From Bacteroidia bacterium (GTDB lineage Bacteria; Bacteroidota; Bacteroidia; UKL13-3): a DNA stretch of 64,000 nucleotides. The number at the start of each line of letters is the position of its first letter. The stretch's first letter is position 1. The notes beneath the pieces are model-generated. The model did no database searches, had not been told where the DNA came from, and saw nothing but the letters and a program-made list of their open reading frames with translations. The DNA lies in the NCBI GenBank assembly GCA_044239605.1, contig JBIIBC010000003.1, forward strand, positions 154,287 to 218,286, given 5' to 3'. This document shows positions 1 to 64,000 of the stretch, piece by piece. The translations under genes were made by a program, and so were the position numbers.

Positions 1-307
1 AAATACCTTTAATATTATCATCGGCAGCTGCCTTTTTAATATTAGCTAAAATATCATCCAAGCCAGCATCTTCTTTACTTTCAAAAGTTTGAAAATTAAA
101 GTTTTTTAAAATATTCTCAGTTGTTCTTTCTGGAATTAAATAGTTAAGATCCAATTTTAAAATGGAATTATTGGGTACTTTAACTTCTTCCTTATTGCCA
201 CTTGATGCCAAGCCAGCTATAGTTGCTATTAATATAAAAAACAACACCACGCCACTTATTATAAATCCTAACATACTGGCAAACATAAATTTGAAAAACT
301 GCTTCAT
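1..307 (-). CDS. sppA: Signal peptide peptidase SppA, N-terminal part (runs off window start)
   Basis: Manual translation from ATG at 307: MKQFFKFMFASMLGFIISGVVLFFILIA...NNSILKLDL...GLDDILANIKKAAADDNIKGI, typical of the 67K SppA N-terminus. Confidence 0.85.
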   Translation of the reverse strand, partial: MKQFFKFMFASMLGFIISGVVLFFILIATIAGLASSGNKEEVKVPNNSILKLDLNYLIPERTTENILKNFNFQTFESKEDAGLDDILANIKKAAADDNIKGI

Positions 308-426
308 AAATTTTTATTGATTAATTGCGCAGCTAATATAGTTTAATAATAAAATAACAGCCCAAATTATTGTTGGAACGAGGTAGCAAAAAGATAAAAG
401 GTATAAATGAATGATGACTAACTATT

Positions 427-1023
427 TTATTTCTTTAACCAACCCGTAATACTCATGCGTGGTTTTTGAGTAACTAATACTTCATGAGGCATTTCATTGC
501 TTTTAAACAATACAGTTGTTCCTTGTTTGGGCTCAATGATTTGTGCTTTACTGTTATGATTGTTATAAACCAAAAGTTCACCACCATCATGAGGTTGCCA
601 GTCTATATTTAAGTAGCTTATTAAAGAAAAAGCTCTGCTTGTATCGTTTTTAAACTGGTCAATGTGTTTGATGTAAAAACTTCCTTTTACATAAAGTGTA
701 TAATGAAATTCGTAATCTGTAATACCTGCATAGCAACTCATGTTTAGGTATTTAATAAAATTTTCTATTTGAATAAAAAACTCATTTTCAGCTTGGTTAT
801 TATTATTTTTATCTAACCAATAAATGGCATCACCTCTTATAGCTAAATTATGATTTGGATTTTGAGAGTTACCTGTGCCAGCGGCTAATAACAAACTATT
901 TTTATTAAGTAAAACAAGGCTGTCTTTTAATTTATTTGCCAACCCATTAGTTAAAAAATTTGATACAATACCAATCCTGTTTTCAATATAACTACCAATT
1001 AAGGCTTCAAACACATCATCCAT
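427..1023 (-). CDS. 2OG-Fe(II) oxygenase (SM-20/prolyl hydroxylase-like)
   Basis: IRGD..W, FYIKHIDQF (HxD), GGEL, PHEV and RMSITGW motifs. Confidence 0.85.
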   Translation of the reverse strand: MDDVFEALIGSYIENRIGIVSNFLTNGLANKLKDSLVLLNKNSLLLAAGTGNSQNPNHNLAIRGDAIYWLDKNNNNQAENEFFIQIENFIKYLNMSCYAGITDYEFHYTLYVKGSFYIKHIDQFKNDTSRAFSLISYLNIDWQPHDGGELLVYNNHNSKAQIIEPKQGTTVLFKSNEMPHEVLVTQKPRMSITGWLKK

Positions 1024-1177
1024 TACGCCACCATACCCTATTTTATTGGTATTTTTACAAGGTAACTAATTAAATGCCAATATTTCTATTTTTATAAAAA
1101 CATGCATTTTAAAAACTTTCTAAATTTTAAACGTGATATTTAAATTAAAATATATTTGATTAATATTACAGCCTAAT

Positions 1178-2530
1178 ATGTATGCAATAGTTGATATTGA
1201 AACTACAGGCGGGCACGCTTCAACCAATGGTATAACCGAAATTTGTATTTTTATTTTTGATGGTGAAAAAGTAATTAACGAATACCAAACTTTAATAAAT
1301 CCGGGAATGGAAATACCCCGTTTTATTGAATCGTTAACAGGTATTAGTAACGAAATGGTAGCCACTGCTCCTTATTTTAACGAAGTGGCTCATCAAATTT
1401 ACAGCCTACTAAAAGATACTATTTTTGTAGCTCATAATGTTAATTTTGATTACTCATTTATCAAACATTCGCTTGGGTTATGTGGCTTTCAACTCAATAC
1501 CAGCAAACTTTGTACTGTTAGGCTAAGCCGAAAAATTATTCCAGGTTATACTAGCTATAGTCTTGGTAATTTATGTGGATATTTGAATATCCCAATGTTT
1601 GATAGACATAGAGCTAAAGGTGATGCTGCTGCTACAGTAAAACTATTTGAAATTTTACTTGAACAGGATAGCCATGGAGATATTGAAAAAATGCTTAAAA
1701 AAGGTTCAAAGGAGCAATCATTACCTCCAAATTTACCTAAACAGCAATTTGAAAAACTACCATCAAAACCTGGTATATACTATTTTCATAATCAGGAAGG
1801 GAAAGTGGTTTATATAGGCAAGGCTATTAATATAAAAAGTAGGGTAAGCAGCCACTTTTCTAACAATTCAACCAATAAACAGAAGCAAGATTTTTTAAGA
1901 GAAATTCACAGTCTTTCATTTGAGGAAACCTCTACAGAGCTTTTGGCTCTTATACTCGAATCGCACGAAATTAAAGCACATTGGCCAGCCTTTAATAAAG
2001 CACAAAAAAAATATGATGCCAAATATGGTTTGTACGACTATACTGATAGAAGCGGTATAATTAGGTTGGGAATTGAAATTATTGGAAAACATAGACACAC
2101 CAAACCATTAATGGAATATAGTTCAAAAACGGAAGCCATTGAACACATTCAACAAATGGTGGAGGTATTTGAATTATGTCCACAATTTTGTGGTGTTCAG
2201 CAAGTTTGTATAAACTCAAACTGCGATTGCAAACAACCCATATCCCTATTTGAATACAATGCAAAAGTAAATGATTTAATAGTTCAACTAAGCAATAAAG
2301 AAAGTTACTTAATAATTGATAAAGGACGAACTAAAAATGAGTTTTCAGCTATTTATGTGAGCAAGGGTAAATTTATTGGCATGGGCTATATACCTGTTGA
2401 AGTTCCAAAAGACAACCTTGATGAAATCATCCATTTTATTAAAAAATACAAAGAGAATTATTTTATAATAAAACAAATAGAATTATTTGCTTTGGCTAAT
2501 CCTGAAAAAGTGATTGAAGTAGCGGATTAA
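1178..2530 (+). CDS. DEDDh 3'-5' exonuclease (Pol III epsilon-like) fused to a GIY-YIG/UvrC-N nuclease domain
   Basis: AIVDIETTG, AHNVNFD, HRAKGDA, then PGIYYF...VYIGKA..IKSRVSSH. Confidence 0.9.
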   Translation: MYAIVDIETTGGHASTNGITEICIFIFDGEKVINEYQTLINPGMEIPRFIESLTGISNEMVATAPYFNEVAHQIYSLLKDTIFVAHNVNFDYSFIKHSLGLCGFQLNTSKLCTVRLSRKIIPGYTSYSLGNLCGYLNIPMFDRHRAKGDAAATVKLFEILLEQDSHGDIEKMLKKGSKEQSLPPNLPKQQFEKLPSKPGIYYFHNQEGKVVYIGKAINIKSRVSSHFSNNSTNKQKQDFLREIHSLSFEETSTELLALILESHEIKAHWPAFNKAQKKYDAKYGLYDYTDRSGIIRLGIEIIGKHRHTKPLMEYSSKTEAIEHIQQMVEVFELCPQFCGVQQVCINSNCDCKQPISLFEYNAKVNDLIVQLSNKESYLIIDKGRTKNEFSAIYVSKGKFIGMGYIPVEVPKDNLDEIIHFIKKYKENYFIIKQIELFALANPEKVIEVAD

Positions 2531-2538
2531 TTAAAAAA

Positions 2539-3567
2539 TTATCTTACCAAAATCACGTTTCCATCAACTGCTTTTTTTCTACCGCTAGCAGTGGTAACCG
2601 TTATCTTATATGTATAATTTCCTAACGCGCTTAATTGTCCATTATAGGTACCATCCCAGCCATTGTTTGTTCCTTCATAAATAAGTTCACCAAAGGCATC
2701 AAAAATTTGCATAAAGTAATCAGTATAATAAGATCCAATGGGCTCAAAAATATCGTTTAAATTATCGTTGTTAGGAGAAAAAGCAGAAGGAATATAGAGG
2801 TCAAGTTTATTCACCACATTATTGGTAATTGAAAACGTATCGCTACAATTAAAACTATTGTATGCAGTTAGTTTAATGGTGTTCAATCCAATCATATTGA
2901 GAATAAAATTAATTGTTGGTTGATTTTGATTCATTGGAATATTATTGATATCCCAAACCCATTTATTTATAGTTAAATCGGTAGCCGTAAATTGAATTTC
3001 ATCGCCAATTATCCAATCCTTTATTTGGTTGGCTGTAAAGTTTGCATTTGGCTTACTAATAACAGTAACTGTTTTAAAAACTGTATCACTTCTACAGCCA
3101 TTATTTTCACCAATTACATAATAGGTTTTAGTGTTTTTTATTTTTTCAACAATGGCATTTCCGTTACTTCCATTGTTCCAAATATAATTAAGGCTTCCAG
3201 AAGCTTGCACTGCAATTAATGAGTCGGCACAAACTAAATCTGGACCAATAATTACCACTTGAGGTTTACTTTGAATTAGAATACTGTCTGTTACCATTTG
3301 ACCTGCGCAACTTGCACCGTTTGTTTCAGTAACTGAAAGGTTAAAAACACCAGCTAAACTACCCCAATTTACAATGATATTACTAGTACCTTGGCCAGCA
3401 ATAATAGACCCTCCAGTAATTTGCCAATTATATGAAGAACCTAAGGTTTCATTTACCTTGTAACGAACATTATTTTCATTTACACAAACAGTATCAAAAT
3501 ACTGCGCATAACCTTTATAGTTAAAGGTTAACACAAACAATAATGATATGTAAATGTATTTTTTCAA
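2539..3567 (-). CDS. PKD/Ig-like domain protein with T9SS type B (gliding motility-associated) CTD
   Basis: Signal peptide; PKD-like repeats; C-terminal YIPSAFSPNNDNLND...GWDGTYNG...GNVILVR. Confidence 0.85.
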   Translation of the reverse strand: MKKYIYISLLFVLTFNYKGYAQYFDTVCVNENNVRYKVNETLGSSYNWQITGGSIIAGQGTSNIIVNWGSLAGVFNLSVTETNGASCAGQMVTDSILIQSKPQVVIIGPDLVCADSLIAVQASGSLNYIWNNGSNGNAIVEKIKNTKTYYVIGENNGCRSDTVFKTVTVISKPNANFTANQIKDWIIGDEIQFTATDLTINKWVWDINNIPMNQNQPTINFILNMIGLNTIKLTAYNSFNCSDTFSITNNVVNKLDLYIPSAFSPNNDNLNDIFEPIGSYYTDYFMQIFDAFGELIYEGTNNGWDGTYNGQLSALGNYTYKITVTTASGRKKAVDGNVILVR

Positions 3568-3582
3568 AAAATTTTTTTAAAA

Positions 3583-4725
3583 TTAATAAACTGATATAAT
3601 TTGGCCAGTAATGGGTGGTTGATTAATGGTAATTGTTTTATTAATTGTTTTGGTGCAACCCAAATTGCTTGTAGCAGTTAAACTTATGGTATAATTAGAT
3701 GCACTAATGTAAGTTTTGTTAAATGTAGATGCTGAATTATTGTTGGGGCTCCCATCTCCAAATGTCCAATTATAGTTAGCTATACTTCCACTAGAAATAG
3801 TGGTATTGTTAGTAAACAAAGTAGCACTACCTGAGCAAAAATTGGTTGTAGAAAAATCAACATTTGGAACAGGAGCGCTAATTATAGAATAACTATAATT
3901 ATTATTATTATTATTACTAATGGTTAATGAACTTAAATCGCAATAGGTTTGATTGACCACACCATTTGGGGCTAATTTATTGATATTATATTTTGAAGTA
4001 AACACATAATAATATATCACTCCCACAGCACTAGGTGTTGGAATTTTAGCGTAGCCATTTAATCCCACAAACTGAGCCTGAACAAGACTAGAAGCAGCAA
4101 AATTTGCACTTGATGAATAGCGTAAAAATACATTTTCTGAACTATTTAATAGTTGATTAGCCCTTAATGAAATATTTACAGAATCGCTACTAGTGCATAC
4201 AGTATCTGGCGATTGCGAATTTACTGCTATGGTGGTTGGGTTAAAATTGGTTTCCCAAACTGCCATGTAATTATTCCCAGCCGAATCACCAATATTAAAA
4301 GTATAATATCTGTTTGCTACAATAGCGGGCAAAAAACCACTTGAACCTCCAGAAGCTAAGTTATACTGAGCAGCAGCATATGCCGGGGCAGATGCAGCAT
4401 GAGGCACAATAATAGAATCTAGACTTGAGATGGTTAGACTACTTAAATAAGGCCTCCAATTAACATTATAATTTGGAGCTCCAGCAGTTCCAATTAAAAA
4501 CTCCCATTTAGAACTGCCACTAATTGCATTACTGTCTGCTTGAAATCTATATTGCCTTAATTTACCAAAAATATTTAGGTTAAACCATTCGAAAGATTTA
4601 ACCTTAGCATCAGTTCCAAGCACAGTAGGTTGTGCCTTAATTTTATTAATAAAGCAAATACCAAAAACGATAAAAATTACAAACTGTAATTGTTTCACCA
4701 AGAGTTTAAAATTTGGTGCTAACAT
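3583..4725 (-). CDS. Secreted protein with C-terminal PKD domain
   Basis: Signal peptide; FTNNTT...YNWTFGDG...YTISLTATSNLGC PKD motif; ends PPITGQIISVY. Confidence 0.75.
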   Translation of the reverse strand: MLAPNFKLLVKQLQFVIFIVFGICFINKIKAQPTVLGTDAKVKSFEWFNLNIFGKLRQYRFQADSNAISGSSKWEFLIGTAGAPNYNVNWRPYLSSLTISSLDSIIVPHAASAPAYAAAQYNLASGGSSGFLPAIVANRYYTFNIGDSAGNNYMAVWETNFNPTTIAVNSQSPDTVCTSSDSVNISLRANQLLNSSENVFLRYSSSANFAASSLVQAQFVGLNGYAKIPTPSAVGVIYYYVFTSKYNINKLAPNGVVNQTYCDLSSLTISNNNNNNYSYSIISAPVPNVDFSTTNFCSGSATLFTNNTTISSGSIANYNWTFGDGSPNNNSASTFNKTYISASNYTISLTATSNLGCTKTINKTITINQPPITGQIISVY

Positions 4726-4761
4726 ACTTATAATTTTTCACAATTACGATAATAATCCTAA

Positions 4762-5121
4762 CTATTTACCCTCTGTTTGTTCTAGTTTCCAGCTAAATAA
4801 CATGGAGAGTTCTTTAGCTTTATCAATAGCTTTTGTTGAAATAACGCCCTCAAAATTTTGGTTTACAGTTTCACAAAAAAGGGTAAGCCAAATATCGAAA
4901 TGAGGTGATTTTATGTTTCTGTTACTATGTGAATCGTATATATTACCTCTAAAACCTGGTTTATCTAATAATATAAAGTACCAAAATTCTTTCATTCTTG
5001 GTAAGTGGTGTTCCCAATTAGTATTCATAAAAAAAGGACCTAAGGTAATATCCTTTTTTACTTTTGTGTAAAAACTGTCAACTAATAAATCAATGTCTTG
5101 TATATTTGTAATATCTTTCAT
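4762..5121 (-). CDS. Group III truncated hemoglobin
   Basis: LVDSFYTKVKKD..LGPFF...WEHHLPRMKEFW...HFDIWLTLF. Confidence 0.9.
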   Translation of the reverse strand: MKDITNIQDIDLLVDSFYTKVKKDITLGPFFMNTNWEHHLPRMKEFWYFILLDKPGFRGNIYDSHSNRNIKSPHFDIWLTLFCETVNQNFEGVISTKAIDKAKELSMLFSWKLEQTEGK

Positions 5122-5124
5122 AAC

Positions 5125-5158
5125 AATAAAGGCTACTTAATTTTAAGCAGCCTTTATT
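5125..5158 (-). terminator. Stem-loop (probable terminator or processing hairpin) between the DUF6588 gene and the globin gene
   Basis: AATAAAGGCTACTTAA-TT-TTAAGCAGCCTTTATT inverted repeat. Confidence 0.55.
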
Positions 5159-5179
5159 AAAAATTATAGAAATTAATTA

Positions 5180-6328
5180 TTATAATTTAGGAATAGGTGC
5201 AAGCTGCTGAATATTGATTGCAAAAGTAGCATTGAAGGTACTAAATTGCTCATTGGCAAATGAATGATTATACTCAGCACCAAAAGCTGCCGGACCCAAC
5301 TTAAATCTAAAACCCAAAGTACCTTTATAGGCTTGTGCTGCTTTGCTTGAAAATGAAATGGGGTCAGTTATATTTTCGGTATATTCCTCTATATTCCCAT
5401 TATTATTTCGCAATGATTTTATTGGAAAAATACCTTTCATAGCAATGTCTGATGTGGCACTATGATAGGTTACTCCAAGATAAGGAGTAAAAAAAAGTAG
5501 TTTTTTAGATACAATTACACCAGCTTGGTAACCTGATGTTTTTATAGTCATTTTTTGAGAATTTTTGTAATCGGAACTAGGCAGCGAACCTGGTAATGAG
5601 GAATTGGCGTTTAAAAAATTTTCTCCAAAAGCAAGTTCCAAATTATTTGTATTGTACGTAGCAATTGCAGCAATATCTATTGGCAATTTTTCAACTCCCC
5701 AAATCCATTGAGATAAAGAGTGTTTTACCCCAAATCCAAATCCATTAGAAGTAAAATCGCCACTTTGAATTGGCATGAGTCTTACCATAATTTCTGTTGA
5801 TTTGATAATACCTAAACTAACCTGAATAAAAGGAGTGGTGCCAACTGATGCAAAACTTCCAGTACCTGAAAATGAATTAATAGTATCAATATATAAACGT
5901 TGTGTGTTATCTAAAGGATTTAAAGTAGAAATAGCAAACCTAGAGCTATTGCCATCACCCATTATTGTAGGCTGTTTAGTATTAATATCACCACTTATGG
6001 GAGTAAGCAAAAAATTACTTTTAGAATCAGTATTTGCACCTATACTGTTTAGAGTAAAAGTTTTAGAATCGTTATTTACTAACGACCCACCAAAACCCAC
6101 TTTAATATCGAAGCCAAGTAACCCCAATGGTTTTGCAGTGCTATACCAAGCGTCATTTATACCACTTGAAAGACCTCTGCTAATGGGCTGTAAATAGCCG
6201 TTTACTATTTTATTGGCTTCCTCTTTTCCTGCTTTTAAAAATGAGGCTGCATCATTTTGTGCAAATAGTACTTTTGTAATAAATAAAATACTTGCTGTAA
6301 ATAGGGTCTTGGTAAATAAGTGTTTCAT
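5180..6328 (-). CDS. DUF6588-like outer-membrane beta-barrel protein
   Basis: Signal peptide from MKHLFT; WYSTAKPLGLLGFDI, GFGVKHSLSQW and VSKKLLFFTPY motifs. Confidence 0.7.
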   Translation of the reverse strand: MKHLFTKTLFTASILFITKVLFAQNDAASFLKAGKEEANKIVNGYLQPISRGLSSGINDAWYSTAKPLGLLGFDIKVGFGGSLVNNDSKTFTLNSIGANTDSKSNFLLTPISGDINTKQPTIMGDGNSSRFAISTLNPLDNTQRLYIDTINSFSGTGSFASVGTTPFIQVSLGIIKSTEIMVRLMPIQSGDFTSNGFGFGVKHSLSQWIWGVEKLPIDIAAIATYNTNNLELAFGENFLNANSSLPGSLPSSDYKNSQKMTIKTSGYQAGVIVSKKLLFFTPYLGVTYHSATSDIAMKGIFPIKSLRNNNGNIEEYTENITDPISFSSKAAQAYKGTLGFRFKLGPAAFGAEYNHSFANEQFSTFNATFAINIQQLAPIPKL

Positions 6329-6472
6329 ACTTGTTATTTTATATAACAAACATATAATTTTTTTACTATTTAGTGTAATATGGAATTTATTATTTATTAA
6401 ATTATATTATAAACAACAGTATTGAAATTATTTGATATCTTAGATATCAAATAATTTTTTTAACCATTAAAA

Positions 6473-6510
6473 CAAAAAAGCTCGTTTCATTTCTGAAACG
6501 AGCTTTTTTG
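6473..6510 (-). terminator. Intrinsic terminator after yceI
   Basis: CAAAAAAGCTCGTTTCA-TTTC-TGAAACGAGCTTTTTTG. Confidence 0.85.
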
Positions 6511-6527
6511 ACAAAAATGGGAACTAA

Positions 6528-7139
6528 TTATTTAGTAGCTACAACTCTAATTACTACATTGAATTTATCATCGATAGCATTATCGCCAATTTCTGCAAAG
6601 AAGTTTTTTGAATTGTATTTAATGTCGTAAGCAGTTCTGTCGATATCGAAGCTAGCATTAGCTACTACTTCGCCAGTTTTTTTAACTACTACAAAAGCAG
6701 GGAATTTTACTTCTTTAGTAATACCTTTAATGGTTAAATCAGCTACAACATTGTAGTTAACAGCACCAGCTTTAGCACCTTTAATTGCTGAAGCAGATTT
6801 GATTTTTAAATTAGCAGTTTTGAAGTTATCAACTGCAAAAAAATCAGCTGACTTTAAGTGACCCATTAATTTGTCGTTCCACTCGCCTGCAGGAAGGTCA
6901 GTACAAGCCATAGATGTCATATCTACATCAAAGCTACCACCTACTAAATTAGCGCCATTCAATTCAACTGTTCCAGTTGCAAATTTAACAGTACCATCGT
7001 GTTTGCCAGTTACTTTTTTAGCGTGCCAGTTAAAAGTAGATTGTTCTGCACTTAATTTGTAAGATGTGTTTGCTGCTGGTTTAAATGCAACCGCTGCTAA
7101 TGATAATGCTGCTACTGCAGCGATAATTAACTTTTTCAT
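6528..7139 (-). CDS. YceI family lipid/polyisoprenoid-binding protein
   Basis: WHAKKVTGKHDG, GHLKSADFFAV, LTIKGITKEV, IDRTAYDIKY. Confidence 0.92.
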   Translation of the reverse strand: MKKLIIAAVAALSLAAVAFKPAANTSYKLSAEQSTFNWHAKKVTGKHDGTVKFATGTVELNGANLVGGSFDVDMTSMACTDLPAGEWNDKLMGHLKSADFFAVDNFKTANLKIKSASAIKGAKAGAVNYNVVADLTIKGITKEVKFPAFVVVKKTGEVVANASFDIDRTAYDIKYNSKNFFAEIGDNAIDDKFNVVIRVVATK

Positions 7140-7161
7140 TTTTATTTATTTTGTTAGGTTT

Positions 7162-7623
7162 TTATTTACTTTTTTGATTTTCTCTTAATTTGTTTAACAA
7201 ATCATTTAGCATATCTGCTTCACTATCTGTTAATTGAATGTTCGACTCGTTTAAAACAATTACTTCATCAAGTTCTAACAATACTTTTAAGCCTTCATGG
7301 GTAATGGTTATTTCCATTTGTCGTTTATCGTTAGGACAAACTTTACGAATGACTAACTTTTTATCTTCCAACTTATCAATTAAGCGCGATGCATTTGATT
7401 GAATATCGAGCATTCTTTCTTGAATTAATCCTATTGAAACAGGTGTACCATTTTGTCCTCTTAAAATACGTAATACATTATATTGCTGTAAACTAAGCCC
7501 AAATGGTTTGAATAAACGTGTTTGCTCCAAGTTTAAAACACTAGCAGTATAAACAACATTTAAATAAGCACGTTGGCGCTTGGTTTTAAATTCTTTTTGT
7601 TTTAACTGTTCTTCGAGTGTCAT
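7162..7623 (-). CDS. MarR family transcriptional regulator
   Basis: LSLQQYNVLRILRG, SNASRLIDKL, DKR...IT..G. Confidence 0.92.
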   Translation of the reverse strand: MTLEEQLKQKEFKTKRQRAYLNVVYTASVLNLEQTRLFKPFGLSLQQYNVLRILRGQNGTPVSIGLIQERMLDIQSNASRLIDKLEDKKLVIRKVCPNDKRQMEITITHEGLKVLLELDEVIVLNESNIQLTDSEADMLNDLLNKLRENQKSK

Positions 7624-7635
7624 TATTAATTCGAG

Positions 7636-7667
7636 TGCAAATTATATGTATATACATACAATTTGCA
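7636..7667. promoter_or_regulatory. Palindromic operator upstream of marR-yceI
   Basis: TGCAAATTATATGTAT|ATACATACAATTTGCA, 15/16 symmetric, 12 nt upstream of the marR start. Confidence 0.65.
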
Positions 7668-7715
7668 ACTTAATTATTTCTAAATGTTTTAATTCATTAG
7701 TAATCAACAAAATAA

Positions 7716-10700
7716 TTATTGTATAGTGTACCTTAAACTAAATCCTCCACTTGAAATTACGGTAGGATATTGATTAGAAGTAAGTGGATTGGTTTGTCGT
7801 CTATCGTAGAAAATTCTTAATTGAAGTTTTTCATTAATTTGGTATTCAATAGTAGGTCGTAAACTATAAATTGTTTGACCAGAAACAGGCTCATTCGACT
7901 CTCTATCCAAATTACGAATTTTAGTTACATTCTCCCTCATTGAAAAATCTAACCTAAAGTTTAAATCATTTTCCAAAACCAATTGACGACTTCTTCCAAA
8001 AGGAATTTTTAGTTTTTTAGCTCTGTAACCAACACCAAACGAAAGCTCTTCACCTAGTTGTTCATTTAGCTGTCGTGAACCAAGTGCTAAATTTAAAGTT
8101 CTATCTTTAATATACCTGAATGACGTGGTTAAATTATTAGTTAAAGTTACCTCTATGCCCAATAAAGGTGCAAAGCGTTCTGTAATTGAAACATTTTTTA
8201 TTACATATTGAGATTGAATATCAGTTTGACCAGCAGCTGTATCAAGTGGAATACTAGAAGGACTCAAAAAATTATTTACTGTGTAAGTAGATGAATAACG
8301 ATGACTTAACGCAATATTAGATGCCCAATTTTTTATAAAACTTAATTTAGTTAGTCCATTATAATTAACAGACCAATTGGGAATAGGAATTTTTGGAAAT
8401 GCTGAAAGCTCCGCATTAGAAGCACTAGAACCACTATATGCAGATAAAAATGCAGGTATTAATACATCTTGACTATACCTACTATATCCTACGATATAAT
8501 CAAAACTATCACGTAATAAACCTTGTGTACTTCCAAATTTTTCAATGGCTAATCTTTCAGATATTTCCTTTCTATTGTTTTCAAATTGTTTGAAAACTTG
8601 CGAAATGCCTTGAGCATTATCAACACTAAAAGCAGTATTTATAGTACTAAATGTAGTGCTAAATGAACCTGATTCTTGAAAGCCAAAATCTTTGAAACTA
8701 TTATCTAAATCATTAAAACGAAAAATTGATGTAGTGTTTTTTTGAGTTGACCTATCAACGTTTAATACAATTCTTAAATCTTCAATTGGATCAAGCGTTA
8801 ATGTACCGGATATTTTTTCCTGTATATTTTGAGCAAACTGATTGTTCATTCTTGAATCGTTGGCTAACCAACCATTTTTAGCAGCATCAAATCTATAATT
8901 AGAATTTTGATCTCCTAAAATAAACCCATAACCAGGTGCTGATAAATCAGTGTTTTGACCAATAAAATCAGGGCGTGGCCTAAAACCTGGAAGCATAGTA
9001 CCATCAGAAATAGTATAGGAGCCATTCAAATTCTTCACACCCATTAATAATTTAAAGAATGTTTTTACAACAGGATTTAATTCTTTAGCTGGTTTTTCCT
9101 CTTTATCTACTTCCTCTTTACCACCCTTTTTATTTTTATCATTACTAATGGCTTTTGGTTTAGGCTTACTGATAGTAGGTGGCGTATTAATATCGCGTAA
9201 AAATTTAAGCTTATTGTACAAAATAGTAAAATTAGCCCCAACATTAACTTGCTGTTGACGAGAATTTTGGATTGTATTTCCTAAACTATCGGCTGCTGGA
9301 GGTGCTTGTCGCCATTGGTAATTTACTGAATAACTATAATTTGATTGGCTAATAAAGTCTAATAAAGGTAGTTTGTTTATTGGCAAATTATAACTTGCCC
9401 TCACATTTTGATCAAATTGAGTTAGGCGGCCACCTTTCCATAAATTATTAAAAATAGTATCACGCTTAGCTTGTTGTGTTTCATCTATTCTTCCGTTGGG
9501 TTCGTCAATACGAGCGTCAGCAATGGCATTGTAATCAAATCTTATACTTTTGGTAAACTGCCAGCCTAAATCGTAAGTTCTACGCATGGTGTAAAGTTTA
9601 TCGTAAAAGGCAGGAATAAAAACACTTCCTCCTGTGTTATCATTAGTTCTATTAATAGTTTCACCATATCTCCTATCAACCTGAACCCTTGCACCCAAAT
9701 TTGATGGTAAAAAATTAAAATTAATATCCTTTATTAAAGCTAAATTTTTTGATTTTATCAACTTGCTGAAAGGTTCAAATGGTTTATTGGTAAAGGTATA
9801 GTTATAACCTACAATGGTTTGATAGTTTTGTAATAAATAACTTTCGTATTGCTGATTTCTTCTAAAGTTTTCACTAAAAGAAAAAGTTGCAGTTAAATTT
9901 TCTAAATCCCAAGGATAGGCCTTTTTACTTCCAATTCTATTTTTGCGAACATTAGTAAAATTAAAAGCACGCTGTGAAGAATAATCATCTGTGGCTCTAG
10001 AAATAAAGGTTTTTCTTTCTTGATTGGTTGTTTGATCAAGTTCTTTTTGAAGTTTGGTATCCATGTTTAAAGGATTGTACAGTGGGCGAATAATTGTACT
10101 ACCATAAGAAAAGAAAAATGGAATAGAAAGGCCCGATTTGGCAGGAAAGAATTTTCCTAATTCAAAATTTGAGGAAATATCATATTTGTATGTATCATCC
10201 ATTGCTCGCTGCTGCAATTTTTTATCAACTCCACCCCATCCATTTGTAATAATACTTCCAGTAAGTTGCACATTCCCAAAGTCTGCCAATTTAGCTTGTA
10301 ATCTTCCGTTTGCAGCCCAACCACCTCTAACATTAAATTCTGTCATGCGCAATTCATTAAACCACACTTCGCCACATACTGGTAAACCATTATCTGTTAA
10401 GCTTCCATTTTGCTTTTTAGGATTACGTATACCTAACATAAAAACACGTGCCTGGCTAAAATCGGGCATACCCACCACAGTAATTTTTGCATTTCCTTTT
10501 TGAACAGAATAAGGTAAAGTGAATGCCCAACTTGCATTATTTCTGGCAATTTTTGCATCTACCAAATCTTCTAATGTAATTACCATTTCATTACCCCAAA
10601 CATTTGCTTTATCAGCTGTTCCGGGTGTAGATAAATTTAAAGGGATTTCATATTCGTAATAATTGTTTACCATATCGGTACCAAAACGAATAAAAGCCCG

Positions 10701-13700
10701 TAAATCACCATTTTTTGATTGTGCACTTTCAGCGTGAACAAACATACGTAACTTAGCATATTGACGCATATCAACAGTTGCATTTTTAAAAGCAGCTCTT
10801 GCATCTCCATCTTTTAAATTACACACTAATAAAGATAACGATTGCTCATTTAATGGAACTGATTGAGGTGAACTAAAATCAACTTGCCTATCAATACCAG
10901 GAGGTGTGGTATAGGCAATAGGACTTCTATTCTGATTTTTTTCTACATTAACGGTAGATACAACAAATTGGGTATTATCAGTAGGATCAACAGGTTTATG
11001 CTCACCACCTGTTTCCAAATTACCCGTGTATTTTCTCCAATCAGCCCTAACTAGTTGTAGGTAGGCAAAACGCAATACTGTACTATCTTGAAAGCCACGC
11101 ATAAACATTCGCATAAACCTTACAGATTTAAAATCTGTAATATCACCTACTTGTTTTTGAAATTCACGAACTGGTATTTTTAATTGATACCAAGTTTCTT
11201 CTCTTTCATCAAGATTGGCAAACTTAACTACACTTCTTACACTATCGGTTACATAATTTTTTCCTATTACAAATTTATCTTTAGCTATATCAATTTTATA
11301 TTGGAAATAAGCTTCTATATCATTTGTGGTAAAGTCCTTATTTATATCCTCCACATCTGGTTGATTAGTTGCAGCTGTGGGATATGCGGTTTCTCTTCCT
11401 TGCCCTATTACTGGTGAGTTACCTTGAGTTTGATTAAACTCTTTATACCTAGCTAATACACCCAATTGAGCACCATCGTAATCTCCGCCTAAATAATAAT
11501 GGTAGTTATCGGCCGATGGATCTTCAAAAGCTTTATTATAGGCAGTGGTGGTAGGACCAAATTTTTTGGCAACCTCTTTAATATAAACTGAATCAAAAAA
11601 AGTTCTTTCTGTTTCATCATCTAATCCATCTAATCCCACATCTTGCCTCAATCTTCTGTTCGCATCAGCATCAAAAGCATAATTAATTACAGGGTTTTTA
11701 GGAACTCTACCCCAAACTGTATTATCGGTAGCAGCAGCAATAGCTTCTGCCCCAGCCTCTTTAGCTAATCCGTTTTCAGCTGCCCTTCTATTGTCTCTTA
11801 AAATATCTTCACTTACATTTCCTAAATTAATATATAACTCACCTTTATTGTTGCTTAAAGGATTGTCTTCGTATGGATTTTGCATCCAAATTTCTATATA
11901 ATCAATATTTGATTGTTCAAAATCATTTTGGTCAATTTTGCGCATAATACCACCCCAATTACTTTGAGGATTATCAATTTGACCATTAGATAATAAATCT
12001 TTAACATTATAATTATAAGGACCTCTTTCGCTAGGATAAAAAGATAAATCGAAAGTGGGTAAAGTATTAGGTAAGCCTGGTTGAATTTTTTTACCTCTAA
12101 AAATATCAGTAACCAAAACTTGCCTAACATTATGATTCGAAATAGTAGCAGGATTATCCTTTATATGCGTAGGCATAAATGGATCATTGGAGTTATGAAA
12201 ACTTGTAGCAATCATGTACCAAGCTAGCTTGGCTCTTTTACTTCCATTTTGCAAGGTGTTAAATAAATTTCCTTCGGGAAATATATCCGGTTGTCCTTGA
12301 GGAGTACTTGCTAAAAACCAATTGTTTTGAGTTTTTAAATCAAAAGGAATTTCTGCATTTTCAAAGTTATCAATGTAACCAGTACCGCCATCGCTCAGAG
12401 CACTATTGATACCGGGAATTAATTGGGCATACTCTCCATTAAAAGCAATTGAAGAAGGTGCTTTAGTAGTAATAAAAGGGAGCCTATCAACCATCTTGGT
12501 TAAAAATCTTGAATCTCTTTTATATGAACCATCTATTCCAATTACCATATTAGAAATAGGTTCCTCGCCTGCATTAACAATTCTTGTCAATGGCTTTTCA
12601 TTCATATAAATAAAAGTAGAGCCTAATAAAAAGTCTTTATGAACTTTATAGTCTAACCTGGTACCTACTAAAGTGCGTTGCTGAACATTAAACAAGCTAT
12701 TTCCTTCACTAGATACTTTAATGGCTGCTCCTGAATTAAGCAAAGCAGTATTAACAATTCTAACTCTACCTAAACTATAATCTACTGTGTAATCAACATT
12801 TTCAGTTAACGGAGCTCCATTAGCGGTAACTTTAACTGAGCCTGGCTGGAGGTTAGTTGACCCTACTGAAATTTCATTATTTGATTGGCCTTGGTAAGAG
12901 CCCCGTAAAAAGAATTTATCGAACTGAGGTAATTGAATAGCAGCAAACTTAGTACTATCGTACAATGCTGAGTAGCAGTAATAATCGGCAAGTGCAGGAT
13001 TGTTTACAAATTTATTTTTCAAGAACTTACCAAAAGGCTCTACCGAAGGTAAAATAATTCGGCCTGATTGAGAAAGTACAGTTACCCCTTCCACATAATC
13101 AAATACACCATCCTGAACGCGCTCTTGCTGCAAGTTCATTTTATCTAAATTAAATACATTAAGTAATGCCTGATCATTAATTAATGGTTCATTTTTTACT
13201 GGTAAATAATTTAAATCGGCCCCAGAAGGATCATCTGCATAAACAATGTTCAGTCTAAAATTATTAGGCTGAATTCCAAAAGAACCTAATGAATAAATAT
13301 TTTTCATCATTAACTTCCACAATGGTAAATCAGGTCGTTGGGAAGGACCTTTTATCATTTTCAAAAACAACACATTTGGTGTTATTGGATTTGGCGCTTT
13401 ATCAGCACTAAACTCACCCACTTGAAATTCAATGCCACCAATATTTCCAGAAAAGGCAACCATCAATACATCATCATTATTCAAAGCTTGATTTAAAGAT
13501 ATAAATCCTAGTCTTGAATTGAAAGTATACTCGTTTTGATTTAATAAACGAGCTTGACCAACTACCATATATTGGCTTAAAGGCTTAAGTCCATTTACGG
13601 CTTCATCGGCATATATTTGGTTCAATACATTCTTTGACTCGTTTAACCTTGCTGCTACAGTAGGGTTAGTAATGGAACCTGTAGTTGTAGCTAAATTCCC

Positions 13701-14948
13701 CCTACCACGCAAATAACCCCAGATTCCGTTCACTTGATTACCTAAAGAAGTATCAGAACTATTAGCATTAACAGTCCAATATTTATTAACACGTTGGCTT
13801 GCTTCACCCAAATCGGCCAAACCTAGGACATCTCTAGTATTATCAAATGCATTTGTTCTGTTAGTAACCCATACTTCTACTCTAGTAATATTAACTCTAC
13901 TATTAATTATTGGTAAATTGCTTACAGCATTATCAAAATTTTGATAAAAATATTGTGATAAGAAAAAGTGACGATTCATATCATAAGCACTTGACTGAAC
14001 ATCAAATTTTGTGTTGGTAGCTCCTCCTTGAAGTTCTGTTTCAGTACTTCGGCCTCGTTGTTGAGACACAACAGCAGTAGCAGTTAACCTACCAAATTGC
14101 ATAGTAGTTTTTACCCCAAATAAACTTTGGCTACCTTGAATCAATGAAGAGTTTAAAGGTAAACTTACATTTCCTAATTCAATTTTTTTAATGATATCGT
14201 CTTCTTTACCTGCGTAGTCTAACTTCATTTGATTTTCGAATTCAAATGTAGCTTCGGTATCGTAGTTCATATTCACTTTAACTTTATCGCCAACAGAACC
14301 AGCCACATTTAACTGAATTTTTTGTTGAAAATCAAATTGTGAAGTACTTTGCTGACGTAATGAAAATGCTGGATTACGAACTTCGTTTCCTTTGTATGAA
14401 AATATTAATTCTGCATTTCCTCTTGGTCTAATGTCAATAACAGAGCTTCCAAATATTTTATCAAATATTTTATTAGGAATCATGATTGGAGGTATTAAGC
14501 TACTTCCTTTTGCAAAATTATTGGCTTGACTTCTTTGATTAAAATATTGTTTATTGGCTCGTTTATTTTCATTTTTTAAACGCTCTTTAATACTTTCACT
14601 TGCAGGAATTTTAGTATTAAAACCACCTACTTTAGACGAAAAGTTATATTTATTTTTTTCCTTATCTAATTCATAAACCGACTTAATATTAGGAGGATCA
14701 TTTAAATCAAATGGATTTTTACTTCCACTAATTTCCCAAGGCTTTTTATCCTTAATAGGAAAAGGCATTTTGATTTTTTTATTGGTTGTATCCTTTTTAT
14801 TTGTGCTGTCAGGAGGCAGGATAGTAAAATCCTTATTTTGGCGCATAGTACGAACACTTCCGGCAGAAACCAGACCAAAAGCCATACTACTTAAAATAGC
14901 AAAAAGGCTTATATGGGAAAGATGTATTTTGGGTATTTTACTTAACAA
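7716..14948 (-). CDS. sprA: T9SS outer-membrane translocon SprA/Sov
   Basis: 2410 aa; NYDTEATFEFEN, KKIELGNVSLP, SLIQGSQSLFGVKT, FKSVRFMRMF, EVWFNELR; adjacent to ruvA as usual in Bacteroidota. Confidence 0.96.
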   Translation of the reverse strand: MLSKIPKIHLSHISLFAILSSMAFGLVSAGSVRTMRQNKDFTILPPDSTNKKDTTNKKIKMPFPIKDKKPWEISGSKNPFDLNDPPNIKSVYELDKEKNKYNFSSKVGGFNTKIPASESIKERLKNENKRANKQYFNQRSQANNFAKGSSLIPPIMIPNKIFDKIFGSSVIDIRPRGNAELIFSYKGNEVRNPAFSLRQQSTSQFDFQQKIQLNVAGSVGDKVKVNMNYDTEATFEFENQMKLDYAGKEDDIIKKIELGNVSLPLNSSLIQGSQSLFGVKTTMQFGRLTATAVVSQQRGRSTETELQGGATNTKFDVQSSAYDMNRHFFLSQYFYQNFDNAVSNLPIINSRVNITRVEVWVTNRTNAFDNTRDVLGLADLGEASQRVNKYWTVNANSSDTSLGNQVNGIWGYLRGRGNLATTTGSITNPTVAARLNESKNVLNQIYADEAVNGLKPLSQYMVVGQARLLNQNEYTFNSRLGFISLNQALNNDDVLMVAFSGNIGGIEFQVGEFSADKAPNPITPNVLFLKMIKGPSQRPDLPLWKLMMKNIYSLGSFGIQPNNFRLNIVYADDPSGADLNYLPVKNEPLINDQALLNVFNLDKMNLQQERVQDGVFDYVEGVTVLSQSGRIILPSVEPFGKFLKNKFVNNPALADYYCYSALYDSTKFAAIQLPQFDKFFLRGSYQGQSNNEISVGSTNLQPGSVKVTANGAPLTENVDYTVDYSLGRVRIVNTALLNSGAAIKVSSEGNSLFNVQQRTLVGTRLDYKVHKDFLLGSTFIYMNEKPLTRIVNAGEEPISNMVIGIDGSYKRDSRFLTKMVDRLPFITTKAPSSIAFNGEYAQLIPGINSALSDGGTGYIDNFENAEIPFDLKTQNNWFLASTPQGQPDIFPEGNLFNTLQNGSKRAKLAWYMIATSFHNSNDPFMPTHIKDNPATISNHNVRQVLVTDIFRGKKIQPGLPNTLPTFDLSFYPSERGPYNYNVKDLLSNGQIDNPQSNWGGIMRKIDQNDFEQSNIDYIEIWMQNPYEDNPLSNNKGELYINLGNVSEDILRDNRRAAENGLAKEAGAEAIAAATDNTVWGRVPKNPVINYAFDADANRRLRQDVGLDGLDDETERTFFDSVYIKEVAKKFGPTTTAYNKAFEDPSADNYHYYLGGDYDGAQLGVLARYKEFNQTQGNSPVIGQGRETAYPTAATNQPDVEDINKDFTTNDIEAYFQYKIDIAKDKFVIGKNYVTDSVRSVVKFANLDEREETWYQLKIPVREFQKQVGDITDFKSVRFMRMFMRGFQDSTVLRFAYLQLVRADWRKYTGNLETGGEHKPVDPTDNTQFVVSTVNVEKNQNRSPIAYTTPPGIDRQVDFSSPQSVPLNEQSLSLLVCNLKDGDARAAFKNATVDMRQYAKLRMFVHAESAQSKNGDLRAFIRFGTDMVNNYYEYEIPLNLSTPGTADKANVWGNEMVITLEDLVDAKIARNNASWAFTLPYSVQKGNAKITVVGMPDFSQARVFMLGIRNPKKQNGSLTDNGLPVCGEVWFNELRMTEFNVRGGWAANGRLQAKLADFGNVQLTGSIITNGWGGVDKKLQQRAMDDTYKYDISSNFELGKFFPAKSGLSIPFFFSYGSTIIRPLYNPLNMDTKLQKELDQTTNQERKTFISRATDDYSSQRAFNFTNVRKNRIGSKKAYPWDLENLTATFSFSENFRRNQQYESYLLQNYQTIVGYNYTFTNKPFEPFSKLIKSKNLALIKDINFNFLPSNLGARVQVDRRYGETINRTNDNTGGSVFIPAFYDKLYTMRRTYDLGWQFTKSIRFDYNAIADARIDEPNGRIDETQQAKRDTIFNNLWKGGRLTQFDQNVRASYNLPINKLPLLDFISQSNYSYSVNYQWRQAPPAADSLGNTIQNSRQQQVNVGANFTILYNKLKFLRDINTPPTISKPKPKAISNDKNKKGGKEEVDKEEKPAKELNPVVKTFFKLLMGVKNLNGSYTISDGTMLPGFRPRPDFIGQNTDLSAPGYGFILGDQNSNYRFDAAKNGWLANDSRMNNQFAQNIQEKISGTLTLDPIEDLRIVLNVDRSTQKNTTSIFRFNDLDNSFKDFGFQESGSFSTTFSTINTAFSVDNAQGISQVFKQFENNRKEISERLAIEKFGSTQGLLRDSFDYIVGYSRYSQDVLIPAFLSAYSGSSASNAELSAFPKIPIPNWSVNYNGLTKLSFIKNWASNIALSHRYSSTYTVNNFLSPSSIPLDTAAGQTDIQSQYVIKNVSITERFAPLLGIEVTLTNNLTTSFRYIKDRTLNLALGSRQLNEQLGEELSFGVGYRAKKLKIPFGRSRQLVLENDLNFRLDFSMRENVTKIRNLDRESNEPVSGQTIYSLRPTIEYQINEKLQLRIFYDRRQTNPLTSNQYPTVISSGGFSLRYTIQ

Positions 14949-14999
14949 TGTAGAGTTTATCCATCGGCTAATATTCGAACTTTTATTTAAAATAAAAAA

Positions 15000-15587
15000 C
15001 TATAATTGTTTAAGTGATTGTTTTACTAATTGCTCTACTGTAAATTCAGGGTTTGATTGGCGAATTTTAACCAATACTTTTTCAGCATCATTTTTAACAA
15101 AACCCAATGATATTAATGCCGATAGCGCTTGTTCCACCATTGTATTTCGTACCCCATTAGTGGTATTTTGAGGTTCATTTAAATTAATCATTTTTACTTT
15201 ATCTTGTAAATCAATAACTAATCGTTGAGCTGTTTTAGGTCCAATGCCTTTAATTGATTTCAATAAAGTCCAATTTCCTGTTCCAATAGCATGTTTTATT
15301 TCAGAAGGTTTTAATGAAGATAAAATCATTCGAGCGGTATTGGTTCCAACACCATTAACTGAAATCAATTGCAAAAACAACTGCTTTTCGTCCTCATCTG
15401 CAAAGCCATACAAAATATGAGAATCTTCCTTAATACTTAAATGTGTAAGTAATTTTACTTCATTTAAAGTGCTAATTTGCTCAAAAGTATTTAATGAAAT
15501 TTGAATTCCATATCCTACTCCATTACAATCTATTACAATATATGCTGGCGTCTTTTCGCTAATTTTACCTTGAATATGTGCTATCAC
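15000..15587 (-). CDS. ruvA: Holliday junction branch migration protein RuvA
   Basis: IDCNGVGY, LYGF, LISVNGVG, IKGIGPKTAQRL, ALSALISLGF. Confidence 0.97.
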   Translation of the reverse strand: MIAHIQGKISEKTPAYIVIDCNGVGYGIQISLNTFEQISTLNEVKLLTHLSIKEDSHILYGFADEDEKQLFLQLISVNGVGTNTARMILSSLKPSEIKHAIGTGNWTLLKSIKGIGPKTAQRLVIDLQDKVKMINLNEPQNTTNGVRNTMVEQALSALISLGFVKNDAEKVLVKIRQSNPEFTVEQLVKQSLKQL

Positions 15588-15659
15588 TATATTTCTTTTT
15601 CAAATAAGGGTGCTAAAATATAAAATGTTTTTAATTTTGCTTAGTAAATTAAATAATAT

Positions 15660-15974
15660 ATGTATCTAACAATCAAATATTTTATTCTTTTTGTTTTTTT
15701 TATGGTTTGTTTTAAAATATCAAATGGTCAAAACCAAACGAAAAAAGTAAAAGAATATTATGAAAATGGATTATTAAAAACTAAAGGCAAGTTAAAAAAC
15801 GACTTAAAAACTGGTATTTGGTTTTATTATACTGATAACGGGGCACTGATTCAGAAAGAGTATTGGAAAAAAGGAAAATTAAATTTCACCATAAAAATTA
15901 ACAAAAAACATAAGGCATATGAAATATTATACCCCAATGGTAATGTTAAAAAATTAAGAACCTGCGGTTGTTAA
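15660..15974 (+). CDS. Small secreted MORN-variant repeat protein
   Basis: Signal peptide; EYYENGLLKTKG...GIWFYYTDNG repeats; TAATTTTG box at 15632-15639. Confidence 0.65.
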   Translation: MYLTIKYFILFVFFMVCFKISNGQNQTKKVKEYYENGLLKTKGKLKNDLKTGIWFYYTDNGALIQKEYWKKGKLNFTIKINKKHKAYEILYPNGNVKKLRTCGC

Positions 15975-15976
15975 TT

Positions 15977-16822
15977 TTATTTACTTATTATTTGATAAAA
16001 AAGTTCGTTAGGATTAAGCATTGAATTATGTTCTTTTTCTTCTAATTCTTGCTCTTGTTTTTCTTGTTCTGTTTCTGGCTCTTTTACATAATGATGAAGT
16101 TGCCACATACCCTCATTGTATTCTAAGGCTGTTAAATTTTCTACCCAATCGCCACTATTTAAATAGGTTACTGTTCCTAAATCTGTGCTTACAGTTTTTA
16201 TACTTGGCTGATGTATATGACCACAAATTACATAATCATATTTTTTTTGAATTGCTAATTGAATAGTTGTTTCCTCAAAATCATCAATAAACTTAATAGC
16301 GCTTTTTACACCTTGCTTCACTTTTTTTGAAAAAGAAAGTCTTCCTTTTCCTAATATTTTTTCAGAAATAAAATTAACTATACTATTCAAAATAATCAAC
16401 AAATCATAGCCTTTCCCTCCTAATTTAGCTAACCATTTGCTATGTTTCATGCTGATATCAAACACATCACCATGAAAAAACCATGCACGTTTTCCATCCA
16501 AATCTAACACTAGTTTATTGAGCAATTGCATATTCCCTAAGTTAAAATCAGTAAATCTTCGCAGCATTTCATCATGATTGCCTGTTAAATAATAAACTTT
16601 AGTTCCATTGGCAAGCATTTTAAAAATTCGTTGTACTACTTTGGTATGGCTTTGAGGCCAATAGTGTTTACTAAATTGCCATATATCAATTATATCGCCA
16701 TTGAGTACTAGTATTTCAGGGTCTATGGATTTGAGGTATTTATTAACTGCCTTAGCTTGACAACCGTATGTTCCGAGGTGAATATCGGAAACAACAGCTA
16801 ATTTTAATTTACGCTTGCTCAT
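15977..16822 (-). CDS. Metallophosphoesterase, LpxH-like UDP-2,3-diacylglucosamine diphosphatase family
   Basis: SDIHLG, LNGDIID, GNHDE, HGD, CGHIH, YLNSGDWVEN. Confidence 0.85.
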   Translation of the reverse strand: MSKRKLKLAVVSDIHLGTYGCQAKAVNKYLKSIDPEILVLNGDIIDIWQFSKHYWPQSHTKVVQRIFKMLANGTKVYYLTGNHDEMLRRFTDFNLGNMQLLNKLVLDLDGKRAWFFHGDVFDISMKHSKWLAKLGGKGYDLLIILNSIVNFISEKILGKGRLSFSKKVKQGVKSAIKFIDDFEETTIQLAIQKKYDYVICGHIHQPSIKTVSTDLGTVTYLNSGDWVENLTALEYNEGMWQLHHYVKEPETEQEKQEQELEEKEHNSMLNPNELFYQIISK

Positions 16823-16952
16823 GTAAAAAAGTTTTACAAACTTCTGCTTTTTTACCCAATCCTACATCATATTAATGTTAAGTAATTAATTATTTAACAT
16901 TATGGTTAATAAAAACAATGCTACATGTACCTTTTAATAAATATATTTGGAC

Positions 16953-17336
16953 ATGATTTTTAAACATTTAAAAACATATAAACTAGCTTACATTTGGGCT
17001 ATAATTGTTACTTGTCTTTGTGGTACTAATGGCAATAATTTACCGCATTTTGAGTTTTCCAGTTTATTAAGAATTGATAAAATAGCCCACCTATTTTTAT
17101 TTGGTACAGAAACATATTTAATTGCCATTGCATCTAAAAAAAATAATATTTTGAAGAGTAACTTTAGTATTATTTTTCCTGCATTTTTAATTGGTGCTGT
17201 ATTTGGAGTAATTATAGAAATTTTACAAGCTACTGTTTTCCCAAATCGTTCATTTGACTATTTGGATATGGTTGCTAATACTATTGGCTGTTTACTAGCT
17301 TGGGTTATTTTAAATTGGAAGTTTAAATTAAACTAA
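16953..17336 (+). CDS. VanZ family membrane protein
   Basis: DKIAHLFLF, IEILQ...RSFDYLDMVANTIG. Confidence 0.88.
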   Translation: MIFKHLKTYKLAYIWAIIVTCLCGTNGNNLPHFEFSSLLRIDKIAHLFLFGTETYLIAIASKKNNILKSNFSIIFPAFLIGAVFGVIIEILQATVFPNRSFDYLDMVANTIGCLLAWVILNWKFKLN

Positions 17337-17574
17337 TCATTGACTTTGTAGCTATTAGAGTAACCATTAAAAGTTGTTGTATTTATTTCAAGGAATTTAC
17401 TTAATTAATGCTGATATCAGTATTCACAAATATTTATTTTTATGTTACTAAAAAATACAACTTATTTCTTAACTAAAAGTTATTTCTTCAAAAGGAAAGA
17501 TTGTTGTAAGAAATTTTTATAGCTATCAAATTTTTAATAACTTTGGCTTAAGGCATACAGTATCATTTAACTAG

Positions 17575-18321
17575 TCAAATAATCCGTTTAACAATTCGCA
17601 ACTTATGGCTATACTTTCGAGTTTCAGAATTCATGATGCCATAATTATCTATTTTATCAATTCTTACCTTACCATTTGCATGAATTATTTGCCCATTTTC
17701 TAGCAGTATGCCTACATGAATAATTTTACCTTCATCATTATCAAAAAATGCTAAATCACCTATTTTCGATTCTTCTAAAAAAGCCAAGGTTTCGCCTTGT
17801 TCAGCTTGTTGGTAGGCATCTCTTTTCAGGAATATTCCATTTTGCGCAAAAACAGTTTGAGTAAAGCCACTACAATCAATTCCCCATGGAGTTTTTCCGC
17901 CCCACAAATAGGGCGTATTTAAATATTGTAAAGCTGTTTGTTCCAAACCTACCTGCTTATTCGTTTCAACCAAATTGGTAATAATATTATATCCCCCCAC
18001 TTTAAATTGAGTTGACGAATAAATGATACTTCCTGTGCTAATGTACATTGGAGTTTCATTTACTAAAATTTTTAAAAAAGGATACTCTAGAACAACTTTG
18101 GGATTTTCCAAACTTAGCCAATCAGATTCGTTAATTATCTCAGCTTGCGTATCGTTAATCCATCCTATATATTTATCATCAATGGTTTCAATTTTCAACC
18201 AATTAGGTTGTGTGTGTAACACGATATACTTTTGTCCAAATAGCAATTGGCTAACCATTTCACTCTTGCTACTTGGCTCACTTCTAAGTGGGATAATCGG
18301 AATTAAACTAATACCAAACAT
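17575..18321 (-). CDS. NlpC/P60 (C40) peptidase with N-terminal SH3
   Basis: PLRSEPS..SEMVSQLLFG; PYLWGG..PWGIDCSG; HVGI. Confidence 0.92.
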   Translation of the reverse strand: MFGISLIPIIPLRSEPSSKSEMVSQLLFGQKYIVLHTQPNWLKIETIDDKYIGWINDTQAEIINESDWLSLENPKVVLEYPFLKILVNETPMYISTGSIIYSSTQFKVGGYNIITNLVETNKQVGLEQTALQYLNTPYLWGGKTPWGIDCSGFTQTVFAQNGIFLKRDAYQQAEQGETLAFLEESKIGDLAFFDNDEGKIIHVGILLENGQIIHANGKVRIDKIDNYGIMNSETRKYSHKLRIVKRII

Positions 18322-18375
18322 TTTTTTTAAAAACTTAAAATTTATTGTTTATTTGCGTCAAAGCTATTAAAAAAA

Positions 18376-18720
18376 ATGAACAATATTGACCTTACCTATT
18401 TAAAAGAGATTTCTGGCGGAGACGATTCGTTTATTAGAGAAATGTTAGATTTATTTATAAACACTACAGCCATTGAAGTGAATGAATTTGACCACCACCT
18501 AGCAGTTGGAGATTATGTAGCAATTGGCCAATTAGCTCATAAAATGAAAGCTCCAATACAAATGATTGGTGCAAGTGAACTTTTTGACAAACTAAAAGAA
18601 ATTGAAAAAATTGGTAAGAATGGCGTTAGTACTGATGTAATTCCAAATATGATTAATGAGGTTAAAGTAAAAATTGCAAACTTAGCAACTGAAATTAATG
18701 AACTATTGGCTACTATGTAA
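18376..18720 (+). CDS. Stand-alone Hpt phosphotransfer protein
   Basis: DLTYLKEISGGD..FIREML..F; LAHKMKA. Confidence 0.85.
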   Translation: MNNIDLTYLKEISGGDDSFIREMLDLFINTTAIEVNEFDHHLAVGDYVAIGQLAHKMKAPIQMIGASELFDKLKEIEKIGKNGVSTDVIPNMINEVKVKIANLATEINELLATM

Positions 18721-18794
18721 TTAGGTACCTTTTTACAAATAAACACCCCATCAATTTATTTCAGTTTCTAAATTTTATTAACTCAAATTTTTAT

Positions 18795-19622
18795 ATGACC
18801 AAATACAAAGTTTTCCAAATTAACTGCGGTGCCGATTTAACTGATATTTTAATAGCTGAATTAGCCGAAATTGGCTTTGAAGGATTTTTGGAAAATGAAA
18901 CGGGTTTTGAAGCTTATTTACTAGAGAGTGAATTTAATGAAAATTTATTCAAAGAAATAATAAGTAATTATGATTTAGTCCAAAATCAAATAATTGAAAA
19001 TACCATTCCTCAGCAAAATTGGAATGCCCAATGGGAAAGTAGTTTTGAGCCTGTTATAGTTAGCAATCAATTAATTATTAAAGCACCTTTCCATCAAATT
19101 GAACAAAAATATCCTTACGAAATAATTATTCAACCTAAAACCTCGTTTGGAACAGGCCACCATGAAACCACACAAAGTATCATGGAATTAATGCTTAAAA
19201 TGGAATTTAAAAATAAAACCGTTTTTGATTATGGTTGCGGCACAGGGGTTTTGGCCATTTTAGCTTCGCAATTAGGAGCTACCAACATTTTTGCCAACGA
19301 TATTGACGATTGGGCATTTGAAAATGTAGGTGAAAATGCAGCCATGAATAATATTAAAAATATTGACTATCAAAAAGGCGATTTAAGCATTGTTCCTAAT
19401 ACCGAATACGATATTATTTTAGCCAATATCAATAAAAATATTTTACTAAAAAGTTTTGAGCAATTAAGCAAACACGTTAAAGCAAATGGAATAATTTTAA
19501 TAAGTGGTTTTTATGAATCTGATTTGCCTGATTTGTTAAATTGCTGCCAAGCTTTTGGCCTACATTTACAACAAAAAGTAGTTACCAATAATTGGTGTGC
19601 GGCAGTGTTAAACAATCAATAA
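18795..19622 (+). CDS. prmA: Ribosomal protein L11 methyltransferase
   Basis: NWNAQWE, PKTSFGTGHHETT, DYGCGTGVLAI, ILANIN. Confidence 0.95.
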   Translation: MTKYKVFQINCGADLTDILIAELAEIGFEGFLENETGFEAYLLESEFNENLFKEIISNYDLVQNQIIENTIPQQNWNAQWESSFEPVIVSNQLIIKAPFHQIEQKYPYEIIIQPKTSFGTGHHETTQSIMELMLKMEFKNKTVFDYGCGTGVLAILASQLGATNIFANDIDDWAFENVGENAAMNNIKNIDYQKGDLSIVPNTEYDIILANINKNILLKSFEQLSKHVKANGIILISGFYESDLPDLLNCCQAFGLHLQQKVVTNNWCAAVLNNQ

Positions 19623-19653
19623 CTTAGAAATATCAATTCGATACTTAAGAAAA

Positions 19654-20301
19654 CTAACTTAAGGTAAAAAACTCAGTTTTTTCGGTAGTATGCGAGCGTA
19701 ATATGCCTGCGCTCACCAAGTTAATCAACATCTTTTGAGCTCGCCAACGGCCAATGTTTAGTAATTTTGAAACTTCTTTTAAAGTAATTTTATTATTGGT
19801 GTTTAAATATTGCAATAAACCTTGCTCATGTTTACTGTAAGCTATAAAAGTATTGGTATGATTAGTTTGACGTTTCAATACATCTAATACAATTTTGCTA
19901 GCCAATAAAGTTTTATCAGCTATACGAATATGTGCCCACCATTTACCATTTTCATCTTTGGCATAATAAGGTTTGTCGTTTCCTTCGGGAATAATGCATT
20001 CAATAACCGTTTTACCGCCTATCTCCCACTCTACCAAAGTTATTTTTATTTCGGGTTTGCAGTAAAAACTTGCGGCCAAATCAAGCATATATTTTTCATC
20101 TTCACTTTTTACTCCAGCAATGGTTTTATTATCATTAACTCCTACTAGCAAAGTTCCACCTTTGTGGTTAGCAAAAGCTGCCATGGTTTTAGCTATTTTA
20201 TTGGCAGAAGAAATGGTTTTTTTAAAATCCAATTGCTCTCCTTCGCCTCTACTTATTAGCTGCATTACATGCGGAAACGATATGTTTTTATGAAAACTCA
20301 A
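19654..20301 (-). CDS. AlbA_2 (Schlafen-like) domain protein with C-terminal wHTH
   Basis: GEGEQLDFK, AAFANHKGGTLLVGVND. Confidence 0.82.
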   Translation of the reverse strand: MSFHKNISFPHVMQLISRGEGEQLDFKKTISSANKIAKTMAAFANHKGGTLLVGVNDNKTIAGVKSEDEKYMLDLAASFYCKPEIKITLVEWEIGGKTVIECIIPEGNDKPYYAKDENGKWWAHIRIADKTLLASKIVLDVLKRQTNHTNTFIAYSKHEQGLLQYLNTNNKITLKEVSKLLNIGRWRAQKMLINLVSAGILRSHTTEKTEFFTLS

Positions 20302-20510
20302 GACAAAAATTTTACTTAACTAATACATTTATTTAGGTCTAATTTAAAACATTATGCAAACAAATAAGTTTTTATGAAAAATGCGCTATTTAAAATTTAA
20401 ATATTTGATTCATTTATCAATAAAATTTTTATATCATATATTTTAAATATATTTAGTTAATACCAACACAAATTCTACATTTGAACTAAACAAAAAACAT
20501 TCAATCAATT

Positions 20511-20795
20511 ATGGATACAACATTTGAAATTATTGAAAAAGAAGCAATCGAGGCACTAAAATTTCCGCACGAAGAAGTTTTAAAAGATGTTGAGAAAATT
20601 AAAGATAGAACTGACAATTTAAACAAAGCACTGTCGCTTGGAAATTTAGAGCATTTTAAAATAAAAATATATTTTGAAGACAATACAAAAAAACGCATGG
20701 TTGATACCACTGTTTGGGGCTTAACGGAAGAACGAGTTATTTTAAAACAAGGATTAGTAATACCAATTGAAAGAATCCATAAACTAGAATTATAG
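20511..20795 (+). CDS. Conserved Bacteroidota hypothetical protein
   Basis: ALSLGNLEHFKIKIYF..VDTTVWG..LKQGLVIPI; TACATTTG box at 20476-20483. Confidence 0.75.
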   Translation: MDTTFEIIEKEAIEALKFPHEEVLKDVEKIKDRTDNLNKALSLGNLEHFKIKIYFEDNTKKRMVDTTVWGLTEERVILKQGLVIPIERIHKLEL

Positions 20796-20821
20796 TTTAT
20801 ATTGTACCAATAAATAGCCAG

Positions 20822-21154
20822 TTACAATTGCAACTCCAAATTTGGATCCCAAAAATGGTTCTTAAAATCTTTTATTTGGTTATTTTCAATAACAAAACCT
20901 TCGCCTTCAAGCAGTTCTTGCATGGTGTTACTACCAAAATGGTGTTTTCCTGTTAGCAAACCATTCCTATTCACTACTCTATGAGCAGGAATTGAAGGGA
21001 TTAATTGATGGCTTGCATTCATGGCATAACCCACCATTCGGCTACTTTTGGCACTACCTAAATACTTAGCTATGGCGCCATAACTAGTTGCCCTTCCAAA
21101 AGGAATTTGCCTTACCACATCAAATACATTGTCAAAAAAGGTGTACTTATCCAA
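20822..21154 (-). CDS. Alkyltransferase-like (ATL/MGMT family) DNA-binding protein
   Basis: IPFGRATSYGAIA, SRMVG; PAHRVV in place of the catalytic PCHRV. Confidence 0.88.
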   Translation of the reverse strand: MDKYTFFDNVFDVVRQIPFGRATSYGAIAKYLGSAKSSRMVGYAMNASHQLIPSIPAHRVVNRNGLLTGKHHFGSNTMQELLEGEGFVIENNQIKDFKNHFWDPNLELQL

Positions 21155-22309
21155 TTAAATTAATTTTTGAAATGCTTTTATCCATCTGTCAGGTATTTCG
21201 TTCGAAAGTGCAATTTGGTAATCAGCATAACTACAAGGCACCATAAATGAACCCTTATTATCGCTTTTATCCTTAGGATATGGCACTTCCATCCACCATC
21301 TTTCACTCAATATATTTTTATAAAAAGTAATTTCATAGGTATCTTGAATACTGGTATAATAAACCATAAAATCATTGCTTTCTTTAGTTGGGTATTCTAC
21401 TTTTCTATTACCAAATCCATCAATAAAATACCATAGCATCTGAGCTGCTAGTTGACTAGTTAAATTATTCAAATCATGTGTAGGATTTATATTATAAATA
21501 CCAAATGATTTCAAATCATTACTCATTCCTGCATAACGGGCAATCTGGCAAGCCTCTTCGCCCATAAAACCATTGGCTGATGGCATATTTTGACCATGTG
21601 CATCGGCTGCTTTAATTGCCGACATATTAAATGCCATCATATCTGCATTTCTGCAAAAAGGTTCAATATCTTGAATTTTATTTCGAAAATTTCCTAATCG
21701 AAGCATATCAAAGTTCATTCGCTCAAACGCATCGTAGTTTTCAGGTTCTACAAAATAACTTTGATGACCAATATGCGCAATGTTGAACAAATAATTTTTT
21801 GGATGTGCAATTATTTTACTGATGTATCCATTGTTTTCGGGATTATCGTCATCAAATTTCAAGGCCACTCTTGCATCTACAAACAATACATTCATATTAA
21901 AATGTGTTTCTTCGTAAGCAGCATATTGTGCATAAACAAAATCCTCACTAGCACCTATTATTAAACACATAATATTCTTTTTCAAAAGTGTGGCAATAGT
22001 TTGTTTAAGAGCAAAATAAGTATCGCTTAAAGTGTTACCAGCCTCTATATTTCCTAAATCAACTATGCGAAAATCATTTCTATGCTTAATTAACTGATAA
22101 AATTCCTTTCTAACAGTATTAGCAGCCAATGCCGATCCACTAAATTCAGGTCTTAATCTATCATCGCAAACTCCAACAATAGCAATATCAAAATTTTCTA
22201 AATTATCTGTATTATTGGTAAATGTGGTGCTATAAAAAACACTTTTTTGGCCACAGTTTGAGGCTAAAAAATCGATAGTGCTTTTAGGTATTGGTTTTAA
22301 AAATTCCAT
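21155..22309 (-). CDS. Arginase/formimidoylglutamase-fold protein (degenerate metal site)
   Basis: IAIVGV, DLGNI, HIGHQSY, SANGFMGEEACQIARYAG, QMLWYFIDG, RWWMEVP. Confidence 0.8.
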   Translation of the reverse strand: MEFLKPIPKSTIDFLASNCGQKSVFYSTTFTNNTDNLENFDIAIVGVCDDRLRPEFSGSALAANTVRKEFYQLIKHRNDFRIVDLGNIEAGNTLSDTYFALKQTIATLLKKNIMCLIIGASEDFVYAQYAAYEETHFNMNVLFVDARVALKFDDDNPENNGYISKIIAHPKNYLFNIAHIGHQSYFVEPENYDAFERMNFDMLRLGNFRNKIQDIEPFCRNADMMAFNMSAIKAADAHGQNMPSANGFMGEEACQIARYAGMSNDLKSFGIYNINPTHDLNNLTSQLAAQMLWYFIDGFGNRKVEYPTKESNDFMVYYTSIQDTYEITFYKNILSERWWMEVPYPKDKSDNKGSFMVPCSYADYQIALSNEIPDRWIKAFQKLI

Positions 22310-22420
22310 GGTTATTATTTTTATCTACTTTTAGTTTTAAACAATCGCTTATTTCATAGTAGCTATTTGCCTCAAAACTCATTAATTTGTTGGCATATAA
22401 AATAAACATATCCACAAACA

Positions 22421-23443
22421 GTGATTTTAGTTACCGGTTCAACAGGTTTTTTAGGTGCCCACATGGCTTGTTATTTAATTTTACAAGGTAAAAAAATAAA
22501 GCTAATTAGGCGAAGTACAGCTAGTTTGGTAGAGTTTAATAAAATATTTAATTACTATTTCAACCATTTTAGTATTGATGCAAAAAATGCATTATTCCAA
22601 TCTTTAAATTGGGTAGAGGCCGATATTTTAAATTTGCCACAACTTCAAGAAGCATTTTTAGGTGTTACAGAAGTATATCATTGCGCAGCAATGGTAAGTT
22701 TTGCCCAAGCTGATAAAACAAAAATGGACAAAACCAATATTGAAGGAACAGCCAATATGGTAAACCTAGCTCTCATTAATAAGGTTGAAAAATTTTGCTA
22801 TATCAGTTCCATAGCGGCTATTGGTCGTAGTTTGAATGGTAAAACTATAAACGAAAATTGCAAATGGGAGAATGGAAAATTAAATAGCAATTATGCCATT
22901 AGCAAATACAAAGCCGAGATGGAAGTTTGGAGAGCCAAAGAAGAAGGTTTGAATATTTGTATTATTAATCCTGGTGTTATATTAGGCTATGGCGATTTTA
23001 CAAAAGGCTCTGTGGTTCTTTTTAATTCTATTTACAAAGGAATGCCATTTTATACCAATGGTGTAAACGGCTATATTGATGTACAAGATATTACTAAAGT
23101 TTGTCTTCAATTAATGGAACAAAATATTTTTGGTGAACGCTATATTTTGGTAAGTGAAAGCATTAGTATAAAAAGTTTATTTTTCAATATTGCCAAATAC
23201 TTGGATGTAAAGCCGCCAAGAATAGTTATAACTCCTTTTTTAAGTGAAGTGGCGTGGCGCATATTTGCCATAATTCGCTTTTTAAAATTATCAAAATTTA
23301 GTTTAACAAAAGAAACCGCTAGAGCATCGCAGAAACAATATTATTATGATAATAATAAAATAATTAAAACGCTAAATTTTAAGTTTAAACCTATAGAACA
23401 AACTATTAAAGAAGTGTGTAATTCCTTTTTGGGTGATTTATAG
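22421..23443 (+). CDS. NAD-dependent epimerase/dehydratase (extended SDR)
   Basis: VTGSTGFLG, YHCAA, NIEGT, YAISK. Confidence 0.9.
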   Translation: MILVTGSTGFLGAHMACYLILQGKKIKLIRRSTASLVEFNKIFNYYFNHFSIDAKNALFQSLNWVEADILNLPQLQEAFLGVTEVYHCAAMVSFAQADKTKMDKTNIEGTANMVNLALINKVEKFCYISSIAAIGRSLNGKTINENCKWENGKLNSNYAISKYKAEMEVWRAKEEGLNICIINPGVILGYGDFTKGSVVLFNSIYKGMPFYTNGVNGYIDVQDITKVCLQLMEQNIFGERYILVSESISIKSLFFNIAKYLDVKPPRIVITPFLSEVAWRIFAIIRFLKLSKFSLTKETARASQKQYYYDNNKIIKTLNFKFKPIEQTIKEVCNSFLGDL

Positions 23444-23486
23444 TTATGCCAAAAATGTAATTTTGACATACAGTTTAAATATTCAA

Positions 23487-23924
23487 TTACTTTTTCTTTT
23501 TCCCAAAGTCTTTTGGACCGAAGCCTTGTTCAGCTAGAGCCTGCCAATATTCTTTTCCATAAGCCACAAAAATTTCATCACCTGGAATGAAATTGCGACT
23601 TGCTATGATATAAACCCTGCCACGTATTATTTCAAAACGTGCATTGTTTTTAAGTCCGCTGATTTTGGTAAATCCATTGGCATCATTGCAATATCTTGCC
23701 AAACTATCTAAATGATGTTGAGCATCAATACATTTCTTTTCACTTATATAAAAATAGTAAGCACCTACTCCTTCTTTAATTTCGTTATTTCTACGCTCAC
23801 ATTCTTTCCAAGTGATTACATCTCCTGTATATTCTATTATTCGTTCACCACGCTTAATTTTCGCATCAGTAAACAATCCTTTTCCTGCACCTTTAAGTGT
23901 GCTTTCAGCTACATATAATGCCAT
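23487..23924 (-). CDS. SET domain protein
   Basis: GAGKGLFT, IEYTG, ARYCND, GDEIFVAYG..YW. Confidence 0.88.
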   Translation of the reverse strand: MALYVAESTLKGAGKGLFTDAKIKRGERIIEYTGDVITWKECERRNNEIKEGVGAYYFYISEKKCIDAQHHLDSLARYCNDANGFTKISGLKNNARFEIIRGRVYIIASRNFIPGDEIFVAYGKEYWQALAEQGFGPKDFGKKKK

Positions 23925-23946
23925 CTAATTTAAATTTAATGTAATA

Positions 23947-24606
23947 CTAAATTCCAGGTACTACTCTTTCTTGCTTACCAATTATCATTCTAAAATGATC
24001 ATCAAGTACATTTAAACTGTTTTCAAAATGCTCATTATTATTTACTATGATATCGGCTTGAGGCATAAATGGAAGTAAAAATTTTTGATAGGCAGGCATT
24101 ACATGATTTTTCCATTGGTAATGAATATAATCAGTTGGAATATTGCGTTCAGCCGAATCTCGCTTAAGCCTTCTGTTTAATGCTATTGATTCATCGGCTT
24201 GAATAAATATTTTTAAATCAAATTGTTTTCTAATAGCCTCCGAGTAAAAAATAAAAAGTCCTTCGCAAACTATTATTGGCGCTGGTTTAAATGTTAAAAG
24301 AGGCCCTACCTGATTTTCATGTTGAAACAAATACTCATTACGGAATATTGTTTCATTATTATGTAATTTTTCTAAATCTTTTGCAAATGCATTCAAATCT
24401 ATGCATTCAGGGAGATCAAAATTAATATTCCCTTCTTCATCTAATATATGCTCATATGCCAATTTATAATAATTATCTTGGCTTATAACACATAACTCGT
24501 CAGTGCTAAATAATTTTTTTAGTGAGTTTAAAAAATGGGTTTTACCCATGGCACTTCCACCTGTTATACCAACTAAATAAGGTTTTTGAACTTGCATAAT
24601 CGGCAT
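23947..24606 (-). CDS. udk: Uridine kinase family protein
   Basis: GITGGSAMGKT, SQDNYY, NFDLP, EGLF, RRLKRD..ER. Confidence 0.8.
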   Translation of the reverse strand: MPIMQVQKPYLVGITGGSAMGKTHFLNSLKKLFSTDELCVISQDNYYKLAYEHILDEEGNINFDLPECIDLNAFAKDLEKLHNNETIFRNEYLFQHENQVGPLLTFKPAPIIVCEGLFIFYSEAIRKQFDLKIFIQADESIALNRRLKRDSAERNIPTDYIHYQWKNHVMPAYQKFLLPFMPQADIIVNNNEHFENSLNVLDDHFRMIIGKQERVVPGI

Positions 24607-24608
24607 GC

Positions 24609-24646
24609 AAAATAGGTTTTATTGAGGAGTAATTAAAACCTATTTT
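24609..24646 (-). terminator. Stem-loop upstream of udk (probable terminator)
   Basis: AAAATAGGTTTTA...TAAAACCTATTTT inverted repeat. Confidence 0.5.
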
Positions 24647-24669
24647 AAATATGTCCAATTGATTTTTGT

Positions 24670-25689
24670 TTAGTTAAACAATTGCAGTAAGCAAGTTTTC
24701 AAAATATCTGCCATATTTTTAGCCTTTAAAAACCTTTGATTTTTATAGTGAATGGCCAATTCATTTTTAAGTTTTTCTACATTTTGAGGTGTAGAAATAG
24801 CATCTTTACTCATGGCATTTAACAAGTTAAACATAGGCCAACGCGCTGCTTTAAGCCTTGCTACCATTACCGAGCGTTCTTCGCGTTGGTATTGATAAAT
24901 ACTTTCTTTACTTAAACACTGTGTTGCTAACTCCACATAATCTTTATTTTGCTTATAAAATTGTGGCAAGTAAACATTTTTTCTGCCTTCATGACTTTGC
25001 TGGTCAAAATCTATCGCTCTAATTCTGTAATGAATTTCCTCAAAATCGGGGATAACCTGAATAACAAAATTGCTGGAATGCATATCGCCTAAAAGCCTTA
25101 TAAAACAGCGTTCATTAAATTTTACAAATTCCTTAGCTAGCCTTATGGCATTAAAGTTTTCTTTGTTAAAATAAAGCTTTAAAAAATCATCACCAGGAAC
25201 ACCAACTATGTGTTCTTCAATTAATGTATCGCCACTAACCAAATAACTAATGCGGTTAGGAGATAACAAATGCTCTAATTCCAAACCATAAATTCTGGAA
25301 GCATCCGCATTTTTTACATAAAAATAATCAAAATTATCGTTCAGTTTATTAATAATTCTAATTCTAAATGGCATTGAATTTCCATACAAACAATAATCAA
25401 TACGCTCGACTGCCAAATGCTCTAAAATATTAACATCTCCACCTGTTTTAAGCAACGCATAAATCTTTAATAAATCATAATGAATTTGTTCTGTATCGCT
25501 TTGCGGATAAAGGCAAGTTTCCCATAAAGTATCCTTTCCTTTTTTATCGTAAAGCGCTATGCTATCACTAAAATTTTTTAAGTGAGGATATTGAATAGGC
25601 AAGTTAATGCCACGTCCATGTGTTTAAAGATAATGCCTTAAATTTGGGCTTACCTTAACTGGTTGTTTTCGTTTACTAATTTGTTGCAA
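24670..25689 (-). CDS. Conserved protein with PI3K/HipA-like kinase motifs; in-frame TAA at 25624-25626 (the open part is 24670-25602)
   Basis: FYVK, LLGDMHSSNF, IRAIDFD; upstream frame reads TTG(25689)-QQISKRKQPVKVSPNLRHYL*THGRGINLPIQY. Confidence 0.65.
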
Positions 25690-25878
25690 TTAATTTGGTG
25701 TTTAACGTTAAAAACAAACTTAGCAATAAATTGTGAATGTATGTTTATGATTAGTTTGTTCAAGTATAATTTATTCCATTTTTAGCCATACTAAATGTAA
25801 TTTTATTTTTATAGAAAATTCTTTATTATGTTATCTTTATTGTTTATCATATGGCTTTAACATTTAAATGATTTAAAC

Positions 25879-25914
25879 AAAAAACGCAAGCACTTTTGGT
25901 GCTTGCGTTTTTTT
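25879..25914 (-). terminator. Intrinsic terminator after the peroxiredoxin gene
   Basis: AAAAAACGCAAGCAC-TTTTG-GTGCTTGCGTTTTTT. Confidence 0.85.
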
Positions 25915-25935
25915 ATAGATAGCTAACTAAATAAT

Positions 25936-26409
25936 TTAGTTCAATTCAGCTAAAGTAGCGTTAATAGCTTCAAAATTAGGCAAATCGCCAGGACTTGCTA
26001 ATACTTCAGCGTATTGAATAACACCTTCTTTGTCAATTACAAAAGCTGAGCGTTTTGAAACACCTTGCATACCAAAAGCAGGAAAAGTTTCGTACAAAGC
26101 GCCATAAGCAGCTGAAGTTGTTTTGTTAAAATCCGATAATAAATCGAATGATAAATTTTGCTCAGTTTTAAATTTATCTAATACAAACAATGAATCAACC
26201 GAAATAGCTACCACATCGGCATTATCGTTTTTATACATAGTAATGGCATCACGCACTGTGCACAATTGTGCTGTGCAAACGCCTGTAAAAGCTAATGGAA
26301 AAAAGTGTACCACTAAGTTTTTACCTTTAAAATCTTCTAATTTAACTTCCTTTTTTTCAGTATTTAATAATGAAAACGAAGGTGCTTTATCTCCTTTTTG
26401 TAGTGTCAT
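25936..26409 (-). CDS. Peroxiredoxin (AhpC/TSA, AhpE-like)
   Basis: GDKAPSF, FFPLAFTGVCTAQLC, LLSDFN, RSAFVID. Confidence 0.92.
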   Translation of the reverse strand: MTLQKGDKAPSFSLLNTEKKEVKLEDFKGKNLVVHFFPLAFTGVCTAQLCTVRDAITMYKNDNADVVAISVDSLFVLDKFKTEQNLSFDLLSDFNKTTSAAYGALYETFPAFGMQGVSKRSAFVIDKEGVIQYAEVLASPGDLPNFEAINATLAELN

Positions 26410-26476
26410 GTTATATTTTGTTGTTATAATTTTTAAACTGCAATACTAAAAAAATGTTTTGACCAATTTTAGAATA

Positions 26477-27481
26477 TTATTTTATTCTTTTCATTCCTTC
26501 AATTGCTAATTGATACTGTGGGCTGTATTTCAAAACAAATTCATAATTTAATTTTGCATTGACTTTATCTTTCAGCATCTCGTAGCAAAGCCCTCGCATA
26601 TAGTAAGCTGGCAAATAATCGTTCATCATGCGCACACACAAATCAAAATTATGAATGGCTTCTTTTAAAAAACCAGTTTCAAAATTTATATAGCCCACAT
26701 TATAGTAGCATTGGTAATAATTCATGTTTTTGTCAATTACCTTTTTGTAATCGCTTAAAGCCATTTTAAATTGCTTTTGGTTTTGCCAAAAAGTGCCTCT
26801 TGCAAAAAACGCATCTTCATCGTTAGGTCTAATGCTGATGGCTGCATTTATATATTCTAATGCCAATTTGTTATTTTGAGCCATTAAAATTTTTGCCAAA
26901 ATCATGTGGCTATCAAAATCGTTATTATCTAATTCAATTGCTTTTTGGAAGTTTAAAATAGCTTTAGCCGTATCGCCCACATCTTTGTAATTCATTGCTC
27001 TAATGTGGTAGGCGTAAGCCTTGGTTTTATCTAATGCCAAAACCGAATTGGCTAAATTAATTGACTTTTCGTGCTCTTTGGTAATATAGTACAAATCAGC
27101 AAGTTTTATTTTTGCGTCAATAAATTCAGGTGCTAAGGCAATTGCTTTTTCATAGTTTTTAGCAGCTAGTAATGAGCGGTTTAAGCCGTAATTACAACGA
27201 GCTTGCATATAAAAATAATTGGGATTGGTTGAATCTAAGGTACTAGCATCTTTAAAATCAATTTCGGCTCTTTCTAAAATATCGGCAGCAAAATACTTTT
27301 CGCCTCTTTCAAAATACAATTCAGGATTGCGCGGATTTTCTTGGATTTTTAACGAAACTTCCTGAACACCAGCTTTTATGGCTAACGAATCAATATTGGC
27401 AGAAGTAGCGGTTTTATTTGTATTGCTGCCACAGGCAATAAAAAGAATAGCAGCAATAAAAAGGATAGTATTTTTATACAT
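26477..27481 (-). CDS. TPR-repeat lipoprotein
   Basis: Lipobox FIAC; multiple TPR units. Confidence 0.85.
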   Translation of the reverse strand: MYKNTILFIAAILFIACGSNTNKTATSANIDSLAIKAGVQEVSLKIQENPRNPELYFERGEKYFAADILERAEIDFKDASTLDSTNPNYFYMQARCNYGLNRSLLAAKNYEKAIALAPEFIDAKIKLADLYYITKEHEKSINLANSVLALDKTKAYAYHIRAMNYKDVGDTAKAILNFQKAIELDNNDFDSHMILAKILMAQNNKLALEYINAAISIRPNDEDAFFARGTFWQNQKQFKMALSDYKKVIDKNMNYYQCYYNVGYINFETGFLKEAIHNFDLCVRMMNDYLPAYYMRGLCYEMLKDKVNAKLNYEFVLKYSPQYQLAIEGMKRIK

Positions 27482-27537
27482 TTATGGTAAATTTTAGCTG
27501 AAATAAATAAGTGTTTATTACAAGTCACAAAAAAACA

Positions 27538-27545
27538 TAATTTTG
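27538..27545 (+). promoter_or_regulatory. Bacteroidota -7 promoter box for the FHB-hmgA-hppD operon
   Basis: TAATTTTG matches TAnnTTTG. Confidence 0.55.
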
Positions 27546-27556
27546 TTGGCTCAAAA

Positions 27557-27623
27557 AAGTTTTAAAGTTTAAAGAAGTGTTTATGTTTTTTTAAGTGTTA
27601 AAGTGTTTATGTAGCTTTTGTTT
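27557..27623 (+). repeat. Degenerate ~8-nt repeat tract (AAGTGTTA/AAGTTTTA), 5' arm of FHB cassette 1
   Basis: AAGTGTTAAAGT at 27593-27604 is the exact reverse complement of 28031-28042. Confidence 0.7.
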
Positions 27624-27992
27624 ATGAGTAAAATTGACCGTTTTGAAGATTTAGATTGCTGGAAGAAATCAAGAGAGCTGGTGAATTTAATCTTTGATAT
27701 TTGCGAAAATCAAATGAAAAACAAAGATTTTTCTACTCAAGACCAAATAAAAAGAGCAGCATTATCAACTATGAACAATATTGCAGAAGGATTTGGTAGA
27801 TATAGTAATAAAGAGTTTATTCGTTTTTTGGAGTATTCAGCTGCTTCTTCAATGGAAATCAGAAGTATGTTTTATATTTTATCTGACAGAAAATATATTG
27901 ATGAAAATGAATTTGAAAAATGTTACAAACTAACAAATGACCTTACCAATACAACTTTAGGTTTGATTCGATATTTAAAAACAAAAATTTAA
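27624..27992 (+). CDS. Four helix bundle protein (23S rRNA IVS protein / bAvd-like, TIGR02436), copy 1
   Basis: RFEDLDCWKKS, DQIKRAALSTMNNIAEGFGR..KEFIRFL. Confidence 0.92.
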   Translation: MSKIDRFEDLDCWKKSRELVNLIFDICENQMKNKDFSTQDQIKRAALSTMNNIAEGFGRYSNKEFIRFLEYSAASSMEIRSMFYILSDRKYIDENEFEKCYKLTNDLTNTTLGLIRYLKTKI

Positions 27993-28066
27993 CTAAAAGC
28001 ACTAAGAACAAAAAAACTTTGAACTTAAAAACTTTAACACTTGTAAAATAAAGACTTTAACACTCA
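27993..28066 (+). repeat. Complementary tract (ACTTTAACACT x2), 3' arm of FHB cassette 1
   Basis: ACTTTAACACTT at 28031-28042 and ACTTTAACACT at 28054-28064; AAAAGC at 27995-28000 pairs with GCTTTT at 27614-27619. Confidence 0.7.
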
Positions 28067-28072
28067 AAAACA

Positions 28073-29230
28073 ATGGCATTTTACCACAAACAAGGACAAA
28101 TACCCGCTAAAAGACATACGCAATTCAGAAAACCCGATGGCAATTTATATGCTGAAGAATTGGTTTCAACCGAAGGTTTTAGCAGTTTATATTCATTGGT
28201 TTACCACTGTCACCCACCTACTTTGGTTAAGGAAATTGGCGAGGCATATGATATTGGGCCTAAGGCTGCTATCGAAAAGAATCTGCAAAACCGTAGTTTT
28301 TTAACCTTTAAAACTGCTCCAGTTGACGATTATTTAAAAAGTCGTGTGTATACGCTTTTTAATAACGATGTGTATTTGGCTTCGGCTGCACCTCGCAAAA
28401 GCATGACAGATTATTTTTTCAAGAATGCGGATGCTGATGAAGTATTATTTATTCATGAAGGAAGCGGTGTTTTAAAAACAGTTTATGGGCAAATTCCATT
28501 TGAATATGGCGATTATTTGGTAATTCCACGTGGTACCATTTACCAATTGCATTTTGAAACGGAGCAAAATAGGATTTTTATTACTGAATCGTTTTCGCCA
28601 ATCCGTCCACCAAAACGTTATTTAAACCAATATGGACAATTATTGGAGCACTCACCTTATTGCGAGCGCGATATAAAATTACCTGAGCTAAAAGAAACTT
28701 TTGATGAAAAAGGCGACTTTAAGGTTTTAATTAAAAAACAGGATATGATTTTTCCATATACTTATGCCACACATCCTTTTGATGCCATAGGTTGGGATGG
28801 ATTTCAGTATCCATTTGGGTTTAGTATTCATAACTATGAACCAATAACAGGTCGTGTGCACATGCCACCTCCAATTCATCAAACTTTTGAAGGACACAAT
28901 TTTGTAATTTGTTCGTTTGTGCCTCGTTTGTACGATTACCATCCACTTTCAATTCCTGCACCTTATAACCACAGCAATGTGGATAGTGATGAAGTTTTAT
29001 ATTATGTAGATGGAGATTTTATGAGCCGCAAGCACGTAGAACGCGGCATGATAAGTTTGCATCCAAAAGGTATTCCTCATGGTCCGCATCCTGGTACAGT
29101 TGAAAAATCGATTGGAAAATTAGAAACCAAAGAATTAGCTGTAATGATTGATCCATTTTATCCATTAAAAATTACTGAAGCTGCAATGCAAATGGAAGAT
29201 CCTGGTTATTATAAAACTTGGGTGGAGTAA
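28073..29230 (+). CDS. hmgA: Homogentisate 1,2-dioxygenase
   Basis: FFKNADADE, VIPRGT, HPFDAIGWDG, HMPPPIH, PYNHSNVDSDE, HGPHPG. Confidence 0.93.
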   Translation: MAFYHKQGQIPAKRHTQFRKPDGNLYAEELVSTEGFSSLYSLVYHCHPPTLVKEIGEAYDIGPKAAIEKNLQNRSFLTFKTAPVDDYLKSRVYTLFNNDVYLASAAPRKSMTDYFFKNADADEVLFIHEGSGVLKTVYGQIPFEYGDYLVIPRGTIYQLHFETEQNRIFITESFSPIRPPKRYLNQYGQLLEHSPYCERDIKLPELKETFDEKGDFKVLIKKQDMIFPYTYATHPFDAIGWDGFQYPFGFSIHNYEPITGRVHMPPPIHQTFEGHNFVICSFVPRLYDYHPLSIPAPYNHSNVDSDEVLYYVDGDFMSRKHVERGMISLHPKGIPHGPHPGTVEKSIGKLETKELAVMIDPFYPLKITEAAMQMEDPGYYKTWVE

Positions 29231-29231
29231 A

Positions 29232-29266
29232 TGAATTTTGAATGTTAGATTTTGGATGTTGAATGA
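29232..29266 (+). repeat. Five tandem degenerate heptamers directly after the hmgA stop
   Basis: TGAATTT TGAATGT TAGATTT TGGATGT TGAATGA. Confidence 0.75.
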
Positions 29267-29297
29267 TTGTTTGAAAGGATTTGAAAAAAGAATTATT

Positions 29298-29720
29298 ATG
29301 AAAAAAGCTAACTTTTTAAAAGTTTTATTTGCATTATCAATTTGTTTTTTAGGGTGTAAGGAGCAAGTTGGTCCTTGCGGAGACCCAGCTGCGCCTTTTT
29401 TCAGATTGAAAATTATTGACAAATTATCCAATCAAGCTGCTTGTAAAGTTTATGACTCAATTGAATTTAAAAGCCTTTATTCAGTTAAAACAATTAAGTT
29501 TTTGGTATACAAATATTCTTCCGACTCCTCGATTAACTTTAACTTTTCAAAAGGAGATACCATTTTATTTAGATTTGAATCTATTCATAATTTTGATACG
29601 CTAATTTCTTTCAGTACTTCTTTTTCAGGTAATGGAGGTCCTTGTAGCCAAGGAGGTTTAGTATTAGACAGTATTTACCATAACAATAAGAAAGTTGAAA
29701 CGAACACCATTTATTACTAA
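29298..29720 (+). CDS. Hypothetical lipoprotein
   Basis: MKKANFLKVLFALSICFLGC lipobox; start at ATG 29298 preferred because the longer ORF runs through the repeat tract. Confidence 0.65.
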   Translation: MKKANFLKVLFALSICFLGCKEQVGPCGDPAAPFFRLKIIDKLSNQAACKVYDSIEFKSLYSVKTIKFLVYKYSSDSSINFNFSKGDTILFRFESIHNFDTLISFSTSFSGNGGPCSQGGLVLDSIYHNNKKVETNTIYY

Positions 29721-29739
29721 ATTCAAATAAACTGACCAT

Positions 29740-30226
29740 TTGCAAAAAAACTTATCCATAATAAAAGATATAAAAGAAATTATATCCGTTTCGAAAGACA
29801 AAGCCATTAGGGCTGTTGACAATGAGCGGGTGTTGATGTATTGGCATATTGGCAAGCGTATTTTAGAAGAAGAACAAGAAGGAAAAGAAAGAGCGGTTTA
29901 TGGAGAGTATTTAATTAAAACTTTAGCTGAACAATTAGTGCCTGAATATGGAAGTGGATTTTCTATAAGACAATTAGAACTTTGCAGACAGTTTTACCGA
30001 ATTTTTCCAATTGCGAATGCACAGCGTTCGCAATTCAGTTGGACACATTACCGACTATTGATTCGTATAGAAAATGAGGATAAAAGAAGTTTTTATATTG
30101 CTGAAAGCGAAAAGTACAACAGCGATAAACAATCAAACTGTTTTTGCAAGAGAATTCCAATTATATTTGCCAACTGAAAAACAATTGATAGAAGAAATAA
30201 ACAAAGAATTCGATCGAATAAAATAA
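29740..30226 (+). pseudogene. DUF1016/YhcG gene with internal deletion and frameshift
   Basis: N-domain motifs (YWHIGKRI.EEEQ.G..RA.YG, GSGFS, FSWTHY), then in the +1 frame the family C-terminal tail NQTVFAREFQLYLPTEKQL...* ending at 30226. Confidence 0.82.
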
Positions 30227-30230
30227 AACT

Positions 30231-31358
30231 ATGAATACTGAACAAACAACAGAAATGTTACCTCAAACATCAGATTTCCTACCCTTACACGGAACTGATT
30301 TTATTGAATTATATGTAGGAAATGCCAAGCAAGCAGCCCATTTTTACAAAACAGCTTTTGGGTTTCAAAGTTTGGCTTATGCTGGCCCTGAAACAGGCAT
30401 TAAGGATAGAGTAAGTTATGTATTGATACAAAACAAAATGCGTTTAATGCTTACTACTCCCTTGCATTCTAATTCGCCAATTGCGGAGCACCATAAAAAA
30501 CATGGTGATGGTGTTAAAGTATTAGCTTTAATGGTTGATGATGCTTACGATGCATTTGAACAAACTACCAAACGAGGTGGTGTTTCATGTTTAGAACCAA
30601 AAACTTTAAGCGATGCAAATGGCGAAGTGCGCATGAGTGGTATAAAAACATATGGCGAAGTGGAACATTGGTTCATTGAGCGTAAAAATTACAATGGCGT
30701 ATTTATGCCTGGTTTTGTTAAGTGGGAAAGCGCTTATAATCCAGAGCCAACTGGTCTATTGTATGTTGACCATTGCGTAGGAAATGTAGATTGGAATCAA
30801 ATGAATCCTTGGGTTAGTTTCTACGAAAATGTAATGGGCTTTAAAAATATCCTTTCGTTTGATGATAACGATATCAGTACAGAATACTCTGCTTTAATGA
30901 GTAAAGTAATGAGTAATGGAAACGGATATGTTAAATTCCCTATTAATGAGCCTGCAGAAGGTAAAAAGAAAAGCCAAGTAGAAGAATATTTAGAGTTTTA
31001 CGAAGGTGAAGGTGTTCAACATATTGCAATTGCTACACTTGATATAGTTTCAACTGTAAAACAATTAATGGCTCGTGGTGTGGAGTTTTTAAAGGTACCA
31101 AGTAGCTACTACGATGATTTACTAGACCGTGTTGGTCCAATAGAAGAAGACATTGAACCATTAAAAGAATTAGGTATTTTGGTTGATAGAGATGATGAAG
31201 GTTATTTATTACAATTATTTACCAAACCGGTTGAAGATAGACCAACAATGTTTTATGAAATTATTCAACGTAAAGGTGCTAAAAGTTTTGGTAAAGGAAA
31301 CTTTAAAGCCTTATTTGAAGCCATAGAACGCGAGCAAGCAAACAGAGGTAACTTATAG
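30231..31358 (+). CDS. hppD: 4-hydroxyphenylpyruvate dioxygenase
   Basis: VGNAKQAA, HGDGVK, DHCVGNV, PINEPA, GVQHIA, GYLLQLFT, FGKGNFKALF. Confidence 0.97.
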   Translation: MNTEQTTEMLPQTSDFLPLHGTDFIELYVGNAKQAAHFYKTAFGFQSLAYAGPETGIKDRVSYVLIQNKMRLMLTTPLHSNSPIAEHHKKHGDGVKVLALMVDDAYDAFEQTTKRGGVSCLEPKTLSDANGEVRMSGIKTYGEVEHWFIERKNYNGVFMPGFVKWESAYNPEPTGLLYVDHCVGNVDWNQMNPWVSFYENVMGFKNILSFDDNDISTEYSALMSKVMSNGNGYVKFPINEPAEGKKKSQVEEYLEFYEGEGVQHIAIATLDIVSTVKQLMARGVEFLKVPSSYYDDLLDRVGPIEEDIEPLKELGILVDRDDEGYLLQLFTKPVEDRPTMFYEIIQRKGAKSFGKGNFKALFEAIEREQANRGNL

Positions 31359-31506
31359 TTGTCAGTTGATGGTTGTCAGTTGTTGGATATAAAATTTTAA
31401 AATCATAGTTTTATTTTAAATTATTAATAGTATTGTCTAACAACTGTCAACCATCACTTATTAAATATGCTATTCTATCAACTGTCAACTAACAACCATC
31501 AACTAA
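31358..31506 (+). repeat. ORF-less inverted heptamer-repeat cassette between hppD and the LOG gene
   Basis: GTTGTCA GTTGATG GTTGTCA GTTGTTG (31358-31385) versus CAACTGT CAACCAT (31441-31454) and CAACTGT CAACTAA CAACCAT CAACTAA (31479-31506). Confidence 0.85.
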
Positions 31507-31513
31507 AAAAAGT

Positions 31514-32281
31514 ATGGCAAAAAAGAGCATTCCAGAGTTAAGGGCTAAATATTCCAATAGTGAACGTAGGTTTTTAGAAGGTCCACGAAGCCGCAGAAGA
31601 GAATTTATATTTTCTTTTAAAGTTTTGTACGAATTTTTAAAAGGTTTTAGAGCTTTACATTTTGTAGGTCCTTGCGTAACTGTGTTTGGTAGTGCAAGGT
31701 TTAAAGAAGATCATTTTTACTACCAAGAAGCCATGAAAATGGGTGCTGAAATAAGTAAAATTGGCTTTACTGTTATGACTGGTGGAGGTCCTGGAATTAT
31801 GGAAGCTGCTAACCGCGGTGCTTTTGAAGCCAATGGACGTTCAGTGGGTTGTAATATTGTGCTGCCTCACGAACAATCAGAAAATCCTTATGTGCAAAAA
31901 TCAGTTGAGTTTAGGTATTTTTTTGTGCGTAAAACACTTTTGCTTAAATACTCATATGCTTTTGTAATAATGCCTGGCGGTTGGGGAACAATGGATGAAT
32001 TATTTGAGGCACTTACTTTAATTCAAACAGGTAAAATGGAGGAATTTCCAGTCATTATTTTTGGTAAAGAATATTGGAAAAACTTAATTGATTTAATTAA
32101 TGACATGATTGAAAAAGGAACTGTATCACCTGACGATTTAAGGCATTTATTAATTACCGATTCAGTTGATGAAAGCATGGAGTATTTAAAAAAATACAGC
32201 ATCGAAAAATTTAGTTTAAAGCACCGAAAAAGAGTTAAAGCAATGTCTTGGTTGGGTGAACTTATTAAATGGAAAAGGTAA
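31514..32281 (+). CDS. LOG family (TIGR00730) nucleotide phosphoribohydrolase
   Basis: VTVFGSAR, TGGGPGIMEAANRG, YFFVRK, PGGWGTMDELFE. Confidence 0.92.
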   Translation: MAKKSIPELRAKYSNSERRFLEGPRSRRREFIFSFKVLYEFLKGFRALHFVGPCVTVFGSARFKEDHFYYQEAMKMGAEISKIGFTVMTGGGPGIMEAANRGAFEANGRSVGCNIVLPHEQSENPYVQKSVEFRYFFVRKTLLLKYSYAFVIMPGGWGTMDELFEALTLIQTGKMEEFPVIIFGKEYWKNLIDLINDMIEKGTVSPDDLRHLLITDSVDESMEYLKKYSIEKFSLKHRKRVKAMSWLGELIKWKR

Positions 32282-32282
32282 A

Positions 32283-32642
32283 GTGTTAAAATTTATAACT
32301 AATAGAATTAAATCATTTGGCCCTGCATTGAAGGGCCTTTTTTGGTTATTTAAAAATGAAGGCAATGCCCAATTTCATTTAATAGCAACTATAGTTGTAG
32401 TAATAGCAGGATTTTATTTTAAAGTAACCTTATTTGAATGGATTTTATTATGCTTTGCAATAGGTTTGGTTATAACCGCTGAAGCCTTGAATACAGCTAT
32501 TGAAAAAACAATTGATTTATTGCATCCTCAAAAACATGAAAAAGCTGGTTTAGTTAAGGACCTAGCTGCGGCAAGTGTTTTAATTGCATCAATTTTAGCA
32601 ATTATTGTTGGTCTATTAGTTTTTATACAAAAACTTAACTAA
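32283..32642 (+). CDS. dgkA: Diacylglycerol/undecaprenol kinase (DgkA family)
   Basis: E.NAQFH, AEALNTAIEKTID, KDLAAASVL; GTG start at 32283 preferred. Confidence 0.88.
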   Translation: MLKFITNRIKSFGPALKGLFWLFKNEGNAQFHLIATIVVVIAGFYFKVTLFEWILLCFAIGLVITAEALNTAIEKTIDLLHPQKHEKAGLVKDLAAASVLIASILAIIVGLLVFIQKLN

Positions 32643-32845
32643 ATAATATACTTACTAATTTAGCAAAACCCAATGGGAACATATTTTAAGTGTCAAAAAA
32701 GTATGTCCTAAAATCTTAATATTCAAAAAAAGATTATTTTATTTTCGATGATTATAATTTAAGAGCTACAAAAAATTAATTTCATTCAAATGAGACCTTA
32801 ATAATTCAAAAAAAAAGCTCAAGTATTTAAACTCAAGCTTTTTTG

Positions 32846-32919
32846 TCGGGGTGGCAGGATTCGAACCTACGACCTCCACATCCCAAATGTGGCGCGATAC
32901 CAGGCTACGCTACACCCCG
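32846..32919 (-). tRNA. tRNA-Pro(TGG)
   Basis: CGGGGTGTAGCGTAGCCTGGTATCGCG CCACA-TTTGGGA-TGTGG AGGTCGTAGGTTCGAATCCTGCCACCCCGA. Confidence 0.95.
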
Positions 32920-32987
32920 TTTGCAAATTTTTCAAAAGTGCTAAATTTTTGAACTAAGCATTGCTACTCGCCCCCTAAAATTTTGTG

Positions 32988-33076
32988 CGGTGAGAGAGAG
33001 ATTCGAACTCTCGATACACTTTGACGCGTATGTCGGTTTAGCAAACCGGTGGTTTCAGCCGCTCACCCATCTCACC
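32988..33076 (-). tRNA. tRNA-Ser(GCT)
   Basis: GGTGAGATGGGTGAGCGGCTGAAACC..CGGT-TTGCTAA-ACCG, long variable arm, GAGAGTTCGAATCTCTC, TCTCACCG. Confidence 0.95.
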
Positions 33077-33098
33077 AAATGCTTTTTTAAAGGGAGTG

Positions 33099-33106
33099 CA
33101 AATGTA
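33099..33106 (-). promoter_or_regulatory. -7 promoter box of the tRNA-Ser/tRNA-Pro operon
   Basis: TACATTTG on the minus strand, about 22 nt upstream of tRNA-Ser. Confidence 0.6.
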
Positions 33107-33311
33107 GCAAACAAAACTATAATTCAAAATATTTTGGCGAATATTTTTATATTTATTTTTCATAGGTAAAAATAGGTTTTAAGTACACAAAATAAAGCTA
33201 TTGAATATTAATGTATTAGAGTAAGTATTCTGTAAAATTTAATATTCCTAATTTTTGAATAATAATATGCAATAAAAATGTTCGTTAATTAGCAAAAAAT
33301 AAATTGTAGTC

Positions 33312-35918
33312 ATGGCTAAGGATAAAGTTGTTCATTATAAATTTCGCGATTTGAAAATATTTGGTAGTACTGAATGGCTAGCGAACAATGAAAAGAAATA
33401 TAGGCAAGTGTATGATATGTCGGAGTGTACATTCATTTACTGTGAACTTTCGTTTTTCAATAAATTATTTGACGAAAAAGAATGGGATTTAAAAATTAGT
33501 TTAAAATGTGTAAAGCAAGAAGACGGTTCTGAAGTATGTACCTTATCAGCTGATAGAACTATAAAAAAAGACGAAAATATTGTTTATATTAGAGAAGGTT
33601 GGGGTGTAAAAACTCCCGGTACATACTGGAAAAAAGGTACATACCGCTGGGAGGCATGGATAGATGGCGTTTTTATTGCTGAAAAAGAGTTTTATATTGT
33701 AGATGTAGGTTTGGTTACTGAAACCGAAAATCCTTATTTTAATATTAAAACCAATAAATTGTATGAAGGAACTGAAGTTAATGTTCCAAAAGCTGAGCGC
33801 AATTATTTAAGCGCTTTCGATACCAAAGAAACTAGGTATGTTTGGCTAGAAATGATGGCCGAAAATTTGGTAACTACCGGTGAAAAATGGCCCTGCGAAT
33901 TAATATTTAATTTTAAAACACGTTCTGGTCAATTAAAAGGAACAGTGGAAAAGATATTTTTTGTTGATTCAGCTGAACCTGAATTTGAGTGTAGTATTGG
34001 TTGGGGAAGTGATGTAAAAGGTACTTGGGGTTTAGATTATTATACCATTGAAATTATTTTTATGGATCAATTGGTTGCTAGTATTTTATTTGACGTGGGC
34101 ACCGAATTTTTAATTGAACCAAAGGTTAAAGAAATAAAACCAAAAGTAAATAAGCTAATTGAAAAAAATGCATTAGTTGCACCTGCACCTGAAAATATTG
34201 AAGATATAATGAAGGAGCTTGATAACTTAATTGGGCTCGATTCAATAAAAAAGAAGGTTAAAGAATATACTACTTACCTTAATTTTTTGAAAATTAGGAA
34301 AGAAAAAGGCTTTGACGACTCGGAAAAAATTAACTTACATGCAGTTTTTACTGGAAACCCTGGTACTGGAAAAACCACAGTTGCCAAAATGTTAGGCAAA
34401 ATTTATAACCAACTTGGCTTGTTAAGTAAAGGCCATGTAATAGAGGCGGATAGAAGTGATTTAGTTGCAGAATATATTGGACAAACTGCACCAAAAACCA
34501 AAGAAATTATCAAACGTGCAAAAGGTGGAATTTTATTTATTGATGAAGCTTATGCACTGGCTCGTAAAAACGATGATAGTAAAGATTTTGGTAAAGAAGC
34601 CATTGAAATTTTGCTAAAAGAAATGAGCGATGGTGATGGCGACATAGCCATAATTGCTGCGGGTTATCCTGATGAAATGAATAATTTTTTAGAAAGTAAT
34701 CCGGGTATGCGAAGCAGGTTTCAAATGTTTTACGATTTTCCAGATTATTTGCCAAAAGAGTTATTAGCCATAGCTGATTATTCCACTCAAAAACGTGGTA
34801 TTCAATTTAACGAAGCATCAAAAGAATTGATTTTTAAAAAATTAGTGGATGCTTACCGCGATAGAGACCGTATGTTTGGAAATGCTAGGTATGTAAATAA
34901 TTTAATTGACGAATGTAAAATGAATATGGGTTTAAGATTAATGCAATCACCTAATCCTTATGAATTGAGCAATGATGTATTAAGCACTATTGAAACTGTT
35001 GATATTGATAAAGTTTTTGGAATCAAACATAAATCAATTACTGATATTCCGATTGATGAAGAATTATTAACAGCTTCGCTAAATGCATTGCATGGTTTAA
35101 TTGGCTTACAAACAGTTAAAACCGAAATTGATGAGTTGGTTAAATTAGTTCGTTTTTATCGAGAGATTGGTAAAGATGTTCGTCAATCGTTTTCGTTACA
35201 TACAGTATTTACTGGTAATCCAGGTACAGGAAAAACCACTGTTGCACGTATTTTAGCTCAAATTTATAAAGCTTTGGGTATTTTGGAACGTGGTAATTTG
35301 GTAGAATGTGATAGGCAAGATTTAGTAGGAGGTTTTGTGGGGCAAACTGCTTTAAAAACCACTGAAGTGCTTAACAAAGCAATGGGTGGCGTTTTATTTA
35401 TTGATGAAGCTTATGCCTTGAGTGAAGGCGGAGAAAACGATTTTGGTAAAGAAGCTGTTGAAACCATTTTGAAAAAAATGGAAGATTCGAGAGGTGACTT
35501 TATTGTAATTGTAGCTGGTTATACTGATAATATGAAACGCTTTTTAGAAAGCAATCCGGGCCTCAAGAGCAGGTTTGATCGCGAAATGCAGTTTGAAGAT
35601 TACGATGCTCCACAATTACACGATATTGCATTGAAAATGCTTTTAAACAACGGCATTAAACCAACCGATGAAGCATCAAGTCATATTAAACAGTTTTGCG
35701 AATTTTTATACAAAACCCGTAATAAGTTTTTTGGAAATGCACGTAGCGTGAGGAAGGTAGTAGAAGAAGCAATTAAAAACCAACATTTGCGTTTGGCAAA
35801 AACTGAAACTGAAAAACGCACCAAAGAAATGATTTACGAATTGGTACTTGAAGACGTGGAAGAATTTAAAGTTGATCCTAACTTTACAGAGGAGCGTAAA
35901 ACTATTGGATTTAAATAA
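33312..35918 (+). CDS. Double AAA+ ATPase (SpoVK/CbbX/EccA type) with duplicated N-terminal domain
   Basis: Two modules of H.VFTGNPGTGKTTVA / GG.LFIDEAYAL / FGKEA.E / IAAGY or VAGY / SNPG..SRF / FGNAR. Confidence 0.9.
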   Translation: MAKDKVVHYKFRDLKIFGSTEWLANNEKKYRQVYDMSECTFIYCELSFFNKLFDEKEWDLKISLKCVKQEDGSEVCTLSADRTIKKDENIVYIREGWGVKTPGTYWKKGTYRWEAWIDGVFIAEKEFYIVDVGLVTETENPYFNIKTNKLYEGTEVNVPKAERNYLSAFDTKETRYVWLEMMAENLVTTGEKWPCELIFNFKTRSGQLKGTVEKIFFVDSAEPEFECSIGWGSDVKGTWGLDYYTIEIIFMDQLVASILFDVGTEFLIEPKVKEIKPKVNKLIEKNALVAPAPENIEDIMKELDNLIGLDSIKKKVKEYTTYLNFLKIRKEKGFDDSEKINLHAVFTGNPGTGKTTVAKMLGKIYNQLGLLSKGHVIEADRSDLVAEYIGQTAPKTKEIIKRAKGGILFIDEAYALARKNDDSKDFGKEAIEILLKEMSDGDGDIAIIAAGYPDEMNNFLESNPGMRSRFQMFYDFPDYLPKELLAIADYSTQKRGIQFNEASKELIFKKLVDAYRDRDRMFGNARYVNNLIDECKMNMGLRLMQSPNPYELSNDVLSTIETVDIDKVFGIKHKSITDIPIDEELLTASLNALHGLIGLQTVKTEIDELVKLVRFYREIGKDVRQSFSLHTVFTGNPGTGKTTVARILAQIYKALGILERGNLVECDRQDLVGGFVGQTALKTTEVLNKAMGGVLFIDEAYALSEGGENDFGKEAVETILKKMEDSRGDFIVIVAGYTDNMKRFLESNPGLKSRFDREMQFEDYDAPQLHDIALKMLLNNGIKPTDEASSHIKQFCEFLYKTRNKFFGNARSVRKVVEEAIKNQHLRLAKTETEKRTKEMIYELVLEDVEEFKVDPNFTEERKTIGFK

Positions 35919-35921
35919 ATA

Positions 35922-35959
35922 TTAAATGGCTGTTCAACATAAACTGAACAGCCATTTAA
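35922..35959. terminator. Stem-loop between the convergent AAA and HIT genes
   Basis: TTAAATGGCTGTTCA...TGAACAGCCATTTAA. Confidence 0.75.
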
Positions 35960-35983
35960 AGTGATAATACAAACATAAAGTTC

Positions 35984-36376
35984 TTATATAAAAGTGTTTA
36001 TATAATTCGCAATCTTTTGCATTTCATCATCACTTAAGGTGAGTTTTTTATTTAAAAAATTCATATCGTTTACCTCATTTATTGGAATCAAATGAATGTG
36101 CACATGTGGCACTTCTAAACCAATAACAGTGACTCAAATCCGATTACATGTAATAGCCTTTTTCATAGCTATTGCTACTGACTTGGCAAATAAATGAAGG
36201 TGAGTGAACGTTTCCTCATCTAAATCAAAAATATAATCAACTTGTACCTTGGGAATAACCAAAACATGACCTTTTGCAAGTGGGCTTATATCTAAAAAAG
36301 CTAAAAAAGAGTCATTTTCAGCTACCTTGTAACAAGGAATTTGCCCTGCTACTATTTTAGAAAATATACTTTCCAT
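35984..36376 (-). pseudogene. HIT family nucleotide hydrolase interrupted by an in-frame TGA (36134-36136)
   Basis: MESIFSKIVAGQIP...GHVLVIPK...CNRI*VTVIGLEVPHVHIHLIP...NTFI*; the HxHxH motif lies after the stop. Confidence 0.85.
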
Positions 36377-36383
36377 ACAATGA

Positions 36384-36884
36384 CTAACTAAAAGAAATGG
36401 ATAATATTTCCAATTTAATTGTTCCTGCAGGAGCCGCAATTTCTGCTAATTCTCCTACTTTTTTTCCTATTAAACCAGCACCAATTGGTGACTTTACAGA
36501 TATTTTTCCAATTTTAAAATCTGCCTCATTTTCAGAAACAATAATATAAGTAAATTCTTTTTTAACATTATGATTCAATACAAGCACTTTACTGAGCAAC
36601 ATAACTTTACTATTATCTAATTTAGTTTCGTCTATAATTCTACTAATTGCTAAAAGTGATTCAACTTGAGAAATTTTGGTTTCTAAATGTCCTTGATCCT
36701 CCTTGGCAGCATGATATTCAGCATTTTCACTTAAATCACCTTTATCTCTTGCATCAGCAATTTGTTTTGAAATGAATGGACGTTGAACAAACTTTAAATC
36801 GTGAAGTTCTTTTTGCAATTTTTCGAAACCATCTTTCGATAAATAATTTAAAGCCGGAGTTGCCGACAATGTTTTTTTGGCCAT
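36384..36884 (-). CDS. greA: Transcription elongation factor GreA
   Basis: ARDKGDLSENAEYHAAKE, ISVKSPIGAGLIGK. Confidence 0.97.
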   Translation of the reverse strand: MAKKTLSATPALNYLSKDGFEKLQKELHDLKFVQRPFISKQIADARDKGDLSENAEYHAAKEDQGHLETKISQVESLLAISRIIDETKLDNSKVMLLSKVLVLNHNVKKEFTYIIVSENEADFKIGKISVKSPIGAGLIGKKVGELAEIAAPAGTIKLEILSISFS

Positions 36885-36915
36885 TTTATATTAGAAATTT
36901 GATACGTTTTATAAC

Positions 36916-36951
36916 AAAAAGAAACGTTCGGATTAATAACCCGAACGTTTC
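36916..36951 (-). terminator. Intrinsic terminator ending the TBDR-CTD-PorV operon
   Basis: AAAAAGAAACGTTCGG...CCGAACGTTTC. Confidence 0.8.
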
Positions 36952-36975
36952 AAATGATTAAACAAATATATGTAA

Positions 36976-38073
36976 TTAATTGTTATTTCCCAAGGCAAGT
37001 TTAAAGCCAATACTATGAATACCATTAAAAATAACTGTTGGCTGGTAAGCATAATCAATTGATAAAGCAGTTCCAGCATCGCTTATAGGTAAGTTAAATC
37101 CAACACCAAAACTTAAACCATACTGAGGAGTTCTGTAATCTGATGTGCTAAAATTACCTTCTTGATGAGCGTATGCAGTACGTAACATGAACATATTTTT
37201 AAATGCATATTCTGTTCCTAGTGAAACAATATTAGATGAAAAAGCATTATAATTAAAATTGCCGTTAACCGTTAATTTATGATCATAAGTTTCATCATTT
37301 TGATCTAATCTAAAATCATACGCTGCACCAATATTTGCTAAAGCAGGCATGTTGAAAGGCTGAGACCCAAATAATGTTTTGCGAGTAGCTCCTGTAGAGG
37401 TAACTGTTGTATTTGCTGTTAAACCAGTACCTTGATAAGCAAAATCTGGTCCTAAATTACGAACCGCAATTCCAAATCTAAAATCTTGCTTTTTAATTTT
37501 TTTAGCAGCATTTAATGAAGTTTGGTATTGAACACCGGCATCTAAAGTAATTCCACTTGCATTTACACTAGAGGTACCTTCACTAATATATCTTATTAAT
37601 AAACCACCTGTAATGGAATTTGAAAAAGTTTTTGAATAAGCTAAACCCATATTCAAAATCTGAGTAGAATATGTACCTAAGGTCATATCAGGTGCTTCTG
37701 TTGTAGTAATTGGAATGCTTCCAATATCCCAATAACTTAACGCCAAACCTAACACACCACCACTTCCATTCTCACCTAATGCTTGTGCTATACCAAAATT
37801 ATTTAAGTACATATCTGTCCCAACCAAATAACGTGTTTGCGATGCTTGGATTTCCATTTTCTTAACATATGCCAATCCTCCAATATTCAAATAATATGAT
37901 TCTAAACCGCGTGCAGAAGCGGTATTTGAATTTCCTAAACCTACACCTCTAACATAAGGATTTACTAGTAGTTGAGTTGCCCCAGCTCCTCCTGCCCTAT
38001 CGGGATTTCCTGCATTAGCAGTAGCCAACAATCCGAAACAGGCTACCAAACTTTGTAAAATATACTTCTTCAT
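36976..38073 (-). CDS. PorV/PorQ family outer-membrane beta-barrel
   Basis: GNPDRAGGAGATQLLVNPY.R..G, YYLNIGGLA, TTTEAPD.T.GTY, LDAGVQY, GTEYAF..MFMLR, IDYAY. Confidence 0.85.
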   Translation of the reverse strand: MKKYILQSLVACFGLLATANAGNPDRAGGAGATQLLVNPYVRGVGLGNSNTASARGLESYYLNIGGLAYVKKMEIQASQTRYLVGTDMYLNNFGIAQALGENGSGGVLGLALSYWDIGSIPITTTEAPDMTLGTYSTQILNMGLAYSKTFSNSITGGLLIRYISEGTSSVNASGITLDAGVQYQTSLNAAKKIKKQDFRFGIAVRNLGPDFAYQGTGLTANTTVTSTGATRKTLFGSQPFNMPALANIGAAYDFRLDQNDETYDHKLTVNGNFNYNAFSSNIVSLGTEYAFKNMFMLRTAYAHQEGNFSTSDYRTPQYGLSFGVGFNLPISDAGTALSIDYAYQPTVIFNGIHSIGFKLALGNNN

Positions 38074-38145
38074 ACGAGTAATTTATTTTAATATGATTTA
38101 TTAAATGTACCTTCAATACGAATGAAGGTACATTATATTATTTTT

Positions 38146-41100
38146 TTAGAATGAATCGAAATCTGCTGGACGCATTACACCAAACCATTTTATAATTCTT
38201 TCACCAATTCCTGGTGCTTCAATGTGAATTAAATATACACCACTCGAAATAGGAACATTGGCATCATTGCGTAAATCCCATTCGATGTAAGTTTTTGAAT
38301 CATCATCTTTAGGAATTCTTCTTACTAAGAACCCACTTTGTGTATAAATTGATACAATACATTTTTTAGGTGTGTTAATTATTTTAACTTTATTATCCAA
38401 TGCATTTCCTGGATCTTCATAACCACTGTAAGCATAATATGGATTGGGTGAAACGTTAAGCATATCCATTGCCTTATTTGCAGCTTTACTATTATTTATC
38501 TTAGGGGCTATACTATTAGTATTGAACTCATATAGAGGCTGACCACCGTTAACTAAAGGTGTGTCTACATTTGTAGTAAATTTAGCATAAGGACGCTTTA
38601 CACGGATTCTTACAGTAGCTTCATTAGGAACCAATCCATCAGCCATACTAAGTAAGTTAGAAGTTTGATTAATAACTGGAATTGTAACCCACATAAATTG
38701 TGATAAGAAATAACGTTTTTGCAATGTAGCTGGCTCCTCTGATGGAGTAGCAACATTTAACAATGTTTTATAAGTTGCACCTTCATCATATCTTGGACCA
38801 CGGAATAATACATTATTACCAACTTTTAATTCTTTTGCTCCCATAATATAAATGTGGTGCTTACCTCCAAAGGCAGGTATGTTTCCATTTGAGTTTCTAT
38901 CAAACCAATTTTTTGTAGGATTCCAAATCATATCATTACCATTTTCATCAGGTAACGATGAATCTTCACCAAAACAAATGTTTAATCTTTCACCTGTCTC
39001 AACATTAATTGCGTATCCAGGAAACCAGCTTAATCCAAAACTACCTGATTCAGGTTTACCATTTTTATCAACAGAGGCAGAAGCCCTAATATTACCTTTT
39101 GAAACATTACCGATATTTTGCTCTTTATTTTCTCCCATTTCCAATACAATACAACGAGTCCATTTAGACTTATCATTTGTAAAAACTACATCTACTCCTT
39201 GTAAAGACGATAATGGATTATCTTCAGATACTTGATTTGTATTTGGTGTTAAACTAAAACCAGGTCCATAAGAGGCTTGAACAGAGCCATTTTTAACGGC
39301 TTTGGCACATAATTCGAAAGGAGACCAAGTAGCACCAATCATATTGCTATATTGTTTTCTAGGATCAATTGCAACTTTACTACCGCTTATTGACCTAAAG
39401 AAATCATGTTCATTTAAGTTTGTAAATTCTGGTGTTCCTGTATTTCCTGATCTAATCCAATTAAAAGAAGGTAATGCTACAGACCCATCTGGTACACCGG
39501 ATAACCAAGGATTGGTTGCATCAGAAAAAGTCAAAGTTGCATCTACAAAGCCATTACTTAGATCTGAATTATTATTTGGATCTCCAGGAGCTGCTACTTG
39601 ATTAACACTAACAGAAAGACCCAATTCTTCAAAAATCTGCTCATTCTCTATCACTAAATTTCTTTTTCCTAAATACTTCACTCCAGTTTCGGTATTTATT
39701 ATATACCATTTAGAAGTAATTCTAGCCAAAGAATCAGTGATTTTTGTATTTACAGATGAATCGTTAATAAACAACCTAAAATTAGCCAAAGGAACTTTGA
39801 AAGGATTAATTACTTTGATTGTAACAGGTCCTTGTCCCTCTATATATTTTGGCTTTCTAGAATAATACGGTGCAGATAATGCTTCTTCAATGGTTTGTTT
39901 AGATAAATTAATGAAATTACCTGCATTACCAATGCCTTCAATTTTGGTTAGTGCCGGCCCACTTGAAAAATTAGAGTTTAATTCAGTGCCTTGCTGATGT
40001 CCAAATGGTAAATGAGGGGTAGCTGAAATAATTACTGGTTTAGAACCCGCTAAATATTGCAATGCCTCTTGTGGACAATTACCAACTGCTGCATAAGGAA
40101 TAATTAAATAATGATAATTTTTGTAGTTAACCAGTGTTTGATCTGACTCTACTGAGAACAAATCTCTAGTAATTTGAAAAGAGTGACGAACTCCTTTATC
40201 TTCACCGCTAACCATTATTTTTTTAACATTACCCAAATCAGCATCATTTACTGTATTTACAATAAAACCAATACCATCTTGAATATCACACTGAGCTACT
40301 AATCTAATCTGATCTCTGTCAGAAAAATCACTTGGAGTAGCAGGCACTTTTAATTGAAAAATTTGATACCCTTGAAATTTATACTGAGTAGAATCGGCAC
40401 ACAATCCAGCTACTTTTGCAGAAAATGATTCAGGCTTATCAGGATTTATAATATTAAGAATTAATTCTCTATTCAATTCAGTAATTTTTACTGAATTATC
40501 TTCAAATTCCGGTCCTCTCAGTATTTTAAAATTATTTTTAAATAATACAGTTGCCTTATCGCTTGCTTCTTTTAATAAATTAAATGAACCAGTAGCACCA
40601 CCAGTGGTTGCACGTGCCCAAACTACACCTATTGTTACTCTGTTTACAGCACCCGGTAATAATATAAAAGAACCTGCTGTTTGTAAAAACCTTCTATCTG
40701 CTGGTGTATTTCCTGATGTTCTTTCAGTCCACAATGCTCTTCCAGAAGGATCTGTTGCTCCTGGAAACATATAACTTGCAGTATCAGAGCCGCCTCTACC
40801 ATTGCCACCATAAGTAATATTTTGTCCATCTTTCCAACGACCATTTAAATAATTCCAAAAATGAGATGGAAGGCTTGGATTACCTTGTTGAGATTGGTTA
40901 TTATCGTAATAAACAAATTTTGTTAAACCTATTTGTTTACCCTTTTCATCTAATGGACCTTCAAAAAAGTTAACACCTATGCTAGGTGGATTTAATCCAT
41001 AACCTAATATACCTTCATCATTATCATCACCATTATAACAAATACCTAAATTACGCTTAACATCACATTCTACATAATCATCCGAATAATTTCCTAAATC

Positions 41101-41988
41101 GGCATCAACCCATTGTCCAAATACACAACTATCAATTGCATCTGTTCCGCGGTTAATGATCGTAGTTCTATAAAAAGTCATATTATTAACTTCATCATTG
41201 GTAGCAAAACCAAATGCTTGCAAACGGAACTCTAAATTTAATGGTAATCCCTGAGTTTCTGAATGTATGTTTCCTTTGTCGTTATAACAAATAAACATCA
41301 TTTGATCAGGTATAGAAGCCAAACCGTTTTCACCCTGATTGAAAGTAGGATAATCTCCATCATCAGAACTATAAATAAAATCATTATTTGCATCGAAGAA
41401 AGGCGCCAAAAATTTAGCTTCACCTACACCCCCGTTACCTGGCCAAGATGCGATATCAGCAGATGCTGCACCACCATTTTGGAAATTAGCAATTTCGGAA
41501 CGAGTTACAGTCCAAACCTTATCAAATTCTTTACATCTTGAAGCGGAAATAGCAGCAGAACCGTCAATTTGCAATGGACCAGGAAAAAAATCATTACCAG
41601 TTTGACGGTACGTTTGAGCGGCCAAGCGCAAGTTACCTTGTGTAATACCACCAATCCATAAGGCACCAGAGAATAATGAATTTTTGGCAACTTGACCAGT
41701 CTGAACCTTTGGAATCTCATAACGAGCATTACTTAAATTCCACCACATATCACCACCATTTAAAATAATAGTTCTAACATTATTAATAGACAGTTCTTTT
41801 TGCGCTGTTGCAGGAGCACAACCTGCACCCATTTTTGATAATGGGTTAGATTTTATATTTGGTAGAACATTAGAGGAATTCCCTCCAGATTTGCCTAAAC
41901 CAATATTTTCGCGGGCTTGTAAATTTAAACCTAAACTTAAAGCACTTAATACGAGTGTTGCTGTTTTTATATTTTTAAAGTTTAACAT
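38146..41988 (-). CDS. Large secreted protein with a variant T9SS type A-like CTD
   Basis: Signal peptide; LSINNVRT..LNGGDMWW, WVDADLG...DD, PADRRF; C-terminal VSPNPYY...VSIYT.SG.LVR...WDLRN...ISSGVYLIHI plus an RPADFDSF tail. Confidence 0.8.
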   Translation of the reverse strand: MLNFKNIKTATLVLSALSLGLNLQARENIGLGKSGGNSSNVLPNIKSNPLSKMGAGCAPATAQKELSINNVRTIILNGGDMWWNLSNARYEIPKVQTGQVAKNSLFSGALWIGGITQGNLRLAAQTYRQTGNDFFPGPLQIDGSAAISASRCKEFDKVWTVTRSEIANFQNGGAASADIASWPGNGGVGEAKFLAPFFDANNDFIYSSDDGDYPTFNQGENGLASIPDQMMFICYNDKGNIHSETQGLPLNLEFRLQAFGFATNDEVNNMTFYRTTIINRGTDAIDSCVFGQWVDADLGNYSDDYVECDVKRNLGICYNGDDNDEGILGYGLNPPSIGVNFFEGPLDEKGKQIGLTKFVYYDNNQSQQGNPSLPSHFWNYLNGRWKDGQNITYGGNGRGGSDTASYMFPGATDPSGRALWTERTSGNTPADRRFLQTAGSFILLPGAVNRVTIGVVWARATTGGATGSFNLLKEASDKATVLFKNNFKILRGPEFEDNSVKITELNRELILNIINPDKPESFSAKVAGLCADSTQYKFQGYQIFQLKVPATPSDFSDRDQIRLVAQCDIQDGIGFIVNTVNDADLGNVKKIMVSGEDKGVRHSFQITRDLFSVESDQTLVNYKNYHYLIIPYAAVGNCPQEALQYLAGSKPVIISATPHLPFGHQQGTELNSNFSSGPALTKIEGIGNAGNFINLSKQTIEEALSAPYYSRKPKYIEGQGPVTIKVINPFKVPLANFRLFINDSSVNTKITDSLARITSKWYIINTETGVKYLGKRNLVIENEQIFEELGLSVSVNQVAAPGDPNNNSDLSNGFVDATLTFSDATNPWLSGVPDGSVALPSFNWIRSGNTGTPEFTNLNEHDFFRSISGSKVAIDPRKQYSNMIGATWSPFELCAKAVKNGSVQASYGPGFSLTPNTNQVSEDNPLSSLQGVDVVFTNDKSKWTRCIVLEMGENKEQNIGNVSKGNIRASASVDKNGKPESGSFGLSWFPGYAINVETGERLNICFGEDSSLPDENGNDMIWNPTKNWFDRNSNGNIPAFGGKHHIYIMGAKELKVGNNVLFRGPRYDEGATYKTLLNVATPSEEPATLQKRYFLSQFMWVTIPVINQTSNLLSMADGLVPNEATVRIRVKRPYAKFTTNVDTPLVNGGQPLYEFNTNSIAPKINNSKAANKAMDMLNVSPNPYYAYSGYEDPGNALDNKVKIINTPKKCIVSIYTQSGFLVRRIPKDDDSKTYIEWDLRNDANVPISSGVYLIHIEAPGIGERIIKWFGVMRPADFDSF

Positions 41989-42005
41989 AAAATTATTTTT
42001 AATAA

Positions 42006-45000
42006 TTAAAACTGAACTGATACTCCAATGCGTGTTAAACGCGGTAATAAAAATCTATCTGGGTTAACCATCCTTGTATTATATAAGTCAACAAATGATT
42101 GTGCATTGGTTGCAGTTCTAATTTGATCTGCAGCAAATGGCGATGATAAGTATCCATCATTGTATGCACTACCTGTATATCTAAATACTCCTGTAACATT
42201 AGCAGCATTTAATAAATTGGTCATGGTAAAGAAAACACGCATTCTGTATTCTTTTACTCTTGCTCCTGCACGCTCATTTTTTATGGTAAAATTCTTATCA
42301 ATATTTAAATCAACGTTAAATTGTGCTGGTAAATTAGCTCCATTTGGAGTTCCTTTAATTGGACTTCTAGTTGCTGCACCACTTTGAACACCTGAAGGAG
42401 TTGATATTAAATCTTGCGTAAAAGGACGACCTGAAAAAGCAGAGAAAATAAAGTTAAATCCTGCATTCTCTAAAATTTTCTTACCTGCTACAATAGGACC
42501 ATCATATTTTTTACCTTCCTTGTAGTGGAAATCAAAATTTGTTTTAAATGTATGACGGGTATCGAAATCTAGAGGAAAAATTGTTCTAGTATTTGGCAAT
42601 CCTGCCTGAATTAAAGCCGTACTAGAGGCTACATTAGATCCTGTACCATCAGCAAACTGCAATTGGTAATTGGCATCTACATTTATATTACCCATATCAA
42701 TTAACTTATATTCTAAACCAACTGATTTAACAGTTGAAAAATCAATATTACCTACCGTTGTGTAGGTATTTGGCCAAGCTTGAATATAGCTGAATAATTG
42801 AGTCATATTTCTATTTTCACGATAAGAAGCAATAATTCCAACTGCTGAGTTTTTCCCAATTTGCTGACGGAAACCTATTTCATAATCTGTAACAGAGGTC
42901 ATTTTTAAATCCGGATTGGCAATTGTACCTGTTAATCTATTTGATAAGTAAAAATAATCATCAATTTGTGCCACATTACTACTTGGTCTCTGAGTTAAAA
43001 TATCATAGGTACCATAGAACTGTGAAGAAGTGCTAATAGGAAACGAGAACCATACACGAGGTAAAATTTTCACATCTGGTACATAATCTTTAAATGATTC
43101 TGCTGTAGGCGTTTTTGGATTTTTAGCATCCACCACATAAGGAATATTTTGGCTAGTACCTGCAGCACGTTGAATAGCCGCTGGATCAGAAATTGGGTTA
43201 CCATTTTTATCATACCATTTGTTTCCATCTCTATAACCTGCCACACCATATGATGATGTTGAACTAAAATTATCTGTATTGATATATACTTTCCAATTAT
43301 CCTTAACAATATCTGGAATTGCATCAGCTTTCATATTGGCTAAATTACCTTGACGTACCTCACCTGCTGTATAAATTGGAACCATTGAATAAGGGTCGCG
43401 CAATACCAATTGATTTGCATCAAAACGTTCAACACGAACACCAACTCTTAAAATTAAATCTTTGAATTGGAATTTATCTTGAATCCAAGCTGCTGCATAA
43501 ACTGGTTGATATGCTGGCAAAATTCTGTTTTTGAAAAATTCGTTGATACCTGGTTTACCTGTAACAACATTTCCTAAGTGATCGTATCCAAAATAACCAA
43601 TATATGAATTACCGTTATTCAATAATTCATTGGCAGAAAACATATTTAAGTTATATGTTCCTGGTGAATACGAATTTACATCCAAGAATGTTTGATCAGT
43701 AATAGCATTTCCATTATTATCAGTAGCACCTTGACTGATTAATTTAGCTCTTAAATTTTTATCGAACTCTGATTGGTCAGCAGCTACAATTCTACGGTTA
43801 AAGGTAATTGTATCTTGAAAAACACCATTCGCATCAAATTTAGCAGTTCCAATAGAGTCAAGACCCGAAAACTGACGATTTGCTAATAATGGCATTAACT
43901 GCCATAAATTTCCAGCTGATAAATTATAACTACGTTGAAAACGTTGTTCATAAGTTAATCCAAATTGTAAATTATGTTTAGCCTTCAAATTTCTTCTTGG
44001 TGCTACTGTTGCATTTGATTCTAGGTAAACAATATAATTTTCAAATAAATTCTTTGAATAACCTGTTTGAATATCGGCCAAATTACCCCACATTCCAGAA
44101 TAGATTGATATAGGATCATCACCATTACCTAAAGCTCCTAAGCCCCTAAGTGGAGAGAAATTATTAAAATTATTTGCACCATAATAATTAAGAAACGCTT
44201 GTGTATAATTACCTCTTAAAGTATTAAAATTAGCTTTTTGAAAGCGAAAAGCAGTATCTCTAAAACCTGTTTGACGAGTATAACCTGTCAAATACATTTT
44301 TCTTCCATCTTGTAATGTAATTGTATCAGCAGGTTGTCCGAAAGTTTTTCTAACAGTGGTATAGTTTGGTGCATTGTAAGTTTTAAAGTTGCCTACATAT
44401 CCATATTTAAATACATCTTTTCCATGATTGGCATCAAATGTTTCACTTGAATTACGCTCATAACTTACACGAACAGTATAATAAGCATCCGAAATTTTTA
44501 CTCCTTTGGTTATAGCCGCTTCTAATCTTGCTTTAGCAGTATCTTCCTTTTTATTAAACATTTGAGTAAACTGCAAATAAATTAATCCTCTATATCCCTG
44601 AGTAACAGAATTATTAGTGGAATTTAATAATGAATAATAACTACTCCAATTATTTTGTGAAAAGAATTGAGCTTGGTATCCCAATTTAAAGTTCATGTTA
44701 TTACTAGGTTGATAATTAAAATTACCACTTGTATTGATATTGTATGCTGCCACATTTTGGCGGTAATCTACTTTTTCTAAATCACCTTTTGTTAAAAACT
44801 CGGCAGCAGGAACTAAAGTTCCTAATGTATTTGGTCTTACAGGTGTAGCTTCAATTTCTTTCATTTTAGCATCTTTAACCTTGAAAACATCTACAGCTGG
44901 CAATCCTGGATCCAAAGAATAAAAACCTCTAACTGAATTAGTAAAACCAATTAGTACTTTTTCTCTTTCTCTGTTTCCTTTGTCTTTTAACATAATCGGA

Positions 45001-45773
45001 CCAGAAACGAAAGTAGTAAATTCGTTGGTATGTGAATTATCTAGATAGCCATAAAAAGGAGAGGCAGTTCTGAATTCCATAAAACGAACCCAATTTTTAG
45101 TTGGAGCTTTGGTAGTAGCACTGATAGCACCACCAGTAAAATCTCCATACGATGCAGGAGTTCCACCTGTAATTACTTCTAAATTTTCAATGGCATTAGC
45201 AGGAATATTGATTCCTGTTACACGCACTCCATCAATATAATAAGCAGTATTTTCAGCGCGAGAACCACGAATATTTGGAGCCCCTCCACCTCTAGAATCA
45301 ACACCACGGGAAATACCAGCAATGGCATTTAGGTTTTGTGTCCCTTGCTTATTTATGTTTTTAAAATTATTTTGATTTGGATCGTCTTTGTCAATCAATT
45401 GTACCTTATCTCTAACTACAAGTGTTCCCAAAGTATTGGCACTGCTTTGGCTCAAAGAAATTGTTCTTGAGGTAATTTTGTTGTCACCTTTTACAGGAAC
45501 ATCTTCTAGTTTTGCTTTTTGATAACCCGTAAATGAAACTGTAATATCATAATTACCTGATGGAATTGCTGTAAACTCAAACTCACCATCCTTATCGGTA
45601 GTTTTAGATTTTCTAATTCCTCCACCACCTTCAATGGTTACAACCGCGAAATCTATCGGCTTCTTGGTAACTCCGTCAATTACTTTACCATCCAATACTC
45701 CCAAGTTTGATTGGGCAGTAGCAATGGCAGAAAGGCCTATTAAGGCCGCTAATAATAAATATATCCTTCTCAT
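42006..45773 (-). CDS. TonB-dependent receptor-like protein with N-terminal carboxypeptidase-regulatory-like domain
   Basis: GKVIDG.T..PI.FA.V, IRGSR...TAYYIDGVRV, EVITGGTPASYGDFTGG plug motif, NPDLK, C-terminal PRLTRIGVSVQF. Confidence 0.85.
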   Translation of the reverse strand: MRRIYLLLAALIGLSAIATAQSNLGVLDGKVIDGVTKKPIDFAVVTIEGGGGIRKSKTTDKDGEFEFTAIPSGNYDITVSFTGYQKAKLEDVPVKGDNKITSRTISLSQSSANTLGTLVVRDKVQLIDKDDPNQNNFKNINKQGTQNLNAIAGISRGVDSRGGGAPNIRGSRAENTAYYIDGVRVTGINIPANAIENLEVITGGTPASYGDFTGGAISATTKAPTKNWVRFMEFRTASPFYGYLDNSHTNEFTTFVSGPIMLKDKGNREREKVLIGFTNSVRGFYSLDPGLPAVDVFKVKDAKMKEIEATPVRPNTLGTLVPAAEFLTKGDLEKVDYRQNVAAYNINTSGNFNYQPSNNMNFKLGYQAQFFSQNNWSSYYSLLNSTNNSVTQGYRGLIYLQFTQMFNKKEDTAKARLEAAITKGVKISDAYYTVRVSYERNSSETFDANHGKDVFKYGYVGNFKTYNAPNYTTVRKTFGQPADTITLQDGRKMYLTGYTRQTGFRDTAFRFQKANFNTLRGNYTQAFLNYYGANNFNNFSPLRGLGALGNGDDPISIYSGMWGNLADIQTGYSKNLFENYIVYLESNATVAPRRNLKAKHNLQFGLTYEQRFQRSYNLSAGNLWQLMPLLANRQFSGLDSIGTAKFDANGVFQDTITFNRRIVAADQSEFDKNLRAKLISQGATDNNGNAITDQTFLDVNSYSPGTYNLNMFSANELLNNGNSYIGYFGYDHLGNVVTGKPGINEFFKNRILPAYQPVYAAAWIQDKFQFKDLILRVGVRVERFDANQLVLRDPYSMVPIYTAGEVRQGNLANMKADAIPDIVKDNWKVYINTDNFSSTSSYGVAGYRDGNKWYDKNGNPISDPAAIQRAAGTSQNIPYVVDAKNPKTPTAESFKDYVPDVKILPRVWFSFPISTSSQFYGTYDILTQRPSSNVAQIDDYFYLSNRLTGTIANPDLKMTSVTDYEIGFRQQIGKNSAVGIIASYRENRNMTQLFSYIQAWPNTYTTVGNIDFSTVKSVGLEYKLIDMGNINVDANYQLQFADGTGSNVASSTALIQAGLPNTRTIFPLDFDTRHTFKTNFDFHYKEGKKYDGPIVAGKKILENAGFNFIFSAFSGRPFTQDLISTPSGVQSGAATRSPIKGTPNGANLPAQFNVDLNIDKNFTIKNERAGARVKEYRMRVFFTMTNLLNAANVTGVFRYTGSAYNDGYLSSPFAADQIRTATNAQSFVDLYNTRMVNPDRFLLPRLTRIGVSVQF

Positions 45774-45888
45774 GTAAATGTTTGTTACAAATTATTAATT
45801 GGATTGATTTTAAGAGCGTAAATTAAATGGGTTTTCTTCAATAAATCAAACATCACCCAAAATAGCCGCTCAAGTAATTTTATTGTGC

Positions 45889-46815
45889 TTATTTTAAGTC
45901 AGTTAATTTTAAGAGTATGGATTGCGCAATTTTTTCATAGCTCTCAAAAGTCCAACCGGCAATATGCGGTGATAAAACTACTTTTTTGTTGTTTATAAGG
46001 TAGTCAAAATCTTTTTGCTGCTGGTTGCTTAGATTATTTATTTTTTCATTTTCCAATACATCAAAACAAGCTCCTAATATTTTATTAACTTTAAGACAAT
46101 CAATTGTTTCAGGCATATTAACCACCTCTCCTCTACACATATTTAACAGGTAAATATTTTTTTTGAATTGTTTTAAAAAAGCTGAATTCACCCAATTTTT
46201 GGTTTCCAAATTTAGCGGAACATGAAGCGATAATATGTCACTTTCTTCAAAAATTTGCTCCAAAGTTGCCTCTTGTGCATTTTGGTTAGAATAATTTTCC
46301 AAATATTTATCATATGCCAAAATTTTAACCTCAAAACCGGCTAATTTTTTTGCAAATGCTTTTCCGGTATTTCCAAAACCAATAATTCCTACCGTTTTTC
46401 CATTCAATTCATAACCTCTGTTGCCTTCTCTATCCCAAATTTTATTTCTTACCTCAAAATCGGCTTTGGCTAAATTACGCATTAAACTTAAAAGCATACC
46501 CAAAGTATGTTCTCCCACAGCATCGGCATTGGCTTGCCCAGCGTTAAAACAACAAATTCCTCTTTGATTGGCTAACTCCAAATCAATATTGTCTAATCCG
46601 CTGCCTGCTCGCGCAATAATTTTTAAATTTGGGGCAGCCTGAAGAATTTCCTTATCAATTAAAGTTTTAGTTCGTACCACCAAAACCTCAAAAGGGGTAA
46701 TTATTTGTAAAATTTCACTTCTATTAACAACAGGCAAATAAGTTACTTTGTAACCTATTTTTTCTAATCCATCTATTAATAAGCTACTTACATCGTCAAT
46801 AATGAGTACTTTCAC
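45889..46815 (-). CDS. D-isomer 2-hydroxyacid dehydrogenase (SerA-like)
   Basis: ARAGSGLDNID, GIIGFGNTG, LNMCRG, FDVLENE, SPHIAG. Confidence 0.88.
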   Translation of the reverse strand: MKVLIIDDVSSLLIDGLEKIGYKVTYLPVVNRSEILQIITPFEVLVVRTKTLIDKEILQAAPNLKIIARAGSGLDNIDLELANQRGICCFNAGQANADAVGEHTLGMLLSLMRNLAKADFEVRNKIWDREGNRGYELNGKTVGIIGFGNTGKAFAKKLAGFEVKILAYDKYLENYSNQNAQEATLEQIFEESDILSLHVPLNLETKNWVNSAFLKQFKKNIYLLNMCRGEVVNMPETIDCLKVNKILGACFDVLENEKINNLSNQQQKDFDYLINNKKVVLSPHIAGWTFESYEKIAQSILLKLTDLK

Positions 46816-46974
46816 TGCTGCAATAAAGTTAATTTACCAAAGAAAAGAAATTGACTTAAAGCATATATCTGATAATCTACCATTTACAAAAAATGCCTGT
46901 TTGCAAATTTATTTTAGCCAACAATTTCTTAAAACATTTTTCACTGAAACGCTTTATTAAATTAAACAAATAAT

Positions 46975-47604
46975 ATGATTCAACTACTTGCTTCCGATTT
47001 TGAAAAACTAGAAAAACAAAAGCGCACTAATTTAATTAATTGCCTTTCGGGATTTAGGGCTGCAAATTTAATTGGCACTATTAATAATGGTGGAAAAAGT
47101 AACTTGGCTATATTTAACTCAGTTAATCATATTGGTGCCAATCCGCCATTAATGGGTTTTATTCAGAGACCAGCCGGTGTAGAAAGACATACTTATGAAA
47201 ACATAAAAAATACAGGATGTTTTACCATTAACCATGTAAACGAAAATATATACAAACAAGCCCATCAAACTGCTGCCAGATTTGAAGAAAATGAAAGCGA
47301 ATTTGAAAAAACTGGCCTAAACGAATTTTATTCCAACGTAATTAAAGCACCTTATGTGGCGGAAAGTTTGGTAAAAATAGGTTTAACTTTTGAAGAAGAA
47401 GTTTTGATTAAATCAAATAATACCATTTTAGTAATTGGCAGAGTGGTTGAACTTATAATTAACGAAGATTTTTTAACGGAAGAATACTTACTTGATTTAA
47501 GTAAAACCAAAAGCATAGCAATTCAAGGTTTGGAGACTTATTATAAAACCGAAAAAATTGCAACTTTGCCTTATGCTAAACCTGATTTGAATATTTTAAC
47601 TTAA
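46975..47604 (+). CDS. Flavin reductase (DIM6/NTAB) family protein
   Basis: NLINCLSG, NLAIFNSV.HIGANPP, RHTYENI. Confidence 0.87.
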   Translation: MIQLLASDFEKLEKQKRTNLINCLSGFRAANLIGTINNGGKSNLAIFNSVNHIGANPPLMGFIQRPAGVERHTYENIKNTGCFTINHVNENIYKQAHQTAARFEENESEFEKTGLNEFYSNVIKAPYVAESLVKIGLTFEEEVLIKSNNTILVIGRVVELIINEDFLTEEYLLDLSKTKSIAIQGLETYYKTEKIATLPYAKPDLNILT

Positions 47605-47673
47605 CCGAAAATATTTGCCAACATAATTTGAGTTAATTACTCTTATTTTTTTTAGCTAATATCGAAGCAAAAT

Positions 47674-48750
47674 ATGATTTTAGCTTTACGAATATTAGCT
47701 GCGCCTTTTGCGCTGATTTATGGGTTTATTTTATTTATACGAAACTGGTGTTACAGTACGGGATTATTGCCAGAAACATCTTTTGAACTGCCAATTATTA
47801 ATGTAGGTAATTTGGCTTTTGGCGGAACAGGAAAAACACCTCATATTGAATATTTAATAAAATTACTCAAACCTACCCAAAAAGTTGCTGTTTTAAGTCG
47901 AGGCTATAAACGCAAAACAATTGGTTATTTTTTTGCAACCAATGAAAGCAGCGCAATCGAAATTGGCGATGAGCCGAGACAAATAAAACAAAAATTTAAA
48001 GACGAAATTCATCTTGCCGTTAGCGAGAACAGAGTTATTGGCGTGCCAAACTTACTTTTTGATGCGGAGGATACAGATGTAATTTTATTGGATGATGCTT
48101 TTCAACACAGAGCTATCAAAGCAGGATTGAATATATTATTAACCGATTACCATAATTTATTTACCCAAGATTATTTAACTCCAGCAGGTACTTTACGAGA
48201 ATACAGAGCAGGCTACAAACGCGCTGATATTATTATAGTTACCAAATGTAGTCCTGATTTAGAGCAAACTGAAAAAGATAAAATTAAAGCTCAAATAAAA
48301 CCTTTAGCACACCAACAAGTATTTTTTAGCTATCAAAAATATGATGATTTGGTGCCTTATTTCAACCAAAACACTGAAGATCAAATAAATATACAAAATA
48401 CTGATATTCTGATGTTTAGTGGAATTGCTAAAGCCGATAGTTTTGAAAATTATTTGGAGCAAAATGCCCGTAAAGTATTAACTGCTTGGCGCTTTGGCGA
48501 TCATCATGATTTTACAAAGGAAGAAATTACCAAACTTTTAACTGAATTTGATAAATATGAATCTGAAAACAAAATATTGGTAAGTACCGAAAAAGATGCC
48601 ATGCGCTTGCAAACCGATGAGTTCAAAGATTTGCTAAAAAATTATCCTATTTATTATTTGCCTTTGCAAGTGGCATTTTTCGAAAATGATAAAGAAAAAT
48701 TTAACCAAACCATTTTAAATTATGTTGAACAAAATAAACGAAGCTACTAA
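47674..48750 (+). CDS. lpxK: Tetraacyldisaccharide 4'-kinase
   Basis: VGNLAFGGTGKTP, LSRGYKR, GDEP, LDDAFQH, F.DHH, TEKD. Confidence 0.95.
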   Translation: MILALRILAAPFALIYGFILFIRNWCYSTGLLPETSFELPIINVGNLAFGGTGKTPHIEYLIKLLKPTQKVAVLSRGYKRKTIGYFFATNESSAIEIGDEPRQIKQKFKDEIHLAVSENRVIGVPNLLFDAEDTDVILLDDAFQHRAIKAGLNILLTDYHNLFTQDYLTPAGTLREYRAGYKRADIIIVTKCSPDLEQTEKDKIKAQIKPLAHQQVFFSYQKYDDLVPYFNQNTEDQINIQNTDILMFSGIAKADSFENYLEQNARKVLTAWRFGDHHDFTKEEITKLLTEFDKYESENKILVSTEKDAMRLQTDEFKDLLKNYPIYYLPLQVAFFENDKEKFNQTILNYVEQNKRSY

Positions 48751-49525
48751 TTATATTTTATCAAAAACTGCCATAAAACCTGAAACTGGTATTATTTTAG
48801 GAACTGGTTTAGGTGCTTTGGTTAACGATTGCGAAGTGGTGAATACCATCAATTATGAGGATATTCCACATTTTCCTATAAGCACAGTTGAAAGCCATAA
48901 AGGCAAACTAATTTCTGGCTATTTAAATAAAAAACCGGTGATAATTATGCAAGGTAGGTTTCATTATTACGAAGGTTACAGCATGCAAGAAGTTACTTTT
49001 CCGGTAAGGGTTTTAAAATTTTTAGGCATAAATAAATTATTGATAAGCAATGCTGCTGGTGGACTGAACCGAAATTATCAAGTAAGCGAACTGATGCTGA
49101 TAAACGACCATATCAATTTAATGCCCGAATCGCCATTAAGAGGAAAACATTACCGCGAGTTTGGAGATAGATTTCCTGATATGTGCGAACCATACAGTAA
49201 AACATTGCGCCAGCAAGCTTTAAACATTGCCGCGCAAAATAATATTATCTTACATGAAGGTTGTTATGCTTCGGTACAAGGACCTGCTTTAGAAACCAAA
49301 GCTGAGTATAAAATGCTTAGCATAATGGGTGCTGATGCAGTAGGAATGAGCACCGTGCCCGAAGTTTTGGTGGCTGTGCAAATGAAATTAGCAGTTTGTG
49401 CCATTTCGGTTATTACCGATTTAGGATTTCCTGAAACTTTAAAACCAGTAAGTTTAGAAAAAATAATTGCGGCCGCCAACAAAGCTGAACCGCAATTAAG
49501 TAAATTATTTATGGAATTGGTGTAG
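48722..49525 (+). CDS. punA: Purine-nucleoside phosphorylase (trimeric family)
   Basis: IILGTGLG, GRFHYYEG, NAAGG, DHIN, GP.LET.AE, GADAVGMST. Confidence 0.92.
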   Translation: MLNKINEATNYILSKTAIKPETGIILGTGLGALVNDCEVVNTINYEDIPHFPISTVESHKGKLISGYLNKKPVIIMQGRFHYYEGYSMQEVTFPVRVLKFLGINKLLISNAAGGLNRNYQVSELMLINDHINLMPESPLRGKHYREFGDRFPDMCEPYSKTLRQQALNIAAQNNIILHEGCYASVQGPALETKAEYKMLSIMGADAVGMSTVPEVLVAVQMKLAVCAISVITDLGFPETLKPVSLEKIIAAANKAEPQLSKLFMELV

Positions 49526-49864
49526 TAAGTTTTAATTTTTCGACAATACATAAGGTGTTCATGTACTTTTTTAAACGGTTGATTCCGAAGGAATCTCGAT
49601 TGTTTGGGTAGCATTATACAATTATCTAAATTATTGGCTTTACAAAGAAGTTACTCTTTGCAATGCAACTGAAAAACAATAAAGTAACAACATTTTTTTG
49701 CGCAGTAAATGCATTAAATACATTTATTTAATAAATAAGCATCAATTTTTATTTCAATTCTTATAAATATAATTTAGAATTTTTCGTTTAAAAAACTAAG
49801 TTGGTGTTTTAATTCAGAACTCCTATTTTCGCACGATTTTTAAAATTAGAGACAAAAAGAAAGA

Positions 49865-52297
49865 ATGGAAAACGTAATTTACTTAGTTCCCGCCTTGGGA
49901 GTTATTGGCCTGATTGTAATGGCCATTAAAAGTGCTTGGGTAAACAAGCAAGATGCTGGTGACAAAAACATGCAAGAACTGGCAGGTTATATTGCCGATG
50001 GTGCAATGGCATTTTTAAAAGCCGAATGGAAAGTATTAAGTATTTTTGTAGTATTTGCTGCGGCTTTATTGGCTTATTCAGGTACAATTCACGAAGTTAA
50101 CGGAAAAGCAATCCACTCAAGCTGGATTATTTCTATTTCATTTATAATTGGTGCAGTATTTTCGGCAACTGCTGGATATATTGGTATGAAAGTAGCTACT
50201 AAAGCTAATGTTCGTACTACACAAGCTGCACGTACAAGTTTAAAACAAGCTTTAAAAGTTTCATTTACTGGTGGAACGGTTATGGGTCTAGGTGTAGCTG
50301 GTTTAGCCGTTTTAGGTTTAGGTGGCTTATTCATTGTTTTCTTACAAATTTTTGCTGACTTAGGCGAGAATACCGTTATAACTTCCATTGAAGTTTTAAC
50401 AGGTTTCTCATTAGGAGCTGAATCAATTGCTTTATTTGCTCGTGTTGGTGGTGGTATTTACACCAAAGCTGCCGATGTTGGAGCTGACTTAGTTGGAAAA
50501 GTAGAAGCTGGTATTCCAGAAGATGATGTTCGTAATCCTGCAACTATTGCCGATAACGTAGGTGATAACGTAGGTGACGTTGCTGGTATGGGTGCCGATT
50601 TATTTGGTTCATACGTAGCTACTATTTTAGCTACCATGGTTTTAGGACAAGAAATTAAAGTTACTGATAATTTTGGTGGTATGTCGCCTATTTTATTACC
50701 AATGGTAATTTGTGGTTTAGGAATTTTATTTTCAATTGTTGGAACTTGGTTTGTTACTATAAAAGATGATAAATCAAATGTACAAAACGCTTTAAATTTA
50801 GGTAACTGGTCATCTATGCTTTTAACAGTAGTGGCATCTTATTTTATAGTAGATTGGATGTTGCCAGAAACTTTAAACCTACGTGGATATGAGTTTTCTA
50901 AATTAAATGTATTTTTAGCTATAGTTGTTGGTACAGTAGTAGGTGCAATAATGAGTATTGTAACTGAATATTACACAGCAATGGGTAAAGGTCCAGTTTT
51001 ATCAATTATTCAACAATCTTCAACTGGTCACGCTACTAATATTATTGGTGGTTTATCAGTAGGTATGAAATCAACAGTTATTCCTATTTTAACTTTAGCT
51101 GCTGGTATTATGGGTTCATATTATTTTGCTGGTTTATACGGTGTAGCTATTGCCGCTGCTGGTATGATGGCAACTACTGCTATGCAATTAGCTATTGATG
51201 CTTTTGGACCAATTGCAGATAATGCAGGCGGTATTGCTGAAATGAGTCAATTACCTCCTGAAGTTCGTGAACGTACTGATAATTTAGATGCTGTAGGAAA
51301 TACAACAGCAGCTACAGGAAAAGGATTTGCAATTGCTTCGGCTGCCTTAACTTCGTTAGCATTATTTGCAGCGTTTGTTGGTATTGCTGGTATTGATGCA
51401 ATTGATATTTATAAAGCTAATGTATTAGCTGGTTTATTTGTAGGTGGAATGATTCCTTTTATTTTCTCGGCACTATGTATTCAAGCAGTTGGTAAAGCAG
51501 CTATGGATATGGTGCAAGAAGTTAGACGTCAGTTCCGCGAAATTCCAGGAATTATGGAATACAAAGCTAAACCTGAATACGAAAAATGTGTAGCTATTTC
51601 TACTCAAGCTTCTATCCGCGAAATGATGTTGCCAGGCGCTATTGCTTTAATTACACCAGTTATTGTTGGTTTTATTTTTGGACCAGAAGTATTAGGTGGA
51701 TTATTAGCAGGTGTTACTGTTAGTGGTGTATTAATGGGAATTTTCCAAAGCAACGCTGGTGGTGCTTGGGATAATGCTAAAAAATCATTCGAAAAAGGTG
51801 TAATGATTAATGGCGAAATGTTCTACAAAAAATCGGAGCCACACAAAGCTTCTGTAACTGGTGATACAGTAGGTGATCCATTTAAAGATACTTCAGGACC
51901 TTCTATGAATATCTTAATTAAATTAATGTCAATCGTTTCGTTGGTTATTGCTCCTTATATTGCTGTTCAAGGTGGCATGAAAGCTGATAAAGCTGGAATG
52001 GTAAATGGTGTAAAAACTGAATGCTGCGCTATGGATTCAGTAGATATGAACCATTGCGGTATGATGGGCAATTGCGATATGGAAAAATGCATGACCATGA
52101 CCAAAGAAGAATGTGCTGCTTATTGCGATAGCATGCAATGCTCACCTGAGCAAAAAGCTATGTGCCAAAGCATGTATGGTGCCGATGGTAAATTTGATAT
52201 GGCTAAATGCAAAGCAATGTGCAAAGAAGGCGCTGGTAAAGAAAAAAAAGCTTGCTGCGCTGAAGGCGAAGAACATGGACACGATAAAAATAATTAA
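49865..52297 (+). CDS. hppA: Membrane-integral cation-pumping pyrophosphatase, K+-dependent type, with Cys/Met-rich C-terminal tail
   Basis: [56 protein letters not shown]. Confidence 0.95.
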
Positions 52298-52309
52298 ACA
52301 TTATAAAAG

Positions 52310-52348
52310 TTTATAAAACAAAAAACACGCTCCCGGGCGTGTTTTTTT
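52310..52348 (+). terminator. Intrinsic terminator after hppA
   Basis: AAAAAACACGC-TCCCGG-GCGTGTTTTTTT. Confidence 0.85.
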
Positions 52349-52476
52349 ATGACATAAAATTGATTTAATTTGAATTTTATAAAATTGTAGGCAATAATAA
52401 TTTCAGGAAGAACCTAATTTCAGAATTAAGTGATGTTCAAGTACAAAAGCAGTTTGTTGTTTAGATAAAAAAGTAA

Positions 52477-53154
52477 ATGAAAAATTTTAGTATCATCTTA
52501 TTTATATTATTTGTTTCGTGCCAGCCAGGATTTAAGGATTGTATATTTTTAAAAAATGAAACAAGTGATACTATAGTCATTAGTTACTTTACAGTTGATG
52601 ACAGTTACACTGTACCATTTGATCAATTAACAACCGCTGATACAGTTGATAGCAAGTATACAGTTCATACAATGTTGAAAAAACCAGTGGCAAACACTAA
52701 TGTAAAATACATACTTTCTGATAATCATAAAGTAAGGATAATTTTACCACCTAATGATAGTGTGATGACCACTCAATACTATGGACCTTACCATGCTTCT
52801 CTAATACCTTTAATTGGTGAAACAAAAATTAGTGACAAGTTAGAGCAAAATTCATTTTCTGTACTTCCTTTATTTTCAAGTATAAGTCCATACCAAAGAG
52901 ATAAAATAATATTATCAATAACTGATACATTCTTTAATTACAATAGAAATTTAGATTCAATTATTATTTTTAATGAAGCTAATTTTTTTTCTAAAATAAA
53001 ATTACTTTCAAATGATACTGTTGTTTATACATCCATCTATAAAAATAGAAAACAAAATTATGGTACAATTGATAGCATAGTTTACTTTAAGCAACATAAG
53101 TTAAGACAAAGTTATTCTAAATTCATTTTAAATATAAATGATACCATAAAATAA
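52477..53154 (+). CDS. Orphan hypothetical lipoprotein
   Basis: MKNFSIILFILFVSC lipobox; 225 aa ORF. Confidence 0.65.
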   Translation: MKNFSIILFILFVSCQPGFKDCIFLKNETSDTIVISYFTVDDSYTVPFDQLTTADTVDSKYTVHTMLKKPVANTNVKYILSDNHKVRIILPPNDSVMTTQYYGPYHASLIPLIGETKISDKLEQNSFSVLPLFSSISPYQRDKIILSITDTFFNYNRNLDSIIIFNEANFFSKIKLLSNDTVVYTSIYKNRKQNYGTIDSIVYFKQHKLRQSYSKFILNINDTIK

Positions 53155-53368
53155 ATTTCCCTAGTCAGCGCATAGGAAAATACAGCAAAGCTTGTACACG
53201 TCCGAAAGTTTTCGGGCTTTGGCATGGACAAAAAAAAAAAATTATATTTGATTTATGAGTATAAAATATAATGAAAACAATACACACCAAATACGAGCGA
53301 TAGTTTTTTCTGCGCGCGCAAGTATTTGGGTAGAACACAGATAAGAAAAAAATAAGTAAAAATATCAA

Positions 53369-53411
53369 TTTATAAAACAAAAAAACACGCCCTAGAGCGT
53401 GTTTTTTGTTT
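53369..53411. terminator. Bidirectional terminator after recA
   Basis: AAAAAAACACGC-CCTAGA-GCGTGTTTTTTG. Confidence 0.85.
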
Positions 53412-53429
53412 AACATATTTTATTAATTA

Positions 53430-54452
53430 TTATTCCGCAGATGCTTTGATTTTGATTTCACCAGAGCTGGCTTTTTCAAATATTTTAGCTTCAATTTCGG
53501 CTGTTAATTCTGGATTATCGCCTAAAATTTGTTTTACCGAATCGCGGCCTTGGCCTAATTTGGTATCGTTATAACTGAACCATGAACCCGATTTTTTAAT
53601 AATTTCATATTCTACACCTAAGTCAATGGTTTCGCCTAAACGACTCACACCTTCACCATAAATAATATCGAACTCTACGGTACGGAAAGGAGGTGATAAT
53701 TTATTTTTAGCCACTTTAACACGTGTGCGGTTTCCAATAATTTCTACCCCTTCTTTTATTTGACCAATTCTGCGAATATCTAAACGAACTGATGCATAAA
53801 ATTTCAATGCATTACCACCCGTAGTAGTTTCAGGGTTTCCAAACATCACACCAATTTTTTCACGTAATTGGTTAATGAAAATACAAACACAACCAGTTTT
53901 GTTAATAGTACCAGTTAATTTACGCAAAGCTTGACTCATTAAACGAGCTTGTAAACCCATTTTGCTTTCGCCCATTTCGCCTTCAATTTCGGCTTTAGGA
54001 ACCAATGCTGCTACCGAGTCAATTACAATAATATCAATTGCTCCTGAGCGAATTAAAGCATCGGCAATTTCTAAAGCTTGCTCTCCATCATCAGGTTGGC
54101 TAATAATTAAATTATCTACATCAATCCCTAATTTCTCGGCATAAGTTCTGTCAAAAGCATGTTCAGCATCCACAAATGCAGCAATTCCACCTTTTTTTTG
54201 TGCTTCGGCAATGGCATGTAAACTTAAAGTAGTTTTACCTGAACTTTCAGGACCATAAATTTCAATAATTCTACCTACAGGCAATCCACCAATTCCTAAG
54301 GCAATATCTAAGCTTAATGAACCAGTAGAAATAACTTGTGTTTCAACTACCAATTTATCGCTCATGCGCATTACAGTCCCTTTACCATATTGCTTATCTA
54401 ATTTATCTATAGTAAGCTGTAGGGCTTTCAATTTTTCTTTGTTATCACTCAT
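53430..54452 (-). CDS. recA: Recombinase RecA
   Basis: [41 protein letters not shown]. Confidence 0.99.
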
Positions 54453-54471
54453 ATTATTCTGCTATTTTTTT

Positions 54472-54479
54472 CAAAAGTA
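54472..54479 (-). promoter_or_regulatory. -7 promoter box for recA
   Basis: TACTTTTG on the minus strand, about 20 nt upstream of the ATG. Confidence 0.55.
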
Positions 54480-54551
54480 AGTTTGCAAATCAATCTGCTA
54501 TTATTTATTTATAAACAATTTATAACAGTTTGGTTTTATTATTTATAAAAT

Positions 54552-55811
54552 TTATGGTCGTCCTGAACTAAAAATTGTTGATCCAATTAATTCATCATAA
54601 TTGAACTGTAAATTATGGTTATAAACTAAAATTAAGTACTCATTTTCAGTATTTGAATGACTTCCTTCAAATGTACTTTCATCGGGTTTTTGCGATTCAT
54701 TATTTAAAAGAGAATACATGTATTCATATCTTCCTTGTTTCAATGGAACTTCTAAATCATATCGCTCACGGTTGGCATTATAAGTCATTTTATATTCAGG
54801 TTTTTGTTTCCAATCGGTAAACTCCCCAATTACATATACATCGGTATTGGCAGGAATATTAGCTAACGCACTTAACTGAAATTGAATCAATGCATAATCG
54901 CCATCTATATCTGTGTTATTTCCTTCTTTATTAAAAACTATACGCTTCCCATTATAATCTATGTATTGAAAATATTGTTTACTGCCTCTTGGTTCATCTG
55001 TGTTTAATAAACAGTGATACAAAGAGTCGAGGTATTTGGTGCGAACATTTAAACTAAATTGACGTAAATTCCTGATATCAAAAAACCTAAATTCATTACC
55101 TCCACTAAAAAGTGTTTTATCAAAATAATTATAGTCTAATTTTCCATTACTGGCAAATTGAGGATTAATATCTCGTAATGCATTATCCCATCTGTTATTT
55201 TGGAGAATAACAACTTTGATATCTTGCAATGGATTTGGAATTAAAGTGGCATTGTAATCAATCGTAAAATTAAGTTCTTGTTTGGTAAAGCGGTATTCTG
55301 CAAGCGATGCAGGCCTGGCTGAGGCAGCAATTTTTGTTTGATTATTTAATACCATGAACCTACGGGTAAGTACCAAATCGGTTTCATCAAAATTGCGATA
55401 CACCTTTACAATATAATTTCCGGCAATAGTCGGTTTCATATTATCATTAGGCAATAACAAATTATAATGTACATACTTTACATAGGTATTTGTACTAAAC
55501 TTAAAGTCATTGATATTGTCGAAACTCATACCCTTTAGGTATAAACTTTGTTGCATGTTGGTGGGCTGCCAAGCTTGATCGCAATGAATAAGAGTATATT
55601 GAAAATACTCATTATTACCCCCAATTATATCAAAACTCAACTTTAATTGCTGCCCTCCATTTAATGATATAATTGGGTATCTATCATCTGTTCCATCAAT
55701 CATTAATTGAACAGTTTGAACCTTTTTATCATATATCACATTATCGAGTGGAGTTTGTCCGAAAATTGGAATACAGCTAAAAAATAAGATTATAAAAACA
55801 AGTAGTTTCAT
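54552..55811 (-). CDS. DUF5103 protein (T9SS plug protein family)
   Basis: LKLSFD, YTLIHCD..W, SGGNEFR.FD, DGDY..I.F, LKQG.YEY.Y, FEGSH.NTEN.Y. Confidence 0.8.
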   Translation of the reverse strand: MKLLVFIILFFSCIPIFGQTPLDNVIYDKKVQTVQLMIDGTDDRYPIISLNGGQQLKLSFDIIGGNNEYFQYTLIHCDQAWQPTNMQQSLYLKGMSFDNINDFKFSTNTYVKYVHYNLLLPNDNMKPTIAGNYIVKVYRNFDETDLVLTRRFMVLNNQTKIAASARPASLAEYRFTKQELNFTIDYNATLIPNPLQDIKVVILQNNRWDNALRDINPQFASNGKLDYNYFDKTLFSGGNEFRFFDIRNLRQFSLNVRTKYLDSLYHCLLNTDEPRGSKQYFQYIDYNGKRIVFNKEGNNTDIDGDYALIQFQLSALANIPANTDVYVIGEFTDWKQKPEYKMTYNANRERYDLEVPLKQGRYEYMYSLLNNESQKPDESTFEGSHSNTENEYLILVYNHNLQFNYDELIGSTIFSSGRP

Positions 55812-55928
55812 TATTTCAAATAAACGAAAAATAAATCATTTAGCCCATTTTTTAAAGTATTTATTAAACTATAAAAATAAAATTGATTGAATTATTGTTT
55901 TTGTAAAATTACGTACCTAAAATTGAAA

Positions 55929-57308
55929 ATGATATTAGTTAGAGCTACGCAAAAACTGTTAAATACCCAAAGACTAAAACCTCAAACTGTTGATTTATCG
56001 GCTATCACATTACCCATTTTAGGTACTTGGTACGCCAATACTGTTACGAGTTCATTTAAAGGAAAAAGTTTAGTTATATATGTTCATGAACCAAGTTTAG
56101 TTACCGTAGTTACTGTAGGAAAAACCATAAAAAAAACCTTCCCTAACTTTATTACTAGCTTAGAAAAACTATTGAAAAGATTTTCATTTCCAACTGTTTT
56201 TATAAACGAACAAATGGCCTATTTTAAAGAAAATGCTATCACTAAAACTGATAGTAGAAAAATGCTGGGTTACATGAATAGCATTACTGATTCATTAATT
56301 GGCAGGATGTATACCTATCAAAATTTTGAGGAAATTGATTTAGAAGAAGAAGAAAATATTTTAATGAACCTACTTCATGGAAGCACGCCAAATAATTATT
56401 TCAGACCTATACATTATTGGGAAAATTATTTAAAAGGTGAGGACCCATTTAAACAAAGTTTAGATTCAGAGAATGAACTCATACAATTAATTCCTGATGT
56501 AAATAAATTAAGCCGTTCAGAGGATTTACACATGGAAAATCAACTCATGAAATTGCAATTAGAAAATATTTTGGGTGGACAGATTATGAACGGAGGTAAT
56601 GATGGAATTCCAGCTGAAATTGAAAATTTGTTTTTGAAAAATATTATTGAATTTGAAAAACAAGTAACTACATCAACTAAAGTTACCGTGAATGATTTGC
56701 TCAAAAATCCAAAGTTTAAAGCAGCAGATTCCTTAAACGAAAAACAATTAAAAAGTGAGTTGAAAAAAATAAATTTATTGCTCAACAAAAAATTTATTCA
56801 ACTTGATTTCTTAGACAATTACAGTGATTTAGTAAAATATAAATTTATCACGGAGGAGTTAATCAACCAAGAAACACAAACTTTAAATATTCCAGGTATG
56901 ATTACTCATTTTATTTATGAAGAGTTTCACCCAAACCATGAGTTTGATGTTAAGAATAAAATCAAACATTTTATTTATACTATGTTGGATGAGGAAGAGT
57001 TGGATTCTTCTAATTTTAAATACACTTGTAGCAATGAAATTTTGCTTAATAAACAATCAATCTCCTTAAAAGAATTAGAAGAAAAAGTTAAATTTTTTCA
57101 CCTCATTCATAATGCCGAAGAGGTAATGGATTACAGGAAAAAAGAACTCCTTTTTAATAAAAACAATACCAAGGCAAAAGTATTTGGTACACTTGAATTT
57201 AAGAAGCCTGGTACAAAAACTAAAACCAAATACGATATGAATTTTGAACTAAAAAATAACGAAAGTTTATGGGAAATTATTTCCATAGATTTTGAATTAT
57301 TAAATTAG
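55929..57308 (+). CDS. DUF6933-like N-terminal domain fused to a conserved Bacteroidota hypothetical domain
   Basis: RATQKLL...LGTWYAN...KTDSRKMLGYMN, then ENQLMKLQL...IENLFLKNIIEFE...FIYEEFHPNHE. Confidence 0.65.
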   Translation: MILVRATQKLLNTQRLKPQTVDLSAITLPILGTWYANTVTSSFKGKSLVIYVHEPSLVTVVTVGKTIKKTFPNFITSLEKLLKRFSFPTVFINEQMAYFKENAITKTDSRKMLGYMNSITDSLIGRMYTYQNFEEIDLEEEENILMNLLHGSTPNNYFRPIHYWENYLKGEDPFKQSLDSENELIQLIPDVNKLSRSEDLHMENQLMKLQLENILGGQIMNGGNDGIPAEIENLFLKNIIEFEKQVTTSTKVTVNDLLKNPKFKAADSLNEKQLKSELKKINLLLNKKFIQLDFLDNYSDLVKYKFITEELINQETQTLNIPGMITHFIYEEFHPNHEFDVKNKIKHFIYTMLDEEELDSSNFKYTCSNEILLNKQSISLKELEEKVKFFHLIHNAEEVMDYRKKELLFNKNNTKAKVFGTLEFKKPGTKTKTKYDMNFELKNNESLWEIISIDFELLN

Positions 57309-57330
57309 TTTAACTCATAGCATAAATCAC

Positions 57331-59502
57331 TTATTTCCACCCTCCTATCTTCGCAATTTTTTGCTGAATAATTTGATTATTAGCAAGGGTAATTTTTAAC
57401 ACATAAATACCTAAGGGCAAGTATGATAAATTCAGTGTTTTGCTTATGTTATTTTGATGGTAAACCAATTGACCTGCCATATTCGTTATTTCAAGTGTTA
57501 AAGGCTCTTCGGCCATTTCAAGATTTAGTTGATTGGTAAAAGGATTTGGATAAACCAATACATGAGGTTTTTCAATTGATTTTATACTCGTAGCATAAGC
57601 CAATTTAAATGCTTCATATACATTTATTTTACCCCAACCCCAATTATTAGTTGGCACCGCGCCTGTTTTAGCATCTACCCTAGCTGAGTTTTTAAGCATA
57701 GCTAATGCTTTAGCAGGTGTTAACATTCTATCGGCTTGCAGCATTAAAGCAACAGCTCCTGCAACACATGGTGCGGCAAACGAAGTTCCTGCCGACATTA
57801 CCCAATCATACCTAGTTCCATTATAAAAAACCGTATCGGTTATGTCGGTTATATCAAGTGGCGTAAAACTACTAATAGGCCCTCCCACAAAATAACCTGG
57901 AGCAGTAATATCCGGTTTTATTCTATTATCTGTACTTGGCCCGCGGCTTGAAAAACCAGTAATGGTATCTTTTTGCGAAATAGGATCAATGCTTTTGGTT
58001 CCGCCCCAAAAGTTTGTCCAATTAACGTTTGAATTATACGAACCAACTGCAATACTTGCTTTGCTATTAGAACCTGATTCGCCAATGGTGTATTGGTTAT
58101 TTCCCATTATGTAATTGGCTTTTATTGGCTGGTTTACCAAATTAGCTAAAAACTGCGGATAACCTTTGCTCCATTCGTAACCGCAGTTCCAAGCATGTAA
58201 AACCGTATTAGCCGATGTAAATGCAAACGAAACATAGTATTTATTGCAATTGGTATTTTCATAAATAATAAAAATTTCAGGCTTATTGTTATTTACATTT
58301 TCAGCAGTTGAAGTAATAGTATAAGTTAAAGTATCATTGCCAAAATACAAGTAATTACTTTCGTTTACATTGCCAGAGGCACTATAAAAAACACTTTGTG
58401 CTACTTGGTTTTGCAAAGTATCAAGCACCCTCATTTGAATATCAAAATCAGTATTTTCAGCACCCCAAAAGTTTACGGTATTGGTTTCTTTAGGTTTAGG
58501 TTTTCGGGTAAAATTACTAATGGTATAAAAAGTATCGTTTTGTAAATTTTGTTGCAAATGCAATAATTGTTTGCCTTCGTTACCTGCGGCATTTACCAAT
58601 ATTTTACCTGCACCTGTTAAGTTTTCTATTGCTTTATCAAGCAATGTAGTTCCATCGTGAGGACCAGCATGATGGCCCCAACTGATATTAATTACAGCAG
58701 GTTTATTTTGCGAAGCAGCATATTTAAAAATATAATCAATGGCATCAACAAAGGCCGGGCCAGCAGTATTTTTATCGTCTAAAAAAGTTTCGGTTCCATA
58801 ATTTAAAGCTACCAAAACTAAATCGGCATTAGGCGCCATGCCCCTATTGGCATTTCCTTTACCATAAATCCCAGCGCCAGCAGCTATACCTGCTACCATG
58901 GTTCCATGTCCATCGGTTGGCCTATCGGTTTGCGCTGTTTTATAATCAGCTACGGTAGTTAATTCGTTTCCATAATTATACCCAGTAGGCGCTTTTCCAG
59001 TTTTATTTTGTTCCCAAACACGTTTAATTCGGCAATTGCCATTGGCATCAAAAAAGGCAGGATTATTATAATCAAAACCAATATCAATAGCGCCAACTAT
59101 TATTCCATCGCCTTTATAAGCCATTGGTAAATCAATACCTTGATGCACCAAGTTGGTTTTGGTGGCTATCCAATCAGTATCTTGCATTAATGGCATGGCC
59201 GAAAACGATGCTTCTACATATTGCAAACCTTGTAAATCATTTAGCTTTTCTATTGCATAAATAGGAGCTGTTATACTCCAAATATTACCTGCTTTGGTTT
59301 GAACTGTAATGCCTAAATTGGTTAACAACGATTGGTTAAAACTTTTATCAACTTGTATAAGCGCACGCATGTTAATTGCATCTTTAGCTAACGATTTATT
59401 TTTAGCTAAATAAATACGTGTTAAAGGCGAAAGTTTGTTTTGCTGCGCAATGGTATTACTTAGTAAAACTATGCTAATAACAATGGTTAAAAATGATTTC
59501 AT
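57331..59502 (-). CDS. S8 subtilase with T9SS type A CTD
   Basis: Catalytic motifs GAIDIG, HGTMVAGIA and GTSFAAP; AAGNEG; C-terminal VYPNPF...GIYVLKI. Confidence 0.92.
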   Translation of the reverse strand: MKSFLTIVISIVLLSNTIAQQNKLSPLTRIYLAKNKSLAKDAINMRALIQVDKSFNQSLLTNLGITVQTKAGNIWSITAPIYAIEKLNDLQGLQYVEASFSAMPLMQDTDWIATKTNLVHQGIDLPMAYKGDGIIVGAIDIGFDYNNPAFFDANGNCRIKRVWEQNKTGKAPTGYNYGNELTTVADYKTAQTDRPTDGHGTMVAGIAAGAGIYGKGNANRGMAPNADLVLVALNYGTETFLDDKNTAGPAFVDAIDYIFKYAASQNKPAVINISWGHHAGPHDGTTLLDKAIENLTGAGKILVNAAGNEGKQLLHLQQNLQNDTFYTISNFTRKPKPKETNTVNFWGAENTDFDIQMRVLDTLQNQVAQSVFYSASGNVNESNYLYFGNDTLTYTITSTAENVNNNKPEIFIIYENTNCNKYYVSFAFTSANTVLHAWNCGYEWSKGYPQFLANLVNQPIKANYIMGNNQYTIGESGSNSKASIAVGSYNSNVNWTNFWGGTKSIDPISQKDTITGFSSRGPSTDNRIKPDITAPGYFVGGPISSFTPLDITDITDTVFYNGTRYDWVMSAGTSFAAPCVAGAVALMLQADRMLTPAKALAMLKNSARVDAKTGAVPTNNWGWGKINVYEAFKLAYATSIKSIEKPHVLVYPNPFTNQLNLEMAEEPLTLEITNMAGQLVYHQNNISKTLNLSYLPLGIYVLKITLANNQIIQQKIAKIGGWK

Positions 59503-59506
59503 TTGT

Positions 59507-60475
59507 TTATCCAATAATGGCTTTAATAATAAAAAATAAATTGAGTACCATATAACTGATTAGTACAATACGTGCTGCTTTTTTATCTAATTTATTGGCT
59601 CTTTTCAAATGGTTATTTTTAGCCAAGGTTAGAGAGTATACACTTAAAATAATGGTAACTAAAATACCAATAAAAGTTAAAGCGTGCAATGAATCGACCA
59701 AGGTAAAAGTGGAGGTTTCGGGCAAAATAGAATCGATAATATATTTATTACCAACCGCTGCAAATAAAGAGCCTACGCTTAAACCAAAACGTGATTCAAT
59801 ACTATCGGCATGAATAAAAAAACACATGTATGAAATGAAAAACGAAACATACATACATAAAAACAGTTTGAAAAATAAACCCCAAGCACTGCGTTCAATA
59901 AATATTTTCACATTAAAAGAGGCATAACTGGAGCGAGGTTCTTTTAATGAAATATCGCCAAAAGTACTTTCGTAAGTTTGCAAGCCTGTTACCACATCAA
60001 TTTTGCTTATATTCCAACCTGCAATGGTAAGTTCCGGGTCAAAGTGTTTACCAACAGTATCGGCTACAAAAACCAAACTACGCGAATCGAATTGTGAGTT
60101 TTCAATATGTACTTCCAATTGCTGTTTATCGAAAGGGTAATTATGCACACGCCACGATTCTTTCATTACGCATTTCATTTTCATGAGGGTAAATATTTCG
60201 CCATTGCTGGTATCGCTGTAATTATCGGTATTTTCAATTGATTTGGCATTGGGCACTTCTACATTTTTAGCAAAATCGTATTCTGTTTTTTTACACCTAA
60301 ACCATAACCAAAACCTAACAGTATATTCCTTTTGTCTGAAATCAATATCGTGTAAACTAATAAAATAAACACCCACCTTTACTGTATCAGGAACAACAGG
60401 TTCGGTATATGCTTTTACCTTGTTATTAAAAGCAAAAAGGAATATTACAAATAAGAAAACAACTTGTTTTTTCAT
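59507..60475 (-). CDS. Prokaryotic pentameric ligand-gated ion channel homolog
   Basis: Signal peptide; V.VGVYF..L.DID, FWLWF, loop-7 NYPFDKQ.L, pre-M1 R, four TM helices with M2 RFGLSVGSLFAAV and LP...FTLVD. Confidence 0.8.
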   Translation of the reverse strand: MKKQVVFLFVIFLFAFNNKVKAYTEPVVPDTVKVGVYFISLHDIDFRQKEYTVRFWLWFRCKKTEYDFAKNVEVPNAKSIENTDNYSDTSNGEIFTLMKMKCVMKESWRVHNYPFDKQQLEVHIENSQFDSRSLVFVADTVGKHFDPELTIAGWNISKIDVVTGLQTYESTFGDISLKEPRSSYASFNVKIFIERSAWGLFFKLFLCMYVSFFISYMCFFIHADSIESRFGLSVGSLFAAVGNKYIIDSILPETSTFTLVDSLHALTFIGILVTIILSVYSLTLAKNNHLKRANKLDKKAARIVLISYMVLNLFFIIKAIIG

Positions 60476-60629
60476 GAGGTGAAAGTAATATAATCTTAAC
60501 CAACTAAAAAAACTTTCTGCACTTGCTAGTGTGAGTTTAACTAGCGTCCCTCAATTTTATTTTACGCTAAATGATTAGCCGGAGGCTTATTGATATATTC
60601 ACTCGCAAGATACGAGCGAATGCGGTGAT

Positions 60630-60659
60630 AAAAAAAAGGTTGACCTAAGCCAACCTTTT
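60630..60659 (-). terminator. Intrinsic terminator after pntB
   Basis: AAAAAAAAGGTTG-ACCTAAGC-CAACCTTTT. Confidence 0.75.
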
Positions 60660-60692
60660 CGTATAAATAGTATTCAAATTTTTCACGATTCC

Positions 60693-62108
60693 TTACCCTA
60701 AAGCCTTAATTTCACTCACTAATTGAGTCAAAGCTTTTTTTGCATCGCCAAATAACATGCTGGTTTTTGGCTTGTAAAACAATTCGTTTTCAATGCCTGC
60801 GTATCCTGCTTTCATGCTTCGTTTGTTTACTATTACATTTGTTGCATTTTCTACATCCAAAATTGGCATTCCGTAAATAGGTGAAGTAGGATCAGTTTTA
60901 GCTGCAGGATTAACCACATCGTTTGCACCCACTACTAATACTACATCAGTAGTAGCAAACTCAGGGTTTACTTCTTCCATTTCAATTAATTTATCGTAGC
61001 TAACATTACTTTCGGCAAGCAATACATTCATGTGTCCTGGCATACGTCCTGCTACAGGATGAATGGCATATTTTACATCAATGCCTTCCGCTTCTAATAG
61101 CAATTCTAAATCGTGTACAATGTGTTGCGCTTGTGCCACCGCCAATCCATATCCAGGAACAATGATAACTTTTTTAGCATATTTCATTAAAATGGCAGCA
61201 TCGCTTGCAGTTACTTCTTTAACTGTTCCATCAAAATTAGCTGAACCCATAGCTTCGCCAGTGGCACCACCACCAAAGTTTCCAATCAATACATTTACCA
61301 AAGAACGGTTCATGGCTTTACACATTACAATTGTTAGTAATGTTCCGGCAGAACCCACTAAAATACCACCTACCAACATTACTTTGTTATCGTATAAAAA
61401 TCCACCACAAGCCGCAGCCACACCAGTAAATGAGTTTAACAACGAAATTACAACAGGCATATCTGCACCTCCAATTGGCAATACAAACAATACTCCGTAA
61501 ATTAATGATAAAGCGAAAACAGCATAAAATAACTCAGCAGTGTAAGCTGTATTTCCTAATATCATCACTCCTGAAAGCACCAATATTACTAGCAATAAAC
61601 CAATATTGATTAACTGCTGCATACCTAATGATTTGTCTTTTACATTACCGCTTAATTTACCCCAAGCTATGATACTTCCAGCAAACGAAACCGAACCAAT
61701 GATTAAACCCAAAACAATGGTTAGTAAATGTCCAGCAGCTACGGTTGATAAATCAACTTCGGCTAAATGTTTAAACTCTATAATTGAAATAAGCATGGCA
61801 CAAGCGCCACCCATTCCATTGAATAAACTCACCATTTCGGGCATTGCGGTCATTTGTACTTTTTTGGCCACTATCCAACCAACTACAGCTCCAACAGCCA
61901 AAGCCGCAAAAATAAACCCAAGGTTATGCAAATGCGCCCCTGTTTCGGTGGTATATAAAAATATAGTTCCAAAAATGGCTATTACCATACCAAAGGCAGC
62001 CATTAAATTACCCTTGCGCGCAGTGGCAGGATTTCCTAAAAATTTTAAACCTGCAATAAAAGTTACTGAGGCAATAAGGTAGATTATTTGTAGTATGTTA
62101 TTTTCCAT
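60693..62108 (-). CDS. pntB: NAD(P) transhydrogenase subunit beta
   Basis: MTAMPEMV, IGGADMPVVISLLNS, VPGYGLAVAQAQ, HPVAGRMPGHMNVLLAE, GANDVVNP. Confidence 0.97.
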   Translation of the reverse strand: MENNILQIIYLIASVTFIAGLKFLGNPATARKGNLMAAFGMVIAIFGTIFLYTTETGAHLHNLGFIFAALAVGAVVGWIVAKKVQMTAMPEMVSLFNGMGGACAMLISIIEFKHLAEVDLSTVAAGHLLTIVLGLIIGSVSFAGSIIAWGKLSGNVKDKSLGMQQLINIGLLLVILVLSGVMILGNTAYTAELFYAVFALSLIYGVLFVLPIGGADMPVVISLLNSFTGVAAACGGFLYDNKVMLVGGILVGSAGTLLTIVMCKAMNRSLVNVLIGNFGGGATGEAMGSANFDGTVKEVTASDAAILMKYAKKVIIVPGYGLAVAQAQHIVHDLELLLEAEGIDVKYAIHPVAGRMPGHMNVLLAESNVSYDKLIEMEEVNPEFATTDVVLVVGANDVVNPAAKTDPTSPIYGMPILDVENATNVIVNKRSMKAGYAGIENELFYKPKTSMLFGDAKKALTQLVSEIKALG

Positions 62109-62177
62109 AAATTCGAAATTTAAAATTCGAAATTCGAAAGATATTTAGAAAATTCTAAGCTCGAAATTCGAAAATTT
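62109..62177 (-). repeat. AAATTCG heptamer tract, 3' arm of FHB cassette 2, abutting the pntB ATG
   Basis: AAATTCG AAATTTA AAATTCG AAATTCG ... AAATTCT AAGCTCG AAATTCG. Confidence 0.85.
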
Positions 62178-62196
62178 ATTTTGTGTTTTTTACTTT

Positions 62197-62565
62197 TTAT
62201 TTTTTTGTTAAATTTTTTAAAATAGACCCAAAAATCAACATCAATTCATGAGATTCCTGAATTAACTTTATTCTTTCTGATTCTAATATTTCATTATTTT
62301 CTGTATCAACTAATCGTAACCAAAACTTACTTTCTTTAGCTTCTTTTCTGCAAATTCTAACTTTCATTAGTTTGTCTTTTTCACCAAGGCTATCATTGGC
62401 TTCAATGTAATTTGCACCAACAGAACCAGATGAGCGAACTAGTTGCTTTCCATCTTCTATATTATTTATATTTCTTGGAAGTTTTTTAATAAAAAACCTA
62501 ACTTTAAGAGCAAACTGAAAAGTTCGTTCTTCTAAATCATATATTTTATTTACTTCTTCTTTCAA
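62197..62565 (-). CDS. Four helix bundle protein (TIGR02436), copy 2
   Basis: YDLEERTFQFA, KQLVRSSGSVGANYIEA, ICRKEAKESKFWL. Confidence 0.92.
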   Translation of the reverse strand: MKEEVNKIYDLEERTFQFALKVRFFIKKLPRNINNIEDGKQLVRSSGSVGANYIEANDSLGEKDKLMKVRICRKEAKESKFWLRLVDTENNEILESERIKLIQESHELMLIFGSILKNLTKK

Positions 62566-62586
62566 TTCTAGATTATTTATAAATTC

Positions 62587-62639
62587 TTCGAATTTCGGAT
62601 TTATTTTTTTCGAATTTCGTACTTAATTATTCGAATTTA
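62587..62639 (-). repeat. CGAATTT heptamer tract, 5' arm of FHB cassette 2
   Basis: CGAATTT CGGATTT ... CGAATTT CGTACTT ... CGAATTT, the reverse complement of AAATTCG. Confidence 0.85.
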
Positions 62640-62644
62640 AAGCC

Positions 62645-62938
62645 TTACTTTTTCTTCTTAAACATTTCCAGCATCCTATCGGTTACTACAAAGCCGCCTA
62701 CTACGTTAAGTGTTCCTAATACCACAGCTAAAAAACCAAGTATTAATGAAGCAACGTGTTCTGCTTGTCCCATTACAATAATAGAACCTATAATTACTAC
62801 GCCATGTATGGCATTAGCACCACTCATTAAGGGTGTATGTAAAACTGATGGCACATGGCCAATTAATTCAATACCTACAAATATCATTAAGATAATGAGG
62901 TAAAACATTTCGATGTGTTGGGTGATGAATGTTAACAT
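62645..62938 (-). CDS. pntA: NAD(P) transhydrogenase subunit alpha, membrane part (PntAB)
   Basis: VPSVLHTPLMSGANAIHG, NVVGGFVVTDRMLEMFK. Confidence 0.95.
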   Translation of the reverse strand: MLTFITQHIEMFYLIILMIFVGIELIGHVPSVLHTPLMSGANAIHGVVIIGSIIVMGQAEHVASLILGFLAVVLGTLNVVGGFVVTDRMLEMFKKKK

Positions 62939-62955
62939 ATTTTTATTTATGATTT

Positions 62956-63011
62956 TTGACTTGTTGATTATTAAATTTATTGATTGGGAGATTTAAAGAT
63001 TTGTTAATTTT
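62956..63011 (-). repeat. Period-8 tract (nnGATTnn), 3' arm of FHB cassette 3
   Basis: TTGACTTG TTGATTAT TAAATTTA TTGATTGG GAGATTTA AAGATTTG TTAATTTT. Confidence 0.75.
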
Positions 63012-63014
63012 ATT

Positions 63015-63386
63015 CTATTTATTTAATTTCATTGTTTTTCTTGATGCCGCCATAATTGATAATATTTCAAGCGCTTCTTGATGTAATTTTTTTGTTTTAT
63101 CATCTTTATTTATTTCAGATTCTATAATGATTTCCAACCATAATAAAGTTTCGTCAGCTTCTTCAACTACGATACTTAATTTAGAGAAAAACTCAGCATC
63201 AGACCTTGCCCTACATACTGCTCTATAATTTGCGGCTACTGATGTTGCAGAACGCAATAATTGTTTTCCAATTATTTTTGCTTCTTCCGTTTTAGGTAAA
63301 TTTCTATAAAATTTAACTATTTCAACTGCAAACAATTTTGTTCTTAATTTCAATTTATCGGCTGTCATCTTTTCATTATTCATCAT
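63015..63386 (-). CDS. Four helix bundle protein (TIGR02436), copy 3
   Basis: LKLRTKLFA, KQLLRSATSVAANYRAVCRARS..EFFSKL.IVVEEADET..WLE. Confidence 0.93.
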   Translation of the reverse strand: MMNNEKMTADKLKLRTKLFAVEIVKFYRNLPKTEEAKIIGKQLLRSATSVAANYRAVCRARSDAEFFSKLSIVVEEADETLLWLEIIIESEINKDDKTKKLHQEALEILSIMAASRKTMKLNK

Positions 63387-63392
63387 TTTCTT

Positions 63393-63440
63393 AATAATTA
63401 AATCAATAATTCAAAAAATCTCAAAATCTATAAATTGAAG
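63393..63440 (-). repeat. Period-8 tract (AATCnnnA), 5' arm of FHB cassette 3
   Basis: AATAATTA AATCAATA ATTCAAAA AATCTCAA AATCTATA AATTGAAG. Confidence 0.75.
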
Positions 63441-63441
63441 T

Positions 63442-63999
63442 TTACTTCAACAACTTCCCTTTGTGCGTTATAAATGTTCCTTTGGTTATTTCTTCTTCCA
63501 TTTCATATTTAAAGCCATCTTTGGTAGCTAAATGGGTCAATAAATTTTGAATGTTTTTGGCATACAATTCACTTGCGTTTTGTGGCAATGTACTAGGCAA
63601 ATTACTTTGACCAACAATGGTTACACCATGTTTGGTAACAGTTTTATTCAACTCACTTAACTCGCAATTACCGCCTTGTTCCACAGCCATATCAACTATT
63701 ACTGCGCCTAATTTCATTTGTTTTACTTGCTCTTCGGTAATTAAGACAGGTGCTTTTTTACCCATTACCAAAGCGGTTGTAATCACTAAATCAGCTTGGA
63801 ATAAACTTTTGTTTACTGCTTCTTTTTGTTTTAATAAATAATCAGCGCTTACTTCCTTAGCGTATCCACCTTCTACTTTAGCAGCTTCAGCATCTTTTAC
63901 TTCAATGAACTTGCCTCCTAAACTTTCAATTTGTTCTTTGGTTTCGGGCCTAACATCGGTACATTCAACTACAGCGCCTAAACGCTTAGCGGTGGCAAT
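63442..63999 (-). CDS. pntA: NAD(P) transhydrogenase subunit alpha, soluble part (PntAA), C-terminal portion; runs off window end
   Basis: Open frame IATAKRLGAVVECTDVRPETKEQIESLGGKF...GGYAKE...DLVITTAL..GKKAP...VDMAVEQGGNC. Confidence 0.95.
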   Translation of the reverse strand: MATAKRLGAVVECTDVRPETKEQIESLGGKFIEVKDAEAAKVEGGYAKEVSADYLLKQKEAVNKSLFQADLVITTALVMGKKAPVLITEEQVKQMKLGAVIVDMAVEQGGNCELSELNKTVTKHGVTIVGQSNLPSTLPQNASELYAKNIQNLLTHLATKDGFKYEMEEEITKGTFITHKGKLLK

Positions 64000-64000
64000 G

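Follow-up and report, generated by a model that had tools for sequence, protein, structure and literature searches.

PF05635-family genes enclosed by complementary arms of short tandem repeats at the junctions of housekeeping operons in a Bacteroidia genome and beyond

We report here an arrangement in which a gene of the PF05635 family is enclosed by complementary arms of short tandem repeats and lodged within a housekeeping operon, a design that appears to be previously undescribed. The cassette lies between two genes of one orientation, in most cases linked in function, and takes up the space from the stop codon of the first to the start codon of the second. Cassette and junction are inherited together over long periods, the arms remain complementary while their sequence turns over, and strong purifying selection acts on the encoded protein. 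The explanation that we prefer, with somewhat better than even confidence, is that these are cassettes of the intervening-sequence type that reside in mRNA and whose two arms pair with each other once transcribed.

The window, that is, the whole 64-kb stretch of DNA analysed, carries three cassettes and two ORF-less features:

27556..27612, plus strand: 5' arm of cassette 1, units AAAGTTT / AAGTGTTA, C-poor
27624..27992, plus strand: iv0, PF05635/TIGR02436 four-helix-bundle gene of cassette 1, directly ahead of hmgA as first gene; ATG at 27624, alternative TTG at 27618
28006..28071, plus strand: 3' arm of cassette 1, ending 1 nt short of the hmgA ATG (28073)
29231..29270, plus strand: lone 5'-type arm, TGAATKT units, starting from the hmgA stop codon
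31356..31509, plus strand: ORF-less arm-loop-arm hairpin that takes up the hppD/LOG junction, starting at the TAG stop (31356) and ending shortly before the ATG (31514); 5' arm 31356-31387, inner 3' copy 31436-31456, outer 3' arm 31475-31509
60693..62108, minus strand: pntB, host gene (context)
62108..62178, minus strand: 3' arm of ivB, unit AAATTCG/CGAATTT, adjoining the pntB start codon (62108)
62197..62565, minus strand: ivB, PF05635/TIGR02436 gene at the pntAB/pntB junction, predicted four-helix bundle (pLDDT 92.3)
62572..62641, minus strand: 5' arm of ivB, directly after the pntAB stop codon (62645-62647)
62645..62938, minus strand: pntAB, host gene for the 4TM alpha-2 subunit (context)
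62953..63014, minus strand: 3' arm of ivA, complement of TAAATCAA-type units, ahead of the pntAB start (62938)
63015..63386, minus strand: ivA, PF05635/TIGR02436 gene at the pntAA/pntAB junction
63396..63439, minus strand: 5' arm of ivA, period 8, 4.6 copies, from the pntAA stop codon (63442-63444)

The original prediction had assigned the three genes to TIGR02436 and placed them inside operons. All three exceed the profile cut-offs for PF05635 (33.8 bits) and TIGR02436 (24 bits), with matches of 107.9 and 101.9 bits, respectively, for the cassette 1 gene (27618/27624-27992), 41.2 and 64.5 bits for ivB and 59.1 and 87.5 bits for ivA, and their neighbours are as claimed (hmgA, 28073-29230; hppD, 30231-31358). 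The predicted enclosing arms were recovered at each gene, both as tandem units and as inverted alignments. TRF found period 8 with 6.4 copies in the 3' arm of cassette 1 (28022-28071), period 7 with 4.4 copies of AAATTCG in the 3' arm of ivB (62109-62139), period 22 in its 5' arm (62582-62638), and period 8 with 4.6 copies of TAAATCAA in the 5' arm of ivA (63399-63435). The inverted arms extend over 26 nt at 85% complementarity in cassette 1 (27587-27612 with 28023-28048), 37 nt at 78% in ivB (62108-62144 with 62603-62639), and 44 nt at 75% in ivA (62971-63014 with 63396-63439). The ORF-less arm pair at the hppD/LOG junction, also foreseen, has inverted arms of 24 nt with 88% complementarity (31359-31382 with 31486-31509) and period-7 units, AGTTGTC at 31357-31383, where a period of 14, GTTGTCAGTTGATG, was also called, and CTATCAA at 31475-31505. 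The lone arm after hmgA is present as well. We find that it belongs to the unit family of the korA/korB cassette arms elsewhere in the genome (score 43 against the kor 5' arm), and a partner for 29232-29266 sought up to hppD gave only the background score of 18.

Each arm consists of roughly four to six degenerate tandem copies of a lineage-specific 7- to 8-nt unit. In the 5' arm, G, U, and A abound and C is nearly absent; the 3' arm, its complement, is nearly free of G. The 5' arm of ivB shows a unit-number indel between orthologues. In the minimum-free-energy folds, each of the three window cassettes is closed by pairing of its 5' arm with its 3' arm. Compared with shuffles, the fold energy of the whole cassette is not better in every case (z = -3.8, -1.3, and +0.3).

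The observation of arm-enclosed PF05635 genes is confirmed, and it is broader than first seen. By eye, arms accompany 11/11 PF05635 genes of the genome. When the upstream flank was scored against the reverse complement of the downstream flank (150 nt each), these genes scored 25 to 48, compared with a mean of 19.5 (sd 3.8) for 2641 crude control genes, and a score of at least 33 was reached by 9/11 of them versus 18/2641 controls. With 120-nt flanks, complementarity exceeded that of mononucleotide shuffles with z of 3.9 to 11.7 in 10/11 genes. Noncognate pairings of 5' and 3' arms within the genome averaged 18, and 1 of 110 reached 36. The expected period of 7 or 8 was borne out as well, the best autocorrelation lag being 7, 8, or 14 in 60 of 80 arms versus about 20 expected from 2634 intergenic controls. 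The junctions occupied are pntAA/pntAB/pntB, korA/korB, nrdB/nrdA, paaA/paaB, an ABC ATPase/permease pair, serC/serA, fcl/gmd, czcA/x, a split metH, and hmgA.

Among relatives, 26 of the 29 best loci have arms with z of at least 4. In a set of 79 loci from Bacteroidota, Ignavibacteria, Calditrichota, Acidobacteriota, and Balneolaceae, 51 scored at least 33 and 28 fell below, versus 9% of 880 noncognate pairings reaching that value; the G+C-rich Acidobacteriota also carry the design. Arms were further found at one Riemerella locus and at 3/5 PF05635 loci of cyanobacterial plasmids, where one exception has direct rather than inverted heptamer arrays and the other has no arms. The downstream gene is co-oriented in 11/11 cassettes of the genome and in 67/79 of the multiphylum loci. 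The arms are not tied to host-gene coupling, because in the 79-locus set they are present whichever way the upstream neighbour points.

Orthologous junctions occur in three states, minimal, hairpin-only, and filled, so that the anticipated polymorphism between filled and empty sites does exist. Minimal junctions in relatives are tightly coupled sites such as TAATG and TAAGTCATG. The stop and start codons at the base of the stem may follow trivially from insertion into such a very short junction. Cassettes were often lost without replacement. Gain and loss as mobile units is not supported: recent movement was not seen, since 105/105 protein pairs at least 70% identical occupy the same junction with shared flanks, and the 11 paralogues of the genome are at most 48% identical to one another. 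At the same pnt junction, species of one genus hold unrelated protein types, 30 to 36% identical. In four orthologue groups, dN/dS is 0.05 to 0.09 over a dS of 0.4 to 0.8. On RNA contigs of relatives, cassettes are colinear with the pnt genes, a kind of contig from which processing is not visible.

That unit type follows protein lineage, as had been suggested, is clear from the arm scores: noncognate pairings within a lineage score 35.2, close to the 36.7 of cognate arms, versus 18.0 between lineages, and paralogues 40 to 48% identical have unrelated units. Where one junction is occupied by different lineages, both arms change together. In the ORF-less hairpin at nuoD/nuoE, 96.1% of cells are paired, versus 20 to 53% with slid partners, four pairs show compensatory change, and the covariation score is 0.192 versus 0.117 in shuffles (0/500 reach it). 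Because arms change together between lineages and compensatory changes occur in this orthologous hairpin, we conclude that pairing is under selection. Of the eight ORF-less arms of the genome, six have a unit that recurs in one, and only one, gene-bearing cassette at another site (scores of 34 to 51; background about 21, sd 4). Pairs of 5'G with 3'C outnumber those of 5'C with 3'G in 51/51 cassettes (430 versus 32 pairs), compared with 60 versus 77 in control hairpins from convergent intergenic gaps. Such strict G-then-C polarity is expected of a device read 5' to 3' as RNA and not of a DNA site. The mispairs in the arms comprise 32 of G.U type versus 74 of A.C type, and A on the sense strand dominates them; with no enrichment of the G.U type, this comparison lends no support to RNA pairing of the sense strand.

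In our working model, the loop of a long imperfect stem carries a PF05635 (S23p/Avd-like) gene that encodes a four-helix bundle and lacks a promoter of its own. The two arms would pair within the polycistronic transcript and loop out the insert, allowing the operon to tolerate an extra 0.5 kb. The C-free 5' arm would be rich in stop codons and a poor loading site for Rho, the G-free 3' arm would offer no start codon and would be masked by pairing once transcribed, and the stem base would join the upstream stop to the downstream start. Judging from the 23S rRNA intervening sequence, RNase III, which the genome encodes, probably takes the stem as a substrate as well, and a cut would free the cassette gene as a separate RNA. 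Our most likely guess for the protein is that its ring, a pentamer in relatives of known structure, binds to tandem units within an arm. The idea that it binds its own repeat, put forward earlier, is compatible with the lineage-specific units; it is questioned, however, because the nuoD/nuoE hairpin, which carries the kor-cassette unit and is kept in 15/17 genomes, persists in at least six in which korA/korB is empty.

We also considered that the cassettes are mobile elements acting at the DNA level, with arms that serve as terminal inverted repeats composed of subterminal binding sites, a protein that is the element's own DNA- or single-stranded-DNA-binding factor, and ORF-less hairpins that are MITE-like. 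The three junction states, the unrelated proteins at one pnt junction, and the unit sharing of ORF-less arms would suit such an element, and a transposon origin of rRNA intervening sequences is raised in the discussion of PMC4990558. We nevertheless regard it as unlikely: close homologues keep their junction, paralogues are divergent, the low dN/dS fits a long-resident gene, and arm polarity has no obvious DNA-level reason. Moreover, the PF05635 protein lacks a catalytic domain, comparison of filled with empty korA/korB shows no target-site duplication, the genome encodes no reverse transcriptase, and profile searches of the window for integrase (PF00589), Y1 transposase (PF01797), and rve (PF00665) gave no match, in line with the predicted lack of a transposase or integrase nearby.

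A host-serving, TRAP-like RNA-binding regulator, whose ring would read its own arms and the ORF-less hairpins of the same unit as small regulons, could account for the purifying selection, the long residence at fixed junctions, the units conserved per protein lineage and shared within one genome, and the approximate match between four to six units per arm and the pentamer of 2GSC and 2RLD (five chains listed). This seems to us improbable given the frequent loss of cassettes without replacement and the persistence of the nuoD/nuoE hairpin beside empty korA/korB. In addition, unit-sharing loci (paa with grpE-dnaJ, metH with suf, fcl-gmd with gdh-mscS) have no functional logic, and specificity would need to change fast among paralogues 40 to 48% identical. 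As for chance, the genome is AT-rich, 59/1117 of its intergenic regions contain hairpins scoring at least 30, mostly terminators, and in one of its states among relatives the hppD/LOG junction holds a tight palindrome with a T run after it. Low-complexity DNA or ordinary terminator and attenuator hairpins are nonetheless refuted by the controls, as far as computation can, and we give them very little credence: enrichment over control genes, the superiority of cognate arms, the dominant periods, recurrence across phyla including G+C-rich ones, and a polarity missing from control hairpins all speak against them, and the arms of the pnt region received no terminator-like call.

The intervening-sequence reading has its closest parallel in the 23S rRNA intervening sequences with an S23p ORF (Coxiella, Leptospira, Xanthomonas, and Brucella), which likewise hold an ORF of the same protein family, without its own promoter, in the loop of a long stem formed by complementary termini. 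According to PMC4990558, the Coxiella element has a 28-bp terminal stem, excision by RNase III, and two to three tandem heptamers in its 5' region, variable in copy number between strains. The abstract of that paper describes its ORF as decaying and the protein as probably not made, unlike the proteins under strong purifying selection here. Function in Coxiella may differ from that of the present cassettes. The host RNA also differs, being polycistronic mRNA here and helix 45 or 25 of 23S rRNA there; the 23S gene of the genome has no large insert, none of its cassettes lies in rRNA, and RNase III excision is demonstrated only for rRNA.

The proposed kinship with rRNA intervening sequences and Avd is upheld by this stem and heptamer architecture and by Foldseek matches of the PF05635 protein to 2RLD, 2GSC, 4DWL (TMq 0.70), and the DGR ribonucleoprotein entries 8UBE and 8UB7. 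bAvd, the DGR accessory protein, thus has the same fold, PF05635 is named in PMC10053308 as the family matching Avd, and its gene is repeat-flanked. By contrast, the genome here has neither a reverse transcriptase nor an evident target gene, and its short-unit inverted arms are unlike the direct DGR template and variable repeats of more than 100 bp.

Integron attC cassettes are also promoterless, small, co-oriented ORFs expressed by read-through, with imperfect palindromes that vary in sequence and keep their structure. However, each integron cassette has its palindrome, attC, in one piece at its 3' end, whereas here the complementary halves flank the ORF on both sides, and our cassettes, with no integrase match in the window, are single, junction-bound, and scattered in housekeeping operons. 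The cyanobacterial cassette arms, as tandem heptamer arrays in intergenic DNA, resemble the short tandemly repeated repetitive (STRR) heptamers of cyanobacterial intergenic DNA; our literature search found no paper linking STRR with the PF05635 family. Finally, the arms can be likened to REP/BIME elements, intergenic stem-loops between co-transcribed genes, and to the ribosome shunt of the cauliflower mosaic virus 35S leader, with a stop before and a start after the base of a large stem, although we know of no ribosome shunting in bacteria. The REP-like palindromes and RAYT gene of this genome represent a different sequence class, and, unlike REP/BIME elements and the shunt, the arms described here are tandem 7- to 8-mers that surround a gene and are particular to its protein lineage.

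The three TIGR02436 genes originally predicted to lie within operons between a short-period tandem repeat and its reverse complement are indeed so enclosed, and the design is general: it is visible by eye around all 11 PF05635 genes of the genome. The features of the window on which the argument turns are as follows (LOG, the LOG-family gene 3' of hppD).

27624-27992, + strand: iv0, PF05635/TIGR02436 gene by profile matches, directly ahead of hmgA
31356-31509: ORF-less arm-loop-arm hairpin of the hppD/LOG junction, from the TAG stop to just before the ATG (inverted-repeat finder)
62197-62565, - strand: ivB, PF05635/TIGR02436 gene by profile matches, at the pntAB/pntB junction
63015-63386, - strand: ivA, PF05635/TIGR02436 gene by profile matches, at the pntAA/pntAB junction

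The three genes score 107.9, 41.2, and 59.1 bits with PF05635 (cut-off, 33.8) and 101.9, 64.5, and 87.5 bits with TIGR02436 (cut-off, 24), and two of them split the transhydrogenase operon, which runs pntAA, gene, pntAB, gene, pntB. An AlphaFold2 model of ivB predicts four helices (pLDDT 92.3) arranged in the up-down bundle of solved members; in the PDB, it best matches 2RLD (TMq 0.72-0.79) and 2GSC, the latter also matched by iv0 at the sequence level (E 1.2e-9). Both entries contain five chains, and a homopentameric ring is stated for a PF05635-type protein in PMC4990558. The 11 paralogues are at most 48% identical to one another, and dN/dS, computed on protein-guided codon alignments, is 0.05-0.09 at dS 0.4-0.8 in four orthologue groups of cassette proteins.

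Within the window, the arms are arrays of ∼2.5-6.4 copies whose period is 7 or 8 and, in some calls, 14 or 22 (Tandem Repeats Finder); they measure 24-44 nt, are 75-91% complementary, and stand ∼400-460 nt apart (inverted-repeat finder). To the eye, short-unit arms are all that the flanks of these genes contain; the direct template and variable repeats of a diversity-generating retroelement (DGR) would measure ∼100 bp or more. No partner was found for the arm at 29231-29270. For each PF05635 or control gene, we aligned the 150-nt upstream flank locally with the reverse-complemented 150-nt downstream flank and took the score; this DNA-level alignment was used in place of RNAduplex energies of 120-nt flanks, which failed to tell cassettes and controls apart, since A+U-rich arms pair weakly compared with coding flanks. 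The PF05635 genes score 25-48, with 9 of the 11 reaching at least 33, versus 18 of 2,641 crude control genes (mean, 19.5; SD, 3.8); the few controls with high scores are of a different nature, among them a GIY-YIG gene and a RAYT gene that has REP-like palindromes. Non-cognate arm pairings average 18. A 9-mer seed-cluster inverted-repeat scan of the genome, a noisy and too strict method, recovered 3 of the 11 cassettes.

The expected period-7/8 autocorrelation of the flanks is present, since 60 of the 80 arms have their strongest lag at 7, 8, or 14, versus ∼20 expected. The suggestion that the repeat unit covaries with the protein clade is likewise borne out: for proteins of one lineage, arms taken from different genomes complement each other at 35.2, against 36.7 for cognate arms, whereas complementarity between lineages is at background (18.0; SD, 3.9). 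Unit order and number turn over fast, as illustrated by proteins 95.8% identical whose arms have only 4% of 7-mers in common, and a unit-number indel distinguishes orthologous arms. At one junction, deeper lineages have differing units, each mirrored in both arms.

The arms are also polar. In 51/51 arm-bearing cassettes of a cross-phylum sample, the 5' arm carries G and the 3' arm carries C (430 versus 32 pairs), and ordinary hairpins of the genome have no such bias. Polarity is weaker in the genus sample (220 versus 119), partly because some units are palindromic themselves. The rule is identical on either strand and therefore does not tell which strand folds. Polarity points to a device that is read in the 5'-to-3' direction. 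Being free of C, the first arm would contain many stop codons and be a poor Rho loading site, and a G-free second arm would be devoid of ATG, GTG, and TTG and might pair with the first once transcribed. The minimum free-energy folds of all three window cassettes close by an arm-arm stem, and the total fold energy is clearly better than that of shuffles for ivB only. A tally of mispairs meant to tell the folded strand gave 32 G.U versus 74 A.C, with A:A the commonest; the excess of A on the sense strand confounds these counts.

Six ORF-less hairpins were chosen by eye from the top hairpins of the genome (grpE/dnaJ, sufB/sufC, hppD/LOG, lepA/lipB, nuoD/nuoE, and gdh/mscS), and of eight ORF-less arms, six have a unit that recurs in one, and only one, gene-bearing cassette of the genome. 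In an alignment of the nuoD/nuoE hairpin from 14 genomes, 96.1% of cells are paired in the long-range helix of 15 pairs, and four pairs have compensatory changes; the covariation score exceeds those of all 500 shuffles, and sliding the partners lowers pairing to 20-53%. One-sided changes are mostly to G.U, but several stem from one misaligned row, and they were given no weight. A need of ORF-less hairpins for the cognate protein is not supported, since the nuoD/nuoE hairpin is kept where the kor cassette is missing. Directly after the nuoD stop, some genomes have and others lack a ∼16-nt G+C-rich palindrome, TCCCG..CGGGA (L132:2032-2174, the nuoD/nuoE locus on contig C67 of the present genome, and loci L135, L142, and L143); it also occurs inside the kor 3' arm of locus L126 and looks like a separate mini-insert.

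Filled junctions of the genome are pntAA/AB/B, korA/B, nrdB/A, paaA/B, ABC ATPase/permease, serC/serA, fcl/gmd, czcA/x, a split metH, and the head of the hmgA operon; all 11 PF05635 genes adjoin protein-coding genes. An orientation survey did not support a restriction of arms to junctions whose two neighbors are co-oriented. The methionine synthase 3' of its cassette (contig C83:31017-33701) matches positions 341-1232 only of the metH model, so the gene seems to be split where the cassette lies, with the end of the contig immediately upstream.

Filled and empty states had been anticipated among orthologous pnt loci, and a comparison of the pntAB surroundings in 30 loci revealed three states at junctions A (pntAA/pntAB) and B (pntAB/pntB). 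The minimal state spans 5-46 nt, e.g., TAATG or TAAGTCATG, and prevails in most other genera and families; the hairpin-only state spans 93-125 nt (3/17 of the genus at junction A and 4/17 at junction B), and the filled state spans ∼470-660 nt (14/17 and 13/17, respectively). One and the same pnt junction can hold unrelated proteins, only 30-36% identical, in different species of the genus, and a relative of ivA, 65% identical, occupies junction A in a locus of another family. Junction A of loci L018 (645 nt) and L022 (657 nt) has no detectable PF05635 gene. Among 16 genomes of the genus, korA/korB is filled in 7 (one frameshifted and one followed by a PIN/antitoxin pair), truly minimal in 7 (two with overlapping stop and start, TAATG), and occupied by a PIN pair only in 2; no target-site duplication was seen there. 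Toxin-antitoxin-like pairs without arms, named by eye as a 78-aa protein with a PIN-like protein and a nucleotidyltransferase-like with a HEPN-like protein, stand upstream of korB in L117-L119 and upstream of nuoE in L144 and L147.

The hppD/LOG junction takes three forms, namely, a 161-nt hairpin, a 128- to 143-nt variant, and a 55- to 60-nt tight palindrome that precedes a T run; none of the relatives compared has it filled. The last form, in L062, L066-L069, L071, L073, L074, and L076, is a near-perfect, terminator-like palindrome of unit GACCATGG, which resembles cassette arms in L055 and L056. Immediately 3' of the LOG-family gene are two tRNA genes (32846-33076, - strand). The neighboring hmgA/hppD junction, which varies in content and from 16 nt to ∼1,350 nt in relatives, here contains a lipoprotein-like ORF with a signal-peptide-like start (29299-29720) and a 145-aa ORF (29740-30177) that matches the DUF1016 N-terminal domain only.

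Flanks are homologous in 105/105 protein pairs at least 70% identical. Together with the divergence of the paralogues, these shared flanks imply that the cassettes are long-term residents of their junctions, lost or replaced in place, with no sign of recent movement. Of the proposal that cassettes are gained and lost at junctions, loss and replacement in place stand, and recent mobility is not supported. Broken cassette genes with arms kept were seen at C38:24915-25274 of the same genome, in L012 (an ivB orthologue), and in the kor cassette of genome G008; the defects are one in-frame TAA, one in-frame TGA, and one frameshift. A 3,529-nt RNA-library contig, which as a contig reveals neither ends nor strand nor processing, runs pntAA, a different 547-nt insert, pntAB, 128 nt, and pntB; RNA contigs covering the stretch are from 90-95% relatives, and the RNA runs found cover only small shares of it.

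Several known systems offer alternative readings of this design. A transposon or MITE would have near-identical copies at several sites, target-site duplications, and a transposase, but the low identity of the paralogues and the occurrence of all similar pairs at the same junction speak against it, and the absence of a nearby transposase or integrase noted originally holds for the window, which has no match to Y1 transposase, rve transposase, or integrase PF00589 (the nearest of the last being at C3:135994). Integrons have IntI and attI beside the array and an attC 3' of each ORF, whereas the present cassettes have arms on both sides of the ORF. In DGRs, a reverse transcriptase lies beside the Avd gene; the cassette protein has the fold of 2RLD, 2GSC, and Avd, but reverse transcriptase PF00078 has no match in the whole genome (99.9% complete). 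In an intrinsic terminator, a T run comes after a short, G+C-rich stem, whereas the arms span 40-70 nt, are A+T-rich, and end at a start codon. A sigma-70/terminator scan of 60500-64000, the promoter part of which is uninformative for this phylum, called no terminator-like site on arms, and Rfam at gathering score placed nothing on arms and only two tRNAs in the whole window.

The 23S rRNA intervening sequence (IVS) of Coxiella has all its sequence features in common with the cassettes, which lie in mRNA instead. Its terminal stem measures 28 bp, the loop carries an S23p ORF, and RNase III excises the element; the 5' region contains two or three tandem heptamers, the number of which varies between strains (PMC4990558). 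A stem of complementary termini around an ORF and tandem heptamer-type 5' repeats of variable copy number are both present in the cassettes. The 23S rRNA gene of the present genome (C9:82853-85340) has no large insert, and the genome has an rnc (RNase III) gene. Literature searches, made within one library, turned up no account of this arm design in contexts other than rRNA. An mRNA-borne IVS-like cassette, with arms pairing in the transcript, is the best-supported reading; RNase III might cut the stem, the arms might insulate or couple translation, and the protein might bind its own repeats.

The design extends well beyond this lineage. Arms (z of at least 4) occur at the best locus in 26 of 29 related genomes. 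An ivA-subfamily profile retrieved 80 loci from named genomes, in Sphingobacteriales, Cytophagales, Bacteroidales, Flavobacteriales, Ignavibacteria, Calditrichota, Acidobacteriota, Chloroflexota, and Balneolaceae, and 51 of the 79 scorable loci reached at least 33. A tblastn search with iv0 found no match in phage records. On cyanobacterial plasmids, purine-rich arms face pyrimidine-rich ones (GGGAAAAGGG versus CCCTTTTCCC; also GAGGAGATAAGGAG versus its complement); one case of this set has direct heptamer arrays, and one is without arrays. A PF05635 gene lies between cas10 and cmr3 on a Picosynechococcus plasmid (L109) and between cas6 and cas4 on a Pseudanabaena plasmid (L110). The arrays of the L110 cassette are direct, not inverted, with ∼14 copies of CTAAAAG upstream (1054-1203) and ∼9 of CCAAAAG downstream (1564-1713). 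An association of the PF05635 family with CRISPR loci is reported in a figure legend of PMC10910872. The cassette design offers a possible trivial reason for it, and hitchhiking at operon junctions may explain part of the signal.

To our knowledge, PF05635/TIGR02436 genes, annotated by thousands as "four helix bundle protein," have no known role, and the intervening sequences of rRNA have stood for decades as a curiosity without explanation. A stem with tandem units encloses these genes in housekeeping operons across phyla, with strict arm polarity, co-changing arms, and a strongly conserved protein; the family thereby becomes a well-defined system open to testing, for which the cassettes supply precise RNAs for binding and RNase III cutting tests. 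They are also a natural case of a 0.5-kb insert tolerated between translationally coupled genes, their design suggests an origin for the Avd of DGRs, and the arms may serve operon engineering as portable insulators. More speculatively, and in our judgment improbably, the IVS cassette would be an ancient pan-bacterial device in which an Avd-like ring reads the 7- to 8-nt units of the stem, one per subunit, and the stem insulates or shunts inside any highly transcribed RNA, be it in rRNA helices or at junctions of coupled genes; rRNA IVSs and the Avd of DGRs would then be two specialized offshoots, and ORF-less hairpins built of these units would be sites served in trans.

Another repeat class, distinct from the arms, consists of REP-like GGTTGGTG..CACCAACC elements in several intergenic regions of the genome (sites on contigs C69 and C3). 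A RAYT-like (IS200-type) gene at C26:37438-38493 has G+C-rich palindromes on both sides.

Follow-up and report, generated by a model that had tools for sequence, protein, structure and literature searches.

Within the 64,000-nt window, by which we mean the whole stretch of DNA that was analysed and to whose positions all coordinates refer, the transhydrogenase genes lie on the minus strand in the order pntAA, FHB1, pntAB, FHB2 and pntB. The ORF listing and the family scans from which this order was read bear out the original prediction that both internal junctions of the pnt operon, designated J1 (pntAA/pntAB) and J2 (pntAB/pntB), contain a gene for a four-helix-bundle (FHB) protein. Each FHB gene forms a cassette with the arm regions on its two sides. 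The pntAA gene encodes 366 aa at its full length in the genome, and the parts found in the window are as follows.

63442..64000, minus strand: 3′ part of pntAA, dI subunit of transhydrogenase (PF01262), which runs beyond the window
63387..63441, minus strand: 5′ arm region of cassette 1, 55 nt from the pntAA stop to the FHB1 start, with GATTTTGA-type units (repeat at 63396-63439)
63015..63386, minus strand: FHB1, 123 aa (TIGR02436/PF05635), lineage J1-A
62939..63014, minus strand: 3′ arm region of cassette 1, 76 nt up to the pntAB start, with AAATC-type units (repeat at 62971-63014)
62645..62938, minus strand: pntAB, 97 aa (PF12769), the 4-TM part of the alpha subunit
62566..62644, minus strand: 5′ arm region of cassette 2, 79 nt, with AAATTCGA units; the predicted stem begins 2 nt past the pntAB stop
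62197..62565, minus strand: FHB2, 122 aa, TTG start (TIGR02436/PF05635), lineage J2-a
62109..62196, minus strand: 3′ arm region of cassette 2, 88 nt, with TCGAATTT units; the predicted stem extends into the pntB start codon
60693..62108, minus strand: pntB, 471 aa (PF02233)

The two FHB genes had been described as divergent, with different arm units, and not as products of a tandem duplication; this description holds, because their proteins are only 30% identical and fall into different deep clades of the family tree, by which duplication of one FHB gene is excluded. FHB1 matches TIGR02436 at 6.5e-25 (87.5 bits, cut-off 24) and PF05635 at 5.7e-16 (59.1 bits, cut-off 33.8), and FHB2 matches the same families at 9.2e-18 (64.5 bits) and 2.1e-10 (41.2 bits), respectively. 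Structures have been solved for members of the large PF05635/TIGR02436 family, which is not known to have a role outside retroelements and rRNA intervening sequences. Apart from these two families, only weak matches to PRK12275 subfamilies were obtained for FHB proteins, and the scan of Pfam and NCBIfam found in them no nuclease, recombinase or transposase domain such as would mark a homing endonuclease or a self-mobilising element.

The AF2 model of FHB2 (pLDDT 93.2) has four helices in an up-down bundle like that of 2RLD and 2GSC, each of which contains five chains in a pentameric assembly. The best PDB matches of the model were chains of 2rld (TM 0.71-0.82), followed by 2gsc and then by 4dwl, a structure of Avd (PDB 4DWL and 8UB7), which serves diversity-generating retroelements as an accessory protein; the TM-scores against Avd were 0.66/0.72 for 4dwl_C and 0.61/0.66 for 8ub7_C. 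A sequence search against PDB structures also returned 2rld (9.8e-30) and 2gsc (3e-23). A link to HEPN proteins was considered and dropped, since a profile comparison by hhalign of 55 FHBs with the seven HepT proteins found at J1 of other genomes gave a probability of 0.4%. The FHB ORFs have omega values of 0.04-0.19, which show, at the level of sequence, that purifying selection acts on the FHB protein.

Inverted arms of the cassettes

The arms of both cassettes are composed of tandem 7-8-nt units. In cassette 1 the GATTTTGA-type and AAATC-type arms are complementary at 75% over 44 nt and are 381 nt apart, and in cassette 2 the AAATTCGA and TCGAATTT arms are complementary at 78% over 37 nt and are 458 nt apart. 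When the whole insert was folded, the arms of FHB2 closed a long predicted stem (z -4.05, 0/100 shuffles as good), and the fold of FHB1 was weaker (z -1.57, 3/100). Pairing of the exact flanks gave z -3.4 for FHB1 and z -7.9 for FHB2. Raw duplex energies of 80-nt flanks barely separated the cassettes from the 515 remaining ORFs of 100-150 aa, since coding flanks have a higher G+C content and some arms are located farther out; z-scores of 130-nt windows therefore took the place of these energies. By this measure FHB2 stood at z -6.4, with none of 200 control ORFs of the genome as low, and FHB1 at z -1.4, with 30 of the 200 as low. The arms of FHB1 by themselves are thus weak evidence, and the case for them rests on the arms of FHB1 relatives.

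Arm pairing exceeds that of shuffles at z ≤ -3 in 37/44 pnt cassettes, and six of the 11 FHB genes of this genome reach z ≤ -4 in 130-nt windows, against at most 1/200 control ORFs. The arms of a cassette also pair better with each other than with arms swapped within the lineage, non-cognate arms pairing poorly; permutations as low as the observed value numbered 1/5000 for J2-a, 3/5000 for J1-A and 0/5000 for all 21 cassettes together. In addition, the arm units change jointly on both sides, being AAATTCGA/TCGAATTT in some genera and AAATTCTA/TAGAATTT in others. These comparisons show that arms and ORF descend together and that the two arms, as judged from their units, co-evolve. The stem is positioned closely within the spacer, the median distance being 5 nt from the upstream stop to the stem and 12.5 nt from the stem to the downstream start.

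The energies of the sense and antisense duplexes were compared in a wobble test, which was meant to separate an RNA stem from symmetry in DNA. At J1 the antisense strand folded slightly better in 13/13 cassettes, and at J2 the sense strand was better in 16 cassettes and the antisense strand in 14, with one tie. The test thus revealed no preference for sense RNA and gave no indication that the sense transcript is under selection, and structure in DNA explains its result as well as structure in RNA does.

In assembled RNA libraries, one Logan contig, from a relative, runs across the operon and includes a J1 insert of 547 nt, and others cover FHB2 and its 5′ arm; contigs of this kind show neither a single transcript nor a cut and give no starts, ends or strand. 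Uncovered parts and a depth spike at 62136-62246 in the RNA contigs were discounted as evidence, the spike consisting of poly-T loose ends.

Occupancy and descent at the two junctions

The prediction had called for a survey of pnt operons, and the one carried out covered 109 pnt loci from the family to which this genome belongs, together with 83 from 33 further families. A junction may be empty, contain an FHB cassette, retain nothing but an arm-only hairpin, or be occupied by something else (an MntA-HepT pair or a tRNA), and these states, including replacements, alternate among close species. FHB genes occupy J1 at 14 of 107 scored loci in the family and J2 at 32 of 105; the corresponding counts in the class sample are 7/81 and 3/80. 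Both gaps are short (<80 nt) at 59/103 family loci and 52/78 class loci, so that the operon evidently works without FHB cassettes. All FHB genes in pnt gaps lie on the operon strand (46/46 in the family, 10/10 in the class sample). Arm-only hairpins are found at J2 in 4/16 loci of the genus, and the toxin-antitoxin pair MntA-HepT fills J1 in seven genomes. Sister species differ in their junction types (A/a, 0/b and 0/a in one case, A/c versus B/solo in another), and c-type cassettes have beside them a piece of a b-type 5′ arm, which resembles the outcome of a nested replacement. Decay is also evident within the ORFs: 6/46 FHB frames in pnt gaps are short (82-126 aa) and lack a start codon as far as the search extended, and two of these six contain an in-frame stop. 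The inserts are thus not fixed, their distribution among close species being a mosaic.

In the family tree the J2 FHBs form three deep clades and the J1 FHBs two. J1-A (support 100/97) contains J1 genes only, from this genus and four other families, and J2-a (support 99/100) contains J2 genes only, from six genera and three other families, which shows each pnt FHB lineage, as far as the tree samples it, to be faithful to one junction across several families. Of the predicted two independent insertions, therefore, the separate origins are retained, since the FHB clades and the arm families differ; the insertions are not recent, the lineages being old, junction-bound and present in several families. 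In the proposed comparison of the FHB phylogeny with the species tree, clades bound to a junction span families; the AU tests for deep lateral transfer were not significant, and clades by taxon, that is, deep vertical descent with many losses, were not rejected (p 0.17 and 0.30).

At shorter range, cassettes often appear younger or older than the pnt genes that flank them. The dS of the cassette was below that of the flanks in three comparisons (0.46 vs 2.13, 0.086 vs 0.41 and 0.35 vs 1.07) and above it in another (1.5 vs 0.25). In one inter-genus case the cassettes are 89-92% identical and the flanks 70-76%; recombination through flanks of this identity is unlikely, and mosaic identity within the cassette suggests exchange between resident cassettes. 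All relatives that are at least 90% identical are situated at pnt, no near-identical FHB copies were found at non-pnt loci in 19 genomes of the genus, and an order-level search returned matches from the same family only.

Each of the 11 FHB genes of the genome is flanked by inverted arms peculiar to that copy, and the gene downstream of it is co-oriented. Beyond pnt they lie at serC/serA, korA/korB, acrB/OMP, paaA/paaB, fcl/gmd, ABC/FtsX and nrdB/nrdA, scattered and not in arrays. That FHB inserts target gene junctions, as was predicted, is upheld by their location between co-oriented partner genes in 11/11 cases in this genome and at 17/18 loci examined elsewhere. None of the 11 copies lies in 23S rRNA, all being between protein-coding genes, and no arm sequence is shared among them, nor are there the many near-identical copies and shared terminal repeats of a MITE/REP-like family. 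Tight spacers of the pnt, nrd, nuo, his, cys, mre and mur operons house FHB cassettes, and the cysD/cysN cassette was seen in two families. Relatives of the nrdB/nrdA cassette (33-60% identity, other families) sit at other junctions, with nrd flanks at 0/24 non-pnt loci; the claim of junction fidelity therefore holds for pnt only.

Proposed explanation and comparison with known elements

FHB1 and FHB2 are old cassettes, independent of each other, bound to their junctions and exchangeable, and not fixed members of the operon. On the basis of the demonstrated anatomy, arm-ORF co-descent, junction fidelity, turnover, purifying selection and decay, we somewhat favour the view that each pnt junction holds a separate old cassette of the intervening-sequence (IVS) type, which is gained, lost and exchanged while bound to its junction and is tolerated in the transcript through pairing of its arms. 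Each cassette comprises a four-helix-bundle (Avd/S23p-like) gene flanked by co-evolving inverted arms of short repeat units, J1-A being resident at pntAA/pntAB and J2-a, of separate origin, at pntAB/pntB. The lineages are gained, lost, worn down until just an arm-only hairpin is left, and swapped between species; recombination via the conserved pnt flanks, rather than transposition, is the simplest route. Pairing of the arms in the transcript, in a stem from about 5 nt past the upstream stop to about 12 nt ahead of the downstream start, could allow the operon to tolerate the inserts in either of two ways: RNase III might cut the stem, as it does in 23S rRNA intervening sequences, or the stem might juxtapose stop and start and thereby keep translation coupled. 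Looping out of the insert by either route fits the stem geometry, the RNase III gene present in the genome and the lack of terminator-like sites within the inserts. Translated from the loop, the FHB protein would act for the benefit of the cassette, perhaps by binding its RNA.

Alternatively, the arms may act in DNA, as hairpin or cruciform sites for a structure-specific recombinase or for replication template switching, like integron attC or IS200/REP hairpins, the cassette being a DNA-level mobile unit that is co-oriented only for expression of its ORF. The nearly complete Watson-Crick pairing, the equal or better antisense folding, the slippage-prone tandem units, the arm-only hairpins that persist once the ORF is gone and the apparently nested b-type fragment would all suit such a unit. 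However, copy-specific arms offer no common recognition sequence, the 19 genomes of the genus have no near-identical copies at other loci, the scattered cassettes form no arrays, and neither the strict tie to the operon strand nor the fit of the stem between stop and start is needed by a DNA mechanism; we consider this explanation unlikely. A similarly low probability is assigned to the idea that FHB genes are domesticated host genes for small RNA-binding factors that tune how strongly adjacent cistrons are expressed relative to one another, or how stable they are, their loss and replacement being neutral variation. The purifying selection on them is strong, J2-a has long been resident in six genera and three further families, the sites lie between subunit genes whose ratio matters, and the Avd-like fold recalls a protein that belongs to an RNA-protein complex. 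This idea must nevertheless accommodate an operon that works FHB-free at many loci, unrelated lineages that swap at one junction in sister species, copies that decay into pseudogenes and bare arms, and a toxin-antitoxin pair at the same junction, which is what a site tolerant of selfish guests would be expected to show.

That both FHB genes are fixed, vertically inherited pnt members, by which the original prediction would itself have been overturned, is highly improbable: J2-a and J1-A are indeed old and are never found off their junction, and clades by taxon were not rejected by the AU tests, but the low occupancy of both junctions, the mosaic among sister species and the departure of cassette dS from flank dS in both directions speak against it. 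A bolder extension of the favoured IVS-type view, which we hold to be doubtful, is that FHB cassettes are site-faithful selfish elements, or ‘operon intervening sequences’, in which a promoterless Avd-like gene and self-pairing arms ensure harmless residence in a polycistronic mRNA. Such elements might copy themselves into empty alleles of the same junction without a known recombinase, nuclease or reverse transcriptase, in a homing-like cycle of invasion, decay, loss and re-invasion.

In the cassettes, PF05635/TIGR02436 appears as cargo in the tightest spacers of conserved operons, and alleles that are empty, filled, swapped or eroded occur naturally in the pnt operon at two sites 300 bp apart, a series in which the tolerance of a 500-nt insert between coupled cistrons, the role of the FHB protein and recombinase-free return to one site can be tested. 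For annotation, small FHB genes and the adjacent repeat arrays should be regarded as one unit. No prior description of arm-flanked FHB genes in operons was found in the literature searched.

Correia/NEMIS, ERIC and REP/BIME elements are likewise hairpin-forming, co-transcribed inserts in operon spacers, and cutting by RNase III has been reported for Correia elements; however, these occur as many near-identical short copies and carry no ORF, whereas each FHB copy has its own arm sequence and a conserved gene, with no near-copies elsewhere in the genome. Site-tied lineages, patchy spread, signs of lateral exchange and decay followed by empty sites recall the homing cycle known from inteins and from intron-borne homing endonuclease genes, but FHB proteins carry PF05635 only and no nuclease or recombinase domain. 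Diversity-generating retroelements are linked to PF05635 through Avd in one published account (PMC10053308). The likeness of FHB2 to Avd is one of fold (AF2 model, pLDDT 93), as a sequence search from FHB fails to reach Avd, and, unlike a genome with such a retroelement, this one has no reverse transcriptase (0 PF00078 matches at 99.9% completeness, control genomes having matched).

The IVS of Coxiella burnetii 23S rRNA carries an S23p ORF (PMC4990558). According to that report's account of these elements, they are excised by RNase III, their ends are not rejoined, and they are regarded as selfish, horizontally acquired and then inherited, with an ORF prone to decay (PMC4990558). The pnt cassettes differ in that the host is the spacer of an mRNA operon, from stop codon to start codon, and not an rRNA helix, that the arms are copy-specific tandem 7-8-nt units, that the FHB ORFs are under purifying selection with several lineages alternating at one site, and that excision, described for 23S rRNA, is for them a proposal. 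Nevertheless, a PF05635-family ORF in the loop of a long stem formed by complementary ends, within a transcribed unit, is common to both as the rRNA elements are described there, the stem being present in pnt cassettes although weak for FHB1 alone, and the ORF-bearing intervening sequences of 23S rRNA are thus the closest known kin of the pnt FHB cassettes, here in an mRNA.

The transhydrogenase operon and its two inserts

The interleaved order pntAA-FHB-pntAB-FHB-pntB of the original prediction, with a four-helix-bundle (FHB) gene in both internal junctions of the transhydrogenase operon, is borne out by the ORF listing and by the Pfam and NCBIfam families.

63442 to beyond 64000, minus strand: pntAA (ORF listing, Pfam/NCBIfam)
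63015-63386, minus strand: FHB1, 123 aa, in the pntAA/pntAB junction, J1 (PF05635 / TIGR02436)
62645-62938, minus strand: pntAB (ORF listing, Pfam/NCBIfam)
62197-62565, minus strand: FHB2, 122 aa, TTG start, in the pntAB/pntB junction, J2 (PF05635 / TIGR02436)
60693-62108, minus strand: pntB (ORF listing, Pfam/NCBIfam)

Both FHB proteins score above the curated Pfam and NCBIfam cut-offs of PF05635 / TIGR02436 ("four helix bundle protein"), and no terminator-like site was found inside either insert. The predicted divergence of the two also holds, as they are 30% identical and the nearest paralogues of FHB1 in the family-level tree of 55 FHBs are the genome's ABC and nrd cassettes, not FHB2. Downstream of pntB, on its strand, lie genes for a 322-aa membrane protein (window 59507-60475, minus strand; 217 nt past pntB) and a 727-aa subtilase-like protein (57331-59514, minus strand).

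Each FHB gene forms a cassette with its arms, which are imperfect inverted repeats of 44 nt (75% complementary) at FHB1 and 37 nt (78%) at FHB2. Their units differ, as had been claimed: the FHB2 arms are built from runs of AAATTCGA / TCGAATTT units, and at FHB1 GATTTTGA-like units stand opposite AAATC-like units. In the RNA fold of the FHB2 insert, the arms close a stem that starts 2 nt past the pntAB stop and includes the pntB start codon (z -4.05, 0/100 shuffles as good); the same closure is found, weakly, for the FHB1 insert (z -1.57, 3/100 shuffles as good).

Distribution and lineages at the pnt junctions

Within the family, pntAB is present in 113 of 119 genomes, and 109 loci were read, the window's genome included (107 scorable at J1, 105 at J2, 103 at both). 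Both gaps are shorter than 80 nt in 59 of the 103. FHB genes occupy J1 in 14/107 loci, only in this genus (14/17 there), and J2 in 32/105, spread over 8 of 17 genera; the ten family loci with both belong exclusively to this genus. FHB genes fill 46 of the 54 family gaps of at least 200 nt, always on the operon strand; the other eight comprise seven J1 gaps with a nucleotidyltransferase and HepT pair and one without an ORF. These seven J1 sites (L029, L030, L047, L064, L116, L117 and L118, from four other genera) hold an MntA-like nucleotidyltransferase and HepT (PF01934) toxin-antitoxin pair that lies on the operon strand, without arms, in gaps of 609-651 nt, with Pfam confirmation for five of these pairs.

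In a class-wide sample, pntAB occurs in 140 of 201 genomes, and 83 loci from 33 other families were read, two genomes flagged as unpublished being left out. An FHB gene is present at J1 in 7/81 loci (four families) and at J2 in 3/80, on the operon strand in 10/10 cases. All three J2 cases also carry a J1 FHB (table 3, 4, 0, 71; Fisher p = 0.0005, with kin non-independent), so operons with both inserts are also found in three other families. In the family and class surveys together, operons with zero, one and two inserts are all seen in a patchy pattern, and fixation of both genes in pnt operons, the reading opposed to insertion in the original prediction, is not borne out. At pnt junctions of other families, strong ORF-less hairpins, G+C-rich or long and perfect, also occur (82-106 nt, -30 to -55 kcal/mol; L170 at J1 and J2, and L164, L175 and L181 at J1), which look like REP-type elements. 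One genome of another family has a tRNA-Lys(CTT) gene in its J1 gap (L193:1372-1445, plus strand; ARAGORN), another processed RNA at pntAA/pntAB.

In the 55-FHB tree, J2 genes fall into three deep clades, J2-a (19 rows, six genera, FHB2 among them), J2-b (5 rows, two genera) and J2-c (8 rows, four genera), and J1 genes into two, A (with FHB1) and B. A joint tree with the other families places six of their seven J1 genes in J1-A (support 100/97) and the seventh in J1-B, and assigns all three of their J2 genes to J2-a (99/100); the arms of these foreign pnt cassettes resemble those of their lineage. For J1-A, AU tests did not reject clades by taxon (p 0.17 and 0.30), and deep descent with many losses is therefore indistinguishable from old transfers.

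Arm sequences track the FHB clades, and within J2-a the genera divide between AAATTCGA/TCGAATTT and AAATTCTA/TAGAATTT units, with both arms changed. Cognate J2-a arm pairs average -27.7 kcal/mol vs -19.3 for member-swapped arms (1/5000 permutations as low); the same comparison gave 3/5000 for J1-A and 0/5000 over 21 cassettes drawn from all lineages. It follows that the arms and their ORF are inherited as one unit, in which pairing is maintained. A wobble test, comparing sense and antisense duplex energies of the pnt cassettes, revealed no preference for sense: antisense was lower in 13/13 J1 cassettes of the genus (e.g. -43.2 vs -24.6 kcal/mol), to which additional hairpin segments in the 3' flank of the B type may contribute, and J2 cassettes were mixed.

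Turnover, decay and cassettes elsewhere

Cassette types are scattered on a tree of the pnt flanks (~1.5 kb, possibly recombinant). A single tight clade carries A/a, 0/b and 0/a (J1 type/J2 type, 0 being empty), and sister pairs join A/c with B/arm-only and B/arm-only with 0/arm-only. Cassette dS is often far below flank dS (0.46 vs 2.13 between two genera, 0.086 vs 0.41, 0.35 vs 1.07), similar to it in one case (1.28 vs 1.31) and above it in another (1.92 vs 1.41). Between two closely related species, the J1 alleles give 1.5 vs 0.25. In an inter-genus pair with cassettes 89-92% and flanks 70-76% identical, identity steps from ~80% to 93-97% within the cassette, a pattern that suggests exchange between resident cassettes. 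A b-type 5' arm fragment adjoins c-type cassettes. Nothing in 19 genomes of this genus points to recent transposition: all FHB1 and FHB2 relatives of at least 90% identity sit in the pnt operon, and those that rank after them reach at most 62% (one species' J1 allele) and then ~50%.

Omega is 0.04-0.19 for the 12 FHB pairs with usable dS. Six of the 46 pnt-gap frames are short (82-126 aa) and lack a start codon in the range searched; two of these, one J1 and one J2 gene, have an in-frame stop. A hairpin of arm-type units stands alone at 4/16 J2 sites of the genus (89-118 nt, z -2.2 to -3.8).

The genome contains 11 TIGR02436 matches, one with an internal TAA, and all 11 have copy-specific inverted arms. 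With 130-nt flanks, z is at most -4 for six cassettes, a value matched by at most 1/200 control ORFs of 100-150 aa, and -1.1 to -2.0 for the other five, including FHB1. A co-oriented gene follows directly in 11/11 cases and also precedes in 9/10 with upstream sequence. The sites separate partner genes: serC/serA, 2-oxoacid:ferredoxin oxidoreductase alpha/beta, RND pump/outer-membrane factor, paaA/paaB, GDP-fucose synthase/GDP-mannose dehydratase, ABC ATPase/permease and nrdB/nrdA; one cassette precedes a methionine synthase gene. Two copies are as follows.

27624-27992, plus strand: third FHB cassette of the window, 122 aa, GTTTAAAG-type vs CTTTAAC-type arms
G000:C38:24918-25259 (L009): FHB copy between ABC ATPase and FtsX-type permease, in-frame TAA, closest paralogue of FHB1

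The former heads an operon opening with a homogentisate-dioxygenase-like gene, its upstream gene being on the opposite strand; the latter is a decaying cassette.

Relatives of the nrd cassette showed no junction fidelity, with nrd flanks at 0/24 of their non-pnt loci, and lie between co-oriented genes in 17/18 loci examined. Their sites include cysD/cysN, nuoH/nuoI, two nuo antiporter-like subunits, hisB/hisH, hisA/hisF, mreB/mreC, murD/ftsW, ccmB/ccmC and imuB/dnaE2, among others. The cysD/cysN site recurs in two different families (L205 and L214) and a thiolase/NlpC-P60 site in two genomes of one family (L218 and L220), which hints that junction fidelity is not confined to pnt.

Possible mechanism and known relatives

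Across 44 pnt cassettes, the median spacing is 5 nt from the upstream stop to the beginning of the arm duplex and 12.5 nt from the end of the duplex to the downstream start; the FHB start lies 9 nt (median) into the loop. Spatially, the stem thereby brings the upstream stop and the downstream start back to the close spacing seen in operons without inserts. The arm stem in the transcript might allow the insert to be excised, as in rRNA intervening sequences; alternatively, it might couple translation of stop and start across the stem base. The stem geometry, the RNase III gene of the genome and the failure to find a reverse transcriptase there would fit either excision or coupling. Among assembled contigs from RNA libraries, one of 3529 nt from a relative spans the pnt operon, in which J1 measures 547 nt and J2 128 nt; others carry the end of pntAB, the 5' arm of FHB2 and FHB2 itself.

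No account of FHB genes with arms in protein-coding operons was found in full-text literature searches. AF2 models FHB2 as a four-helix bundle (pLDDT 93.2) that is structurally nearest to 2RLD and 2GSC and next to Avd, the accessory protein of diversity-generating retroelements; sequence searches reach 2rld and 2gsc only. A link between PF05635 and Avd is made in PMC10053308, and PMC4990558 describes the intervening sequence in Coxiella 23S rRNA as a selfish element that is excised by RNase III and bears S23p.
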